Origin: Raillietiella orientalis
Taxonomy: Eukaryota
Reading direction: 5' to 3'
Assembly (NCBI GenBank): GCA_036172245.1
Contig: JAYWIR010000011.1
Span: forward strand, 4,588,001-4,644,913
Length of the DNA stretch: 56,913 nucleotides
Shown: piece after piece, positions 1-56,913 of the stretch
Numbering within the stretch: position 1 is the first letter of the stretch
How the letters are laid out: the number at the start of each line of letters is the position of its first letter
Program-made: the position numbers and the translations under genes
Notes under the pieces: model-generated
Seen by the model: only the letters and a program-made list of their open reading frames with translations
Databases searched by the model: none
What the model was told of the DNA's origin: nothing

Positions 1-1407
1 AAGTACCTTGGCGTTCCGTTGGGGGACTTCTGCGTTGCAGAAGCCTGGTCAGGTCGTCTCCAAAAAGTGGAGTCAGCGATCGGCCCGTTTCTGGAAGGCA
101 AGCTTCACTTGCAGGAACGGGCCGCGGTGTGGAACGCGTTCGCGGCCCCCCTCCTTCGCCCCCTACTTTTTGTTTGCCCCGTACCCCGTGAATTGAGAAA
201 AAGAACGAAGGACCTCCTACGTATCGCCCTGTGGGGAGGCGGGAGGCCTCGTGTGCCTCTTAAAGACTTGTGCGCTCCACGTCGGGACGGAGGTCTCAGC
301 GTACTGACGATGGAGCGAATGGAAACACAGCTGCGGTGGCGTACTCTAGCCATCGCAGCGAAGATGTGGAGCACCCCTTGGTGCGTACCGGCCCGCCTTC
401 TCGCCAGACGTGTGTCCGGGACTGAAGGACTCGCGTCTTTTCTTCTGTGCCCCGGCCGGAAAAAAAGAAGATGCGGACTTCTCCTGGGACGCATGGCCAC
501 CCTGGCAAAGGAGAACGCGTGGATGACCTGCAGCCCTGCCAACTCCAGCGCATGGCTGGAAGAAACAGTTGGAACGTGGGCAAAGATAAACAATATCAGT
601 GAAGAATCCTGCAACGGCCTGCGTACCGGCATCTACACCCGCTGCACGCTGCGGAACATGATCGTGTGTCCCGCCAGAAGCACATGGGCGGAGACGACCC
701 CACTGGCCACGGCGCTACCCTTCCTACGGAGGGCGCTCCAAAATATTCGGAAGCCGAGATGGCAAGTCTCCTGCCGGATAGCGGGCAAAGAGAAGGATCT
801 GACTGGGTGGACCATGAGGGAACTGGCTGACGCCGCGACCCCAAGAATTCACCCGCATGGACTACGGAGATGGGGCGAGCTGCTTGGCATCCCGACGGAT
901 GACCTAGAGTGGCCCCCGTCGTTCATTGATTCATCAATCCTCCCCCTAAAGTGGCAGGAAACGGCGCTGTTGTTGTTGCACTGGGGTCTTCCCTGCAACG
1001 CGCGCCGCCACCACTGGACGTGGGGGAATGTTAAACAGAACTGTGCAGTGTGCGGGGAGAAGGAATCCCTCCCCCATCTGTTAGTGGACTGCGGTGCCCT
1101 CCGGCCCTTGTGGGAAAGTTTTGCTACGATTCTTTCAATGCCGGTAGGCAGCACCCCCAGAGACGTTATGAGACTCCTCTTCGTGCGACACGCCCTGACA
1201 CCAGCCTCAGCCCTGGCAGCACTTTGCTGCCTCCGAGGGATTGTGGCCGCGTGGAGCGCAGCCAACAGAGGAAGCAGCGACAGGGATCCCATCGTACACG
1301 CTGGTCGATACCTGCGAATCGCGATCGGCTGGTCCCATCTGGGAACAATGAAGAGGGACCTCGAGGGCATCCTCGAAAGGATGGTCTCTTCCTCCAGCGG
1401 GCTGTGA
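1..1407 (+). CDS. LINE ORF2 C-terminal part (end of RT, KYLGVP, through zinc finger CAVC..HLLVDC); open from window edge
   Basis: Uninterrupted frame from base 1 (KYLGVPL) to TGA at 1405-1407. Confidence 0.85.
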   Translation, partial: KYLGVPLGDFCVAEAWSGRLQKVESAIGPFLEGKLHLQERAAVWNAFAAPLLRPLLFVCPVPRELRKRTKDLLRIALWGGGRPRVPLKDLCAPRRDGGLSVLTMERMETQLRWRTLAIAAKMWSTPWCVPARLLARRVSGTEGLASFLLCPGRKKRRCGLLLGRMATLAKENAWMTCSPANSSAWLEETVGTWAKINNISEESCNGLRTGIYTRCTLRNMIVCPARSTWAETTPLATALPFLRRALQNIRKPRWQVSCRIAGKEKDLTGWTMRELADAATPRIHPHGLRRWGELLGIPTDDLEWPPSFIDSSILPLKWQETALLLLHWGLPCNARRHHWTWGNVKQNCAVCGEKESLPHLLVDCGALRPLWESFATILSMPVGSTPRDVMRLLFVRHALTPASALAALCCLRGIVAAWSAANRGSSDRDPIVHAGRYLRIAIGWSHLGTMKRDLEGILERMVSSSSGL

Positions 1408-1589
1408 TCCCTTCCCGGCCCTCCAAATAGTTTCTTTTCGTTTATTTCTTTTATTTTTCTTTTCGTTTTTAGCCCCTACTTCCTCCGCTGCCGAGGAGAG
1501 TCAAGCCGGCCTGCAAGTCGGCTTCCTGGCAGGTCCAAAGAACTATTGGCCGTAGCAGGGCCTCGTACCGCGAAAACATAGTGTTTAGC

Positions 1590-1619
1590 AATAAACGCCC
1601 CGGCGTGACCGGGTGAAAA
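1590..1619 (+). terminator. Element 3' terminus: AATAAA + CCCGG/CCGGG hairpin
   Basis: aataaacgccccggcgtgaccgggtgaaaa. Confidence 0.75.
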
Positions 1620-2087
1620 CTCCCCCGGAAACACGGTTCGTCCGCTGGTTGGAGTAAAAACCCCAATGCACCAGCATGATGACGTCCTGCTTCCACGAAA
1701 GGGGGAACACAGAAGTGTTCAAACAGGAGGGAGGGACCACAAGTTCTTCGGGGGGCACACTCAAGTGTTCACTCCACCGAAGGAGTCCCTTCGAGATGTG
1801 GCGAGGCATGGCGGCGTCTGCCAGCTCGCAAGTCCTCCAGCCTCCTATGGGTGGTGTTCCTCCTGCGATGGTGCAGGCGACCTCCCATCTCGCCGGTTCG
1901 CAGCTGTCATCTCTTGCCCTGAGGGCTGACAGTGCGTCGGCGAGGGGGGTGAGGACCAGGCCGGTCCACTTCTCCTGGCTGTTGCACACCTCGTCCACCG
2001 TGCAATACGGGGACAGGTGAGCGCAACGAAGTTCCAGGAGGGAAACATCCTGGTGCTTTGCCCAGCCATGCAACGGTTCATGCCGCC
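1618..2087 (-). pseudogene. Inverted ORF2 fragment of a family C element
   Basis: Minus frame ..ARWEVACTIAG..GLLRWSEHL..VHWGFYSN..VSGGV, homologous to about 19520-19990. Confidence 0.85.
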
Positions 2088-2683
2088 TTTCCGGGGGAGT
2101 TGTCTCCCCAAACTGTAAGCGGTGCGGGGAAGTGGAAACGCTCCCGCACCTGCTTTTGGACTGCGGTGTCCTCCAAGAACTGTGGCGGAGGCTGGCCTCA
2201 GCTCTCCTGCACCAGGGGGACACTGCGAGGGACTTGATGCGCCGCTTCTTCACGCCAGGCGGCCTGTCCTTAGGTGCTGTCAACGCAACGGTCTGTTGCA
2301 CCCACGCCATCGACAAGGCCCACCGAGAGTTGGAGAAGCTGGCCATCGTTCGTCAGCTCACCGATTAGCCAGCACAAGCATGTCGTTGGCTCACGAGTGA
2401 GCATATCTGCCACAGGTCGTAAGGAGAGAGATCGCCGGCATCCATCGCCGGTTTTCAAAGGAAGGAACGGACTCACCAAAGACCCCTGTCCCCTGGCCTC
2501 CATATTTTTATTTTTATTTCTTATAGTAGTGTATTTGTGGTCCCCTCCCTCCCGTTCCGGACTTTCGGCATACCGACCTGCGTGTCGGGGATCCCACCCC
2601 CTTCGTCTCTTGTTTTCCCCTTTGTCCAGGAACTCTGTTCCCGGATAGTTTTTAATAAACGCCCCGGCGCACCCGGGTGATAA
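2088..2683 (+). mobile_element. Copy K (family C): zinc-finger end of ORF2, 3'UTR and terminus
   Basis: SGGVVSPNCKRCGEVETLPHLLLDC; terminal aataaacgccccggcgcacccgggtgataa at 2654-2683. Confidence 0.85.
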
Positions 2684-2726
2684 ATAGCCGCCATCCGGAG
2701 ATTTGTTTGATCTCTTGCGCTCGCCC
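2684..2726 (-). pseudogene. 43-bp remnant of an AP endonuclease domain
   Basis: Minus frame GRAQEIKQISGWRL matches AQEIERIAGGRL of other copies. Confidence 0.65.
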
Positions 2727-2789
2727 AGTGCAGACGTGTTTTCGCGTCTCTCCGCGTCCGCGATCGAGCATCTTTGTGCGTGCGTTTTT

Positions 2790-3150
2790 GCTCGCACTTG
2801 TGTGTTTCTTGGAAGTGGACGAAGCAGCGTTGTGCAGCATGGCCATTTCTGGGAATGGTATGGAGGAGTCAGCCGGTGAATTGAATTCAATTGGAATGGA
2901 AGCAATGACATCCTCCGTGACGGTTTCCTCGCCTTTGGTGAGGAGCTACGCCGCCGTCACCTCCCAGGGAACTTCGCTCGCACTTGTTTGTTCCTGTGCA
3001 ATCTGCCAAGTAGCATAGTGCAACATGGCCACTACACAGGATAGTGTGGAGGAGCAATCCACTGGATGCACTTCAGCTGCAGTTGATGTGGCCGCATCCT
3101 CCGTAATGGTTTCCTCGCCCCCAGTGAGGAGTTACGCCGCCGTTACCTCA
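2790..3150 (+). repeat. Diverged 186-bp tandem duplication of 5'UTR end and ORF1 start
   Basis: gctcgcacttg at 2790 and 2976; ATG at 2839 and 3025; VRSYAAVTS twice. Confidence 0.85.
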
Positions 3151-4270
3151 AAAAGACCAGGACCCTGCGATGCGGAGTTCCTGGCATATGTGTCATCAAA
3201 ATACATGCCTGCACTCCGTTATAAGGTTAGTGGTCCCCTCAACAGGAGAATCGGTCGTGAGCTCAATGATGAGCTCGTCCGGAACGGAGTTCGCGAAGAA
3301 GAACTCCTTGCCATAGTGCCTGCTGGCAGGAAGTAATATACAAAGATTCTGTGCAAGAACCCTGACCTTGTGCAGCGCCTTCTCCGTAAAACGTTGACCA
3401 TCAATGGCAAGGAAGTCCCACCTACCGCGATGGACGACTCTTTTGTCGTTCCATTGTGCGACATCGAACCGGAAATCTTCGACAGCGATGTTGTAAGCGT
3501 GCTGGCGAAGTTCGCCACCGTGCACGCCCTGTGGAGGAGGCCGAAACCTTTGAAGGATTTATCCTTTGCACACATCGGACAAGCCTTCGCGCGGATCACC
3601 ATCGCGAACAGGCGTGTTGTGCCTGAGCAGCTGCAGGTGAACGGCACGGTCGTTCACCTGTCGTTCATAGGCCAGAGTCGCGCGTGCGAGCAGTGCGGCA
3701 AGGATGGGCACCGAATTAAAGAGTGCCCCTCTACAAGATGCCGCGATTACAAAGATTCCGGGCACGAAATCAAAAAGTGCCCCATACTTGCAAGAAAAAG
3801 AGCCGCAGCGGAAATTCTTTGGGTTCAAGAGACCACTGCACCAAAAGCCGCAGCGGCAAGTGAAATACGTCGTCCGCAAAAACTCGGAAAAAGCAACGAG
3901 CGATCCGCGGATAAAAAGAAAGCAACCCCGCCCGCAATGCCTACAAAGGGGAAAGTCACGGCGGGGGAGCCAATTAAAAAGGGCCGCGAAGGTTTGACGC
4001 GTGCCGTGTTCTCCCTTGCTGCCTAACTCGCAGGCACCTCTCCGAGCCAGGAACCAGGAAATCTCCGTAACACCCTGGAGGGAAAGGTAGGAAAACAGGA
4101 AGATCGCAACAGTGCGAAGACTTCTTGCCCCCTTCCGTTGTCCCTTCCGAGTTCCGGACAGCCCCACCGCAGCGCAGGTTCCTCTGCAAAGGCTATGAAA
4201 GCCGTAAAAAACAGCGTCGCGACGAGCAAAAGCACGCTGCATGCAGTCGCCCCATCGCTGACTCGGCAGT
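3025..4270 (+). pseudogene. ORF1 (gag-like, CCHC knuckles), stop-interrupted
   Basis: ORFs 3025-3336 and 3370-4026 in the same frame; zinc knuckle present. Confidence 0.8.
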
Positions 4271-7200
4271 TTTCCCAAGTATCACGAGGGGTGAGGTAAA
4301 TTTATGTTTTTTAAAATTTCTCTATAAAAACATGCACACTGCAATCTCTTCCATACCATTAGCACTTTTTTTTTTACCACTATGAAGTCCTTGGGTTCTT
4401 ACAAGTTCTGCACTAATGGTGGGTTTCCAGATGTTTGGTCCCGGGCGTCGTCTTCTATCCTCTTCAGGATGAATCAGTACGTCCAGGCTTGGATTTTCCT
4501 ACAGTTTCTAATGCCGATTTCCCTCTTCAGGAGCACTTGTAGGATCTCCATCGGTGGTGCGGCTCTTCTGGCTTTCCTCATTTTCCACCACCGCACAAGT
4601 ATGGCGGTGATGAAGAGGGCCATGGTCGTCCTCATCATGGGATTGTAACAGGGAACATTACCATCCCCCTGAAACATCCCGGCGAGGATCTCCATTACGG
4701 ATATGTTCGTAAGTACGATGATCCTTTTCAGGATCAGCCAGTCATGCAGCAGTGTGGGACACGTCAAGACGTGAAGTCTGGTGTCGTCGTCTCCACATGC
4801 TGCGCAGTCTCGGTCTTCCCGTCTTCCTGTAAAGTGCTGCAATCGGGACCCACTCTGGATTCCTCCGTGATAAAACATCAGGAGGTGATCCTGGGTGCCC
4901 GGCGGAAGGTCACTCCTTCAGAGCGTCGTGCCAATCGCTAACAGGTTGATCCGGTCACTCCCGTAGCGAACGGCGGCTTCCTGCAGGGCACTAATATCAC
5001 TGTGTTCTTCTTGAATTAGTCTTCGGAGGTTTGTTTTGGTTACCCTGGACCACGCAAAGTCGTTGTGATTGAACCACACTTGGCGAGTCATGTGGGTAAA
5101 CCTTTCTAACATCATCTCTATATACCTAAGTATGCGAGTGTGATGTAGGTAATGTCCTCGTTTCCGCTCCTGGATTCGTTGAAGGGTAAATCTGCACCGC
5201 TGGAGGATCCAGCTTCTCGTGTCCGGCGGGACAGGAAGCATCGAAGGGATCACCAGGATGGACTCGTCCTGCCAGAGTTCCCTACTTCTAGGCACGATCT
5301 TGATTTTGTGCTTTCGCAACAGCCGTTGCTTCCCCGTCCAGATTGGGTCGATTTAATTCCAGTCGCCTGCTCGGCCTAGCAGCGCAGTCATCAGGCCTTT
5401 CGATTTGTTCAACAACAACGCGTAGGCCTTGTGCGCCGCATACGGCCAGTCATCCCAGTGAGTGGCAATGTCCAGGATGTGTCGCGTATCGATGTTTTCC
5501 ATGGAATGTGCAGGCGTTTTCATCCCGGAACCGCCTTCTTCCCTGGGACGACACAGGGGTTTTAGTCGAACTTTTAGGCGATAGTGGCCCCACAGTGTTT
5601 TTCTCTGCAGCTTGTCGAACTCCCTCGTGGTGTCCTTGTTCATCCTCGCGAAGGCCGCCCCGAAGAGCACTTTTGGAAGGAGTACTCCGTTTTATATGTT
5701 GGCCTTGCGCTTCATTCCAAGGTCCGTTCGGGTGTACTTGGCTGCTTCCTTGGCCGTTTTCCCTAGGATCTCGGTCCACAATAGGTTCGACGCGGAGACG
5801 TTTCCAATGTAGACACCCAGGTACTTGACCTTCTCCACCGTTCGAAATCCTCTCCCCGCTAGAGCGGAGAGATCGAGGATTCCAACGGGCAAGAGCTGGC
5901 TTTTCTGAGCGTTGATCTTTAGAGCCAGGCCTTTATCTATCAGGTCTACCACATCCAGAAACGCTCGTTGATTTCTCTATCCCTTGATAAAGAAGAGAAG
6001 ATCATCAGCGTATGCTAGATAAGTAAGACGCTGGCCATCGATTGTAATGCCTTGCAGTCGCCCGCTCTTCTCGATAAAGGACGACAACGCCTCCATGTAG
6101 ATGACGAACAGCATCGGACCAAGTGAATCGCCCTGCCGGACTCCCCGTTGTATCCGCATTACTGCCGTCTCCTGGTCGTTGATTTTGATTTGGCAGTACT
6201 GATTCTGGAGTACCACCCTCACGAAGTTGCTGAAGTGTTCCGGAAGGCCAGGCTTCTTCAGAACCTTCAGAACCCTCCCATGGTCAATGGAGTCGAAAGC
6301 CTTCTCCATGTCAGTGAACACTATCGCCAGGTTCTCTCCGAAGTATCGGCTGAGTCCGACGGTGGCCTGGGCACACTTGACATTGTCCGACAAGTGACGT
6401 CCAGGGACTGCACACGTTTAGACCGGAAAGGGGAGCTTCGACATGACCCTGTCTAAGCGGTTGGACCAAATCTTCGCCAACCACTTGGCATCGGAGTTCA
6501 GGATTGAGATTGGCCTCCATTGAGCGATCTGGGTTGGGTCGCCTCCTTTCGTCATCAATCTCATCCTACTCTCGTTGAAGGACTCAGGTAGACTGAGTTC
6601 TTTACGGATGCAGAAGGTCAACTGGTTCAACAAGCGCAAGTAGGCATGGAGGTACCGCTGATAGTGCCTGATGGGTACACTGTGAGGGCCCGCCGCCACA
6701 TTCTTCCGCAGTTGTCCAAAAGCAGCCTTCACCTCGTTTCCGGAGAATTCCTCCTTCATTCTGTTCCTCTGGAGGTCGTGGGTCCTCTTCTCGAGATAGC
6801 TCAGAAAGGCTTGTAGACTAGAGCGACAGAGATGTTGTCGCCTGAGGTGTTTCGTGTAATGCCTGTGAAACGCTTCCACGATGTCCTCAGACGACTGTCG
6901 CTTTTGACCGTCGTACTGGATGAAGAAGATATCTGTTGCCAGATTTCTCTTCTCCAGCACGCCGACTTCGCTTTTTATGTTGCTGAAGACGTACTGACTC
7001 TCGTATTGATCGAAGCACTTTGAGAGTGAGCGATCTTGGATGTACAGCTCTCGGTACGCCTCCTGCCTAAAGCGTCTATCCCCGAATTGCATATTTGCAA
7101 ACAGATGTATCCTGTGTTTCAAGCTGTCGCAGTCGGCGAATCTTCTGATCTTTGTGGTCTTCAGAATCGTCTCTAGGAGCTCCTGAAACCCAGGATGTGT

Positions 7201-8160
7201 CTCGAACCAGGCGTACATGCTGATTAGCGCCGCCCTGGTGCCTTGCCTCCGCCAAGGATTCTCCGTTCTTAGGGAAAACCGCACCAGGGGGTGATCGGAC
7301 ACCGTAGTCATAGTGTCGCGAAACCCCTGGATGCGGTTCCCAAGTTCGGTGCTGTGCAGGACGTGATCGATTGGCTTGTGGCTTGCTGTTCGCCAGACCA
7401 GTCCGAACTCCTCGGATAGCCGTCGATAAGCCGTCCTTCCTCTGGCGTCTTCCGAATGAATGATCTCATCCAAGATGTTGAGATCGCCAGCAACAAGCAC
7501 GACGTCCTTAGGGGCGACCCTTTGCCGGAGTGTTGCATGCAGCGCCTCCGCACAACGATGTTTTAGCCTGTGCGGCCCGTATACGTTCACCAGGATAAGG
7601 TGAACAGTCGCGGACCAGGCCAGTCGCACGCCGATGATTCGTCCGGGTTGGGGACAGAACACTTCTAGAATAGTGGGATCCAAGTGGTTCTTGATGTGGA
7701 CCGCCACACCCTGCGTGTTCCGTTTTCCCTCGCTGACGAACATCTGCCCGTTGAATCGCCGTTCCATTTGCTGACTAATCTCGAGACCCATCTTCTGGAT
7801 CTCCTTCAGGCACACTATGTTTTTTTGTGCGATGGTCCGCAAAATCCTTTTTTTTTCCCCGGTGGACCACACCGTTTACATTCCAGAAGGCGGTGTTCTT
7901 TCTCCTGGGAGTCGATAGGGAAGAGGCCATAAAAGGGGAATACCTATTTCTTGACCTTCCTGAGCTTCTTCTGTCTGAGAGAGCGTGCTCTTCCAGACAA
8001 TGAAGAAGCAGCGGGCTTCTCGGAGCCTGCGTCACTCTTCATTCCTGTGAGGTCGGTTATTTCCGCCTCCTCCGTCGAGTGTTCGGCCCGCGCGATCAAT
8101 TTTCGAGATAGCGCCTCTATCTCGAAATCTCTCTATCTCTCCTCTCTCTCTATTCTCTAG
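4271..8160 (-). mobile_element. Copy I, divergent lower-GC LINE lineage, 5'-truncated inside ORF1
   Basis: FWNVNG, NVYGP, AGDLN, SDH, WRPISILNSD, DMEKAFD, GVRQGD, YADD, KYLG, CAAC..HVLTC; charged ORF1 tail at 7944-8160. Confidence 0.9.
4474..7930 (-). pseudogene. ORF2 (APE + RT + zinc finger) of copy I, several frameshifts and stops
   Basis: Split over ORFs 6418-7872, 5977-6393, 5692-5952, 5353-5670, 4918-5319, 4474-4878; ATG at 7930 (MASSLSTPRRKNTAFWNVNG). Confidence 0.85.
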
Positions 8161-9355
8161 CTGCACTTGGGGAGGAGCACCCGATTACGTGCAGTACAGT
8201 TGAGGCCGGTGGCGACCGCGCCCTCCAGCCCGTCGTGCTGCTTACTGCCCGCTCGCCGGGTGAGGCGAGCTCCACGGCCTCGCTTTCCCAGCCGTAATGA
8301 GGGCAATCGCGTCTTCTCGTCGTGTTGCGTAACGTCTTAAAATGTCAACGGGCTCCAACACGAGGAGAAGAGGCGACTAGTGGTTGACGCTCTGCGCGCC
8401 TTCGACTTGACGCTCCTGCAGGAGATTCACAGCATCTCCGGAGAGCAGACTGCCGAAATCGAACGGCGCGCGGGCGGAACGCTACTTTATAAATGCGGCG
8501 TTGCAGGTACGTGCGGCGTCGCTTTCCTCGTGCGAGGAAAGTTGGCGGAAGCGGTGTGCAGCGTTTCTTGCGACACGGAAGGCCGACTGGGACAGCTTGT
8601 ATTCAAGTGGTCCGACTCGATCGACTTTGTCTTATCCAACGTGTACGCGCCGAGCGGTGCTGGACGATGGGCCGAAAGGATTGAGTTCTTCGGTACACTT
8701 CAAAGCCAGTGGCTCACTCGATCTCACCCTACTGTAGTTCATCTCATTGCGGGGGACTTTAAAGTCCACCTGCTTTCCGAGAATACATCCCACAAAAGGG
8801 AAGAGTTGCAAGCGGAAGAGATGTACGCGTCCGTGCACGCGTGCAACTAGTTCGCTAGCGACCCTGTCATGACAGCAACCCTGGACCACGTATATCTAGA
8901 TGAACACTTGCTCTCTCACGTAGGACCGAGAGGTCCCGTGCCGTCAGTGCTTTCAGACCACAACAGGCTCGAGGTCGTGTTGCTCCCGCAGGCAAGAGGC
9001 CTCCAAACTGTTTTTGGACGATGCCGGCAGACTGGCTAAGCCATCTGGAGGCATCTGAGCATCTTCGTTAGTACCTTCTCGGCATTGCCATGAGTGAGAT
9101 CAAGGAATAAGACGATCTGAAAAGATCGGTCCGCGTGTTCTGCTGCCGGTTTCCCTTGCACCAGCTTGCGCGCGGCTTCGGAGAGGGCATAGCCAACAGC
9201 AGAGATTTTTTGCCGGGTAGCTCCTTTTCCAGACGCGCGGATGTTGGTCGATTATCTGAGTACAAGGCCAAGGCCTAGTGCCAGGCCTATCAGTGAGGAG
9301 CGACAGTTCTTTTCGACGACCTGGACCGGGAATGCTCGGCTCCAGCCAACGTTCG
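8161..9355 (+). mobile_element. Family C continuation (C'): ORF1 tail and decayed APE region of ORF2
   Basis: TAATG at 8295-8299; LLQEIH, NVYAP, AGDF, SDH; ends at SAPANVR where the E terminus begins. Confidence 0.85.
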
Positions 9356-12342
9356 TCACCCGGATATGCCGGGGCATTTATCATTCTAATTTTTTACAAA
9401 AATTAGATAATAAAGTCTATGAAAAGATGTTTTCTGTGGGAAAACACTGGGTTCTCCCACCTTGCTCGACGTGTCGGTTGCCGGTGCATAGACCGGTTAG
9501 GTCCATTCCCGAGGCGCATGGGAAAGGAAAACTGAAACAAAAACAAACACAAAGAGAGCTAACGGAGAGGGAAACAGTTACATGGGGAGAGGGTGGGATC
9601 AGGGAAGGGATCACTGGGCGCCTGGGTTGGTCCTCCGCATCCTGTTGAGGATGCAGTCAAGTTCAGTTTTTATTGTGAAAGGTAGACGCCACCTTGTCGC
9701 CGTCTCTGAAGACATCGTCGTCCAGTGGATGGCGTCCCTGCATCTTGGGCCTCTTTTTCTGGCGTGTCACCTTTGCACAATGTTGCGCACGCAGCAGAGG
9801 ACTGCTAGAGACGCAGCGGGGCGCAGGCCTTCACGCAGAAAGAGGCGAAGGTAAATTTCCTTAGGGTCGCCTACTGGAAGATGGAGGATTATGGCTATTC
9901 GACCCCAGAGTCCATCCAGAAAGAAACACTCGGAGGTGAGATTCGGAAGGTTTCTCTTTCTCAGCACTCGACACAGCGGGCATCTACATTCCCCAGTGTC
10001 CAGTGAGACAGGCGTGCTCTGCTTAACAGTCCCCAGTGCAGAATAAGCAACGTCGTCTACTGCCACTTCAACGGAAGTGTGCCTCAATCCCAACACGCTG
10101 GGTGCCACTTCACCTCCTCCGGAGGTATTGCGAGCAGCTCTCCCCAGCGCGCAAGTCCGTGAGGCGAGACGCTCGGGGTGGCAGCGTCCGTGAGCTCTCG
10201 AGTCGTCCACGCCTCTAAAGGTTTTTTCCTGCCTCGGATGAGGCCGGACATTTCCCACGATGCCAGCTCGTTGCTGCTCCTACTGTTTTTTAGGGAGGAC
10301 AGAACGGGGGCAAGGGGGCTGAAAGAAGCCCACAGAAACTTCCCGGGCGTGGTGATAATCTCCTGCAGCGGCTGTCGAGCCTACGGTCCTCGTCGTAGGC
10401 AGTTGTATTCCGCCTCGCTCGTGCCGTTGATCTTAGCCCACGAGGAAGCTGACTCCTGAAGCCAGGCAGTGCAGTTCGCGGGGATGCAGGAGATCCAGGT
10501 ATTCTCCCTCATCAGGGCGACCATTTGGCGCAAATCAAGGCCACAGTTGGAGAGGCTGCGCTGATAGGCCACGAGGATCGAGGACAATCCTTCGCAGCCG
10601 GTCGCTCTTCTGGCGAGGAGCCGTGCCGGATCGCACCATGGCGTCATCCATAAGCTAGCCGCAAGGGCTAACTTCCGAAGTGTTGTCTGTAGTTGGATGC
10701 GCTCCAACGTAAGGAGGCCCAAGACACCATCCCTGCGTGGAGCGCACAAGTCTTTCAATCGGACTCGCGACCTCGCTGTGCCCCAAAGGGCAGTCCTCAA
10801 GAGGGCTTTGGTCCGTCTCTGTATGATGGAAGCGGCGGGGAAAACAAAAAGTAAGGGGCGAAGGAGCAGGGCCGCGAACGCGTTTCACACCGCGGCCCGC
10901 TCCTGCAATTAAAACCTGCCGTTCCGGAACGGGCCGATCGCCAACTCCACCTTTTGGAGACGGACGGACTAGGCTTCTGCAACGCAGAAGTCCCCCAACG
11001 GAACGCCAAGGTACTTGAAGCACCTGCCCGTGGGGATCCCCAAGCGGATCCAGTCCGGCCGTCCGGCCCACGCCGTATTGTTGAAAAGTTGTGGTGATGT
11101 TGGAACGATGGAAGATTTCTCTCTGTTCACCTCGAGGCCCGTCCCGCGGCGCAGCAACTCAAAGAAATCTTCGAGCGCCGACGCCGGGGTGGACCCGGGG
11201 AGCAGGAGCAGAAGGTCGTCGGCGTAGGCCCACACGGCAGGCGGGCCGGGACACGAGCTTGGCAGGGTTGCCAGAGTCTCCCTGTATGCCCTCAGCACCA
11301 GCTCGAAGTAGATGCTGAAGAGCATGGGGCTCAGACTGTCACCCTGCCTTATGCCACGCCGAACCGGCACGCCGTACACGTGCCGGTCGCTAAAAGAGAT
11401 GTTAATTAGAGCGAAGCGCCAGCAGGAGCGCAGGTAAGCCCGGAAGACGGCCGGGAATCCCAAGCGTTCCAGGAGCTCCAGAAGCAGTTCCTGCTCGACG
11501 CAATCGAACGCTTTACGCAGATCGACTGCGTCCGCAAGGGCACCGGGCACGGCTCTTTCATGAAAAGCGTCCCCTCCCTGGTCAGATTAGAATCCAGGAT
11601 TCTCTTGACCTCCCTGGTCTTCGCTTTGTTGCAACTGCCAACATGTACTGGCGAGGAACAGGTTGGCCTCCATGCTTCGTCCGGGAACAGCGTATGTCTG
11701 CTCCGGACTCATCACGGATTCCGCCACCCGTCCCAGTCGCTCAGCCCAAAGCTTGCAAGCAACTTCGCATCCGCATTCACTACTGTGATGGGACGCCAGT
11801 TGCCTACGTTGCGATTGTCTACTACTTTCGGCAGGAGACGTACTCTAGCTGACCGGAACGATTTGGGGACGTCCCCTTGTTCTCGCATCAGCATGCATAG
11901 CCGATGCACCAGGGGGGCCAGCTCTGTCACAAATCCTTGGTAGAACTCCGCGAACAGACCGTCTTCTCCTGGTGCTTTCCTCTTTCGGAGCTTTCCGATG
12001 GCGGAGACGATCTCTGCCATCGAGAAAGGCTCCTCGAGTTGATGTGCCTGCTCCTCCTGCAGCGCGGGGGCGCCTTGCGGCAGCAACCGCTGCGCCACGG
12101 CGCGCTCTGTTGTTCTACGCGCGTACAAGGAGGAGTAATAGTCCCGCAGGATGCGGTTTATTCTCGCCGGAGCTGAGCATTCTTTGCCTTGGGCGTCCAG
12201 CAAGCTGGCCGACCCGGATTGCCAGGTCTGTCGCTCAGCCCCAGCTTTATACTCCGCCAGGCGTCGAACGTCGGGAGTCCTAGAGTAAAGACGGGCGTGG
12301 TGGTATGCCCGGTCGTTCCTCAGCCGTTCGCCGAATCCCTGC
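9356..12342 (-). mobile_element. Copy E' (family E), 3' half: RT, C-terminus, 3'UTR and terminus
   Basis: WRPITVVN, DLRKAFD, GIRQGD, YADD; terminal gataaatgccccggcatatccgggtga on the minus strand at 9356-9382. Confidence 0.9.
9611..12342 (-). pseudogene. ORF2 RT and C-terminal region, frameshifted
   Basis: ORFs 11712-12428, 10969-11550, 10381-10800, 9767-10258; stop in CAGTGATCCCTTCCC at 9611-9613. Confidence 0.8.
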
Positions 12343-12440
12343 TGTGGAGAGCGGACGTGCTTTTCCTGCGCTCCGCCTGCGTGGCAAAGCGAGTGTTTTT
12401 TCTTCTTGAGTGATTTGTGCGTGCACATCGTCGGTGTCCG

Positions 12441-14314
12441 ATGGCAGCGTTGCTAGAGGACACCGCGATGGAAGTAGGCGTGATGGAGGCTTGTTCGTCC
12501 CCACAGCCTACTGGATTAGGGGCATCCGCCCCGGAATCGTCCCCGGCGACGCCGAGGTCATGGAGCGCCATGGTGGCCGCGCCTAGCGTGGAAGCCATGG
12601 CCGAGATGGAAGCCTACAAGAAAGCGGGGTATAAACCCTCGCTACTCTACAAGGTAGGCAACCTTTTCGATGGGCGTACTGCACGCGCCTTTACGAAGGC
12701 GCTGCAGAACGCCAATATTTTTGACAAAGATCTCGACGGCCTCTGCGTCCTCAGCGGCGGGCAGCGGGTCGAGGTGGTATGCAAGGATATCACCTTGGCC
12801 CGACACCTGATCACCGACCCGCTGATCGTTGATGGTCGGAAGATCTTGCCGATAACGATGGACCGCTCGGTGGTGGTCCATCTCACTGGGATCTCCAGTC
12901 GCATGACGAGGTCAGCGGTTCGAGAACAGCTACAAAAGCACGGAGAAGTGCACGCGTTGTGGCCGAAGTCCACGATTTTCCAAGGCTACAATAGCCTTTT
13001 CGGAGGTCAAGCTGCGGCGCGTATCACAGTAAAAGAGGGTGGTGCGCTTCCCCACAAGCTGGAGGTCTGCCAAGAAGCGGTGGACCTCTGGTACGTGGAA
13101 AAACGCCAATTTTGTGGCTACTGCAATGCAGTAGGGCATCTACGAAAAAGGTGCCCGAACATTGTGTGCCACCTATGCGGCGAAAAGGGTCACGTTCGGC
13201 GCGTGTGCCCCAAGCGCCCCACCCCGGTGCCCCCTGCCGCCAAAAGGCGCAGGGAAAACGTGGAAAGCTGGTAGAAAGACCAGCTCGCGAAAATGGCCGT
13301 TCCCAACTGCCAGCCTCCCTTCCTCCCGTACAGACGTCGGAGGAAATAGCTCCCGTGAACGCGGGAATGGAGGAGGGTTGGCAGCTGGTTCAGGCCAGAA
13401 AAGAGAAAAAAAAGAAAGTGATGCCAGAAGAACATTCGGAGAAGAAAACTGCCGGCAACAAGAAAAAAGCCGCGCCGCTTTCAAAAAAAAAACTCCGCGA
13501 ATGCTCGGTGGCACTGGAACGCTTAGCCGTTCCTGCCGAGTCCGCCCGCGGCAATGTTCGCGGAACAGCTGATGCGGACACGATGAATACTCGCGTGGAC
13601 GAGCCCATTCTACGTCTATAGGGTGAGACGCGAGACTCGCGCGCCGACAGCCAGGACGCCGCGCTCGATAAAGTCGCGGAGGAGCCCGCGGCAACGTTCG
13701 CCGTCAACGATGACGCCGCGCTCGATAAGGTCGCGGAGCAGCCCGCGGCAACGGTCGCCGCTGGCGAAGACGCGGGCTTCGAGAAAGCGGCGGAGGAGCT
13801 CGCAGCAACGCTCGCCGAGCGCGAAACCCCGTCGCGCAAGGGCGTACGCAGGTCGGCTCCGACGAAGAAGGCCCCCGCAGGTGAGTGCGACCTGGTGGCC
13901 GGAAGCGGACCCTCCTCCTCGGAGGCACCCCCCAGGAAGTCGGGACGCAAGTCCCAGAAACCCAGGAGGCGCCTCCCCTACACCAGCGAGGAGGAGAAAC
14001 CGGAAGGAAGCGGCAGCGTGGGAATCCCGGAGGGGGAATACCCACGCCCGGAAGCCGTCGAGTCGGCCACCCCCATGAAGGAGGGAGAGCAGGGGGCTGA
14101 AGTCGTCCCTGCAGTCGCGAAACCTGAGCAGCCCGAACCCATGGAGGAAGGCGAACAGGTAGGCGCGACTCCACCTGCGGGTGATCCGGCTGACGCGCCG
14201 GCACCGATGGAGGAGGAGGAAAAGGTGCCTTCAGTACCTGTCCCCCCTCCCCCTCCACCTAGCGTCCCGCCCCAGCAGGTGGCGGACGCCGCATCGCCGT
14301 TTTCCCTGGACTAA
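12441..14314 (+). pseudogene. ORF1 of copy F with two CCHC knuckles, frameshifted
   Basis: CGYCNAVGHLRKRC, CHLCGEKGHVRRVC; continues in ORFs 13112-13621 and 13895-14314. Confidence 0.85.
13655..13815 (+). repeat. 57-bp coding tandem repeat, about 3 units
   Basis: gacgc at 13655, 13712, 13769 (DAALDKVAEEPAAT-like units). Confidence 0.85.
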
Positions 14315-14955
14315 CACCTGGGCCCGCCAGTCGCCGTCGGATTCGCGCGGCCTGTTGGAACGTCAACGGGCTGCGCGACGGCGGCAACAGGCGAGATACA
14401 GCCGACACCCTGCGTGAGCTCGACCTGGCGCTGCTGCAGGAGATCCACGTGATCACCGCGGCAGACGCCCAGGAAATCGAGACGATCGCGGGGGTTCAGC
14501 TGTATTGGCGATGCGGCCTCCGCAACACCTGCGGGGTCGCGTTCTTCGTGAAGCCGGCCATGGACGGTGCCGTAAAGCGCGTGCGGTTTGATGACGACGG
14601 TCGGATCGGTCAGCTGATTCTCAGCTGGTCCGACTCGATCGACCTAATCGTCACAAACGTGTATGGCCCCAGCGGCAAACAGGGTTACCGCGACCGCACC
14701 AGGCTGCTGGAAACCCTGAAGCGCGACTGGCTGGCGGATACCAATGTGCGAAAGGCTAACCTGACAGCGGGAGATTTCAATCGAGTGCGGACGTGATTTT
14801 CTTCGCTCTCGTCTCCGTGCTTTCATCCGCTTCATCTTGGCGTCGTACATTTTGACGACGATGTCGACCCAACTTGAAGCTACTGAAGTTGGAGGAACAG
14901 CATCCGGATCTGCAATCGCGAAACCGACGGCCGCCTCCACTTCGTCTTTCTCGCA

Positions 14956-16782
14956 ATGGAAAGGAGTTTTGCTGACGTTGCTGCCACAGCAGCCGTCAAA
15001 GGGAAACCACTCGACGAGTCGGAGTTGCGGGCATACGTAGCCCAAGGCTATAGACCTGCACTCCGATATAAGGTGAGTGGTTTTCTTTCTGCGCGCGACG
15101 GGAATCAGTTCAACGATGAACTGACCCGTGTTGGCGTGCGGGAGGAGGACCTTCTCGCCATTATGCCCGTAAAAGACATGGGCTATTTCAAGGTGCGTTG
15201 CAAAGACGCTGCACTTGTGCAACGCTTGCTGCGCACCCCGTTGTCGATCCGTGGCCAGAAGGTCTTCCCGGCCGCCATGGACGACTCCTTTGTGGTGGAG
15301 ATTTTCGACATCGAGTCGGAAATCTCCGATACTGATATTCGGAACGCGTTGGCGAAATTCGCCACGGTCCATGCGCTGTGGAGGGTGCGTAGCAACCTCA
15401 AGGACTTCCCGTCCATACACAGCGGAGTCGCTGGAGTCCGGCTTACAATGCCGGACCGCCGTCTGCTGCCCACCAAAATACAGTTGAAAGACACGGTCGT
15501 TCACCTGTGGCTCGTGGGCAAAGTAAGAACGTGCGAGCAATGCGGGAAGGAGGGGCATTGTTTGGATAAATGCCCCTCTGGAAAATGCCGTTATTGCAAA
15601 CTATCCGGGCACCAATTGAAAAATTACCCGGATCTTTTGCGAAAAAAGGCAGCCGCGGAGCTCGATTTTAAAAAACAAAGCGCGGATAAAAAGAAAAAAT
15701 CTGCGAAAAACCTGGAGACCCCACGGCAGAAATTCGGTAAAAACACGAGGCGGAATGTCGCCCCAACGCAGCAGGAAACTTCGCACGCGAAGCCCTGCGC
15801 ACCCCTTCTCGCGGCAGGGGAGCCGCAAAAGAAAGGGTGCGGGGAATCCGGGGCAATGGTAAGTCCCTCTAGGCGCAATAGCTGTCCTTCCCAAGCACGC
15901 CCGGCTCTCTCGGAGTTCGAGCGACCGGCGGGGACGCCAATGGACAACGGCGGTAAGGACACTTCCAGTACCGTCAGATCCATTCCTTCACCTCCTGCAG
16001 TAACTGAGAAGCCCAAATCGGGTAAGAAGGGTTGTGCCGTGTCGACTTCGAAAGTCGGCAAAGAAAAATCCGCGTCGCGATCCAACACCGCGAAAGCGGA
16101 GAAAAACCTCACGCCGTCGCAGTCGGAGAGCAAGCTCTCGACTGGCGCGGATGCCATGCCAACGAAGGGATTAAAAGCCCTTCCGAAGCCAGCGTCCATG
16201 ACGAGCGTGTCAAAGCCATCGAAAGTGCTCCCGTCCAAAGACGCGGATGGCTTCAAAGATGGCCATGGAGCACAATCTCCATTTACGGCGCCACGCGAAG
16301 TGAGGAACCGTAATGAAGTAAAGAAGACTTCAGCAAAGGTCCCTCGTGCAACTGCGCGTGAGCACGCTGAAAACGCGCGCGCCGGGAAAGCAGCCGTCAC
16401 CAAAAGCGATGCTCTGGAGACGGAAAAAGACAACAAAACAGCCTTCAATCCAGCAGAACCTGTCACTACTTCGCGGAAGGCCGAAACCCGATCGAACATG
16501 CGCCGGTCGGACTCCGAAATGGATGCCGTTCCGATCACCGAGACGAGGACAACTCGTTCGAAAGCGTGTGCGCGCCGATCAAAAGTAGGCAGCCAGGCAA
16601 CGCTCGTCGCGAAGCAACGCGAAGTCTCCACGAAACCCGACGGGGTTCAGCCTGGCGTGGAGGCATTACATGCATGCAGCACGACAGAGGACGGTGGCGA
16701 CCGTCCCCTCCCGCCAGTCGTGCTGCTCGCCGTCTGCTCGCCGGATAAAGCGAGCAAAAAGCCGCCACCTTCCCAGCAGTAA
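14956..16782 (+). CDS. ORF1 gag-like nucleic-acid-binding protein (true start may be 14861 with a frameshift)
   Basis: 608-aa open frame; CEQCGKEGHCLDKC; basic low-complexity tail; stop overlaps the ORF2 ATG. Confidence 0.85.
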   Translation: MERSFADVAATAAVKGKPLDESELRAYVAQGYRPALRYKVSGFLSARDGNQFNDELTRVGVREEDLLAIMPVKDMGYFKVRCKDAALVQRLLRTPLSIRGQKVFPAAMDDSFVVEIFDIESEISDTDIRNALAKFATVHALWRVRSNLKDFPSIHSGVAGVRLTMPDRRLLPTKIQLKDTVVHLWLVGKVRTCEQCGKEGHCLDKCPSGKCRYCKLSGHQLKNYPDLLRKKAAAELDFKKQSADKKKKSAKNLETPRQKFGKNTRRNVAPTQQETSHAKPCAPLLAAGEPQKKGCGESGAMVSPSRRNSCPSQARPALSEFERPAGTPMDNGGKDTSSTVRSIPSPPAVTEKPKSGKKGCAVSTSKVGKEKSASRSNTAKAEKNLTPSQSESKLSTGADAMPTKGLKALPKPASMTSVSKPSKVLPSKDADGFKDGHGAQSPFTAPREVRNRNEVKKTSAKVPRATAREHAENARAGKAAVTKSDALETEKDNKTAFNPAEPVTTSRKAETRSNMRRSDSEMDAVPITETRTTRSKACARRSKVGSQATLVAKQREVSTKPDGVQPGVEALHACSTTEDGGDRPLPPVVLLAVCSPDKASKKPPPSQQ

Positions 16783-19700
16783 TGCGGGGAATCGCGTCTT
16801 CTCGTCGTCTGTCCGTAACGTGTTGGAACGTGAACGGACTGCAGAACGACGAAAAGAGGCGATTAGTAGCCAACGCCCTGCGCCCCTTCGACCTCGCGCT
16901 GCTGCAGGAGATTCACGTAATCTCCGACGAGCAGGCAGCCGAAATCGAGGATCGCGCAGGCGGAACGCTACATTGGCGGTGCAGCGGCGCACACACGTGC
17001 GGCGTCGCGTTCCTCGTAAGAGGAAAAATGGCGGAAGCGGTGCGTAGTGTTCGTTTCGATGACAACGGACGGATAGGCCAGCTTGTCATCAAGTGGTCCG
17101 AGTCCATCGATCTCGTCGTTACGAACGTCTACGCGCCGAGTGGCTCTCGCCACCTCGAAGAAAGAGTAGCTTTTTTTGGTGAGGTGCAGAGCCAGTGGCT
17201 CAACAACACCGGCTTCCAAGTGGCGCACCTCGTCGCTGGGGACTTCAACGTCCGCCTGCTCTCCGACGATTGGAGCCGCCCGAGGGAGCGCGCGCTGCCC
17301 ATCGAGATGTGCGCGTCCGTGCACGCCACCAACTTCATGGTCAGCGAACCTGAAATGGAAAGATCGCTCGATCACGTTTTCCTCGATGAAAACCTGCATT
17401 CGCGTGTGGGTAGGAGAGGAAGATTGTTGACTGAGCTTTCTGACCACCACAGGTTGGAGTTTGAGATCCTTCCGCCAGGCAGGGGACCTCCGTTGCAAAG
17501 CTGGAGGATGCAGGCGGATTGGCTTAGCCAACCGGAGGCTGCGGAGCATCTACGTGGATACCTCCGAGGCTTTGCCATTCAAGAACTTGCGGACTGGGAC
17601 GATCTCAAAAGATCTGTCCGCGAGTTCTGTTGCCAATTCCCCTTGCACCGGCTTCCACGCGGTTTCGGAGAGGGCGTGGCCAACAGTAGAGACTTTCTGC
17701 AGGCCCGCACGTTTTCGAGACGCGCGGATGTCGGGCGTCTCGCAGAGTACAAGGCGAGGGCCGAGCGCCAGGTCTGGCAGTCCGGAGCAGCATGCCTTTT
17801 GGACGACAAGGGCCAGGAATGTTCGGCCCCAGCCGGAGTACGCCGCATTGTGAGACGCTACTACTCCTCGCTCTACGCGGAATCCCCGACGGAGGATATT
17901 CTTTCTGAGATACTCCTGTCTCAGGATGCTCGTGTTGTCGGCGAGGAGGAACGCGAACGTCTCAACGAGCCCTTCACTGCGGATGAATTTCCATCCGATA
18001 TCGCTCGGCTGAAGAGACGAAAGGCGCCAGGCGAGGATGGGCTCCCTGCAGAGTTTTATCAGTGCTTCGCAGTGGAGCTCATTCCCTTGATGCTGAAACT
18101 CGCGACGCTGATGAGTGAATCCGGGAATGTCCCTGATTCCTTCCGCTCTGCGAAGGTGCGTCTCCTGCCGAAAGGCGGAGACTTGCGCCAACTTAACAAC
18201 TGGCGTCCGATCACCTTGGTGAACTCGGACGTCAAGTTGTTTTGCAAGCTGTGGGTCGCGCGGTTAGGAAGAATCGCGGAATCTGTGGTGAGCCCGGAAC
18301 AAACCTACGCGGTTCCGGGACGATCCATGGAGGCGAACATCCTTTTCGCGCGTACATGGATGCAGCTGCAGGAAGTTGTGGCGCAGCAAAGCCAGGCTGC
18401 TGCGAAAGTCGCTGCCGCAGGCAAAAAGAACAGGCGCCGACGGCAGGAGGGAACGCCAGGTGCCTTGGCGGTCGCGGTCGATCTCCACAAGGCGTTCGAC
18501 TGCGTAAACCAGAAGCTGCTTTTGGAGCTTATGGAACGCCTTGGGTTCCCGGCGCAACTCCTGCTGTATTTGCGCGCGTGCTGGCGCCACGCGCTAACCT
18601 GCATCACTTTAGCGGCTGCCGCGTGTATGGTATTCCCGTTCGTAGGGGCATCCGACAGGGCGACAGCTTAAGCCCGTTGCTCTTCAGCATCTTCTTTGAG
18701 TTGGTGCTAAGAGCATACAGGCTGACGCTGTCTCACTTGCCAAGCTCCTGCCCGGGAACGCCTGCCGTGGCCGCCTACGCTGATGACCTGCTTCTTCTGC
18801 TCCCCATGTCCACCCCGGCGTCCAGTGTCGAGGATTTCCTCGACCTGATTCGTCGGGGAGCGGGCGTGAGCGTGAACAGAGAGAAGAGCGTGGTCGTTCC
18901 TCTGGGTACGTCGTGGGAGGGGCAGTCCGACTGGATCCGCCTGGGGATCCCTACGGGCGGGTACTTTAAGTACCTTGGCGTTCCGTTGGGCGCTTCCGGC
19001 GCAGCCGAAGCGTGGGCGGACTGTCTGCAGAAAGCAGAGATGGCCATCAGCCCGTTCTTTAACGGCAAGTTTACCTTGCAGGAACGGGCGACTATTTGGA
19101 ACACCTTTGTGGCCCCCCTCCTCCGTCCCCTGTTTTTTGTTTTGGACCCCCCCTATGCGGCAAGACAGCGGGCTAAGCGCCTGCTCAGGAACGCTCTCTG
19201 GGGTCCGGCGAGATCCAGGATCCGCCTTAAAGATTTGTCAGCTCCGCGTCGGGATGCTGGTTTGGGTATCCTGACAATGGAGCGAATCGGACTGCAGGTG
19301 CAGTTCCGACTGCTGGCACTGTGTGCCCAGCAATGGACATCCCCTCTGTGTGTGCCAGCTCGCATTCTCCTGCGGAGATGCGCCGGCAGCGGAGGATTCC
19401 TCTCGCTTTTGCCGGGCACTCAATACAGGAAGCGGGGTTTCGGGTTTCCATTGCGGCAGTTGACCGCACTTCTGGAAGCACACTCTTGGATCTCCTGCCG
19501 CCCAATGAACTTTGAAGCCTGGCGGCAGGAGTCTGTTGAATCCTGAGCGGCGTTCCAAGGAATACGCCCTGAAGATCTTCGCCCCCTGCGGCAATTTTTT
19601 CCACGATCCTTGGAAGAAGTACTGCAGGACGAGGTGAAGTTTTCTAGCCTGGCTGCCACGCCTCTTGCCGCAGCGCTGTCTGCCCTCAGGGCAAGAAACG

Positions 19701-20305
19701 ACAGTTACCAACCGGCGAGGTGGGAGGTTTCCTGCACGATAGCGGGAAGAACCAAACTCCTTGGCACCTGGAAGACAAGTGAGTTGGCGGACGCCGCCAC
19801 TCCTCGTGTTACTGCAAAGGGACTCCTCCGGTGGGCAGAAGAACTTGCTGTCACCCCCGAAGAACTTGTAGTCCCTCCACAGTGTATGGACAGTTCGCTG
19901 CTCACCCTTGCTTGGAAACAAGCCGTGCTGCTTTTCGTTCACTGGGGTTTTCAGTGCAACGAGCGTTGGCATCGTGACTCCGGGGGACTTGCGTCTGTGA
20001 ACTGCGTTCGGTGCGGATCGACGGAGTCGATTCCGCACCTACTTCTGCACTGCGGTGTCCTACAAGGACTGTGGCGTAGGCTGGCAACAGCACTATTGCA
20101 TCCCGTGGACACCGCAAGAGACTTGCTGCGACGATTCTTCACGCCGAGCGGGCTTTCACTAAGCGCAAGGATTGCAACCATCGGTTGCATACGCGCGATA
20201 GTTTCCGTCCGCCAGGCGTTGGTAATCAACGGTCAGCACCAAAAGGTAATCAGCAAAGCATCCTTCCACATGGGAGCATCCGCTAGATGGCCTCATTTGA
20301 CATAG
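16782..20305 (+). pseudogene. ORF2 APE-RT-zinc finger, frameshift near 18605 and stop at 19544
   Basis: ORFs 16782-18671, 18242-19546, 19610-20305 together contain all APE and RT motifs. Confidence 0.9.
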
Positions 20306-20687
20306 GAGACAAAGAGGAATCTCGCCGCAATACACCACCGGTTTACACACCCTCATCAGCGGCCAACCCGGTGATCATTGCCGTACCCTCCATGAACTAA
20401 ATTTTTTTTTTGTTTTTACACCCGCGTCCCCATAGGCTCCGGATCATTTTAGGTGCTCATCGTATAAATCCCCGTGAGTACGGAGCCTAACCAAAAACCC
20501 TTTTCCCTTCCCTCCAGTGTTTGATTTTTGTTTGTTTCCCCTCATTCCCCCCACGCTGCGAGCGGTTTGTTTACCAGGCCTGCGTGCCGGTAATTTTTCT
20601 ATGTTCTCTGTCGTTCTCTTGGTTGGGGACATTGTCCCTGACCAGTTTATTATTATTAATAAACGCCCCGGCGTGACCGGGTGATAA

Positions 20688-21030
20688 ATTTCAATCTCCG
20701 CCTGCTAACAGGTGAGCCGGAACCACAAGTGAACGCGATGAACGAGTTGTGCGCCGCTATGCGTGCGCGCAACTTGTTCGCGGGTGAGAAAGCAATGGTC
20801 CGCAGCATCGACCACGTCTTCCTGGACGCTGACCTGTGTTGACGCGTCGGCAAACGGGGGAGGGTTGTTGCGCCGTTGTCGGACCATTCCCGGCTAATTT
20901 TCGAGATGCGGCCTCGCGACAAAGGACCGCCATCCAGAAATCCGCGTCTGCCGGGGGACTGGACGCGACTCTCAGGTGCGGAGGAACACCTTCGCGAATT
21001 TTTGAGAGGCGTCACGCTCCAGAGTCTCTG
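20688..21030 (+). pseudogene. Copy F continued: second half of the APE domain
   Basis: FNLRLL..IDHVFL..SDH..GVTLQSL resumes exactly after the copy C TSD. Confidence 0.9.
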
Positions 21031-21242
21031 TTTAAACCCGGTACGCCGAAACGTTTATTATTTCAAATAAACTCATATAAACTGTGACTGGACCAGTAGT
21101 CCAGCCACGCAACGGAAAGATATAGCCTGCCGTGCTACCGGTGCGCAGACCGGCGCGGTCGACCTCGGCAGCAGAGGGGAGGGGGAACGAAACAAAAAGA
21201 AAACAAAAAATAAACAAAAATCAGGGAGGGAGCGGGAAGGGA

Positions 21243-24200
21243 TCACAGTCTGCTGGGAGGGTCCGTCATCCTCTGGAGGATGCCGGCAAGCTGTTTCTGC
21301 GTGTGTGGTTCCAGATGGGGCCATCGCGTCGCCATCCTGAGGAAACGGGCGGCATACACGTTGGCATCCCTGTCGCTGGATCCTCCCGTCGCTTTGCTCC
21401 ATGCCACGACGATCCAGCGTAGGCAGCACAGGGCTGCAAGCGAGGCCGCTGGAGGCAGGGCGTCACGGACGAAGAGGGGGCGCAAAGCGTTTCTGGGGTT
21501 GCCTCCGGGGATCCCCAGGGCTGCGGCAAAGCGTTCCCACACGGGACGGAGGGCAACACAATCCACTAACAGGTGGGGGAGGTATTCCCTCTCCCCGCAC
21601 CTGACACAATTAGGGTTGACACCCCCCCGCGTCCAGTGGTGTCGGCGGGCGTTGCAAGGAAGCCCCCAATGCAACACCATCAGTGCCGACTGTGGCCACT
21701 TCCTGGGGAGTGTGCGCGAGTCCGTGAGCACCGGAGGCCACTAGAGATGTTTTTCTGGAACATCCAGTAGCTCTCCCCAGCGCAAAAGTCCATTTGGGGT
21801 GGTCCTCGGGGTCGCAGCGTTGCTGAGCTTACCCGTTCTCCAATCCCCGATCTTCTTTGCCCTGCTGGCGATCTTCACAGTTACCTCCCATTGTGCCGCG
21901 ACGTCGCTGCCCAGATGTTCCCGTAGGGTAGGCAGTACCGCAGCAAGGGAGGTCCTTTGTGCCCACGCTCTCCTTCGGGGATTCTCGATGATTTCTCGGA
22001 GCGTGCGGCGGGCATGCGGCCCGAACAGAGCTATTCGCTCGTGTTGCGGGCTCTGCTCTTGAATCATCGCCCACGTGCGGACGGTTTCCTGCAACCAGGC
22101 AGGACCGCTCGCGGAGCGTACGAGGAACCGCGCCGAGTTGTTCTTCACGAGCTTGGCCGCCCTCAGAAGTTGAAGTCCGCAGTGGCAGATGAAGCTTCGG
22201 AGTGCAGAGTAATACGAAAGTCCCGCATTGCCGGCGGCCCGTTCGACGAGGAGACGTGCAGGGAGGCACCAAGGGGTGCACCAATTTGCTGCCATAAAGG
22301 CAACTACTCAAAACTGGAGCTGTAGCTCCAGCCGCTCCAACGTCAGAAGGCCCAGACCACCATCCCGACGAGGAGCGCACAAGTCCGAAAGACGGACTCG
22401 GGGCCTCCCTCTGCCCCAAAGGGCGATCCTCAGGAGGTCCTTCGTCCTCTTCTTTGACTCCGCTGAGAGGGGGCAAACAAAAAGCAAGGGCGAAGGAGGG
22501 GGGCCGCAAACGCGTTCCACGCCGCGGCCCGTTCCTGCAGGTACAACCTGCCGTCCTGGAACGGGCCGATCGCCGCCTGAACCTTCTGAAGGCAGCCGCA
22601 CCACGCTTCCGCAGGGGAGTAATCCCCCAACGGCACATCAAGGTACTTCAAGTACCTCACCGTAGGGATCCCCAAACGGACCCAGTCCTGCTGCCCTTCC
22701 CACGCCGCTCCGACTGGCATTACGGACGACTTCGCCCTGTTCACCGTCAGTCCTGTTCCACGACTCAGCAGGTCGAAGAATTCCTCGACCGCGGAGGCCG
22801 GGGTGGACATAGGCAGCAGCAGCAGAAGGTCGTCCGCGTACGCCGAAACCGCAGGCGTACCGGGACAATCGCACGGCAGATGCGCCAGAGTCTCCCTGTA
22901 CGCTCTCAGCACCAATTCGAAATAGGCGCTGAAAAGCAAGGGGCTGAGGCTGTCTCCCTGCCGTATGCTGCGTCGCACCGGTACGCCGTACACGGTGGAT
23001 CCACTAAAAAAAACATTAATAAGCGCGTCGCGCCAGCTGGAGCGCAGGTAGGCCAGCAAAGAGGCCGGAAAGCCCAAGCGTTCCAGAAGCTCCAGCAGGA
23101 GATTCTGTTCGACGCATTCGAATGCTTTATGCAAATCGACTGCGACCGCGAGGGCTCCTCTCCCCTCCCGACCATCCCGTCCCACACCAACGGACGCACC
23201 GGAATTCCGGATGTTTATTATGCTCCTTCCTTGTTGGAGTCCTAACCATGTGGAAGTGTGCAACAGGTTCGCCTCCATACTTCGCACGGGAACAGCATAT
23301 GTCTGTTCAGAGCTCATGAAGATTTTGGCGACCCGTCCCAGGCGCTCTGCTTAAACCTTAGCTAGCAACATGGCGTCCGCATTCACTATTGTGATGGGAC
23401 GCCAGCTGTTCATGCTCATAAGGTCTCCTCCCTTAGGGAGGAGCAGCACCTTTGCTGAACGAAACGAGGTGGGAACGTCACCTGTTTCGCGGATCAGCTA
23501 GGTGAGCTGATGTACCAGGGGAGTAAGCTCTGCTGCGAAAGTTTGATAAAACTCCGCGGGCAGGCCGTCCTCCCCTGGAGCCTTCCGCCTCTTGAGCTTT
23601 CCGATGGCCGAGAGGATCTCGTCCATCGTGAAAGGCTCGTCAAGGCTTCTTTTCTCCTCCTCCCTGATCGCTGGAGCACCTTCCGGAAGCAGAAGTCGTG
23701 AGACGTCTCGCTCCGGAGGCGCCCTGGCGTACAGGAAGGAGTAAAATTTCCTCACTATCCCGCGTTTCTGAGCGGGAACCGAGTGCTCCCGGCCCTGGTC
23801 GTCCAGCAAGCTGGCCGACCCGGATTGCCAGGCTTGCCTCTCGGCTCCCGTTCGATACTCTGCTAACCTGCGCATGTCGGGGGTTCTCGCGTAACGTCGG
23901 GCCTGAGGATAGCACCTTTCCTTACGCGGCCCCTCCCCAAATCCCACAGGTAGGCGATGCAGGGGGAACTGGTCGCAGAACTCCTGGACCGACCGCTTGA
24001 AGCGGTCCCAGTCCTGAAGTGTCTGCATCCTGAAGCTCCGCATAAACCCGCGGAGGTGCTCCGCCGCGTGGGGAAACTACAGCCAGTCCCCTGGCAGACG
24101 CCACGCTGACGAGGGGGGGTCCTTGTCGCGCGGATGCACTTCGAACATGATCCGACCATGGTCCGAAAGCTCGGATGGTACCTTGCCGCGCCTGCCCACC

Positions 24201-24823
24201 CGAAAGCATAGGTGCTGATCAAGGTACACGTGATCGATGCTGTTTTCCATGGCCGTGTCCCCGGCCAACAAGTTGCGCGTGTTCATTTCTGCGCACAACT
24301 CGTTGACGCAGTCGTTCAGTGTATCCGGCGCACCTCAAAGCAGGCGCAGGTTGAAATCACCTGCGATCAGGTGCGCTTTGCGAACTCCCTCATCGGTCAG
24401 CCAATCGCGTCTCAGGGCAAGGTAGAATTCCCTTCTTGCCTTCGCCCTCAACGCGTTGTTTCCTCTAGGAGCGTATAGGTTGGTGACGACCAGGTCGATA
24501 GAGTCCGACCAGCTGAGAGTCAGCTGACCGACGCGACCTGCGTCATCGAACCGAACGTCCTTTATTGCGGTCTCGATGGCTGGCCGAAGCAGGAAGGCGA
24601 CACCGCTTGATTTCGCGGTGCCGCAACGCCACAACAGCCGCCCACCCGAGATCCGTTCGATCTCCCGGGCTTGATCTGCGGAGATCACGTGGATCTCCTG
24701 CAGCAGCACCTGGTCGAAGGATGCCAGGGTGGCGGCCACGTCACGCCTCTTGCCGTCGTCGCTTAGCCCGTTCACGTTCCAACAGGCGCTCAGAAGACGA
24801 CGGCGAGAGGCGCTTCCCGGCAT
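21243..24823 (-). pseudogene. B1 ORF2 (APE-RT-zinc finger), disrupted
   Basis: ORFs 24335-24823, 23498-24043, 22430-23317, 21741-22295, 21243-21731. Confidence 0.9.
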
Positions 24824-26465
24824 TATGGCTGGGAAAGTTGCGTCGCGCCACCTGCCGCGGGGCAGGTGTAGGACAGGTCCATCGGTACGAGGACGGAGGC
24901 CTCTTCAGGCGCCTGGGTTACCTGTTTGGCCTCCATCCTCACCATCCTCTCCGTGTCCAAGCGTGGAATTCTCTCGGGCGACGGGTCCCGGGAGTTTCCC
25001 ACGCTCATGGCACCCTCGCTACCGGAAGCTATCTCTTCCACTTCGTCGGGGGAGACGATCTTCCGGGGCATTGTGGACTTTCGTCATGCCTTTTTGCGGG
25101 GTGCCGCGGAGATGGATGCTGTGTTTCCGGCCTTCACCTCGGGGTCGGAAGTGGCCGACTCCTGAGTGGAAGCCGGACGCCTGACGGCCTTCTTGCCAGC
25201 CTTGGGGGCAACAGGCTGCAACGAGGCAGCCAGCTCCTCCGCGGCGCGCTCGAAGGCGACGTCATCGAGCGTGGGCTCGATGACGGACGCCGCCGCCTCG
25301 CTCCCCTCCTTGTTCACTTTGTCAACGGAGGGTTGAGCAGGGGCAGCAGCGAGTTCTTTAGCGCCGCATTCGTCGATGGCGGGAATCCGCTTTACAACGA
25401 CGCAGCAGCTTTTAATTTTTTCGCGGCGCAGAGCGGTTTCGCTCCGTTTCGCCACGTTCTTTCCCTTCTTAGGGGAGTTTTTCTTGGGATCGACCTTCTG
25501 CCACCCTGGCTCTTGACCCTCGCCCTCGACCTTTTCGGCGTTTTTCGCCGGGGTCTCGGGGCTGGCCTTCGCCTTGGTGGCGGAAGTGACCTCCTTAGGA
25601 GCAGCACGAGCTGCCAGCTTTTTCCTCTTTTTAGCCGCGCGCTTTCTCGCGTTTTTCGCGGACACGACGCGGACTGTGTTTTGGGGGCACACCAGACGGG
25701 TGTGAACGCTTGTTTGCATTGCTGGCACTGCACGCTCGGACACTTCATTTTAAGGTGACCAAAGCTGCTGCAGCAGCCGCAAAACTTGGGTTTTCCCACG
25801 TACCACACGTCCACGGATTCACCGTTCACGGTGAGTTTGTGGGGAACCTCACATCCCTCGCGAACCGTCACTCGCGCTGCACCCAGGCCGCCAAGCAACC
25901 CGTCGTAATCGACAAAAGGAGTAGGCTTTCCCCACAGCGCGTGGACAGTTGCGAATTTTTCCAATTCGTTCCGGACGGCCTCCTTCGTCATCGGAAACGT
26001 GATACCGGTCAGGTGAATGATGACCGACCGGTCTTTAGTAATTGGGAGAAGCCTTTGGCTGCCCATAATTACGGGGGTTCGCAGAAGTCTCTGCGCAAGA
26101 GTTGCCTCCTTGCAGATTACATCTGCGAATTGTCCCCCGCTTCTGACGGACATAGCCAGAAGCTCCTCTTTCTGTACGCCGAGAACGCGCATCTCCTGTG
26201 AGAAGGCGCGCGCGTTCTCGGGAGATTATAGACCGCCTACCTGATATAGAAGGGGTGGGTTATACCCCTCCTCCAGGTAAGCGCGTATTTCCTCCATAGC
26301 CGCTGGCGTAGGTGCCGCAACCACGGCGTTCCAAGCCCTGGGTAGGGCCGGGGGCGCATCCGTGCTGGCGGGAGCCTCCACTGATGCGGGAGCTTCAACC
26401 TCCATCTGCTCCGGGGGCAATGAGGTCATCGCCCCCGGATCCTCACCGGTGGTGGTATCAGGCAT
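24823..26465 (-). pseudogene. B1 ORF1, disrupted
   Basis: ORFs 26226-26465, 25392-26192 (CGCCSSFGHLKMKC), 25084-25743, 24823-25071. Confidence 0.9.
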
Positions 26466-26547
26466 TTCTGCCTAATCTTCCACCCACACCACGCACAAGC
26501 ACCAACGGAAATGGAACTCAGGAGCAACGAAAAGACAGGTCCGCTCG

Positions 26548-26564
26548 ACGCTCCGGAATCTCCA
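26548..26564. repeat. 17-bp target-site duplication of B2 (partner at 32102-32118)
   Basis: acgctccggaatctcca identical at both ends. Confidence 0.95.
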
Positions 26565-26777
26565 TTGAAACCCGGGTGCGCCGGGACGTTTATTCTAACG
26601 AATAAACTTATACAATCTGTGACTGGACCAGTAGTCCAGCCACGCCCTGGAAAGATATAGCCTGCCGGGCTACCGGTTTGCAGACCGGCGCGGTCGACCT
26701 CGGCAGCAGAGGGGAGGGGGAACGAAACAAAAAGAAAACAAAAAATAAACAAAAATCAGGGAGGGAGCGGGAAGGGA

Positions 26778-29700
26778 TCACAGTCTGCTGGGAGGATCCG
26801 TCATCCTCTGGAGGATGCCGACAAGCTGTTTCTGCTTGTGTGGTTCCAGATGGGGCCATCGCGTCGCCATCCTGAGAAAACGGGCAGCATACACGTTGGC
26901 ATCCCTGTCGCTGGACCCTTCCGTCGCTTTGCTCCATGCCACGACGATCCCGCGTAGGCAGCACAGGGCTGCAAACGAGGCTGCTGGAGGCAGGGCGTCA
27001 CGGACGAAGAGGGGGCGCAAAGCGTCTCTAAGGTTGCCTCCGGGGATCCCCAGGGCTGCGGCAAAGCGTTCCCACAAGGGACGGAGGGCAACACAATCCA
27101 CTAACAGGTGAAGGAGGTATTCCCTCTCCCCGCACCTGACACAATTAGGGTTGACACCTCCCCGCGTCCAGTGGTGTCGGCGGGCGTTGCAAGGAAGCCC
27201 CCAATGCAACACCATCAGTGCCGACTGTTGCCACTTCATGGGGAGGGTGCGCGAGTCCATGAGCACCGGAGGCCACTCGAGATGTTCCTCTGGAACATCG
27301 AGTAGCTCTCCCCAGCGCAAAAGTCCATTTGGGGTGGTCCTCGGGGTCGCAGCGTTGGTGAGCTGACCCGTTCTCCAATCCCCGATCTTCTTTGCCCTGC
27401 TGGCGATCTTCACAGTTACCTCCCATTGTGCCGCGAAGTCGCTGCCCAGATGTTCCCGTAGGGTAGGCAGTACCGCAGCAAGGGAAGTTCTTTGTGCCCG
27501 CGCTCTCCTTCGGGGATTCTCGATGATTTCTCGGAGCGTGCAGCGGGCATGCGGCCCGAACAGAGCTATTCGCTCGTGCTGCGGGCTCTGCTCCTGAATC
27601 ATCGCCCACGTGCGGACGGTTTCCTGCAACCAGGCAGGACCGTTCGCGGGGCGTACGAGGATCCGCGCCGAGTTGTTCTTCACGAGCTTGGCCGCCCTCC
27701 GAAGTTGAAGTCCGCAGTGGCAGATGGGGCTTCGGAGTGCAAAGTAGGACGAGAGTCCCGCATTGCCGGTGGCCCGCTCGACGAGGAGACGTGCAGGGAG
27801 GCACCAAGGGGTGCACCAATTTCCTGCCATAAAGGCAACAACCCGGAACTGGAGCTGTAGCTCCAGCCGCTCCAACGTCAGGAGGCCCAGACCACCATCC
27901 CGACGAGGAGCGCACAAGTCCGAAAGACGGACTCAAGGCCTCTCTCTGCCTCAAAGGGCGATCCTCAGGAGGTCCTTCGTCCTCTTCTTTGACTCCGCTG
28001 AGGGGGGGCAAACAAAAAGCAAGGGGCGAAGGAGGGGGGCCGCCAACGCGTTCCACGCCGCGGCCCGTTCCTGCAGGTACAACCTGCCGTCCTGAAACGG
28101 GCCGATCGCCGCCTGAGCCTTCTGAAGGCAGCCGGACCACGCTTCCGCAGGGGAGTCCTCCCCCAACGGCACACCAAGGTACTTGAAGTACCTCACCGTG
28201 GGGATCCCCAAACGGACCCAGTCCTGCTGCCCTGCCCACGCCGCTCCGACTGGCATTACGGACGACTTCGCCCTGTTCACCGTCAGTCCTGTTCCACGAC
28301 TCAGCAGGTCGAAGAATTCCTCGACCGCCGAGGCCGTGGTGGACATAGGCAGCAGCAGCAGAAGATCGTCCGCGTACGCCGAAACCGCAGGCGTACCGGG
28401 GCAATCGCACGGCAGGTGCGCAAGAGTCTCCCTATACGCTCTCAGCACCAATTCGAAAAAGGCGCGAAAGAGCAGGGGGCTCAGGCTGTCTCCCTGCCGT
28501 ATGCCGCGTCGCACCGGTACTCCGTGCACGGTTTGCCCGCTGAAAAGAACATTAATGAGCGCGTCGCGCCAGCTGGAGCGCAGGTAGGCCAACAAAGAGC
28601 CCGGGAAGCCCAAGCGTTCCAGAAGCTCCAGGAGGAGATTCTGGTCGACGCTGTCGAATGCTTTACGCAAGTCGACAGCGACCGCAAGGGCTCCCTTCCC
28701 CACCCAACCGTTCCGTCTCCCGCCAACGGACGCACCGGAATTCCGGCTGCTCAATAAGCCCCTTCCTTGTTGGAGCTCTAACCATGTGGGAGCGTGGAAC
28801 AGGTTCGCCTCCATGGTCCGCCCGGGAACAGCATAAGTCTGTTCCGAGCTGATGAAGATGTTGGCGACCCGTCCCAGGCGCTCTGCCCACATCTTGGCTA
28901 TCAACTTGGCGTCCGCATTCACTATTGTGATGGGACGCCAGTTGTTCATGCTCCTTAGGTCTCCTCCCTTCGGGAGGAGATGCACCTTTACTGAACGAAA
29001 CGAGGTGGGAACGTCACCTGTTTCACGGATCAGCAAGGTGAGCTGATGTATCAGGGGAGTAAGCTCAGCCGCGAAAGTTTGGTAAAACTCCGCGGGCAGG
29101 CCGTCCTCCCCTGGAGCCTTCCGCCTCTTGAGCTTTCCGATGGACGATAGGATCTCGTCCATCGTGAAAGGCTCGTCGAGGCTTCTTTTCTCCTCCTCCC
29201 CGATCGCTGAAGCACCTTCCGGAAGCAGAAGTCGTGAGACGTCTCGCTCCGGAGGCGCCCTGGCGTACAGGGAGGAGTAAAATTTTCTTACTATCCCGCG
29301 TTTCTGAGCGGGAACCGAGTGCTCCCGGCCCTGGTCGTCCAGCAAGCTGGCCGATCCGGATTGCCAGGCTTGCCTCTCGGCTGCCGCTCGGTACTCTGCT
29401 AACCTGCGCATGTCGGGGGTTCTCGCGTAACGTCGGGCCTGAAGATAGCACCTTTCGTTACGCGGCCCCTCCCCAAAACCCGCAGGTAGGCGATGCAGGG
29501 GGAACTGGTCGCAGAACTCCTGGACCGACCGCTTGAAGCGGTCCCAGTCCTGAAGTGTCTGCATCCTGAAGCTCCGAATAAACGCGCGGAGGTGCTCCGC
29601 CGCGTCGGGAAACTTCAGCCAGTCCCCTGGCAGACGCCATGCTGACGAGGGGGGGCCCTTGTCGCGCGGACGCACTTCGAACATGATCCGACCATGGTCC

Positions 29701-30358
29701 GACAGCTCGGATGGTACCTTTCCGGGCCTGCCCACCCGAGAGCATAGGTGCTGATCAAGGTACACGTAATCGATGCTGCTTTCCATGGCCGTGTCCCCGG
29801 CCAACAAGTTGCGCGTGTTCATTTCTGCGCACAACTCGTTGACGCGGTCGTTCAATGTATCCGGCGCACCTGAAAGCAGGCGCAGGTTGAAATCACCTGC
29901 GATCAGGAGCGCTTTGCGAACTCGTGCATCGGTCAGCCAATCGCGTCTCAGGGCAAGGTAGAATTCCCTTTTGCCTTCGCCTTCAACGCGTTATTTCCGC
30001 TAGGAGCGTATAGGTTGGTGACGACCAGGTCGATAGAGTCGGACCAGCTGAGAGTCAGCTGACTGACGCGACCTGCGTCATCGAACCGAACGTCCTTTAT
30101 TGCGGTGTCGATGGCTGGCCGAAGCAGGAAGGCGACACCGCTTGATTTCGCGTTGCCGCAACGCCACAACAGCCGCCCACCCGAGATCCGTTCGATCTCC
30201 CGGGCTTGATCTGCGGAGATCACGTGGATCTCCTGCAGCAGCACCAGGTCGAAGGATGCCAGGGTGGCGGCCACGTCACGCCTCTTGCCGTCGTCGCTTA
30301 GCCCGTTCACTTTCCAACAGGCGATCAGAAGACGACGTCGAGAGGTGATTCCCGGCAT
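26778..30358 (-). pseudogene. B2 ORF2, nearly intact
   Basis: ORFs 29948-30358, 27951-29855 (634 aa, RT core with YADD), 26778-27917. Confidence 0.9.
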
Positions 30359-32019
30359 TATGGCTGCGAAAGTGGCGTCGCGGCACCTGCCGCGGGGCAG
30401 GTGTACGAAAGGTCCATCGGTACGAGGACCATCGGAACGAGGACGGAGGCCTCTTCAGGCGCCTGGGGTACCTGTTCGGCCTCCATCCTCTCCATCCCCT
30501 CCGTGTCCGAGCGGGGAATTCTCTCGGGCGACGGGTCCCGGGAGTTTCCCACGCTCATGGCACCCTCGCTACCGGAAGCCATCTCTTCCCCTTCGTCGGG
30601 GGAGACGATCTTCCGGGGCATTGTGGACTTTCGTCCTGCCTTTTTGCGGGGTGCCGCGGAGATTGATGCTGTGTTTCCGGCCTTCACCTCGGGGTCGGAA
30701 GTGGCCGACTCCTGAGGGGAAGCCGGACGCCTGACGGCCTTCTTGCCAGCCTTGGGGGCAACCGGCTGCAACGAGGCAGCCAGATCCTCCGCGGCGCGCT
30801 CGAAGGCGACGTTATCGAGCGTGGGCTCGATGACGGACGCCGCCGCCTCGCTCCCCTCCTTGTTGACTTTGTCAACGGAGGGTTGAGCAGGGGCAGCAGC
30901 GAGTTCTTTAGCCCGCGCACCATTCGTCGATGGCGGGAATCCGCTCTACAACGACGCAGCAGCTTTCAATTTTATCGCGGCGCAGAGCGGTTTCGCTCCG
31001 TTTCGCCACGTTCTTTTCCTTCTTATGGGAGTTTTTCTTGGGGTCGACCTTCTGCCACCCTGGCTCTTACCCTCGCCTTCGACTTTTTCGGAGTTTTTCG
31101 CCGAAGTCTCGGGGCTGGCCTTCGCCTTGGTGGCGGAGGTGACCTCCTTAGCAGCAGCACGAGCTGCCAGCTTCTTTCTCTTTTTTGCCGCGCGCTTTCT
31201 CGCGTGTTTCGCGGACACGACGCGGACTGTGTTTTGGGGGCACACCAGACGGGTGTGCCCCGCTTGTTTGCATTGCTCGCACTGCACGGTCGGACACCTC
31301 ATTTTAAAGTGACCAAAGCTGCTGCAGCAGCCGCAAAACTTGGGTTTCCCCACGTACCACACGTCAACGGATTCACCGTTGACGGTGAGTTTGTGGGGAA
31401 ACTCACATCCCTCGCCAACCGTCACTCGCGCTGCACCCAGGCCGCCAAGCACACCGTCGTGATCGACAAAAGGAGTAGGCTTGCCCCACAGCGCGTGGAC
31501 AGTTGCAAACTTTTCCAATTCGTTCCAGACGGCCTCCTTCGCCATCCGGAACGTGATACCTGTCAGGTGAATGATCACCAACCGGTCTTCAGTAATGGGG
31601 AGAAGTTTCCGGCTGCTTATAATTACGGGGGTTCGCAGAAGTCTCTGCGCAAGAGTTGCCTCCTTGCAGATAACTTCCACAAATTGACCCCCGCTTCTGA
31701 CGGACATAGCCAGAAGCTCCTCTTTCTGTACGCCGAGAACGCGCATCGCCTGTGAGAAGGCGCGCGCGTTCTCGGAAGAATATAGACCGCCTACCTTATA
31801 TAGAAGGGGTGAGTTATACCCCTCCTCCAGGTAAGCGCGCATTTCCGCCATAGCTGCTGGCGTAGGTGCCGCAGCCACGGCGTTCCAAGCCCTGGGTAGG
31901 GCCGGGGGCGCATCCTTGCTGGCGGGAGCCTCCACTGATGCGGGAGCTCCCACCTCCATCTGCTCCGGGGGCAATGAGGTCATCGCCCCCGGATCCTCAC
32001 CGGTGGTGGTATCAGGCAT
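30358..32019 (-). pseudogene. B2 ORF1, frameshifted
   Basis: ORFs 30946-32019 (two knuckles) and 30358-30771. Confidence 0.9.
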
Positions 32020-32101
32020 TTCTGCCTAATCCTTTACCCACACCACGCACAAGCACCAACGGAAATGGAACTCAGGAGCAACGAAAAGACACGTCCGCTC
32101 G

Positions 32102-35100
32102 ACGCTCCGGAATCTCCAGGACTGGGACCTTTTTAAGGAATCTGTCCGCGAGTTCTGTGAGCAGTTCCCCCTGGATCGCCTGCCCACCGGATTCGGCGAG
32201 GGTGCTCGCAACTATCGGGCCTATTTACGGGCTCGTAGGTACGAGAGAACCCCTAATGTCCGTCGCCTGGCTGAGTACCGCGCCGGTGCCGAACGCCAAG
32301 CCTGGAAATCCGGGTCGGCCAGCTTGGTGGACGACCAGGGCCGGAAATGTTCGTCCGCGGCGTCGGTACGGCATCTCGTGCGGAGTTTTTATTCCTCCCT
32401 TTACGCCAGGGAGCCCCCTAATCGAAACGCATCTAGGCGCTTGCTTCCGGATGGCACCCGGCAATAGGGGAGGAGGAGATGGAAAGCCTTGACGAGCCTT
32501 TTACCACCGGCGAAATTCTCGCCGGTATCAAAAGGCTCAAGAGGCGTAAAGCTCCAGGGGAAGACGGCTTGCCCGCGGAGTTCCTTCAGAGCTTCCCGGA
32601 AGAGCTGGCACCCCTGCTGCTTAAGCTGATCAGGCTGATCCGAGACGAAGGCGATGTTCCCGCCTCGTTTCGGTCAGCCAGAGTGAGGCTCCTTCCGAAA
32701 GGGGGAGACCTCAGGAATTTAAAGAACTGGCGTCCGATCACGATCGTGAATACGGACGCCAAGTTGATAGCAGGGCTATGGGCTTCGCGTCTGGGGCAGG
32801 TGGCAGAATCCGTAATTAGCCCGGAGCAGACTTATGCTGTTCCCGGGCGAAGTTTGGATGCCAACCTCTTCTTCGCAAGCACATGAGTGCAGCTGCAGAG
32901 AAGAGAAAAGAAAGGGATAGGGAAAGTCGGCAACCCCACATTGGGGCCGCAAGCCGGGCTGGGAAGGGACCCCCGTGCAGGAAAGGGGGCCTTAGCGCTC
33001 GCAGTCGATCTCCACAAGGCGTTCGACTGTGTAGACCAGGAACTCATCTTGGAGCTCGTGGGTCGCATGGGCTTTCCACCCTCCCTGATTTCCTACCTGC
33101 GCTCTTGCTGGCGGAATGCGATGATTACAGTCTGTTTCAGTGGACAGAAGGTGTATGGCGTGCCGGTGCGGCGGGACATAAGGCAGGGCGATAGCCTCAG
33201 CCCCCTGCTCTTTAGCACCTACTTTGAGTTGGTGCTGAGAGCGTGCAGCGTGACCTTGGCCCCCTTGCCGAGCTCGTGCCCCGGCACGCCCGCCGTAGCA
33301 GCGTACGCCGACGATCTTCTGCTCTTGTTCCAATGTCCACCCCGGCAAAGGCGGTCGGAGACTTCTTCGATCTGCTCAGCCGCGGGACCGGACTGCAGGT
33401 TAACAGGGCGAAGTCGTCGTTTGTGCCAATAAATGCGGCGTGGGCAGGGAAGCAGGACTGGTTCCGTCTGGGGATCCCTACGGCGAGGTGCTTCAAGTAC
33501 CTTGGTGTGCCGTTCGGGGACTACTCCCCTGCTAAAGCGTGGTCCAGCTGCCTCCAAAAAGTCGAGACGGCGATCGGCCCGTTCCTGGGAGGCAAGTTTC
33601 ACTTGCCGGAACGATCCGCAGTTTGGAACGCCTTCGCGGCCCCCATCCTCCGCCCCTTGCTTTTTGTTTGCCTCCCCACCGTAGAATCCAAGAAGAGGAC
33701 GAAGGACTTCCTACGTATCGCCCTTCGGGGCAAGGGGAGGCCCCGAGTCCCACTGAAGGACTTGTGCGCTCCGCGTCGGGACGGCGGACTTGGCCTCCTG
33801 ACGCTGGAGCGCGTGGAGAAGCAGCTGCGGTGGTGAACCCTCGCCATCGCAGCGAAGATGTGATGCACCCCTTGGTGCACTGCGGCTTGCCTCCTAGCCA
33901 GCCGTGTGTCCCGGTGCGATGGACTCGCGTCTTTTCTTCTCAGCCGTGGCCGGAAGATGCGAAGATGCGGCCTACTTCTCGGGCGCATGGCCACATTGCG
34001 CAAGGAGAACAGCTGGATGGTTTGCTGACCCGCCAACTCTTCCGCCTGGCTGGAGGAGAATATTGGAACGTGGGCAGTGGCTCACCAGAGAAGCCACGAG
34101 ACGTGGAATCGTCTCCGATGCAGCCCCTACGCCCGCTGCACGCTGCGGAATCTCCTGGAGAGTCCAGCAAGATGCACGTGGGCAGGGACGACCTGCCTAG
34201 CTACGGCGCTGCCCTTCCTGAGGAGGGCACTTCACAGCAGCCGGACGCCAAGGTGGCAAGTCTCCTGCTGCATCAAGGGACGCGAGAAGTTAATCAGCGG
34301 CTGGACAACAGGAGAACTGGCCGACGCCACGATCCTGAGCGTCCAGCCGCGAGGACTAAGAAGATGGGGCGAGCTGCTGGCCATCCCTATGGATGTGCTG
34401 AAGTGAACCCCGCTTCTTCAGGAATCCAGGATCCTGCCCCTTAAGTGGAAAGAGTCGGCGTTGCTGTTGTTGCATTGGGGTTTATTCTGCAACGCACGCC
34501 GCTCTCACTGGACAAGAGGAGTTGTGGATCCTGCGTGTGTCAGGTGCGGAGAGCGGGAATCGCTCTCCCACCTTATTGTGGACTGTGCTGCCCTCCGTCC
34601 TTTTTGGGAACGGTTTGGGACGATCCTCGGTCTCCAGACGGGCAGTTGCCCTAGAGACGTTCTTCGGCCTTTCTTTGTGAAGGACGCCCTGCAGCCAGCC
34701 GCAGCCCTTGCAGCCTTGTGCTGCGTCCGAGGCATCGTGGCGGCATGGAGCGACACCAACAAGGAAGGAGTGGGTCAACACGCGAGGGATGTCATCCCAT
34801 ATGCCCAACGCTTCTTGTGGAGAGCTGCTGGATGGCCCCAACTGGGGAATCTACGGATGGACCTCGAGGGCTTCCTTCAACGGATGGGCCCTCCTCTCAG
34901 CGAACAGTGATCCCTTCCCTGCCCCCCAACCTCACTTGTTTGTTTGCCTTTTTGTTTTTATTTTTGTTTTTCTCCATCCCCTTTCGCTGCCGGGGAGTGC
35001 CACTCCGGGCTGCGTCCCGGCGTCCCGGTAGGTCCCGTGCATAAGGCCGTGAGCGGGTCCTGGTACCGCAATTGTAGAGTTTTTTATAAATAAACGCCCC

Positions 35101-35119
35101 GGGCGTACCTGGGTGACAA
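32102..35119 (+). mobile_element. Family F 3' half: linker, RT, C-terminus, 3'UTR and terminus
   Basis: Resumes at TLRNLQDWD; DLHKAFD, YADD, CVRC..HLIVDC; stop at 34908-34910; terminal hairpin at 35089-35119. Confidence 0.9.
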
Positions 35120-36014
35120 CGCCGAAACCTGGAGGGAGACGATTCAAGGGAAACTGGTCGCAGAACTCGCGGACTGAGCTCTTCAAGTCGTCCCAGTCCG
35201 CGAGCGACTGCAGATGGAAGCCTTGCAGGAACGAGCGAAGATGTTGCGCTGCTCCTGCGAGGCGCAACCAGTCCCCTGGCAAACGCCACGCTGTGGAAGG
35301 TGGACCTCTAGCGCGCGGGTGTATTTCTAGCACGAGCCATGGATGGTCGGAAAGTTCGGATGGCACTGCCTCTCGATTTCCCACCCGCGAACACAGGTGG
35401 TTGTCGAGGAACATGTGGTCGCTCCTCGTCTCCGTCCTGGCGTCACCGGCCAACAAGTTGCGCGCGTGCATGGCAGCGCACATCTCGTTGACCAGCTGTG
35501 CGCGAATGTCGGGCGCACCTGCCAGCAGGCGGACGTTAAAGTCCCCGGCAATGAGGTGCGCCTTTCGTATATCTGCTTCGGCCAGCCAATCTCGCCGCAG
35601 GCCTTCGAAGAACGCAGTGCGTTCCCCGCGCCTGTGGCTCGTGCCGGGCGCGTACACGTTGGTCACGACGAGGTCGATCGCGTAGGACCACTTGGCAACA
35701 AGCTGCCCGATTTGATTTTCCCCGTCGAAGTGCACGTCGCGCAGCGCATTAACGACGGCTGGCTTCAGCATGAAAGCAACACCGCTGGTGTGGTCTCTCC
35801 CGTTTTGGTATACGAGCCTCCCGCCTGCGATCCGTTCGATTTCCTGGGCCTTTCCTGCGTGGAGAACGTGCGTCTCCTGCAGAAGGGCCAGGTCGAAGTC
35901 TTGCAGGCTGTCGGCCACTTCTCTCCTCTTGCCGTCGTCCCGCAACCCGTTGACGTTCCAACAGATTACGCGCAGTCGCCGGCAGGAGGAGAGTCCACGC
36001 GTTGGTGGGTTCAT
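35120..36014 (-). pseudogene. ORF2 N-terminal AP endonuclease, frame intact but truncated by insertion
   Basis: CWNVNG, LQETH, NVYAP, AGDFN, SDH. Confidence 0.9.
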
Positions 36015-37262
36015 GGTGTTTGCTTACCGTCCTCCGCCTGCTGTTCAGGAGGCAGGAGTTGTGTATCCATTGCAACGGCCTTTTCCACGCAAGGAGGCGG
36101 TCCGTCGGAGGTTGTGGTGGTGGTTGGAGGATCCTGCTTGGCCAGGGACGTGTCCGGCGAGAAGTCGCGAGACCTCGCGGACATCGCCTCCCCGTCGTCG
36201 TGGTCCGACCGCATTTCCTCCTCCGCCGGTGGAGGTGCGGAGCGCCGCGGGTTGCCTACCTTGCGGCCCGCTTTGCGCTTCGGGAGAGCGACTGCCGGAG
36301 CGTTGCCGGCTTCGGCTTCGGACTCGGAAGTCTTCGGTCCTTTCGCCTCAACCGGACGCCTCAAGGCATTCTTCTGGGCCATGGGAGGCTGCTGGAGCAT
36401 GGCTGCCAACTCTCTGATCCCCTTTTGTGGGGTTCATCACTATGTTTGCCTTCCCTTCCTACTTTTGCGGAAGTTCCGGCGTTGGAGCGACGTTCATCGG
36501 GCACACCACTTTGGTGTGGCCCTTCGCGCCGCACGTTGGGAAAACTGCGTCCGGGCACCCCTTTTTCAAATGCCCGAACGACTTACAGTTTTCACAAAAT
36601 TTAGGTTTCCCCACAAACCAAATGTCGACGAACTCGTCGCCAATTTGGAGCTTGTGGGGAAGCTGTACGCTTTCTCGAAGCGTCAAGCGCGCGCCGTCTC
36701 GCCCAATGAATGCACCGTTCTCTCCGAAGGTGTTGGGCTTTCTCCACATCGCGAAAACGCTAGCGAATTTTTCGAGTTCAGCGCGGATGGCGTTTTCATC
36801 CATCCGCACTGTTGTCCCTGTTAGGTGGACCACAATGAAGTGGTCCACCGTGTGTGGGAGTAAATTCCTGCCATCAAAGTGTACGGGCGCGCAGAGCATC
36901 TTGTGGGTAAGAGCTGCATCCTTGCAGATGAGCTCCGCCAACTGCCCTCCGCTCCGTATAGAGAGGCAAAGAATTTCATGGTCGGCAATGCCCATTTTTT
37001 TGATGGCATTGCCGAACTTTCGCGCCCTTAACGGGGAATATAAATTGCCTACCTTGTACAGGAGGGCCGGATTGTAGCCCTCCTGGATGTAGGATTGGAT
37101 TTCGGCGGCGACATCGGGCGTTTCCGCCGCTGCCACCGCGCTCCAGGCCCTCGCCGTAGTGGCGGGTTCAGAAGAAGTGGTGGAGCGTGATCCTACCTCC
37201 TTTGGCTTGTTAGACGCGGTCTTCCCGCCTCCCTCACCTGAAACTGCGGCGTTCACAGGCAT
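36011..37262 (-). pseudogene. ORF1 of copy E, disrupted
   Basis: CENCKSFGHLKKGC; ORFs 36459-37262 and 36011-36409; ATGA overlap with ORF2. Confidence 0.85.
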
Positions 37263-37319
37263 TTCTGCCTGTCAACGGCCGCGAAACACACACGGAACAC
37301 CAGGAAAGAAAAACTCCCT

Positions 37320-37400
37320 ATCCACGAAGTGCAACGGGAGACCGAGGCGTTCCAGGAGCTCCAGCAAAAGATCCTGATTTACGCAGTCGAACGCCTTGCG
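37320..37400 (-). pseudogene. About 80-bp RT remnant (KAFDCVNQDLLLELLERLGLPLHF)
   Basis: Direct translation of the minus strand. Confidence 0.85.
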
Positions 37401-39172
37401 TGCTCCAGGGTGGAAGTGTTTTCTCGGTGCTCCTCGTGCCAGGAAGTCTCCCCCAGTGCAAGCGTCGTGTGGTTCGGTGGTCGATCAGGCAGCGATGCCT
37501 GACTCGACCACCAGGGATGCCAATGGGCAGCGGTAACGCCGCCCCCAGAGGCGATGCAGAGCCTGGGGGCGGCGGTAACGTCGCCCTCAGAGGCGATGGA
37601 GGTGGGGGCATCCTCCTCCACAGAATCGGTCCCCGCTGCATCGCGGGCGTGGAGCGCCGTTGTGTCGGCGCCATCGCCTGCAGCCGCGGCGGAATTGTCG
37701 GCTTATGTAGAAAAGGGGTACAACCCCTCATTGTTCTACAAGGTAGGCAATCTATATTCTTTAGAGAGCGCGCGCGCCTTATCGAAGGGCATGCGCGCTC
37801 TCGATGTGAAAGAGGAGGAGCTCAGCGCTATGACCATCCGAAGCGGGGGTCAGTACTTTGAGGTCATCTGCAAACAAGCAGAGCTGGCCCAACGACTGCT
37901 TAAAACCCCTGTGGTGATTAGGACGCGCAGGCTCCTCCCTATTACGGCGGACCGCAGCATAATGGTCCACCTGTTAGGTGTTACCGCGCGGATGCGCAAG
38001 GAACAGGTTCGGGCCGCGTTGGAGGAATACGGAACGGTCCACGCGCAGTGGACGAAAGTTAATCCTTTCGTGGATTACACGGGGCTGCAACACGGCGTCA
38101 CTGCTGCGCGCGTGACCGTTCGGGAGGGCTGCACTCTTCTCCACAAACTGGTGGTCGAAGGCGAAACCGTCGACCTCTGGTATGTGGGGAAGCCGAAATA
38201 CTGTGCATTCATCAATACGTCGGGCCACCTCAAAAAGAGGTGTCCCAATGTGCAGTGCCAAGTATGCGGAACCATGGGACACACGAGGGAGGTGTGCCCT
38301 AAAGAAGCAGTGTGGGTGGTTTCCAAGAGATTCCATAAAAAACCTGCCCGGCTTCTGCAGAAAAGGCTGGCGGAGAAAGCTGCGTAGAAAGCTGTGCCAG
38401 CCGCGCCCAAGACCGAGGCCGCACCCGAGACCTCGGCGAACAACGCCGAACAAGTCGAGGGAACTAGCCAGGAGCCTGGGTGGCAGGTGGCTACAGCCAA
38501 AAAATCAAAGAAGGAGAGAAGGATGGAGAAAAAGCTCGCGTACCGCCAGAAAAAACAGCAGGCAAGCGAGCAAATTATAGAATGCAGCGTTGTCGTCGAG
38601 CGTATTCCCGACCACTGCGAAAAAGAACTCGCCCCTACCGTCGACCACCTCTCTGTTGACTCTGTCAACAGCGAGGGGAGCGAGCCCGCGGCGGCGTCCG
38701 TCATCGACACTACCATCGATGACGTAGCCTTCGCGCAAGCCGCGGAGGAGCTGGCAGCCTCGTTGCAGCCAGAACCCTCCAAAACTGGCAAGAAGGCCGT
38801 AAGGCGTCCGGCCTCCCCTCAGGAGTCCCCCACTTCCGACCCCGAGGTGGAGGCCGGAAGAGCGGCCTCCGTTTCCACAGCACCGCGCAAGAAGGCTGGA
38901 CGTAAGTCCACAAAGCCAAGGAAGCTCGTCTCCCCCGTCGAAGGGGAAGAGATGGCTTAAGCAAGCGAGGGTGCCATGAGCGTGGGAAACTCTCGGGACC
39001 CGTCGCCCGAGAGACTCCCACGCGCGGACACGGAAAGGATCGAGGGGGTGGAGGCCGAACAGGTGCCTCAGGTGCCTGAGAAGGCCGAAACCCCCATGGA
39101 CATCCCGCCCGCCTCGCAAGAGGAGGGCTCCCCCACACCTTAATCTTCGCAGCAGTAATGCCGGGAATCCCC
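37401..39172 (+). mobile_element. Copy D0: 5'UTR, ORF1 and first codons of ORF2 (inferred family D 5' end)
   Basis: B-like ORF1 (37554-38387, 38394-38960, to TAATG 39156-39160); 5' end abuts a KAFD site in antisense. Confidence 0.8.
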
Positions 39173-39841
39173 AGCCGAAGTACGCCGCAATGTGAGACGC
39201 TACTACTTCTTGCTGTACGCGGAATCCCCGACGGAGGATATTCTCTCTGAGATACTCCTGTCTCAGGATGCTCGTGTTGTCGGCGAGGAGGAACGCGAAC
39301 GTCTCAACGAGCCCTTCACGGCGGACGAATTTTCGTCCGCCATCACTGGGCTGAAGAGACGAAGGGAGCCAGGCAAGGATGAGCTCCCTGCAGAGTTTTA
39401 TCAGTGCTTTGCAGTGGAGCTCATTCCCTTGATGCTAAGACTCGCGACGCTTATGAGTGAATCCGGGAATGTCCCGGATTCCTTCCGCTCAGCGAAGGTG
39501 CGTCTCCTGCCGAAAGGAGGAGACTTGCGCCAACTTAACAACTGACGTCCGATCACCTTGGTGAACTCGGACGTCAAGTTGTTTTCGAAGCTGTGGGTCG
39601 CGCGGTTAGGAAGTATCGCGGAATCTGTGGTGAGCCCGGAACAAACCTACGCGGTTCCGGGGCGATCCATGGAGGCGAACATCGTTTTCGCGCGTACATG
39701 GATGCAGCTGCAGGAAGTCGTTGCGCAGCAAAGCCAGGCTGCTGCGAAAGTCACAGCCGCAGGCAAGAATAACAGGCGCCGACGCAAGGAGGGAACGCCA
39801 GGTGCCTTGGCGGTCGCGGTCGATCTTCACAAGGCGTTCGA
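39169..39841 (+). pseudogene. Family C ORF2 fragment ending at KAFD
   Basis: Near-identical to about 17827-18499. Confidence 0.9.
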
Positions 39842-41331
39842 TTTTCACCCGGATTTCGCCGGAGCGTTTATTGCAACAATAAACATTTACAAAGACGTGC
39901 AGTGGCTGGACCATTGCTCAAGCCACGCACGAAGAAACACAGAGCCTGCCGGGTCACCGGTTCGCAGACCGGTACGGTCCACCACGGCAGCAGGGGGAAG
40001 GGGGAAAAACAAAAAACAAAACAAAAAAGAAAAGAAAAAACTGGGAGGGTAAGGGAAGGGATCACAGTTGCTGGTGGGGCCGTTGCATCCTTTGCAGGAT
40101 GCCGGCAAGCTCCTTCTGTATTCCTGGATCCAGGTGGAACCATCGGGACGCTCTCCTCAGGAACTGGGAGGCTGGCTGGATGGCACCCTGGTCGCGTTGT
40201 CCTCCCGTAGCCTTGCTCCAAGCGGTGACGATCCCGCGTAGGCAGCACAAAGCTGCTAACGAGGCCGCTGGCCGAAGGGCGTCGGAAACGAAGAGGGCTT
40301 TCAGTACGTCCCTCAGTTGCCTCAGGGGATTCCGATGGCCGCGGCAAAGCGGAACCAAAGGGGCCCAAGGGCAACACAATCCACTAGCAGGTGGGGGAGG
40401 GACTCCCGTTCCCCACACCTGACGCAATTGGGGTCCACCGCTCCCCAGGTCCAGTGGTGTCGGCGGGCGTTGCAGGGGAGTCCCCAGTGCTGCAACAGGA
40501 GAGCCGACTCCCGCCATTTTAAGGGGAGGGCGGAAGTGTTCATGAGCACCGAGGGTCACTTCAGATGTTCAATGGGAACATCGAGCAGCGCGCCTCAACG
40601 CAGAAGTCCATTGAGAGGCGTACTCGGGGACGCAGCGTCTGTTAACTGGCCCGTCTTCCACTCTCCTATCTTCTTCTCCTTTCCGGAGATTGTAACTGAA
40701 ACCTCCCACTTGGCCGCAACATCGCTGTCCAGATCTTCCATCAGGGAGGGCAGCGCAGCAGCGAGGGGAGTTCTTCCTGCCCATGCTCTCTTCTTTGGAT
40801 CCTCCAGGATCTCGCGGAGCGTGCAACTTCTGTAACCCCCAAACAGGAACCTTCGTTCCTGTTGAGAGCGTTGCATGCCGAACTTTCCCCACGTTCGAAC
40901 GGTTTCCTGCAACCAGGCACTACCGTTCAAAGGGCGACAGGTGACCAATCCTGGGTTTTTCCGGTACAACGCAGCCACCCTCCGTAGCTGGAGTCCGCAT
41001 CGGTTGAGGCGGCGACGGAGTGCAAGAAACGACGTCAGTCCCGTCTTGCCGGTGGCTTGCTGGAGAAGGAGACGTGCAGGGACGCACCAACACTTGCACC
41101 ACAACTCTGGAACGAGTGCCGACAATCGGAACTGGAGCTGAAGCTCCAGCCGCTCCAGCGTCAGGAGGCTCACACCACCGTCCCGACGAGGAGCGCACAA
41201 GTCCTTTAAGCGGACTCGGGCCCTCCCGTTGCCCCAAAGGGCGATACGGTGGAGGTCCTTTGTCCGCTTTTTAATTCTCTCTGTGGGGGGGCAAACAAAA
41301 AGCAGGGGCGGAGGAGAGGAGCCGCGAACGT
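39842..41331 (-). mobile_element. Copy D1 (family D), 3' 1.5 kb
   Basis: Reverse complement of about 52692-54180; terminus at 39842-39872. Confidence 0.9.
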
Positions 41332-41746
41332 TAGCAGGTTTCTGCTGCCTACGCGCGATCGTCACCGCCTGGAGCAAGGCTAACCAGGACGACGCGACCA
41401 GGGTAGCATCCAGCCAACCTCCCAGTTCCTGAGGAGAGCGTCGAGATGGCCCCACCTGGATCCAGCAATACAGAAGGAGCTTGCCGACATCCTGCAAAGG
41501 ATGCAACGGCCCCAACAGCTACAGTGATCCCTTCCCGCACCCTCCCACCTTTTCTTTTCTTTTTTTGTTTTGTTTTTTGTTTTTCTTCCTTCCCCCTGCT
41601 GCCGTGGTAGACCGTACCGGTCCGCGAACCGGTGACCCGGCAGGATCTGTGTTTCTTCGTGCGTGGCTGTAGCAATGGTCCAGCCACTGCACGTCTTTGC
41701 AAATGTTTATTGAACAATAAACGCCCCGGCGAAATCCGGGTGAAAA
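41329..41746 (+). mobile_element. Copy D2 (family D), 3' 0.4 kb, head-to-head with D1
   Basis: CCLRAIVTAW..ILQRMQRPQQL, 3'UTR, terminus at 41716-41746. Confidence 0.9.
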
Positions 41747-42385
41747 TCGAACGCCTTGTGGAGATCGACTGCGAGAGCTAGGGTCCCCTTCCCCGCCCGG
41801 GTGTCCCTTCCCTGCCCGGCTGGCGGCCCCAATGTGGGGTTGCCGATTTTCTTCCTTCCTTTCTTTTCCCATCTCTGCAGGTGCATCCATGTGCTTGCGA
41901 AGAAGAGGTTGGCATCCATACTTCGCCCGGGAACAGCATAAGTCTGCTCCGGGCTAATTACGGATTCTGCCACCTGCCCCAGACGCGAAGCCCATAGCCC
42001 TGCTAATAACTTGGCGTCCGTATTCACGATCGTGATCGGACGCCAGTTCTCTGAGGTCAGATCCCTGAGGTCTCCCCCTTTCGGAAGGAGCCTCACTCTG
42101 GCTGACCGACAAGAGGCGGGAACATCGCCTTCGTCTCGGATCAGCCTTATCAACTGGAGCAGCAGGGGTTCCAGATCTTAAGCCAAGCTCTGAAAGAACT
42201 CTGCAGGCAAGCCGTCTTCCCCTGGAGCTTTACGCCTCTTGAGCCTTTTGATACAGGCGAGAATTTCGCCGGTGGTAAAAGGCTCGTCGAGGCTTAACTT
42301 CTCCTCCTCCTTTATTGCCGAAGCACCAACCGGAAGCAAGCGCCGAGAGGCGTCTTGATGCGGGGGCGCCCTGGCGTAAAGGGAG
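41747..42385 (-). pseudogene. Copy H: family F RT fragment from SLYA to KAFD
   Basis: Highly similar to about 32395-33025. Confidence 0.9.
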
Positions 42386-42474
42386 CGTGCGGTCGTGTTT
42401 TTTCTGTGCTCCTGCCGTGAGAGTTTTCGAAGCCTTTTTTAGTGTGTTAGTGCGTGGTGCATCGCCGGTGTCCC

Positions 42475-44471
42475 ATGGCAGGAATGCCTGAGTTCACCGC
42501 GATGGAAGTTGGCGGGGGAGAGGATGGTTCCTCTCCCCAACCCACAGAGGTGGGGGCAACCGCTTCCACGGAGAAGAGGGCAACCGCCCCCTTGGAAAAG
42601 GGGGCAACCGCCCCTCCGGAAACGAGTGCTGCCGCCTCCTTGAAAAAGGGAGCAACCCCTCTCGTGCAAAAGGCCGCAACCGCCCCCTTGGAAAAGGGGG
42701 CAACCGCCCCTCCGGAAACGAGTGCTGCCGCCTCCTTGGAAAAGGGAGCAACCCCTCTCGTGCAAAAGGCCGCAACCGCCCCCTTGAAAAAGGGGGCAAC
42801 CGCGTCCTTGGATCCGTCTGCTCCATCCACGAAGACCTGGAGCTCCGTGGCTGCAGCGCCATCTCCTGCAGCCTTAGCAGAACTGCGGGCCTACCTGGAA
42901 CAAGGATACAAGCCGTCCTTGATTTACAAGGTAGGAAACCTGTTCGTTGGAAACAACGCCCGCAATTTCGAGAGGGAATTGCAGCTGTTAGAAGTAAAAG
43001 AGGAGGAACTGGAAGGCCTTTCAGTGCTCAGTGGGGGCCAGCGGGTGGAGCTTACTTTCAGAGATGCAAGCCTGGCTCAACGCCTGCTGAATACCCCTCT
43101 CATGCTGGAAGGCAGAAAGGTCTTCCCTGTAACCGAGGATCGCTCTGTGGTAGCGCATCTTACGGGAGTATTCCTCCGCATGTCAAAAGCCGGCGTGAAG
43201 AAGGAATTAAGCAAATACGGTACGGTACACGCGGTATGGACCAAGCCGAACATCTTCCAAAGTTACGGAAGACTGTTCAGTGGCATGGCCGCAGCGCGTG
43301 TGACCGTCAAGGAAAACAATGGGCTGCCCCACAAACTAGACGTCGGCAACGAGGTCGTCGACGTCTGGTACGTGGATAAGCCCAAGTACTGTGGACACTG
43401 TGATGCAACAGGGCACGTCAAAATACGATGCCCCACATCCAGTGTTTCCACTGCGGCGAAAAGGGCCACCTGCGGAAGGTGTGTCCTAAACGCGAAACCC
43501 CGGCTCCCCCTGCTTTGAAAAAAGCCAAAGGGAAACGCGCGGGGCCACCGGACAAGCCCAAGGAGGCACCCGAGAGGCGGAACCCACAGCCAGAACCCGA
43601 ACCCGTGCAGCAAGCGCCGGTCGAGGATACTCTTAACGACACTGGAGAGAGCGAGGGCTGGCATAAGGCGAAGCCTAAATGTAAAAAGAGCAAGAAGACC
43701 GAAGATCCGACAGCGGAACCCGCGACATCTCCTTTAAATAGGAGACAACGCCGCGCGTTGCTCCGCGAATGTTCGGTCGCTTTGGAGCGTGTGGAGGTCC
43801 CCGAGACCGCCACAGGGGGAGATATCCCTCGCCTCGTTGACGACGAAGTCGCGACCTCGGAAGGCGAACCCTCTGTGCAAACAGAGGGGGAGCCGAGCGA
43901 CGCACTCGCCGCAATCGACGACGACGCCTTCCAACAGGCGGCAGAAGAGCTCGCGGCCGAACTCGCGGAGCGTGAGAACGGCGCGCGAAAGGCCTTCTGA
44001 AGGCCGGCCGCAGGCAAGGCACCTCCGACAGGTGACCACGACCCGGATGACGGAAGTGCGTCCTCCTCCGCGGAGGCTCCTCCGAAGAAGACTGGACGGA
44101 AGTCCAAGAATCCCAAGAGGCGCATCCCGACAAAGAAGGAGGGGGACGCACCGGCATCCGAGGGGGAAGCCGGCAGCGTGGGAACGGAGGGAGGGATTTT
44201 CCCACCCTCCGCTACCGAGCAACCGGAGACCCCCATGGAGGAGGGGGATAAAGTGAGTGATTGCCGCCCCCTCCCAACGGTGGAACCTGTCCAAGAGATA
44301 GCCATGGAGGAGGCGGAGCAGACAGCTGACAACCGCTCCCCCCTGCCGTCCAACGCAGCCGACGAATCGGCCCCCATGGAGGAGGGAGAACCGGTGCGCG
44401 GTGATCCCGTTCCTCCATCCGTCCCGCCCGACCAGGTGGCGGGCGCCCCATTGCCACTTTCCCAGGAGTAA
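42475..44471 (+). pseudogene. ORF1 of copy G, disrupted
   Basis: CGHCDATGHVKIRC, CFHCGEKGHLRKVC; ORFs 42454-43518, 43428-44000, 44178-44471. Confidence 0.85.
42556..42811 (+). repeat. Higher-order coding repeat: 96-bp unit made of 24-bp subunits
   Basis: gcaaccgccccctt at 42580, 42676, 42772; ATAPLEKG ATAPPETS AAASLKKG ATPLVQKA. Confidence 0.9.
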
Positions 44472-45270
44472 CACCTGGGCTCGCCTGTCGCCGTCGATTA
44501 CGCGTGGCCTGCTGGAACGTGAACGGGCTGCGCGACGACAGCAACAGACGGGACACGGCCGCCACCCTGCGTGACTTCGATCTGGCACTCCTGCAGGAGA
44601 TCCACGTGATCACCGCGGAGAACGCCCAGGAGATCGAAAGGATCGCAGGGGGACGGCTGATGTGGCAATGCGGCACCCGATACACCTGCGGCGTCGCGTT
44701 TTTTATGAAGCCGGCAGTCGACGCAGCCGTGAAGGGCGTGCGCTTCGACGAAGCCGGTCGTGTCGGCCAGCTGATTCTCAGGTGGTCCGACGCTATTGAC
44801 CTCGTCGTAACCAACGTGTACGCCCCGAGCGGTCCTGCCAGGTACCAGGAACGTGCGGCGTTTCTGGAAACCCTGAAGCGCGACTGGCTGGTGGAAGCGA
44901 ACGTGCGCAGGGCTTACCTGATTGCTGGCGATTTCAACCTGAGCCTGCTCTCAGATGATGTTCACGCACAGGAGCGGACGGCCAACGAGTTGTGCGTTGC
45001 CATGCGCACGCGCAACTTGTTGGGGGATCTCCCGGGAATGGCCAAAGGCTTCGACCATTTTTTCCTGGATGCTGACCTGTGTCCACGGGTCGGCAATCGG
45101 GGGAGAGTTGCGTCGACGCTGTCGGACCATTCCCGGCTAATTATCGAGGTATGCGCGCGCGACAAGGGTCCCCTTTCCAGGGCCTGGCGGCTGCCTGGAG
45201 ACTGGACGCGACTCTCAGGTGCGAAAGAACACCGCCAATTCCTGAGAGGCGTCACCCTCCGGAATCTCGC
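44471..45270 (+). pseudogene. ORF2 AP endonuclease domain of G, truncated by B3
   Basis: CWNVNG, LQEIH, NVYAP, AGDFN, SDH in one open frame. Confidence 0.9.
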
Positions 45271-45485
45271 TTGAAACCCGGGTGCGCCGGGACGTTTATT
45301 CTCAAGAATAAACCTATACAATCTGTGACTGGACCAGTAGTCCAGCCACGCCCTGGAAAGATATAGCCTGCCGGGCTACCGGTGCGCAGACCGGCGCAGT
45401 CGACCTCGGCAGCAGAGGGGAGGGGGAACGAAACAAAAAGAAAACAAAAAAAATAAACAAAAACCGAAGAGGGAGCGGGAAGGGA

Positions 45486-48400
45486 TCACAGTTTGCTGGG
45501 AGGGTCCGTCATCCTCTGGAGGATGCCGGCAAGCTGTTGTTGCGTGTGTGGTTCCAGATGGGGCCATCGCGTCGCCATCCTTAGGAAACGGGCGGCATGC
45601 ACGTTGGCATCCCTGTCACTGGATCCTCCCGTCGCTTTGCTCCATGCCACGACGATCCCGCGTAGGCAGCACAGGGCTGCAAGCGAGGCCGCTGGAGGCA
45701 GGGCGTCACAGACGAAGAAGGGGCGCAAAGAGTCTCTAAGGTTGCCTCCGGGGATCCCCAGGGCTGCGGCAAAGCGTTCCCACAAGGGACGGGGGGCAAC
45801 ACAATCCACTAACAGGTGGGGGAGGTATTCCCTCTCCCCGCACCTGACATAATTAGGGTTGACACCACCCCGCGTCCAGTGGTGTCGGCGGGCGTTGCAA
45901 GGAAGCCCCCAATGCAACACCAGCAGTGCCGACTGTTGCCATTTCATGGGGAGGGTGCGCGAGTCCATGAGCACCGGGGGCCACTCCAGATGTTCCTCCG
46001 GAACATCCAGTAGCTCGCCCCAGCGCAAGAGTCCATTTGGGGTGGTCCTCGGGGTCGCAGCGTTGGTGAGCTGACCCGTTCTCCAATCCCCGATCTTCTT
46101 TGCCATGCTGGCGATCTTCACAGTAACCTCCCATTGTGCCGCGACGTTGCTGCCCAGATGTTCCCGTAGGGTAGGCAGTACCGCAGCAAGGGAGGTTCTT
46201 TGAGCCCACGCTCTCCTTCGGGGATCCTCGAAGATTTCTCGGAGCGTGCGGTGGGCGTGAGGCCGGAACAGAGCTATTCGCTCGTGTTACGGGCTCTGCT
46301 CCTGAATCATTGCCCACGTGCGCACGGTTTCCTGCAGCCAGGCAGGACCGTTCGCAAGGCGTACGAGGATCCGCGCCGAGTTGTTCTTCACCAGCTTGGC
46401 CGCCCTCCGAAGTTGAAGTCCGCAGTGGCAGATGGGGCTTCGGAGTGCAAAGTAGGACGAGAGTCCCGCATTGCTGGTGGCCCGCTCGACGAGGAGACGT
46501 GCAGGGAGGCACCAAGGGGTGCACCAATTTTCTGCCATAAAGGCGACAACTCGGAACTGGAGCTGTAGCTCCAGCCGCTCCAACGTCAGGAGGCCCAGAC
46601 CACCATCCCGACGAGGAGCGCACAAGTCCGAAAGACGGAGTCGGGGCCTCCCTCTGCCCCAAAGGGCGATCCTCAGGAAGTCCTTCGTCCTCTTCTTTGA
46701 CTCCGCTGAGGGGGGGCAAACAAAAAGCAAGGGGCGAAGGAGGGGGGCCGCAAACGCGTTCCACGCCGCGGCCCGTTCATGCAGGAAGAACCTGCCGTCC
46801 TGGAAATGGTCGATCGCCGCCTGAGCCTTCTGAAGGCAGCCGGACCACGCTTCCGCAGGGGAGTAATCTCCCAACGGCACTCGAAGGTACTTGAAGTACC
46901 TCACCGTGAAGATCCCCAAACGGACCCAGTCCTGCTGTCCTGCCCACGCCGCTCCGACTGGCATTACGGACGACTTCGCCCTGTTCACCGTCAGTCCTGT
47001 TCCCCGACTCAGCAGGTCGAAGAACTCCTCGAGGAGTTCTTCGATTGCCGCAGCCGGGGTGGACATAGGCAGCAGCAGCAGAAGGTCGTCCGCGTACGCC
47101 GAAACCGCAGGCGTACCGGGACAATCGCACGGCAGGTGCGCCAGAGTCTCCCTGTACGCTCTCAGCACCAATTCGAAATAGGCGCTGAAGAGCAAGGGGC
47201 TGAGGCTGTCTCCTTGCCGTATGCCGCATCGCACCGGTACGCCGTATACGGTGGATCAACTAAAAAAGACAATAATAAGCGCGTCGCGCCAGCTGGAGCG
47301 CAGGTAGGCCAGCAAAGAGGCCGAGAAGCCGAAGCGTTCCAGAAGCTCCAAAAGGAGATTCTGGTCTACGCAATCGAATGCTTTATGCAAATCGACTGCG
47401 ACCGCGAGGGCTCATCTCCCCTCCCGACCATCCCGTCCCCCACCGACGGACGCACCGGAATTCCGGTTGCTTATTATGCTCCTTCCTTGTTGGAGCTCTA
47501 ACCATGTGGAAGCGTGGAACAGGTTCTCCTCCATACTTCGCCCGGGAACAGCATATGTCTGTTCCGAGCTGATGAAGATGTTGGCGACCCGTCCCACGCT
47601 CTCTGCCCACAGCTTGGCTAAGAACTTGGCGTCCGCATTCACTATTGTGATGGGACGCCAGTTGTTCATGCTCCTAAGGTCTCCTCCCTTAGGGAGGAGC
47701 CGCACCTTTGCTGAACGAAACGAGGCGGGAACGTCACCTGTCTCGCGTATCAGCAAGGTGAGTTGCTGTACCAGGGGAGTAAGCTCTGCCGCGAAAGTTT
47801 GATAAAACTCCGCAGGCAGGCCGTCCTCCCCTGGAGCCTTTCGCCTCTTGAGCTTTCCGATGGCCGAGATGATCTCGCCCATCGTGAAAGGCTCGTCGAG
47901 GTTCCTTTTCTCCTCCTCCCCGATCGCTGGAGCACCTTCCGGAAGCAGGAGTCGTGAGACGACCTGCTCCGGAGGCGCCCTGGCGTACAGGGAGGAGAAA
48001 AATTTCCTCACTATCCCGCGTTTCTGAGCGGGAACCGAGTGCTCCCGGCCCTGGTCGTCCAGCAAGCTAGCCGACCTGGATTGCCAGGCTTGCCTCTCGG
48101 CTCCCGCTCGGTATTCCGCTAACCTGCGCATGTCGGAAGTTCTTGCGTAACGTCGGGCCTGACGATAGCATCTTTCGTTACGCGGCCACTCCCCAAATCC
48201 CGCAGGTAGGCGATGCAGAGGGAACTGGTCGCAGAACTCCTGGACCGACCGCTTGAAGCGGTCCCAGTCCTGAAGTGTCTGCATTTTGAAGCTCCGAATA
48301 AACGCGCGGAGGTGTTCCGCCGCGTCGGGAAACTTCAGCCAGTCCCCTGGCAGACGCCACGCTGACGAGGGGGGACCCTTGTCGCGCGGACGCATTTGAA

Positions 48401-49078
48401 CATGATCCGACCATGGTCCGACAGCTCGGATGGTACCTTGCCGCGCCTGCCCACCCGAAAGCATAGGTGCTGATCAAGGTACACGTGATCGATGCTGCTT
48501 TCCATGGCCGTGTCCCCGGCTAACAAGTTGCGCGTGTTCATTTCTGCGCACACCTCGTTGACGCGGTCGTTCAGTGTATCCGGCGCACCTGAAAGCAGGC
48601 GCAGATTGAAATCACCTGCGATCAGGTGCGCTTTGCGAACTCCTGGTTCGGTCAGCCAATCGCGTCTCAGGTCAAGGTAGAACTACCTTCTTGCCTTCGC
48701 CCTCAACGCGGAGTTTCCGCTAGGAGCGTATAGGTTGGTGACGACCAGGTCGATAGAGTCGGACCAGCTGAGAGTCAGCTGACCGACGCGACCTGCGTCA
48801 TCGAACCGAACGTCCTTTATTGCGGTCTCGATGGCTGGCCGAAGCAGGAAGGCGACACCGCTTAATTTCGCGGTGCCGGAACGCCACAACAGCCGCCCAC
48901 CCGAGATCCGTTCGATCTCCCGGGCTTCATCTGCGGAGATCACGTGGATCTCCTGCAGCAGCACCAGGTCGAAGGATGCCAGGGCGGCGGCCACGTCACG
49001 CCTCTTGCCGTCATCGCTTAGCCCGTTCACGTTCCAACAGGCGATCAGCAGACGACGGCGAGAGGCGATTCCCGGCAT
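45486..49078 (-). pseudogene. B3 ORF2, disrupted
   Basis: ORFs 48683-49078, 47412-48464, 46287-47234, 45486-46121. Confidence 0.9.
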
Positions 49079-50718
49079 TATGGCTGGGAAAGTGGCGTCG
49101 CGGCACCTGCCGCGGGGCAGGTGTAGGAAAGGTCCATCGGTACGAGGACCATCGGAACGAGGACGGAGGCCTCTTCAGGCACCTGGGGTACCTGTTCGGC
49201 CTCCATCCTCACCATCCCCTCCGTGTCCGAGCGTGGAATTCTCTCGGGCGACAGGTCCCGGGAGTTTCCCAAGCTCATGGCAACCTCGCTACCGGAAGCC
49301 ATCTCTTCCCCTTCGTCGTGGGAGACGATCTTCCGGGGCATTGTGAACTTTCGTCCTGCCTTTTTGCGGGATGCCGCGGAGATGGATGCTGTGTTTCCGG
49401 CCTTCACCTCGGGGTGGGAAGTGGCCGACTCCTGAGGGGAAACCGGACGCCTGACGGCCTTCTTGCCAGCCTTGGGGGCAACCGGCTGCAGCGAGGCAGC
49501 GAGCTTCTCCGCGGCGCGCTCGAAGGCGACGTCATCGAGCGTGGGCTCGATGACGGACGCCGCCGCCTCGCTCCCCTCCTTGTTGACTTTGTCAACGGAG
49601 GGTTGATCAGGGGCAGCAGCGAGTTCTTTAGCGCCGCATTCGTCGACGGCGGGAATCTGCTCTACAACGACGCAGCAGCTTTTGGTTTTTTCGCGGCGCG
49701 GAGCGGTTTCGCTCTGTTTCGCCACGTTCTTTCCCTTCCTAGGGGAGTTTTTCTTGGGGTCGACCTTCTGCCACCCTGGCTTTTGACCCTCGCCCTTGAC
49801 CTTTTCGGCGTTTTTCGCCGGGGTCTCGGGGCTGGCCTTCGCCTTGGTGGCGGACGTCACCTCCTTAGCAGCAGCACGAGCTGCCAGCTTCTTTCTTTTT
49901 TTAGCCGCGCACTTTCTCGCGTTTTTCGCGGACACGACGCGGACTGTGTTTTGGGGGCACACCAGACGGGTGTGCCCCGCTTGTTTGCATTGCTGGCACT
50001 GCACGCTCGGACACCTCATTTTAAGGTGACCAAAGCTGCTGCAGCAGCCGCAGAACTTGGGTTTCCCCACGTACCACACGTCAACGGATTCACCGTTGAC
50101 GGTGAGTTTGTGGGGAAACTCACACCCTTCGCGTACCGTCACTCGCGCTGCACCCCGGCCGCCAAACAACCCATCGTAGTCAGCGAACAGGGTTGGCTTC
50201 CCCCACAGCGCGTGGACGGTCTCAAATTTGTTTATTTCGTTCCGGACGGCCTCCTTGGTCATCCGAAACGTAATCCCGGTCAGTTGAATGATCACCGACC
50301 TGTCTTCCGTTATTGGAAGAAGCCTCCGGCTTCCCATCATTACGGGGGTTCGCAGAAGCCTCTGCGCAAGAGTTGCCTCCTTGCAGATAACTTCCACAAA
50401 TTGACCCCCGCTTCTGACGGACATAGCCAGAAGCTCCTCTTTTTGTACGCCGAGAACGCGCATCGCCTGCAAGAGGGCGCGCGCGTTCTCGGGAGAATAT
50501 AGACCGCCTACCTTATATAGAAGGGGTGGGTTTTACCCCTCCTCCAGGTAAGCGCGCATTTTCGCCATAGCCGCTGGTGTAGGTGCCGCAGCCACGGCGT
50601 TCCAAGCCCTGGGTAGGGCCGGGAGCGCATCAGTGGGGGCGGGAGCCCCCACTTCCATCTCCTCCGGGGGCAATGGGGTCATCGCCCCCGGAATCTCACC
50701 GGTAGTGGAATCAGGCAT
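49078..50718 (-). pseudogene. B3 ORF1, one disruption near 50533
   Basis: ORFs 50533-50718 and 49078-50472 (464 aa, two knuckles). Confidence 0.9.
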
Positions 50719-50800
50719 TGCTGCCTAATCCTCCACCCACACCACACAAAACACCACCGGAAATCGAAATTCAGGAGCAGCAAAAAGACACGTCCGCTCG

Positions 50801-51724
50801 ACACTCCGCAATCTCGCTGATTGGGACCTTTTTAAGGCCTCGGTCCGCGAGTTTTGCGAGGAGTTCCCCTTGCACCGCATGCCCCCCGGATTTTGGGATG
50901 GGTTCCGTAACGAACGGGCGTATTTGTATGCCCGCCGTTACGCAAGGACCCCCAACATCCGTCGCCTGGCGGAGTATCGAGCAGGGGCCGAAAGTCAAGC
51001 CTGGCAATCCGGGTCGGACAGCTTGCTGGACGACCAGGGCCGGGAGCACTCGGCTCCGGCTAGAATACGGCACCTCGTGCGGTGTTATTTTTCCTCCCTT
51101 TACGTCAGGGCGCCCCCGGGCCAAGATGACTCTCGGCGCTTGCTTCCGGAAGGTGCCCCGGCAATAGGGGAGGAGGAGAAGGAAAGCCTCGACGAGCCTT
51201 TTACCACCGGCGAAATTCTCGCCGGTATCAAAAGGCTCAAGAGGCGGAAAGCTCCAGAGGAAGACGGCTTGCCCGCGGAGTTCTATTAGAGCTTCGCGGA
51301 AGAGCTGGCACCCCTGCTGCTTCAGATGACAAGGCTCATCCGAGACGAAGGCGATGTTCCCGCCTCGTTTCGTTCAGCCAGGGTGAGGCTCCTTCCGAAA
51401 GGAGGAGACCTCAGGAAACTCAGCAACTGGCGTCCGATCACAATTGTGAATACGGAGGCCTTGCTGATCGCCGGACTGTGGGCTTCGCGTCTGGAGCAGG
51501 TGGCCAATTCCGTAATTAGCCCGGAGCAGTTTTACGCTGTTCCCGGGCGAAGTATGGAGGCCTACCTCTTCTTCGCGAGCACATGGTTTTATGTGCAGAG
51601 TAGTGAAGAAAAGGAAGAGGGAATGATTTGCAGCCCCGCTTTGGGGGCGTCAGCCGGGCAGGGACAGGATTTCCAGGTGGGAAGAAAGCCCTAGCGATCG
51701 CAGTCGATCTACAGAAACGTTCGA
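50801..51724 (+). pseudogene. Host ORF2 resumed after B3, up to the KAFD-equivalent site
   Basis: TLRNLADWD..LDEPFTTGEI..WRPITIVN..AVDLQK. Confidence 0.85.
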
Positions 51725-51965
51725 TTTTCACCCGGATTTCGCCGGGGCGTTTATTGTTGAATAAACATTTACAAAGACGTGCAGTGACTGGACCATCGCT
51801 CCAGCCAAGCAAGAAGAAACACAGAGCCTGCCGGGTCACCGGTTCGCAGACCGGTACGGTCCACCACCCCAGCAAGGGAAAGGGGGAAAAACAAAAAACA
51901 AAACAAAAAGAAAGGAAAAAACTGGGAGGGTACGGGAAGGGATCACAGTTGCTGGTGAGGCCGTT
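51725..51965 (-). mobile_element. Copy D3 (family D), 3'UTR-only fragment
   Basis: Matches about 39842-40085; terminus at 51725-51755. Confidence 0.9.
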
Positions 51966-54180
51966 TGCAGAAATGAAAGACGGAACGATTGGCAGCACCG
52001 CTTTGGGGGCGTCAGCCGGGCAGGGACAGGACTCCCAGGGGGGAAGGGAGCCCTAGCGATCGCAGTCGATCTGCATAAAGCGTTTGACTGCGTGGACCAG
52101 GATCTCCTGCTGGAGCTCCTGGGACGCATGGGCTTCCCTCCCTCCCTACCGACCTACCTGCGCTCTTGCTGGCGCAGCGCGCTGATCAATATCTCTTTCA
52201 GAGGTCAAATGGCGTACGGCGTGCCGGTACGGCGGGGCATACGGCAGGGCGACAGCCTCAGTTTCCTGCTCTTTAGCACCTACTTTGAGTTGGTGCTGAG
52301 AGCGTACAGGGGAACTCTGGCGCACCTGCCGCACGACTGTGCCGGTACGCCGGCCGTTTCAGCATACGCGGACGACCTTCTGCTGCTGCTCCCTATGTCC
52401 ACCTTGGCTGCGGCGATCGAGGAGTTCTTCGACCTGCTGCATCGGGGAACCGGACTTACGGTGAACAGGGCGAAGTCGTCCGTGATGCCAGTTGGTGCGG
52501 CGTGGGCAGGGCAGCAGGACTGGGTCCGTTTGGGGATCCCCACGGTGAGGTACTTCAAGTACCTTGGTGTGCCGTCGGGGGACTACTCCCCTGCGGAAGC
52601 ATGGTCCGGCTGCCTCCAAAAAGTAGAGACGGCGATCGGCCCGTTCCGAGGCGGCAGGTTTTTCCTGCCTGAACGGGCCGCGGTTTGGAACACGTTCGCG
52701 GCTCCTCTCCTCCGCCCCCTGCCTTTTGTTTGCCCCCCCACAGAGAGAATTAAAAAGCGGACAAGGGACCTCCTCCGTATCGCCCTTTGGGGCAACGGGA
52801 GGGCCCGAGACCGCTTAAAGGACTTGTGCGCTCCTCGTCGGGATGGTGGTCTAGGCCTCCTGACGCAGGAGCGGCTGGAGCTTCAGCTCCAGTTCCGATT
52901 GTCGGCACTCGTTCCAGAGTTGTGGTGCATGTGTTGGTGCGTCCCTGCACGTCTCCTTCTCCAGCAAGCCACCGGCAAGACGGGACTGACGTCGTTTCTT
53001 GCACTCCGTCGCCGCCTCAACCGATGCGGACTCCAGCTACGGAGGGTGGCTGCGCTGTATCGCAAAAACCCAGGATTGGTCACCTGTCGCCCTTTGAACG
53101 GTAGTGCCTGGTTGCAGGAAACCGTTCGAACGTGGGGACAGTTCGGCATGCAACGCTCCCAACAGGAACGAAGGTTCCCGTTTGGGGGTTACAGAAGTTG
53201 CACGCTCCGCGAGATCCTGGAGGATCCAAAGAACAGAGCGTGGGCAGGAAGAACCCCCCTCGCTGCTGCGCTGCCCTCCCTGATGGAAGATCTGGACAGC
53301 GATGTTGCGGCTAAGTGGGAGGTTTCAGTTACAATTTCCGGAAAGGAGAAGAAGATAGGAGAGTGGAATACGGGCCAGTTAACAGACGCTGCGTCCCCGA
53401 GTACGCCTCCCAATGGACTTCTGCGCTGAGGCGCGCTGCTCGATGTTCCCATTGAACATCTGAAGTGGCCCTCGGTGCTCATGAACACTTCCGCCCTCCC
53501 CTTAAAATGGCGGGAGTCGGCTCTCCTGTTGCAGCACTGGGGACTCCCCTGCAAAGCCCGCCGACACCACTGGACCTGGGGAGCGGTGGACCCCAATTGC
53601 GTCAGGTGTGGGGAACGGGAGTCCCTCCCCCACCTGCTAGTGGATTGTGTTGCCCTTCGGCTTTTTTGGTTTCGCTTTGCCGCGGCCATCGGAATCCCCT
53701 GAGGCAACTGAGGGACGTACTGAAAGCCCTCTTCGTTTCCGACGCCCCTCGGCCAGCGGCCTCGTTAGCAGCTTTGTGCTGCCTACGCGGGATCGTCACC
53801 GCTTGGAGCAAGGCTACGGGAGGACAACGCGACCAGGGTGCCATCCAGCCAGCCTCCCAGTTCCTGAGGAGAGCGTCCCAATGGTTCCACCTGGATCCAG
53901 GAATACAGAAGGAGCTTGCCGGCATCCTGCAAAGGATGCAACGGCCCCACCAGCAACTGTGATCCCTTCCCTTACCCTCCCAACTTTTCTCTTCTTTTTT
54001 GTTTTGTTTTTTGTTTTTCCCCCTTCCCCCTGCTGCCGTGGTGGACCGTACCGGTCTGCAAACCGGTGACCCGGCAGGCTCTGTGTTTCTTCTTGCGTGG
54101 CTGGAGCAATGGTCCAGCCACCGCACGTCTTTGTAAATGTTTATTTTACAATAAACGCCCCGGCGAAATCCGGGTGAAAA
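51966..54180 (+). mobile_element. Copy D4 (family D), 3' 2.2 kb, head-to-head with D3
   Basis: RT core ORF 52092-53429 (GIRQGD, YADD), zinc finger, stop at 53960-53962, terminus at 54150-54180. Confidence 0.9.
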
Positions 54181-55895
54181 TCGAATGCTTTGTGCAAATC
54201 TACTGCTAGTGCCAAGGCTCCCGGCGTTTCTCCCGTCCGTCCGCACTGGCGCACGCAGTCGGCAGAAGGTCTTGCCGCTGTTCGGCTATCCGCCGCAACG
54301 CGCTCTTGAAGCTGCCACCAGGTGCGCGCGAAAAGAAGGTTCGCATCCATGGATCTACCCGGTACAGCGTAAGACTGCTCCAGGCTTACCACGGACTCCG
54401 CGACTTTCCCTAAGCGCGTGACCCACAGCTTCGAAAACAACTTGACGTACGTATTCACTAATGTGATCGGACGCCAGTTGTTGAGTTGGCGCAGATCCCC
54501 TCCTTTCGGAAGGAGACGCACCCTTGCTGAGCGGAAGGAAGAAGGTACATCGCCCGTCACCCTCATCAGCGTCGAGATTCTAAGAACCAGTGGGGCGAGT
54601 TCCGCCGCGAAGCTCTGATAGAACTCCGCGGGCAGTCCGTCCTCACCTGGCGTCTTCCGTCTCTTGAGTCCTGCGATGGCGGAAGAAACTTCCTCCAACG
54701 TGAAGGGCTCGTCGAGACGATCGCGTTCCTCCTCGCCGATGCCATGTGCAGCCCGCGGCAAAAGTAGTTCGGAGAGGACTCTTTCCGTCGGGGAATTAGC
54801 GTAGAGCAAGGAGAAGTGACGCTTTAGTGCTCGCCGCACTTCGGCAGGAGCCGTGCATTCCCGGCCTTGGTCGTCGAGCAGAATAGCCGCTCCAGACTGC
54901 CAGACCTGGCGCTCGGCCCTCGCCTTGTACTCTGCGAGTTGCCGGACTTCCGCACGTCTCGAGAAGGTGCGCGCCTGCAGGAATGCTCTGCTATTGGCCA
55001 CGCCTTCCCCGAAGCCGCGTGGTAGCAGGTGCAGGGGGAACCGGTCGCAAAACTCGCGAACCGATCTTTTAAGATGGTCCCAGTCTGCGAGTTCCCGGAT
55101 GGCAAAGTTGCGAAGGAACCGGCGAAGATGCTCCGCCGCTTCCGTATGACTCAGCCAATCCGCCGGTATCCTCCAAACATTGTTTGGAGGTCCCTTGCCC
55201 GGCGGGAGTAGCTCGAACTCCAGCCTATCATGGTCCGATAACGTGGACGGCACCCTGCCTCTCCTTCCCACTCGCGAGAGTAGGTGCTCATCGAGGTAGA
55301 GGTGATCCACGCACCTTTCCAGTCCAGGCTCGCCGGCTTCCAAGTTACGCGCGTGCACCGACGCGCATGCCTCTTCCACCCGCGACCGTTCCGCCAGGGA
55401 CCGCGTCTCGTTGGAAAGAAGGTGGACGTTGAAGTCCCCTGCGACGAGATGCGCCACTCTGGCTCCGGAGTTTCTGAGCCATTGGCTCTCCAGCACGTCG
55501 AAGAACTCGATTCTTTCGACACGCCGATGAAAGCCGCTCGGCGCGTAGACGTTGGTTACGACGAGGTCGATTGAATCTGACCACTTGAGTGCAAGTTGGC
55601 CCATTCGCCCTTCCTGGTCGAATCGAACGCTGCACACCGCTCCCGCCATCCTACTATTGACGAGAAAACCGACTTCGCACGATTGTGCAGAACCTTTTCG
55701 CCAGTACAGGGTGCCACCCGCGCGCTGTTCGATTTCCGCAACCTCCGCATCGGAGATGTAATGCATCTCCTGAAGGATCGCCAAATCGAAATGTCGCAGG
55801 GTGTCTGACACGTCGCGCCTCTTTCCGTCCCTGCGCAGCCCATTGACGTTCCAACAGGATACACTGGATTGACGAAAAGAGGCGACTTCCTGCAT
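54181..55895 (-). pseudogene. ORF2 of J (APE + RT N-terminal half), open but cut by D4
   Basis: ORF 54141-55916: CWNVNG..WRPITLVN..DLHKAFD. Confidence 0.9.
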
Positions 55896-56640
55896 TAAGG
55901 CTGGGAAGGTGAGCACAGATTTCTCGCCTTGTCCGGCGAGTGGTCACGAGACAGAGCGGTCGATCTCGGAGACTGGACATCTCCATTCGAAGCCGCACTG
56001 CTTGTTGCCGGTAGTTCAGAGGTGAGGTCCTTTTCCTCCTCTTTGCTCCCCAGCAACAGTTCCTCCTCGGCAACCACGCGCTTGCGGGTCTTCGGGAGGC
56101 GATTGCGCGGTTTCGGGCGGTTGTCGCGCTGTGTGCTCTTTCTGTCGGACTCTGGATCAGAATCCGACAGTCCAGGGCTTGCCAGGCGCTGCTGCTGTTT
56201 CCCGGAATTAGGGAAATCGTTCGCTGCCTGTTTCCTAGCAATTTCTGCAACTGCGGCTGGGACTTTCGTCCTTTTAGCCGCAGCAGCAGCTTCCCGCTCC
56301 ATCCGCGAGAGAACGAATGCGCAGGAGGAAAGAATCGCAATCTTTTTCTGCGAAGGTTTCGCGGGTTTCTTTCGCCCACTCACCTTCACACAGAGCTGCG
56401 AAGACCTTGATGGTTTCTTTCTAATGATCTTTCTCACCTGCATCCAGCCGTCTTCCTTCGCGTCGCAGTTATCTTTGCCATCCTGAGATGGCGCTGCTTA
56501 CACGGATGTAAGAGGCGTTGCCTTGGCTGCCTCTTGGAGTGCTGCCTCCACGCAGGCGTAAGCAACTCCTTTAGCGATCGCGAGAGCCTTGCGCACGGGC
56601 GGTATCGCCGCCGCTGAACGAAAGGGAGGCGTGATTATTG
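54181..56640 (-). mobile_element. Copy J (family C-related): ORF1 tail and ORF2 up to KAFD
   Basis: TAATG at 55893-55897; open APE-RT frame; ORF1 tail at 55895-56443. Confidence 0.88.
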
Positions 56641-56913
56641 CTAGTTTAAAACTATACCCAATACCCCGCCAAGGCAGTGTTTAAAACCACTGCCAAGGCA
56701 ATTTTTGAGTGCCCTGAGAGGGCAAGTGTTTGAGTGAACGCCAGTGTGGAAAGAGTGCAACCGGGGACCATCAGCAGCAGCAGCAGCAGCGCCGAGAAGT
56801 CCACGGTGGAAGTCCTGCAGTCGTCCCGAGCAGCCGGAACAGCTTCCAGGATGCAGGCATCTGGAGTTGGAGGAGTGGTGAGGCCATCGTCCCCCATGGA
56901 AGCCATGGAGGTA
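56641..56913 (+). mobile_element. Probable 5' end of a further element
   Basis: Abrupt compositional change; plus frame ends ..SSPMEAMEV, like the AMEV motif at ORF1 N-termini of F, G and D0. Confidence 0.4.

Follow-up and report, generated by a model that had tools for sequence, protein, structure and literature searches.

Two L1-type LINE families that probably target single nucleotides in the ORF2 of other LINE families within a nested cluster

We analysed one 57-kb window (the whole 56,913-nucleotide stretch of DNA), and all copy counts below come from this single locus. GC content is about 59%, and nested L1-type LINEs make up almost everything. At least eight LINE families, 45-75% alike, are interleaved. 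Elements carry an ORF1 with a putative zinc knuckle and an ORF2 comprising an endonuclease, a reverse transcriptase (RT) and a putative zinc-binding tail. A Pfam scan of the 17 long ORFs matched Exo_endo_phos in four, RVT_1 in six and zf-RVT in one (25.4 bits, under the 27.5 cut-off), with no match in seven. An AP-type endonuclease followed by an RT, both matched by Pfam, lies in a single ORF (16749-18668). ORF1 is without a Pfam match; its translation shows a pair of CCHC-type knuckles. The closest database protein is a metagenome ORF (73%), and named matches are at most 29% identical.

A full-length element at 14782-20689 (REF) provides the 'ref' coordinates used here. When mapped against it with tblastx, pieces of ORF1 and ORF2 on both strands cover nearly the whole window:

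1-1617 (+): E1, 3' part of a LINE (ORF2 C-terminus and 3' hairpin end); 5' part beyond the window
1618-2690 (+): E2, inverted segment 1618-~2001 (ref 5197 to 4814) plus direct segment ~2050-2690 (ref ~5150-5896)
2728-4285 (+): E3, 5' end and ORF1; boundaries approximate
4290-8160 (-): E4, divergent AT-richer LINE lineage with endonuclease, RT and putative zinc tail; boundaries approximate
8161-9351 (+): F05, ORF1 end and ORF2 to ref 3050, where the 3' end of E6/7 interrupts it
9352-12349 (-): E6/7, 3' part, ref 5895 to 2865; resumes at 35120-~37325, healed frame ..RLPPGFGE..
12350-14781 (+): H1 (family H), part a, with 5' end, ORF1 and endonuclease as far as GDFN
14782-20689 (+): REF, full length, sense in H1 at G-D-F-N
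20690-21030 (+): H1, part b; its last 17 bp (21014-21030) are the left TLRNL target copy
21031-26547 (-): U1 (family U), full length, antisense in H1 at TLRNL
26565-32101 (-): U2, full-length tandem neighbour of U1; the middle and right target copies are 26548-26564 and 32102-32118
32102-35119 (+): H1, part c, ORF2 from TLRNL through the 3' hairpin end
35120-37325 (-): E6/7, 5' part, ref 2876 to 1
37331-37400 (-): S_a, 70-nt host ORF2 remnant (..RKAFDCVNQDLLLELLERLG..) between the 5' ends of E6/7 and E8
37401-39160 (+): E8, 5' UTR and ORF1 only; 5' junction at the KAFD codons of S_a
39168-39841 (+): Xa, REF-family RT fragment, 94% to REF, ending at KAFD
39842-41331 (-): D2 (family D), 5'-truncated at ref ~4309; 3' end on KAFD of Xa
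41329-41746 (+): D3, ~415 nt; 3' end on KAFD of Xb
41747-42385 (-): Xb, H-family RT fragment, ref 3707 to 3075, 91% to H1 and 83% to H3
42400-45270 (+): H3 (family H), part a, with 5' end, ORF1 and endonuclease, to the left TLRNL target copy (45254-45270)
45271-50800 (-): U3, full length, antisense in H3 at TLRNL
50801-51724 (+): H3, part b, starting with the right target copy (50801-50817) and reaching KAFD
51725-51965 (-): D4, 241 nt; 3' end on KAFD of H3
51966-54180 (+): D1, ref ~3585 to the 3' end; 3' end on KAFD of G
54181-56497 (-): G, host ORF2 from KAFD back to its start, and ORF1 tail
56585-56722 (+): full-length U4 snRNA sequence

Nesting is at least three deep: U and REF elements lie in H1, H1 in E6/7, and E6/7 on F05. 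The sequence is best read as a nested, Zepp-like cluster of related L1-type LINEs. A previous sequence-only reading had stressed that every element boundary it could resolve falls inside another LINE, which is true but uninformative where the window is nearly all LINE.

Several parts of the map have features of their own. E2 has the anatomy of a twin-primed insertion. E3 probably continues as F05, and E4, which is without the GC hairpin end, sits antisense within their variable, non-conserved ORF1 tail. REF is flanked by the target duplication TTCAAT (14776-14781 and 20690-20695), and H1 sits antisense in E6/7 at ..LPPGFGE.. with a target duplication of about 19 bp. E8 is 65% identical to U across the first 900 nt, G is 74% identical to REF over ref 3075-3707, and the first 122 nt of D1 repeat 51604-51724 at 87%. 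At least four boundaries misfit clean nested insertion (37330/37331, 39160/39168, 41329-41331 and 42385/42400; possibly also 51965/51966), and several junctions in the window show mismatched ends.

Elements have a common 5' start, and their 3' ends are GC-hairpins without a poly(A) tail across families. The 3'-end motif ATAAAYGYYYCGGS occurs 12 times in the window (0.33 expected); these copies plus the divergent E4 give the total of 13 element 3' ends. A search for the motif in metagenome contigs found 0 loci.

The 19-nt 3' terminus of family D occurs four times in the window with 0 mismatches. In all four copies D lies antisense to its host, and its 3' end (..CCGGGTGAAAA) is joined to the host sense strand directly behind ..AAGGCGTTCGA (K-A-F-D), at 39841/39842, 41746/41747, 51724/51725 and 54180/54181. 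This is the same nucleotide of the RT motif ..VDLHKAFD in four different hosts, which form three groups (REF-like Xa; G; H-like Xb and H3 part b) with pairwise identities of 59-83%. KAFD, in RT motif A, is a catalytic motif common to all families in the window, and because all of them keep its nucleotides, D is able to use hosts merely 59-74% alike. The 5' truncation points differ: ref ~3585 in D1, ~4309 in D2, ~5447 in D3 and ~5620 in D4. Nine of the 13 KAFD sites in the window are without D; they include those of REF and H1, whose 23 upstream nucleotides match the occupied Xb. Among the four D copies, none was found with a clean junction pair within one host: D4 needs a 122-bp duplication and D3 a deletion of ~600 bp, or else both loci are rearrangements. 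No D endonuclease domain is assignable within the window.

Family U (family B of the sequence-only reading) has all three of its copies at one site, the codons T-L-R-N-L, in two H-family hosts (H1 and H3). In every copy the U 3' end (..CCCGGGTTTCAA) attaches behind ..ACGCTCCGGAATCTCCA (T-L-R-N-L-Q) with U antisense to the host, and a 17-bp target duplication flanks each copy at both loci. At its final two positions the duplication reads GC/GC in H3 and CA/CA in H1 (TG in the third H1 copy); these bases match each host's own next codon (Ala versus Gln), so the difference is older than the insertion. Unequal exchange, rather than a second insertion, could account for the U1-U2 tandem. Reuse of one nucleotide in different hosts, which the sequence-only reading had claimed for both families, is thus borne out for D at KAFD and U at TLRNL.

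The same reading had described the target sites as protein-constrained, and here the outcome was mixed. The description suits KAFD and also GDFN, the endonuclease catalytic motif common to all families in the window, where REF sits once. It does not suit TLRNL: only the two H copies, each occupied by U, have this nucleotide sequence, while seven other copies spanning the position read differently and are empty. Since TLRNL is confined to family H, U targets one family's sequence and not a protein-constrained site. REF, H1, E6/7, E1, E2 and E4 contribute one junction each in the window. The further idea of that reading, a hyperparasitic network in which competitors are inactivated, is conjectural. 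Once the inserts and one target copy are taken out, the host frames are open again (..TAGDFNLRLLTG.., ..FLRGVTLRNLQDWDLFK.., ..FLRGVTLRNLADWDLFK.. and ..NRLPPGFGERL..).

Comparison of inserts with host flanks supports the view that the D and U insertions are nucleotide-precise, recurrent and independent events, possibly three for D. Blastn detects blocks of 5.5-6.5 kb at 91-94% identity in which the inserts hold most of the identity and the flanks less. D1 and D2 agree at 1441/1483 insert positions (97.2%) versus 477/641 flank positions (74.4%; p 3e-54). Insert versus flank identity is 91.0% versus 62.1% for D3/D1, 90.6% versus 58.7% for D3/D2, 91.9% versus 63.0% for D4/D1 and 93.2% versus 60.6% for D4/D2. 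For U1/U3 it is 5125/5495 (93.3%) versus 946/1176 (80.4%), and for U2/U3 93.2% versus the same flanks (p about 1e-36 for both). In windows of 100 columns, identity drops from 93-99% to 62-84%, with the step exactly at the D/KAFD junction. The difference for D3/D4 (88.8% versus 83.5%) is not significant (p = 0.056), so D may represent three events, not four.

These numbers bear directly on a history of one ancestral insertion per family followed by segmental or tandem duplication of host and insert together, which the sequence-only reading had named as the outcome that would overturn it. Duplication would fit the blocks, which take in short host flanks, as well as the U1-U2 tandem, the D3/D4 result and the similar layout of two loci (X and Y: H-type host, short D, long D, REF-type host). 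However, in seven of eight comparisons flanks are far more diverged than inserts, and the change at the junction is abrupt; the D hosts come from different families (59-74% identity); each locus has its own target-duplication allele, present to the left and right of the insert; and the four D copies have four truncation points. Segmental duplication was rejected for most pairs since the inserts are so much more alike than the host flanks; it is largely refuted and highly improbable. The least probable alternative is that a composite of host and insert (H with antisense U, or a host with a D stub) itself transposes, copying the junction. Two of two H copies spanning the site carry U, and 37331-39160 looks carried along at the E6/7 5' end, so read-through copying of neighbours may occur here. 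But such a unit predicts equal divergence of insert and flank, against the observed 93% versus 80% for U and 97% versus 74% for D, and both the different families of the D hosts and the locus-specific alleles speak against it.

If gene conversion among D or U copies in a recombining, centromere-like cluster had produced the high insert identity, insert-versus-flank divergence would tell little about independence. Identity is indeed mosaic: Xa is 94% identical to REF while the adjoining F05 is 57-78%, H1 versus H3/D1 is ~80% alike to ref ~4460 and ~55% beyond, and D1 and D2 are 97% alike though D1 abuts older-looking context. We nevertheless consider conversion very unlikely, as it leaves unexplained why hosts of different families are hit at one and the same nucleotide, why each locus has its own allele in both target copies and why truncation points differ, and the identity step falls exactly at the junction although the flanks themselves are homologous (74-80%). 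Regional targeting is also unlikely, if less so. Here centromeric chromatin, or any LINE DNA, would be loosely preferred, and shared sites would reflect microhomology of the RNA 3' end with favoured spots. Zepp and ZeppL clusters are limited to one region per chromosome, according to two reports (PMC3446292, PMC9940879), and a recent Chlamydomonas ZeppL insertion lies between genes, outside a ZeppL copy, according to another (bioRxiv 2025.03.28.645958); in the window, six families have one junction each and E4 lies in a non-conserved tail. Yet four D ends and two to three U ends each fall at one nucleotide, for which chance is excluded by an estimate assuming random positions in a ~6-kb element, and the junction sequences of the six families have no microhomology in common.

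We therefore favour sequence-specific integration: at least two families, D and U, probably integrate by target-primed reverse transcription into the ORF2 of other families in this Zepp-like cluster. Each family's AP-type endonuclease would nick the host sense strand at its own site, and the 3'-OH so freed would prime reverse transcription at the RNA end, which bears the hairpin and no poly(A). Read-through transcripts carrying downstream target sequence may help positioning, as they do in R1/SART-type elements. A second nick 6-19 bp away would create the target duplication, and the 5' junction would vary (compare the D1-D4 truncations). The outcome would be LINEs piling up self-reinforcingly in one place, with host genes little damaged. 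A wider and more doubtful proposal is that a guild of sister LINEs partitions each other's ORF2 into private, nucleotide-precise sites (GDFN, TLRNL, LPxGFGE, KAFD and others), so that the cluster grows as an interlocking food web. KAFD nicking in neighbouring convergent hosts might then join two primed cDNAs, yielding the two head-to-head D pairs and deleting the DNA between. In that case the elements would not only build a centromere-like locus but also remodel it.

Zepp has poly(A), unlike the hairpin 3' ends without poly(A) here. Zepp (Coccomyxa/'Chlorella' C-169) and ZeppL of green algae otherwise resemble the window as GC-rich L1-type LINEs (61% GC in Zepp versus about 59%) that form tens-of-kb clusters of nested copies, often 5'-truncated and on both strands. 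The likeness is by description, and unlike Zepp/ZeppL the window interleaves at least eight families with family-specific single-nucleotide ORF2 targets. Nested insertion aimed at existing copies is already stated for Zepp in one account (PMC8226300), so the novelty here is cross-family single-nucleotide precision, not nesting; a literature search did not find a sequence-specific LINE-into-LINE habit of such precision described. For centromeres made of transposon clusters (Athila, CRM), a recent preprint uses target duplications to show independent insertions (bioRxiv 10.64898/2026.09.17.752431). Like the window, these centromeres have young elements inside older ones on both strands; their insertion is chromatin-guided and target duplications vary between insertions, whereas one nucleotide is reused here.

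Site-specific LINEs are recognised by independent copies with the same 3' junction nucleotide, as found in this one window for 4/4 D and 3/3 U copies. In the R1, TRAS/SART and Tx1 groups the endonuclease is AP-type, and 3' junctions fall precisely on one nucleotide of a multicopy target, which differs between related families. In the Tx1 group, Tx1L, a LINE specialised on another transposon, inserts in the Tx1D DNA transposon, and Keno, Mutsu and others insert in small-RNA genes. The targets of these groups are host RNA genes, telomeres or a DNA transposon, whereas those in the window are sister-LINE coding sequences, including RT and endonuclease catalytic motifs. The likeness is one of behaviour, and, unlike in R1, TRAS/SART and Tx1, several families here prey on each other in one cluster.

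Nearly all of the 56,913-bp window, from which all results come, is LINE sequence, with a GC content of 52-62% (~59% over most of its length). Pfam matched Exo_endo_phos in 4 and RVT_1 in 6 of 17 long stop-to-stop ORFs and gave no match for 7; zf-RVT appeared in 1 of the 17, with a score under its Pfam cut-off. A tblastx map against REF, a full-length element that also sets the coordinate scale (ref r = window 14793 + r), places ORF1 and ORF2 pieces in both orientations across nearly the whole window. The ORF2 of REF carries a single frameshift and a single stop. At least eight families separate in DNA identity matrices computed for three regions.

Elements and families in the window
REF, 14782-20689, plus strand: full length; its ORF1 has a pair of zinc knuckles, its ORF2 an endonuclease, RT and zinc tail
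REF and Xa: family pair, 94% identity
G: family, 74% to REF
H (H1, H3, Xb): family, 83-91% among members
U (U1-U3): family, 89-95% among members
D (D1-D4): family, 88.5-95% among members over the last 236 nt
E6/7, E1 and E2: each a separate family by the identity matrices
E8: family, 65% to U
E3: family, 59% to REF

Full-length copies share the 5' start CGAGCGGACGTG..TTTTC..GCTCC. All families except E4 share the 3' end ..AATAAACGCCCCGGCG(3-4 nt)CCGGGTGA(A/T)AA, a GC hairpin without a poly(A) tail, and the motif ATAAAYGYYYCGGS occurs 12 times in the window against 0.33 expected. RNAalifold on 12 of the 3' ends gives just a 4-pair stem with one compensatory pair; no covariation is visible in the CCCGG..CCGGG hairpin because the sequence is too conserved. 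Scanning metagenomes for the shared 3' motif together with its two hairpin arms returned 0 loci. E4 (~4290-8160, minus strand) is a distant, AT-richer LINE lineage, with a GC content of ~52% and only 23-40% amino-acid identity to the others; its 3' end is AT-rich and lacks the GC hairpin. Two tandem arrays, at 42552-42812 in H3 (24/48/96-bp unit, ~11 repeats) and 13638-13825 in H1 (57-bp unit, 3.3 repeats), both lie within LINE 5' regions or ORF1.

The 19-nt terminus of family D occurs four times in the window with 0 mismatches. In every case the next sequence is the reverse complement of ..AAGGCGTTCGA, which encodes K-A-F-D within the ..VDLHKAFD of RT motif A, and each D is antisense to its host (4/4). 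The 5' ends differ (ref ~3585, ~4309, ~5447 and ~5620). The sequence-only reading had placed D at this motif four times, and the exact termini at the same codons bear it out. The four hosts, namely Xa (REF-like), Xb and the second part of H3, H3b (both H-like), and G, fall into three groups 59-74% alike, with Xb and H3b at 83%. The KAFD site is present in 13 copies (12 found by pattern plus the mutated H3b site), 4 of which carry a D 3' end. Occupancy is therefore not saturated: REF and H1 have the same 23 nt upstream of KAFD as occupied Xb, yet their sites are empty. A fifth KAFD site is S_a, a 70-nt host ORF2 remnant (37331-37400), where the 5' end of E8 adjoins ..GCAAGGCGTTCGA. A KAFD insertion that made a 13-14 bp duplication would be expected to show such a 5' junction.

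Family U is present as three full-length copies, all antisense at the T-L-R-N-L codons, which in family H lie between endonuclease and RT. H1 carries two of them in tandem and H3 the third, and a 17-bp duplication bounds each. The three insertions reported earlier at this site thus stand.

Target copies of 17 bp around U
H1: ACGCTCCAGAGTCTCTG / ACGCTCCGGAATCTCCA / ACGCTCCGGAATCTCCA
H3: ACCCTCCGGAATCTCGC / ACACTCCGCAATCTCGC

That U targets a conserved, protein-constrained motif, as also proposed, did not hold: among the window copies, the TLRNL nucleotide sequence is found only in H1 and H3, both occupied. REF, G, E7 and U1-U3 have another sequence at this position, and none holds an insert there. 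U therefore targets the sequence of one family and has no target in itself. The U1-U2 tandem may have arisen by unequal exchange or by another insertion into the regenerated target; the identity of the middle and right H1 target copies (17/17) does not tell these apart.

Shared junctions could also descend from one ancestral insertion amplified by segmental duplication, the main rival to independent insertion and the decisive test that the sequence-only reading itself had set. The window does contain blocks of 5.5-6.5 kb at 91-94% identity, host flanks included. We therefore separated insert identity from host-flank identity, pair by pair.

Identity of inserts and of host flanks
U1/U3: insert 93.3% (5125/5495), flank 80.4% (946/1176), p 6e-37
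U2/U3: insert 93.2%, flank 80.4%
D1/D2: insert 97.2% (1441/1483), flank 74.4% (477/641), p 3e-54
D3/D1: insert 91.0%, flank 62.1%
D3/D2: insert 90.6%, flank 58.7%
D4/D1: insert 91.9%, flank 63.0%
D4/D2: insert 93.2%, flank 60.6%
D4/D3: insert 88.8%, flank 83.5%, p = 0.056

Flanks are far more diverged than inserts in 7 of the 8 pairs, D4/D3 being the sole exception. In 100-column windows, D1 and D2 stay at 93-99% identity as far as the junction, beyond which the values drop to 62-84%. Open host frames return once the inserts and one target copy are deleted (..TAGDFNLRLLTGEPEP.., ..FLRGVTLRNLQDWDLFKESVREFC.., ..FLRGVTLRNLADWDLFKASVREFC.., ..FPLNRLPPGFGERLRND..). The U target duplication ends in GC to the left and right of U3 and in CA to the left and right of U2, in each case matching the host's next codon (GCT, Ala, in H3; CAG, Gln, in H1). 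One ancestral U insertion is disfavoured because the same base changes would be needed twice in parallel. Judged by these alignments, segmental duplication is rejected within the window; we conclude that U represents at least two independent events, and D at least three and probably four. The reuse of sites is thus confirmed, and the interpretation first placed on it is supported in part.

The remaining junctions are single.

Single junctions, with orientation to the host
REF in H1: sense; at G-D-F-N of the H1 endonuclease; target-site duplication TTCAAT
H1 in E6/7: antisense; at ..LPPGFGE..; target-site duplication ~19 bp
E6/7 in F05: antisense; at ref 3050 of F05
E4 in its host site: antisense; variable ORF1 tail
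E1: adjoins E2

The flanks of different families have no common sequence, which would fit a putative family-specific endonuclease recognition. Such recognition is a feature of the R1 and Tx1 groups. The E4 site, in a non-conserved ORF1 tail, has an imperfect duplication of ~14 bp. E2 (1618-2690), directly after the 3' end of E1, is built like a twin-primed LINE insertion: its first piece is inverted (ref 5197->4814), and the second, a direct 3' piece (ref ~5150-5896), overlaps it by ~50 nt. Inserts with an identifiable host are antisense to it in 10 of 11 cases (D x4, U x3, H1, E6/7 and E4) and sense only for REF; counted by family this is 5/6, which is not significant.

At several boundaries, the partner that simple nesting predicts is missing. 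At two loci (39168-42385 and 50801-56497), D pairs lie head to head, as Xa|D2><D3|Xb and H3b|D4><D1|G. In each pair, the two D 3' ends sit on the KAFD of separate, convergent hosts. Both loci run from an H- or REF-type host up to KAFD, through an antisense and then a sense D, to a second, inverted host at KAFD, and the downstream half of either host is absent. For a nested reading, 600 bp would have to be deleted and 122 bp duplicated (51604-51724 versus 51966-52087, 87%). Both this reading and one that joins Xb to D2 and H3 to D1 as single elements conflict with the identities (Xb/H3b 83% versus D2/D1 97%), and a 632-bp target duplication giving Xb and G is out at 61% identity. Speculatively, KAFD nicks in two neighbouring hosts could each prime one cDNA; both cDNAs would then be joined with loss of the intervening DNA, leaving a head-to-head pair. 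These loci may be such joined primed ends, a rearrangement or a misassembly. If joined primed ends, they would represent a LINE-driven route to deletions and inversions in centromere-like DNA.

Misassembly may also be the source of other joints with mismatched ends. E6/7 has its 3' end on F05 and its 5' end on S_a; E8 ends at 39160 beside Xa, and Xb adjoins the 5' end of H3. S_a, which runs from KAFD onward, has the 5' end of E6/7 (minus strand) on one side and that of E8 (plus strand) on the other, and E8 consists of 5' UTR and ORF1 only. The F05 end (9351) and Xa start (39168) have ~20 nt in common at ref 3033-3050; the two belong to different families (71% versus 94% to REF). Reading F05 and Xa as one element conflicts with their ranges of identity to REF (57-78% versus 88-97%). 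The one public sequencing run listed (X1, apparently DNA, Logan contigs; no RNA run is listed) holds a 0.13 share of sampled words. On 39000-56913 at 90% likeness it gives 220 contigs, 136 of them only 90-95% alike. The run therefore stems from a relative or represents other copies instead of this assembly, and it cannot validate junctions. One 3755-nt contig on Xa ends 7 nt past the KAFD junction, which is too weak as evidence. In another (depth 2, shorter side 27 nt), 28 other letters connect 45258 with 50834, as expected of an H-like copy that lacks U; this, too, is too weak to count. At the window end, a full-length U4 spliceosomal RNA sequence (56585-56722, plus strand; RF00015, 93.9 bits, model 1-138 of 138) is bordered by the minus-strand ORF1 tail of LINE G and by an apparent plus-strand LINE 5' UTR/ORF1 start. 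Template switching may have produced it as a chimeric U4-LINE retrocopy, or it could be a U4 gene at the cluster edge.

Site-specific LINEs are central to how transposons find 'safe havens' and are natural models for programmable, break-free gene insertion; the targets here are conserved coding sequences of rival LINEs. If this holds, sequence, not chromatin, would explain the confinement and continued growth of Zepp-like centromeric LINE clusters. One set of closely related proteins would carry several new endonuclease specificities, useful for understanding how AP-type endonucleases read DNA, and the cluster would be a tractable example of transposon-on-transposon parasitism.

A protein search with the U RT found one unnamed relative (73%, KAFD uninterrupted) and named matches at most 29% identical; an ESM Atlas search gave generic RT clusters and no useful taxon. 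Our literature search found no earlier account of LINE families that occupy fixed sites within the coding sequence of other LINEs; the original Zepp papers may give detail on where Zepp inserts. Nesting and self-targeting are already known, and Noutoshi reportedly described nested Zepp clusters in 1998. No account came up in which several sister families each return to a fixed nucleotide in the ORF2 of another family. From this single-locus sample, we rate the elements as putative site-specific AP-endonuclease LINEs in a Zepp-like nested cluster. The likeness to Zepp lies in layout and GC: Zepp clusters span 1.5-42.3 kb at 61% GC, one per chromosome (PMC3446292), and a ZeppL insertion between genes is reported (bioRxiv 2025.03.28.645958). 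Nested transposon centromeres are widely described, but target duplications are not shared there (bioRxiv 10.64898/2026.09.17.752431), whereas here the same nucleotide is reused.

Follow-up and report, generated by a model that had tools for sequence, protein, structure and literature searches.

The window analysed here, one stretch of ~57 kb (56,913 nt) of the Raillietiella orientalis assembly GCA_036172245.1 (contig JAYWIR010000011.1), is a nest consisting only of LINEs inserted into LINEs, with ~59% GC and with inverted and direct duplications. At 37300-42400 no simple nesting hierarchy is apparent: the left part of element H is 71% identical to element E, with a fragment (39169-39841) at 94%. 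Self-BLAST and a three-way alignment reveal three copies of a 5.5-kb non-LTR retrotransposon, here called B, and 3/3 are full length. All lie on the minus strand: B1 at 21031-26547 (5517 bp, with nine private stops or frameshifts), B2 at 26565-32101 (5537 bp, four private lesions) and B3 at 45271-50800 (5530 bp, six private lesions). The 5' end, CGAGCGGAC..., is common to 3/3 copies. The 3' end, ...CCCGGGTTTCAA, which is the left end of B in plus-strand coordinates, is also common but decayed in B1, whose 3' UTR is unusually diverged (14 private changes over 213 alignment columns, compared with 2 and 7 in the other copies).

The B elements and their hosts

The minus-strand frames of B encode ORF1, an endonuclease, a reverse transcriptase and a putative zf-RVT domain. 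In B2 these are ORF1 with two CX2CX4HX4C knuckles (30946-32025), the N-terminal part of the endonuclease (29948-30454), its C-terminal part with the reverse transcriptase (27951-29990) and the putative zf-RVT C-terminal domain (26778-27932), all on the minus strand. Pfam assigns RVT_1 to B with 81.5 bits, while Exo_endo_phos is found with 27.9 bits in the N-terminal and 17.8 bits in the C-terminal part of the frame-shifted B2; in sister copy G, which is intact, it reaches 53.6 bits. The order of endonuclease followed by reverse transcriptase in ORF2 was established by tblastn. The match to zf-RVT (PF13966) after the reverse transcriptase has an E value of 0.002 and 19.2 bits, below the curated cut-off of 27.5 bits, and the C..C..H..C columns of this domain are invariant in the alignment of five family members. 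A 3' poly(A) or simple-repeat tail is typical of L1 proper. None of the 12 LINE 3' ends in the window carries an A-run or poly(A); instead, in 12/12 a terminal ...GGGT..AA abuts the flank and is preceded by AATAAA and a 5-bp stem-loop. As part of the explanation that we consider the probable one, B would belong to the L1 superclade as an autonomous non-LTR retrotransposon of the endonuclease (APE) type, with two CCHC knuckles in ORF1, an ORF2 containing endonuclease, reverse transcriptase and zf-RVT domains, and a conserved 3' stem-loop in place of a poly(A) tail.

The named relatives of B are distant. In protein searches (28 + 107 matches) the nearest named proteins are LINEs of fish, plants and oomycetes with 25-30% identity, and no green-algal protein occurs in these 28 + 107 named and unnamed matches, nor in the best 150 representatives. 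Those best 150, out of 1.84 billion representatives, include one protein at 74% identity and one 132-residue fragment at 65%, the next best reaching <=37%; judged by them, the B clade is nearly missing from public protein collections. One close relative, P0001 (73-74% identical), begins past the target region and therefore carries no information on the site. A protein atlas returned generic reverse transcriptase clusters only, and a metagenome scan with the B 3'-end pattern gave 0 matches. The alignment of the C-terminal domain (A1) had 154 metagenome matches by pattern, two loci of which passed tblastn; with 37% identity over 41 residues they were discarded. A scan of prokaryote genomes with the 3'-end pattern common to five families produced a single match in bacterial coding sequence, lacking BLAST similarity and attributed to chance.

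Two plus-strand LINEs, F1 and F2, host the B copies, and B, with its minus-strand frames, is antisense to both. F1 begins with a 5' part (12347-14781) that contains the 5' end, ORF1 and the N-terminal part of the endonuclease and is separated by element E from the rest of F1. It continues with the remaining, C-terminal part of the endonuclease, which runs as far as the target (20688-21013; …LSDHSRLIFE…HLREFLRGV), and, beyond B1 and B2, with the linker, the reverse transcriptase, the putative zf-RVT domain and the 3' end …CCTGGGTGACAA (32119-35119). The 5' part of F2 (42385-45253) comprises the 5' end, ORF1 and the endonuclease up to the target, and its continuation (50818-54180) comprises the linker, the reverse transcriptase, the C-terminal domain and a C4-type 3' end; a short minus-strand C4 fragment (51725-~52015) interrupts it. 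F1 and F2 have only 72-82% DNA identity and differ in their 3' ends.

The 17-bp target copies

Each B insertion (3/3) is flanked by 17-bp copies of host sequence. B1 and B2 are arranged head to tail with exactly one copy between them. The middle copy (26548-26564, plus strand, ACGCTCCGGAATCTCCA) is common to the 5' side of B1 and the 3' side of B2, and it is identical at 17/17 positions to the right copy (32102-32118, plus strand, F1 codons T-L-R-N-L-Q), from which F1 resumes. The left copy (21014-21030, plus strand, ACGCTCCAGAGTCTCTG, F1 codons T-L-Q-S-L) adjoins the 3' end of B1 and matches the middle copy at 13/17 positions, all four differences being transitions; four differences in 17 are improbable under uniform decay at the rate of B (Poisson p ~0.014). 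The two plus-strand copies around B3, at 45254-45270 on its 3' side (ACCCTCCGGAATCTCGC, F2 codons T-L-R-N-L-A) and at 50801-50817 adjoining its 5' end (ACACTCCGCAATCTCGC), match at 15/17 positions. Both finish in ...CTCGC, which is specific to F2, the F1 counterpart being ...CTCCA; the duplications thus originate from the host. The register is identical at the two loci, with G V T L R N L / Q D W D in F1 and G V T L R N L / A D W D in F2, and B splits the host T-L-R-N-L codons ~45 codons past the SDH motif of the endonuclease. With <=3 mismatches the 17-mer occurs four times in the window, against 0.17 occurrences expected, and 0/100 shuffles reached four.

These direct readings bear out the original prediction of 17-bp duplications of host sequence at the TLRNL codons, of a B1-B2 tandem sharing one target copy and of a B3 insertion in a diverged host split at the same codon point. 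Two of its statements need amendment. It had located family B within F hosts, where site and register hold, but the minus-strand frames place B there in antisense orientation; and the ‘F-type’ hosts, which do carry the target, are not one family in view of their low DNA identity and different 3' ends.

How specific is the site? The homologous 17-mer in E, G, K, H and the three B copies differs at 7-11/17 bases and is occupied in 0/7 cases, whereas B occupies 2/2 F-type sites within the window. The site of B itself, predicted to encode SFRMQTLQDWD and to differ from the target as those of other families do, indeed differs at 7-8/17 bases and is empty in 3/3 copies. This sample of specificity is small, with three B copies and two loci from a single window of 57 kb, and B may have further copies at other sites. 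A near-cognate site in the C-terminal domain of F1 (34140-34156, plus strand, ACGCTGCGGAATCTCCT, codons R-C-T-L-R-N-L-L-E) has only 2/17 mismatches and is unoccupied, which means that the 17 bases by themselves do not suffice for recognition. Sequence resembling empty F-like sites was encountered in one public run, the sole one with related sequence, which contains 0.13 of the sampled words as well as B-like and F-like sequence. Two of its short contigs, which are weak evidence at depths of 2 and 4, bridge from left to right flank with no B between, one of them having only 27 letters on its shorter side. The mapping was of contigs only, at >=85% likeness; 348 pieces were placed, only 9 of them >=99% alike. 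With 15 of 17 joints and 6 of 190 loose ends listed, the run bears on the presence of such sequence and not on its absence, on copy number or on what flanks further B copies. A joint from 44634 to 45276 (side 25) was considered as a B 3' end located elsewhere and rejected, since TTATC before ACCCGGG is the terminus of the E/x2683 type.

A model for insertion and its alternatives

Based on these observations, we propose that B is probably an endonuclease-type LINE that is sequence-specific, enters sister LINEs in their ORF2 and uses target-primed reverse transcription to integrate at a single defined sequence. The target would be AC(G/C)CTCCGGAATCTC(CA/GC) on the coding strand of F1-type and F2-type LINEs, in the linker just past the endonuclease domain. 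The B machinery would nick the host sense strand directly behind ...ATCTC(CA/GC) and immediately ahead of the conserved D-W-D codons, and the 3'-OH exposed there would prime cDNA synthesis on the 3' end of the B RNA (...GGGUUUCAA). Priming by the 3'-OH of the host sense strand would leave B antisense to its host. The other strand would then be cut 17 bp away, and this spacing would account for the 17-bp duplication. Each insertion would regenerate two copies of the target, so that a second B could enter beside the first, giving the head-to-tail B1-B2 arrangement with one shared copy. We infer that the endonuclease domain sets the specificity, and likewise the order and the positions of the nicks.

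A rival to which we assign a modest but appreciable probability accepts that B is site-specific and places the recognition elsewhere, in a different DNA-binding region of ORF1 or ORF2 (such as the C-terminal zinc fingers), in a host factor or in local structure. The empty near-cognate site fits such a reader, as it indicates that bases outside the 17-mer or other features matter, and the families retain 52-62% identity in their endonuclease domains. On the other hand, inspection of the junction sequences by eye finds no complementarity between the 3' end of the B RNA and the target, and in the two best-studied site-specific groups of endonuclease-type LINEs it is the endonuclease domain itself that cuts specifically, as described for R1Bm (PMC1919474) and reportedly also for Tx1L/Tx2L.

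The B copies look independent of one another. Between F1 and F2 the flanks are 77.1% identical on the left (275 bp) and 82.1% identical on the right (910 bp), while in the three-way alignment B1 and B2 are 93.3% identical to B3 and 94.4% identical to each other. The bases directly outside the junctions already differ between the two hosts, and therefore there is no conversion tract. Stops and frameshifts common to B copies number 0/19. The synonymous share of private coding changes is 31/95 in B1, 49/112 in B2 and 71/137 in B3 together with the stem branch, against a neutral expectation of 0.27-0.32 (binomial p not significant for B1, 0.0003-0.011 for B2 and <1e-5 for B3), and this excess on the private branches of B2 and B3 indicates that the copies derive from a lineage still under protein-coding selection.

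We accordingly set these figures against a single ancient B insertion followed by DNA copying, in which a segmental duplication made the second locus, a tandem duplication made B1-B2 and the register was inherited. In its favour, the window is densely packed with repeats that include inverted as well as direct duplications, B1 and B2 resemble each other a little more than either resembles B3, and their private non-synonymous counts are equal (64 and 63). We nevertheless think it improbable: the host flanks are 18-23% diverged compared with 6.7% for B, the flank differences begin at the junction itself, the inactivating lesions are all private, the duplications around B3 carry F2-specific bases, the private branches of B2 and B3 show the synonymous excess, and a tandem duplication needs a breakpoint within the 17-bp repeat. 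Separate retrotransposition events thus appear the favoured origin of the copies on the sequence comparison. For B1 and B2 taken alone the evidence against tandem duplication is indirect, with no significant difference between their synonymous fractions (Fisher p 0.12).

Two further alternatives seem very improbable to us. B might merely prefer LINE clusters or chromatin, as centromere-seeking LINEs do, with the shared register a coincidence or a weak local bias, a notion in keeping with the LINE-in-LINE nesting of the whole window and with the poplar LINE Celine, which targets regions with no fixed sequence and has a unique duplication per copy (PMC11288735), but at odds with three B insertions in the same nucleotide register and orientation, with four C4 insertions that likewise share one other site, and with the excess of target 17-mers over expectation. 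Equally, ectopic gene conversion or homologous recombination via the F flanks could have moved B between F paralogues that are homologous around the site, but no donor-like flank tract is seen, the first bases beyond the 17-mer differ between the loci, the duplicated 17-mer at either end of B is the signature of staggered nicking and not of conversion, and the synonymous excess on the private branches speaks against it as well.

How does site-specific insertion of B relate to known systems? Tx1L sits in Tx1D, a fixed target within another transposable element, giving composite elements. The endonuclease domain of Tx1L/Tx2L reportedly cuts specifically, a result attributed to Christensen and colleagues in 2000. 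B resembles Tx1L/Tx2L of Xenopus as an endonuclease-type LINE with a fixed target in another transposable element, but its target is the protein-coding sequence of sister LINEs, entered in antisense, whereas the Tx1 target is a DNA transposon. The likeness of B to the Tx1 and R1 clades is one of target behaviour. Independent copies at one target with precise 5' and 3' junctions, a feature of sequence-specific LINEs, are found for 3/3 B copies and 2/2 host loci in the one window. The Tx1 clade is one of three groups that contain most target-specific non-LTR elements (PMC4640811). The R1Bm endonuclease is described as cutting a single defined sequence on both strands, with precise junctions in a target that is present in many copies (PMC1919474); B, likewise an endonuclease-type LINE, would be similar in these respects, but R1 targets 28S rDNA and B the ORF2 of another retrotransposon, and the length of the duplication differs too, as probably does the clade.

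Nested arrays offer a second comparison. The clusters of Zepp/ZeppL, green-algal L1 elements, are reported to be GC-rich relative to the genome (PMC3446292), and the B window is likewise a LINE-only nest of high GC content. Zepp arrays are described as made up largely of 5'-truncated copies that retain the 3' ends of a single family. The B copies, by contrast, are full length, lack a poly(A) tail and do not enter their own family; moreover, B inserts into other families at a single, exact 17-bp site, a contrast with the Zepp arrays as described. Cnl1 of Cryptococcus also forms nested arrays with many copies inside pre-existing copies (PMC9942834), but these self-nest at subtelomeres and are mostly 5'-truncated, unlike the full-length B copies in sister families, and the accessible text of PMC9942834 describes no fixed Cnl1 site in sister-family coding sequence. 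Celine, a centromeric LINE of poplar, shares with B the tendency to land mostly in other transposable elements within a restricted chromosomal niche; it differs in having a loose nick motif only, so that each copy has its own duplication, whereas B has the same 17-mer at every insertion (PMC11288735).

Sister families and implications

B is not the only family of the window with a fixed position. The 3' ends of C4 lie in 4/4 cases at one site, antisense in reverse transcriptase motif A, in four different hosts; the C4 element ends are 89-96% alike and the host flanks 57-77% alike. C4 also enters its own family, as the x51730 fragment in F2 illustrates. Insertion of one LINE into another at an exact site thus looks characteristic of the clade to which B and C4 belong. 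A rule that insertions are always antisense was dropped, since E is inserted in sense orientation.

A wider reading, which we offer tentatively and hold as possible but somewhat doubtful, is that the window contains a guild of at least five or six related LINE families, each with its own exact site in the ORF2 of its sisters. Such a guild would amount to a hyperparasitic LINE-in-LINE ecosystem that feeds on itself and gives rise to islands made of transposons alone, with endonucleases naturally retargeted over a short evolutionary distance. The families share 5' and 3' terminal sequences and the endonuclease identity of 52-62%. Their sites would be the post-endonuclease linker (TLRNL) for B, reverse transcriptase motif A (AVDLHKAF/D) for C4, the P-P-G-F-G codons for F1, the G-D-F-N codons in sense orientation for E, and the zinc-finger region for element ‘a’.

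What would insertion into a sister LINE mean? The known targets of site-specific endonuclease-type LINEs are rDNA, telomeres, small-RNA genes, microsatellites and one DNA transposon. No account of LINE families that use exact sites in a sister family's ORF2 was found in the full-text literature searched, including preprints on a brown alga and on a centromere atlas. If our proposal is true, B is a clear case of a retrotransposon that parasitises retrotransposons, at a fixed antisense site in the coding sequence of sister LINEs that is missing from B itself. It would also provide a simple growth mechanism for LINE-only islands such as those that some algae and fungi have at centromeres or chromosome ends. 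Should the neighbouring families truly differ in their exact sites, they would supply closely related endonucleases with different specificities, and comparing such enzymes is what is needed to learn how they read DNA and how they might be retargeted.

Anatomy of the nested elements

Nearly all of the window, with a G+C content of ~59% throughout, is made up of related non-LTR retrotransposons, one nested in another, as seen by self-BLAST and by tblastn with the B2 reading frames. The three copies of LINE family B named in the original prediction are real: B1 (21031-26547, 5517 bp), B2 (26565-32101, 5537 bp) and B3 (45271-50800, 5530 bp) are full length and 93.3-94.4% identical in pairwise comparison. 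B is encoded on the minus strand and its hosts on the plus strand, an antisense arrangement; with this correction of strand, the observation is confirmed and its interpretation supported. The translation of ORF1 contains two CX2CX4HX4C knuckles, and no Pfam match was found for it. ORF1 is followed by an apurinic-type endonuclease (Exo_endo_phos, Pfam), a reverse transcriptase (RVT_1, 81.5 bits, Pfam) and lastly a C-terminal cysteine-histidine domain with a weak zf-RVT match (E 0.002). In its own orientation B begins in all copies with CGAGCGGAC(G/C)TGTCTTTT and ends with AATAAACGTCCCGGCGCACCCGGGTTTCAA, which is decayed in B1, and a poly(A) tail is absent from all three 3' ends.

Terminal motifs are common to the families. 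All 12 LINE 3' ends compared carry AATAAA(C/T)G, then a 5-bp stem (CCC.GG / CC.GGG) around a family-specific variable loop, and G/T..AA. All of this lies in the last ~65 nt (for example 26565-26629 on the minus strand, 35055-35119 on the plus strand and 9357-9421 on the minus strand), and the hairpin may be the one recognised by the reverse transcriptase of a 'stringent' LINE group; these 12 ends show neither poly(A) nor compensatory changes in the stem. The 5' ends read, those of B, of the hosts F1 and F2 and of family E, have the motif CGAG..CGGACGTG.TTTTC, and endonuclease domains across families show 52-62% identity to the G domain. A far more distant element with endonuclease and reverse transcriptase (5674-7918, minus strand; ~27% protein identity to B) belongs to a different LINE lineage in the same nest.

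A probable fixed target in the host ORF2

Host F1 (12347-35119, plus strand) is broken up by E, B1 and B2, and host F2 (42385-54180, plus strand) by B3 and a short fragment at 51725-~52015. B splits both at G-V-T-L-R-N-L | (Q/A)-D-W-D, ~45 codons past the L-S-D-H motif of the host endonuclease, which bears out the predicted target at the TLRNL codons downstream of that domain; once the flanks are joined with a single target copy, the F1 frame is open again. Both hosts, predicted to be members of one family F, do carry the target, but F2 has a C4-type 3' end and they are therefore different families with a common B target. The 5' region of F2 holds a direct repeat of ~96-bp period (42552-42707 and 42648-42803, 91.7% identical).

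Each B copy is flanked by 17-bp duplications of host sequence, as foreseen, and the B1-B2 pair has the middle copy (26548-26564) in common. This copy is identical to the right one beside B2 (32102-32118) and matches the left one beside B1 (21014-21030) at 13/17 positions, all four changes in the latter being transitions; the copies on either side of B3 (45254-45270 and 50801-50817) match at 15/17. With up to 3 mismatches allowed, the window holds four occurrences of the 17-mer, where shuffling predicts 0.17. Both B3 copies are spelled as F2 (…CTCGC) and not as F1 (…CTCCA), so the repeats are duplicated host sequence rather than cargo of B.

The homologous 17-mers of E, G, K, H and B itself are 7-11 positions off the F1 target, and the site in B reads S-F-R-M-Q-T-L-Q-D-W-D, exactly as had been claimed. 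Within the window, B occupies 2/2 F-type sites and 0/7 homologous sites in other families and B. A look-alike in the F1 C-terminal domain (34140-34156, codons R-C-T-L-R-N-L-L-E) has 2 mismatches and is empty; recognition must therefore use the mismatched positions or bases beyond the 17-mer.

Separate insertions and their tentative order

How did three copies come to split the same codons? Four tests point to several B insertions rather than a single event copied as DNA. Firstly, identity between the F1 and F2 flanks is 77.1% for the 275 bp to the left of B and 82.1% for the 910 bp to its right, far below the 93.3% of the B copies, and there is no conversion tract, since the differences start at the first bases beyond the 17-mer. 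Secondly, with frames traced along alignment columns, B1, B2 and B3 carry 9, 4 and 6 stops and frameshifts, 0/19 of which are common to more than one copy; each copy thus derives from an intact source. Thirdly, the synonymous share of private single-base codon changes is 31/95 in B1, 49/112 in B2 and 71/137 in B3 (the B3 count taking in the stem to B1 and B2), relative to a neutral expectation for the same codons of 0.27-0.32 with tenfold CpG hypermutability allowed for. B2 (p 0.0003-0.011) and B3 (p below 1e-5) significantly exceed this expectation, so some of the divergence predates insertion and accrued while the lineage was under protein-coding selection. Finally, one public run contains related sequence, and among the joints listed from it two short contigs connect the left and right flanks without B, a weak indication of empty F-like sites given by contigs only, at depths 2 and 4.

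Full-length copies, precise ends, a single orientation and register, a 17-bp host duplication and independent origin are shown for B. Nick positions and priming are deduced from the standard model of target-primed reverse transcription. On this model the first nick would fall on the sense strand of the host after …ATCTC(CA/GC), with the conserved D-W-D codons immediately downstream, cDNA synthesis would begin at the 3' end of the B RNA, and the second nick would be made on the other strand 17 nt away. No complementarity of the RNA 3' end to the primer was seen by eye in the junction sequences. Each insertion would leave two intact target copies, and a further B could therefore enter either. 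From the identity of the middle and right copies, the divergence of the left one and the number of lesions (9 in B1, 4 in B2), B2 seems to have arrived later, into the right-hand copy. We regard this order as tentative because private non-synonymous counts are equal (64 in B1, 63 in B2), the left copy has more mismatches (4) than uniform decay would give (p about 0.014) and changes are locally concentrated in the adjoining B1 3' UTR. Both lie in an unusually diverged stretch (21014-21250), with 14 private changes in 213 columns of the UTR, versus 2 in B2 and 7 in B3, and 4 in 17 bases of the target copy.

Parallels within and beyond the nest

Family C4, whose 3' end reads …CCGGCGAAATCCGGGTGAAAA, offers a parallel. 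Its four 3' ends in the window (51725 and 39842, minus strand; 54180 and 41746, plus strand), in four different hosts, all adjoin TCGAACG..T.GT…, the antisense of the reverse transcriptase motif-A codons A-V-D-L-H-K-A-F|D; similarity is 89-96% among the element ends but only 57-77% among the host flanks. This single-site pattern strengthens the site-specific reading of B. E (18477-18499) and F1 (33004-33026) carry exact C4 targets with no insertion, and occupancy is therefore not saturating. The 5'-truncated, ~300-bp C4 fragment in F2 has a host duplication of ~65 bp (51655-51724, 52016-52085), far above the 17 bp of full-length B. At 37330-37412 (minus strand) a short reverse transcriptase fragment starting K-A-F-D-C-V-N-Q… adjoins an element with a slightly truncated 5' end (37413-39086, plus strand), and the boundary, read by eye, is a 5' junction at the motif-A site of C4. 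No simple nest was recovered for 37300-42400.

The junctions of F1, element 'a' and E are each represented once in the window. F1 lies antisense within the minus-strand G (35121-37268 and 9623-12338) at P-P-G-F-G codons, ~26 codons past the B-type site, flanked by a decayed duplication of ~17-18 bp (12330-12347, 35120-35137; 11/18 matching by eye). Element 'a' interrupts another copy in its H-W-G…C-N region, again antisense. E (14782-20687, plus strand, 5.9 kb) sits in the endonuclease G-D-F-N codons of F1 with an 8-bp duplication, ATTTCAAT (14774-14781 / 20688-20695), and is the only sense-oriented nesting seen in the window. At 2619-2760 the 3' end of a plus-strand element (…CCCGGGTGATAA at 2683) lies ~38 nt ahead of the apparent 5' end of another, also on the plus strand, whose ORF1 spans 3076-3807; the two may form a second head-to-tail stack.

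Among known systems, Tx1L sits inside the DNA transposon Tx1D. Target-specific endonuclease-type LINEs cluster in the Tx1 and R1 clades (PMC4640811), and other reports describe cutting of both strands of the 28S target by the R1Bm endonuclease (PMC1919474), nesting of Cnl1 in its own kind (PMC9942834) and niche targeting by Celine without a fixed sequence (PMC11288735). B has the same mode of working as the Tx1/R1 type, a likeness in behaviour and not a clade placement, but differs in that it targets the ORF2 of sister LINE families, enters them antisense and has no such site in its own sequence. Protein searches found the nearest named proteins to be 25-30% identical, and among the best 150 matches listed from 1.84 billion representatives the close relatives are one at 74% and a 65% fragment of 132 residues. 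Metagenome scans with the B 3'-end pattern and a C-terminal-domain alignment gave nothing usable, nor did a prokaryote-genome scan with the 3'-end pattern common to five families. The literature searched describes no LINE arrangement like that of B. Site-specific LINEs and self-nesting LINEs are known, and B would add to them a fixed target in the ORF2 of sister LINEs. On the basis of three copies at two loci and the four-copy parallel in C4, B can most probably be read as a sequence-specific LINE parasitic on its sister LINEs.

Follow-up and report, generated by a model that had tools for sequence, protein, structure and literature searches.

Why should LINE fragments of one family, lying in different copies of other LINEs, all end at the same few codons of the reverse transcriptase (RT) gene? 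The question is raised by a 56,913 nt stretch of contig JAYWIR010000011.1 of Raillietiella orientalis (the window), all of which consists of LINEs inserted in LINEs, in a heavily rearranged cluster. The initial annotation placed four ends of a family designated D at 39841/2 (J1), 41746/7 (J2), 51724/5 (J3) and 54180/1 (J4), in codons K-A-F-D of RT motif A. A 16-mer search agrees with these positions, and the four host flanks quoted there are correct. The D copies and the host sequences adjoining them are listed below.

39169–39841, plus strand: host1, a C-family RT fragment from about ORF2 residue 365 to K-A-F-D, cut at J1.
39842–41331, minus strand: D_a, a 5'-truncated D with the ORF2 end and a 753-nt tail; its 3' end adjoins host1 at J1.
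41329–41746, plus strand: D_b, a 418-nt 5'-truncated D tail; its 3' end adjoins host2 at J2.
41747–42384, minus strand: host2, an RT fragment of the G family that stops at K-A-F-D, where J2 cuts it.
50817–51724, plus strand: downstream piece of host3, from DWD to K-A-F-D, cut at J3.
51725–51965, minus strand: D_c, a 241-nt 5'-truncated D tail; its 3' end adjoins host3 at J3.
51966–54180, plus strand: D_ref, the longest D, starting 111 nt upstream of its own KAFD codons; it adjoins host4 at J4.
54181–55943, minus strand: host4, an open 600-aa APE+RT frame ending at K-A-F-D, cut at J4.

Across the 57-kb window the 16-mer TTCGA/TTTTCACCCGG has four matches against 0.03 expected. Matches to TTCGATTTTCACCCGG lie at exactly four places (39837–39852 and 51720–51735 on the plus strand, 41736–41751 and 54170–54185 on the minus strand); the window contains no further match with up to two mismatches, and none of 100 shuffles gave four. 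A 27-mer internal to D, taken without the flank, likewise matched in the window at the four junctions (4/4) and nowhere else, so that the window has no D 3' end outside a KAFD site. At all four, D is antisense to the host and lies directly after the K-A-F-D codons. When 500 nt around each junction were aligned, the sequences changed abruptly at TTCGA/T from diverged to near-identical. The invariant part on the host side is only TCGAA, and the exact cut position is uncertain within about 5 nt.

The D data comprise four 3' ends and one 5' end from a single 57-kb window. In this window alone, one position and one orientation hold for 4/4 D ends and for 3/3 ends of a sister family, E. For independent hits on either strand of a LINE of about 5.5 kb, the chance of the same base and strand being used is, by our arithmetic, around (1/11000)^3. 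A regional preference of the Zepp type, or tolerance of insertions in dead LINEs, with the common junction due to chance, microhomology or assembly artefact in a repeat-rich region, is hardly credible as an explanation. Such a bias certainly exists, as everything in the window is LINE inside LINE, and the nested clusters of Zepp and ZeppL, described in the cited account as elements that 'target existing copies' (PMC8226300), provide a precedent. It cannot, however, yield the same base and strand for all D and all E ends, and the flanks bordering the junctions are diverged and not repeated. As regards an artefact, one contig of an independent public run (X1) spans a D/KAFD junction (54140–54334, 18 differences and 2 gaps), which lends weak support to such junctions being genuine; this run contains 0.15 of the sampled words, its contigs are short, and no joints were seen over 53000–54500. 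A metagenome scan with the last 20 nt of D returned seven loci, in all of which both flanks of the 20-mer were unlike D, and these were taken as chance matches.

The hosts belong to different lineages, as first proposed. Host1 is 94% identical to element C (17827–18499), and host2 is 89.7% identical to G and 83.4% to host3. The host3 element starts at 42385, is of the G family (82% identical to G) and is also interrupted by an E copy, E8. Host4 represents a further lineage, 74% identical to C, with a Pfam Exo_endo_phos match of 4.8e-13. Over 241 nt the D sides of the junctions are 88.8–96.2% identical while the host sides are 57.7–77.8% identical; over 630 nt the host sides share 58.6–83.3%. 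The contrast is smallest for the pair J2/J3 (D_b and D_c 88.8%, their hosts 83.3%), which may reflect one event, and the safe count is therefore three rather than four. The independence originally claimed for four events thus stands for at least three, J2 and J3 being less clearly separate, and the identity values point to insertions into independent target copies rather than co-amplification with the target.

These comparisons also bear on a model without repeated homing, in which copying of one or two ancient D-in-LINE composites, at the DNA level by segmental duplication or by way of a composite RNA, was followed by divergence of the host parts and by gene conversion that made the D parts alike. 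Heavy rearrangement of the cluster and the small J2/J3 contrast would suit this model. It is nevertheless very improbable, because the hosts at J1, J4 and J2/3 belong to different families and are mutually only 58–74% identical while their D parts share 91–96%, because the 5' truncation point differs in each of the four D copies, and because conversion tracts would need to have ended at the identical base four times.

What is D? It corresponds to the normal 3' part of one APE+RT LINE family, consisting of the ORF2 C-terminus with a zinc-finger region and a structured tail, and so is a member of the same guild of LINEs as its hosts and not a separate kind of element. The four copies have a common exact 3' end. 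D_a is 97% identical to D_ref over 753 nt, its boundary corresponding to D_ref position 727. In its RT core, D_ref shares up to 93% identity with E and 81% with G; its own KAFD codons read AAAGCGTTTGAC (52077–52088). D and E are in places 70–93% identical. The same TGA stop and -1 frameshift are present in the ORF2 of D_ref and of D_a; at least that subfamily must therefore have moved by means of another element's proteins. No complete D copy was found in the window and no D endonuclease was seen, nor does the window hold a host with both halves around D.

Twice, two 5'-truncated D copies lie head-to-head between two inverted hosts: D_b and D_a overlap by about 3 nt, and D_c is joined to D_ref. 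Twin priming was rejected as the source of these inverted pairs because both arms end in a true D 3' end at the KAFD site. Nicking of the palindromic TCGA on both strands was also set aside, as the sense-oriented flank TCGACTGC occurs at none of the four junctions. That D_ref is simply the remainder of host3 downstream of J3, with 110 nt duplicated, is unlikely: the two copies are 87% identical over 122 nt, and the RT core of D_ref resembles E more than G.

A single 5' junction bears on the target duplication. The initial annotation had described an element 'D0' whose 5' end abuts the complementary half-site. The junction is real and lies at 37398/9, between the following two features, but only the 5' part of D0 can belong to D.

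37330–37398, minus strand: host0, an RT fragment of 68 nt (K-A-F-D-C-V-N-Q...) that adjoins the 5' end of X.
37399–39167, plus strand: X, the 5' part of D0, comprising a LINE 5'UTR, ORF1 and the first seven ORF2 codons; a candidate D 5' half.

D0 is chimeric: immediately downstream of X comes an RT piece of the C family that begins near ORF2 residue 365 and carries no endonuclease. The 5' end of X (CGTGCTCC..., from 37399) resembles other LINE 5' ends. The nearest relatives of X are E6, E7 and E8 (69–70% over about 1450–1520 nt), and it was assigned to D because E is the nearest relative of both X and the 3' half of D; X is thus probably the D 5' half. Host0 is identical to C at 54 of 69 positions, which makes it a fifth host lineage. 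The target copy at the junction, TCGAACGCCTTG (37387–37398), repeats 12 nt of the 3' flank. The D target duplication is accordingly 11–12 bp, and not the 12–14 bp first suggested, as measured from one 5' junction that is unmatched to any of the four D 3' ends. Three ways of joining these pieces were tried and rejected. Host0 is not the missing downstream half of host1 (78% against 94% identity to C); H and the D0 ORF2 piece are not one host split by F (71% against 94% to C); and D0 plus D_b do not form one full-length D with both duplications, as the D0 ORF2 piece is 94% C-family and the C tail differs.

The host and E copies are APE LINEs of the L1 group, with Pfam matches to Exo_endo_phos (4.8e-13) and RVT_1 (4.3e-15), while D is represented by no more than the C-terminal part of RT and the tail. 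The closest solved protein is human LINE-1 ORF2p (1.5e-27), the endonucleases of R1Bm and TRAS1 being absent among solved-protein matches at E <= 1, and the nearest database proteins in a protein search are about 25% identical. All 12 LINE 3' ends carry a conserved CCCGG-loop-CCGGG hairpin followed by a tail of 6–10 nt, without poly(A), and this places the D end at ...GGGTGAAAA. The stem is invariant, and no covariation was found in the hairpin across the 12 ends. A common terminal hairpin without poly(A) fits precise recognition of the 3' end. Intact 3' ends, variable 5' truncation and target duplications, the hallmarks of target-primed insertion, are all present.

Duplications are seen for G, C and E8, members of a nested set of sister elements in the same window.

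12339–35120, plus strand: G, a host LINE carrying C, E6 and E7.
14782–20688, plus strand: C, a LINE inserted in sense at the GDFN endonuclease motif of G.
21030–26547, minus strand: E6, an E copy in tandem with E7, inserted antisense into G at the ORF2 site that E8 also uses.
26564–32101, minus strand: E7, an E copy in tandem with E6, inserted antisense into G at the ORF2 site that E8 also uses.
45270–50800, minus strand: E8, a full-length E, antisense in host3 at ...LRNLA/DWD, with flanking 16-nt target copies that have two mismatches.

G in turn lies antisense within F, at ...PPGFG, and has the target duplication GCCGAA(A/T)CC (GCCGAAWCC), and the duplication of C in G is (A)TTTCAAT. For G in F, C in G and E8 in host3 both host halves are present, confirming nested insertion. 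The target copies of E6 and E7 lie at 26548–26563 and 32102–32117. The E copies are 93–94% identical to each other and their two hosts 74–81%. The E site LRNLA/DWD is occupied in both G-family copies (2/2) and in none of the seven other copies that span it (0/7).

The explanation that best accounts for these results, and which we consider likely, is that D belongs to the L1 group as a target-specific LINE dependent on an endonuclease, or represents a non-autonomous subfamily of such a LINE, nicking ...TTCGA^C in the sense strand of the RT motif A of other LINEs and priming there. On this model the D machinery would recognise DNA encoding motif A (...K-A-F-D...) in other LINE copies and nick the host sense strand after ...TTCGA (TTCGA^CTGC; predicted site AAGGCGTTCGA^CTGC). 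The 3'-OH would then serve as primer for reverse transcription starting directly at the 3' end of the D RNA, which is structured and not polyadenylated (hairpins, tail ...GGGTGAAAA); priming from a sense-strand nick would always leave D antisense to its host. A second nick in the other strand, 11–12 nt away (CCTTG^TG), would produce the duplication TCGAACGCCTTG. Both nick positions are predicted from the junction sequences, and the specificity would reside in the endonuclease of the element. D would be part of a guild of related LINE families, each with its own fixed landing site in ORF2, giving rise to a Russian-doll cluster.

The use of different sites by elements with similar proteins could equally reflect guidance by RNA rather than by protein, and this is developed in an alternative that we regard as unlikely, in which D is site-specific through a nucleic-acid 'target memory' and not through its endonuclease. 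D transcripts would read through at the 3' end into TCGAACGCC... and carry a 5' leader holding the upstream target copy; the transcript ends would anneal to nicked LINE DNA, and the family would return to the site of its master copy. Use of co-transcribed target sequence is reported for R1 and R2 elements. Here, the close relatives D and E use different sites, D copies reached the KAFD site despite a broken ORF2, and E6 and E7 have an identical 16-nt target-like leader, GGAGATTCCGGAGCGT, that differs at 3 of 16 positions from the host G sequence adjoining the 3' end of E6, as if brought by RNA. The mismatches in E target copies could, however, be later mutations in old, decaying copies. The D 3' flanks diverge from the sixth base on and follow the host lineage, so no long flank was copied in, and, on direct reading, the D tail (...GUGAAAA) has no evident complementarity to the primer end (...GTTCGA).

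Not every site is occupied, and two perfect empty sites (AAGGCGTTCGAC), at 18489 and 33016, count against the endonuclease-dependent model. Unoccupied KAFD sites are found as follows.

18489–18500, plus strand: an example of an empty perfect KAFD site, AAGGCGTTCGAC.
11503 (minus), 28653 (minus), 33016 (plus), 47373 (minus) and 52077 (plus): other unoccupied KAFD sites.

The initial annotation had also suggested that hosts could escape mainly by synonymous change. D has inserted into hosts with the codon variants AAGGCG, AAAGCA and AAACG, and changes in the K and A codons therefore do not protect. A hint of escape comes from the one D copy that retains its own KAFD codons, which has TTTGAC in place of TTCGAC (n=1).

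A wider reading, which we offer tentatively and judge somewhat more likely to be wrong than right, is that the cluster is the work of a guild of mutually parasitic, site-specific LINEs, each recognising its own short sequence in the ORF2 of other families. D would use the motif A codons, which are common to all families and can hardly be changed, and E a variable stretch found in G-family hosts only, while G and C would use the codons of PPGFG and GDFN. Insertion would then disable a competitor while offering the invader a harmless landing pad, and the TTT-for-TTC change in the KAFD codons of D would represent self-immunity. Double hits at two inverted targets would join a pair of cDNAs head-to-head, with deletion or rearrangement of the intervening sequence. 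Acting together, these events would build and reshuffle a chromosome domain made up of LINEs alone, which may be a centromere of the kind suggested for Zepp clusters. A LINE that targets the active-site coding sequence of other LINEs would be a new and clear case of direct interference between transposon families, at a target that hardly tolerates mutation without loss of the victim's enzyme, and would supply a nucleotide-level mechanism for LINE-only nested clusters, which are proposed centromeres in some algae. Site-specific LINEs serve as models of safe-target choice and as starting points for programmable gene insertion, and related families with different sites would provide a natural series for mapping specificity to protein loops or RNA ends.

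The closest known counterparts appear to be the target-specific LINEs of the Tx1/R1 type together with Zepp-like nested clusters. Zepp elements have a poly(A) tail, unlike the elements in the window. Zepp and ZeppL, L1-type LINEs of green algae, resemble those of the window in being GC-rich and in forming clusters of nested copies (PMC3446292, PMC8226300, PMC9940879). The window thus holds a nested-copy cluster of the Zepp kind, a likeness drawn from published descriptions. A further Zepp/ZeppL trait is one cluster per chromosome at the putative centromere, a scale to be read against the 57 kb that the window covers. The passages describing these clusters in the three papers mention no nucleotide-level site, orientation rule or multi-family guild (PMC3446292, PMC8226300, PMC9940879). 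Our literature search found no report of a LINE with an RT motif of other LINEs as its target; a site rule could be stated in the original Zepp papers (PMC1169995, PMC169880).

Compared by features, the D/E guild has much in common with the Tx1/R1 type, namely an APE endonuclease with an RT, a single nucleotide position and orientation in a multicopy target, a short fixed target duplication and no dependence on a long poly(A). Target-specific APE LINEs of the Tx1 and R1 clades include Tx1L in the DNA transposon Tx1D, R1 in 28S rDNA, and TRAS and SART in telomeric repeats. The guild departs from these in that the D target is the RT active-site coding sequence of LINEs of the same guild, entered antisense, that sister families each use a different site in the same ORF2, and that the nearest solved protein is L1 ORF2p rather than an R1Bm or TRAS1 endonuclease. 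Transposons are already listed among the known LINE target classes in one account (PMC4640811).

The E6/E7 pair has its parallel in the R2 and R1 elements, in which two copies at one target likewise form a tandem pair with a common target copy, and target-like sequence is found at the element 5' end. R2 and R1 are known to form tandem or double insertions in rDNA and to use target-derived RNA ends. R2 has a restriction-like endonuclease, and both R1 and R2 target rRNA genes and are inserted in sense relative to the rRNA.

The window was shown by translated searches to consist almost wholly of LINE copies specifying ORF1 and an ORF2 with APE endonuclease and reverse transcriptase (RT) (Pfam Exo_endo_phos, 4.8e-13; RVT_1, 4.3e-15), the nearest solved protein being human LINE-1 ORF2p (1.5e-27). 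Family D is the ordinary 3' part of one such LINE family (ORF2 end, zinc-finger region and structured tail). Its 5' truncation point differs in each copy, while the 3' terminus (...CCGGGTGAAAA) is common to all:

39842–41331, minus strand: D_a, 5'-truncated D copy
41329–41746, plus strand: D_b, 5'-truncated D copy
51725–51965, minus strand: D_c, 5'-truncated D copy
51966–54180, plus strand: D_ref, 5'-truncated D copy

The 16-mer TTCGATTTTCACCCGG has exactly four matches in the window (39837, 41736 (-), 51720 and 54170 (-); 0.03 expected). A flank-free 27-mer from the D interior matched the window only at those four positions, so all four D 3' ends present lie at this junction. In 500-nt alignments around the junctions J1–J4 (39841/2, 41746/7, 51724/5 and 54180/1), the D side is near-identical and the other side diverged, the switch falling at TTCGA|T, where the host reading frame terminates ...A-V-D-L-H-K-A-F-D (RT motif A). 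These results confirm the four junctions proposed in the initial annotation, whose host strings were correct on inspection, and its core claim, that D inserts at one nucleotide of the KAFD codons in different host LINEs, stands inside the window. One short contig of a public run spans a D|KAFD junction (54140–54334); a metagenome scan for D returned no informative matches.

A CCCGG-loop-CCGGG hairpin followed by 6–10 nt, without poly(A), is present at each of the 12 LINE 3' ends of the window. By this rule D truly ends at ...GAAAA, so that TCGAA, to within a few bases, belongs to the host. Up to three consecutive hairpins occur at these ends (54091–54180, 45270–45359, 20599–20688 and nine others), two of them upstream of the terminal one in single-sequence folds of D, E and C; AATAAA forms one arm of the second (middle) hairpin and does not stand out as a polyadenylation signal. 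At 1619/1620, ~2115 and 2684, a different family whose tail resembles that of D (...GGGTGAAAA, ~66% identity) terminates antisense in a LINE on the minus strand, within its zinc-finger region rather than at KAFD; tail sequence alone thus does not set the KAFD site. A further 5'-truncated copy lies next, at about 2116–2684.

The LINE fragments adjoining J1–J4 (host1–host4) are as follows:

host1: C-family, with 94% identity to element C
host4: 74% identity to element C
host2: G-family, with 90% identity to G, 83% to host3
host3: G-family, with 82% identity to G, 83% to host2

Over 241 nt, identity is 88.8–96.2% between D copies and 57.7–77.8% between hosts (58.6–83.3% between hosts over 630 nt). 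The contrast is weakest for the J2/J3 pair (D 88.8%, host 83.3%). On these identities, three of the four events described as independent and from different lineages can be counted as safe, and the fourth as probable. Gene conversion would require tracts that terminated at the same base every time.

At 37398/9 a LINE 5' end (X, CGTGCTCC...) adjoins a 68-nt minus-strand fragment, host0, reading K-A-F-D-C-V-N-Q.... The 12 nt at this junction, TCGAACGCCTTG, recur as the 3' flank at both J1 and J2, which indicates a duplication of 11–12 bp rather than the 12–14 bp first proposed. Host0 is identical to C at only 54/69 positions and so represents yet another host lineage. The 'D0' element formerly drawn from this 5' end proved chimeric: X (37399–39167; 5'UTR, ORF1 and seven codons of ORF2) passes directly into C-family host1, the ORF2 start M-P-G-I-P-S-R being fused (39159–39200) to a C-family ORF2 that is entered at about residue 365 (P-A-E-V-R-R...). 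The fusion omits the whole endonuclease and lies near the site of family F in host H (about residue 370). The closest relatives of X are E copies (69–70%), as are those of the D 3' half (70–77%, reaching 93% within the RT core), and X is therefore a plausible candidate for the 5' half of D. The 5' end of F (near 37330, minus strand) adjoins host0 (37330–37398) in sense orientation; at its other, 3' end (about 9350), F sits antisense in H (8250–9349) at ...APAN|VR, so the two F flanks come from different hosts.

Other families are nested similarly:

12339–35120, plus strand: G, splits F (minus strand) at ...PPGFG; duplication GCCGAA(A/T)CC
14782–20688, plus strand: C, splits G in sense at GDFN; duplication (A)TTTCAAT
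45270–50800, minus strand: E8, splits host3 at ...LRNLA|DWD; 16-nt copies with two differing positions
E6 and E7: tandem pair at ...LRNLA|DWD in G

Where both host halves are present (G, C and E8), the insert lies between them and is bordered by a duplication, confirming the insertion model. The three E copies (21030–32117; 45270–50816) are near full-length, decayed and antisense, and occur only in G-family hosts; they are 93–94% identical to each other, against 74–81% for G versus host3. A 16-nt target copy is common to E6 and E7, as in double insertions at one site. The E site is filled in 2/2 G-family copies and in 0/7 other copies spanning it, whose sequence differs there. The insert positions indicate that D, E, G, C and F each have their own landing site in another LINE's ORF2, antisense for D, E, G and F and sense for C. 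A far more distant LINE (5515–7860, minus strand; 23–31% protein identity to the others) has an uninterrupted E-K-A-F-D-S motif (AAGGCTTTCGAC). The N-terminal part of host3 ORF1 (42530–42800, plus strand) carries the tandem peptide block KGATAPPETSAAASL.KGATPLVQKAATAPL twice.

The simplest account proposed for D invokes a sequence-specific endonuclease and target-primed reverse transcription: a first nick in the sense strand of the host (...TTCGA^CTGC) would supply the primer for copying from the structured 3' end of D, and a second nick 11–12 nt away would yield the duplication. Several points weigh against this account or leave it open. The window holds no host with both halves around a D, and no complete D or D endonuclease; two perfect KAFD targets (18489, 33016) are empty. 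D_ref has a TGA (53427–53429), replacing TGG of family E, and a -1 frameshift (1-nt deletion, ~53705), both common to D_a (near 40595 and 40310). They sever the otherwise still readable C-terminal zinc-finger region (C..C..CX7HX4C), which implies that the source was already defective and that both copies were moved in trans. The main rival to endonuclease specificity is that target-derived RNA ends guide D to its site. In favour of RNA guidance, close relatives use different sites, and E6 and E7 share an identical target-like leader that departs from G's own sequence at 3/16 positions; against it, from the sixth base on, the D flanks track each host's lineage. D_ref alone among the D copies carries its own KAFD codons (52077–52088, AAAGCGTTTGAC), the sole TTT among 11 KAFD-coding sites in the window. 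TTT abolishes TCGA at the cut; self-immunity or a mere CpG transition could each account for this single case (n = 1).

Transposons are already listed among the target classes of target-specific LINEs, the APE-type members of which are placed in the Tx1 and R1 clades (PMC4640811). For the nested Zepp/ZeppL clusters, the relevant passages give no nucleotide-level site (PMC3446292, PMC8226300, PMC9940879). Full-text searches of the literature returned no report of a LINE targeting the RT motif of other LINEs, although the original Zepp descriptions, outside that search, could hold a site rule.

In two places (41329–41331 and 51965/51966), a pair of truncated D copies meets head-to-head with an overlap of 0–3 nt, each pair bridging two host LINEs in inverted orientation, both of which end at KAFD and lack their downstream halves. 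Twin priming is ruled out, as both arms begin at the true D 3' end. From the recurrence of this architecture we infer that priming may have occurred at two inverted KAFD sites, the cDNA ends being joined and the intervening DNA deleted.
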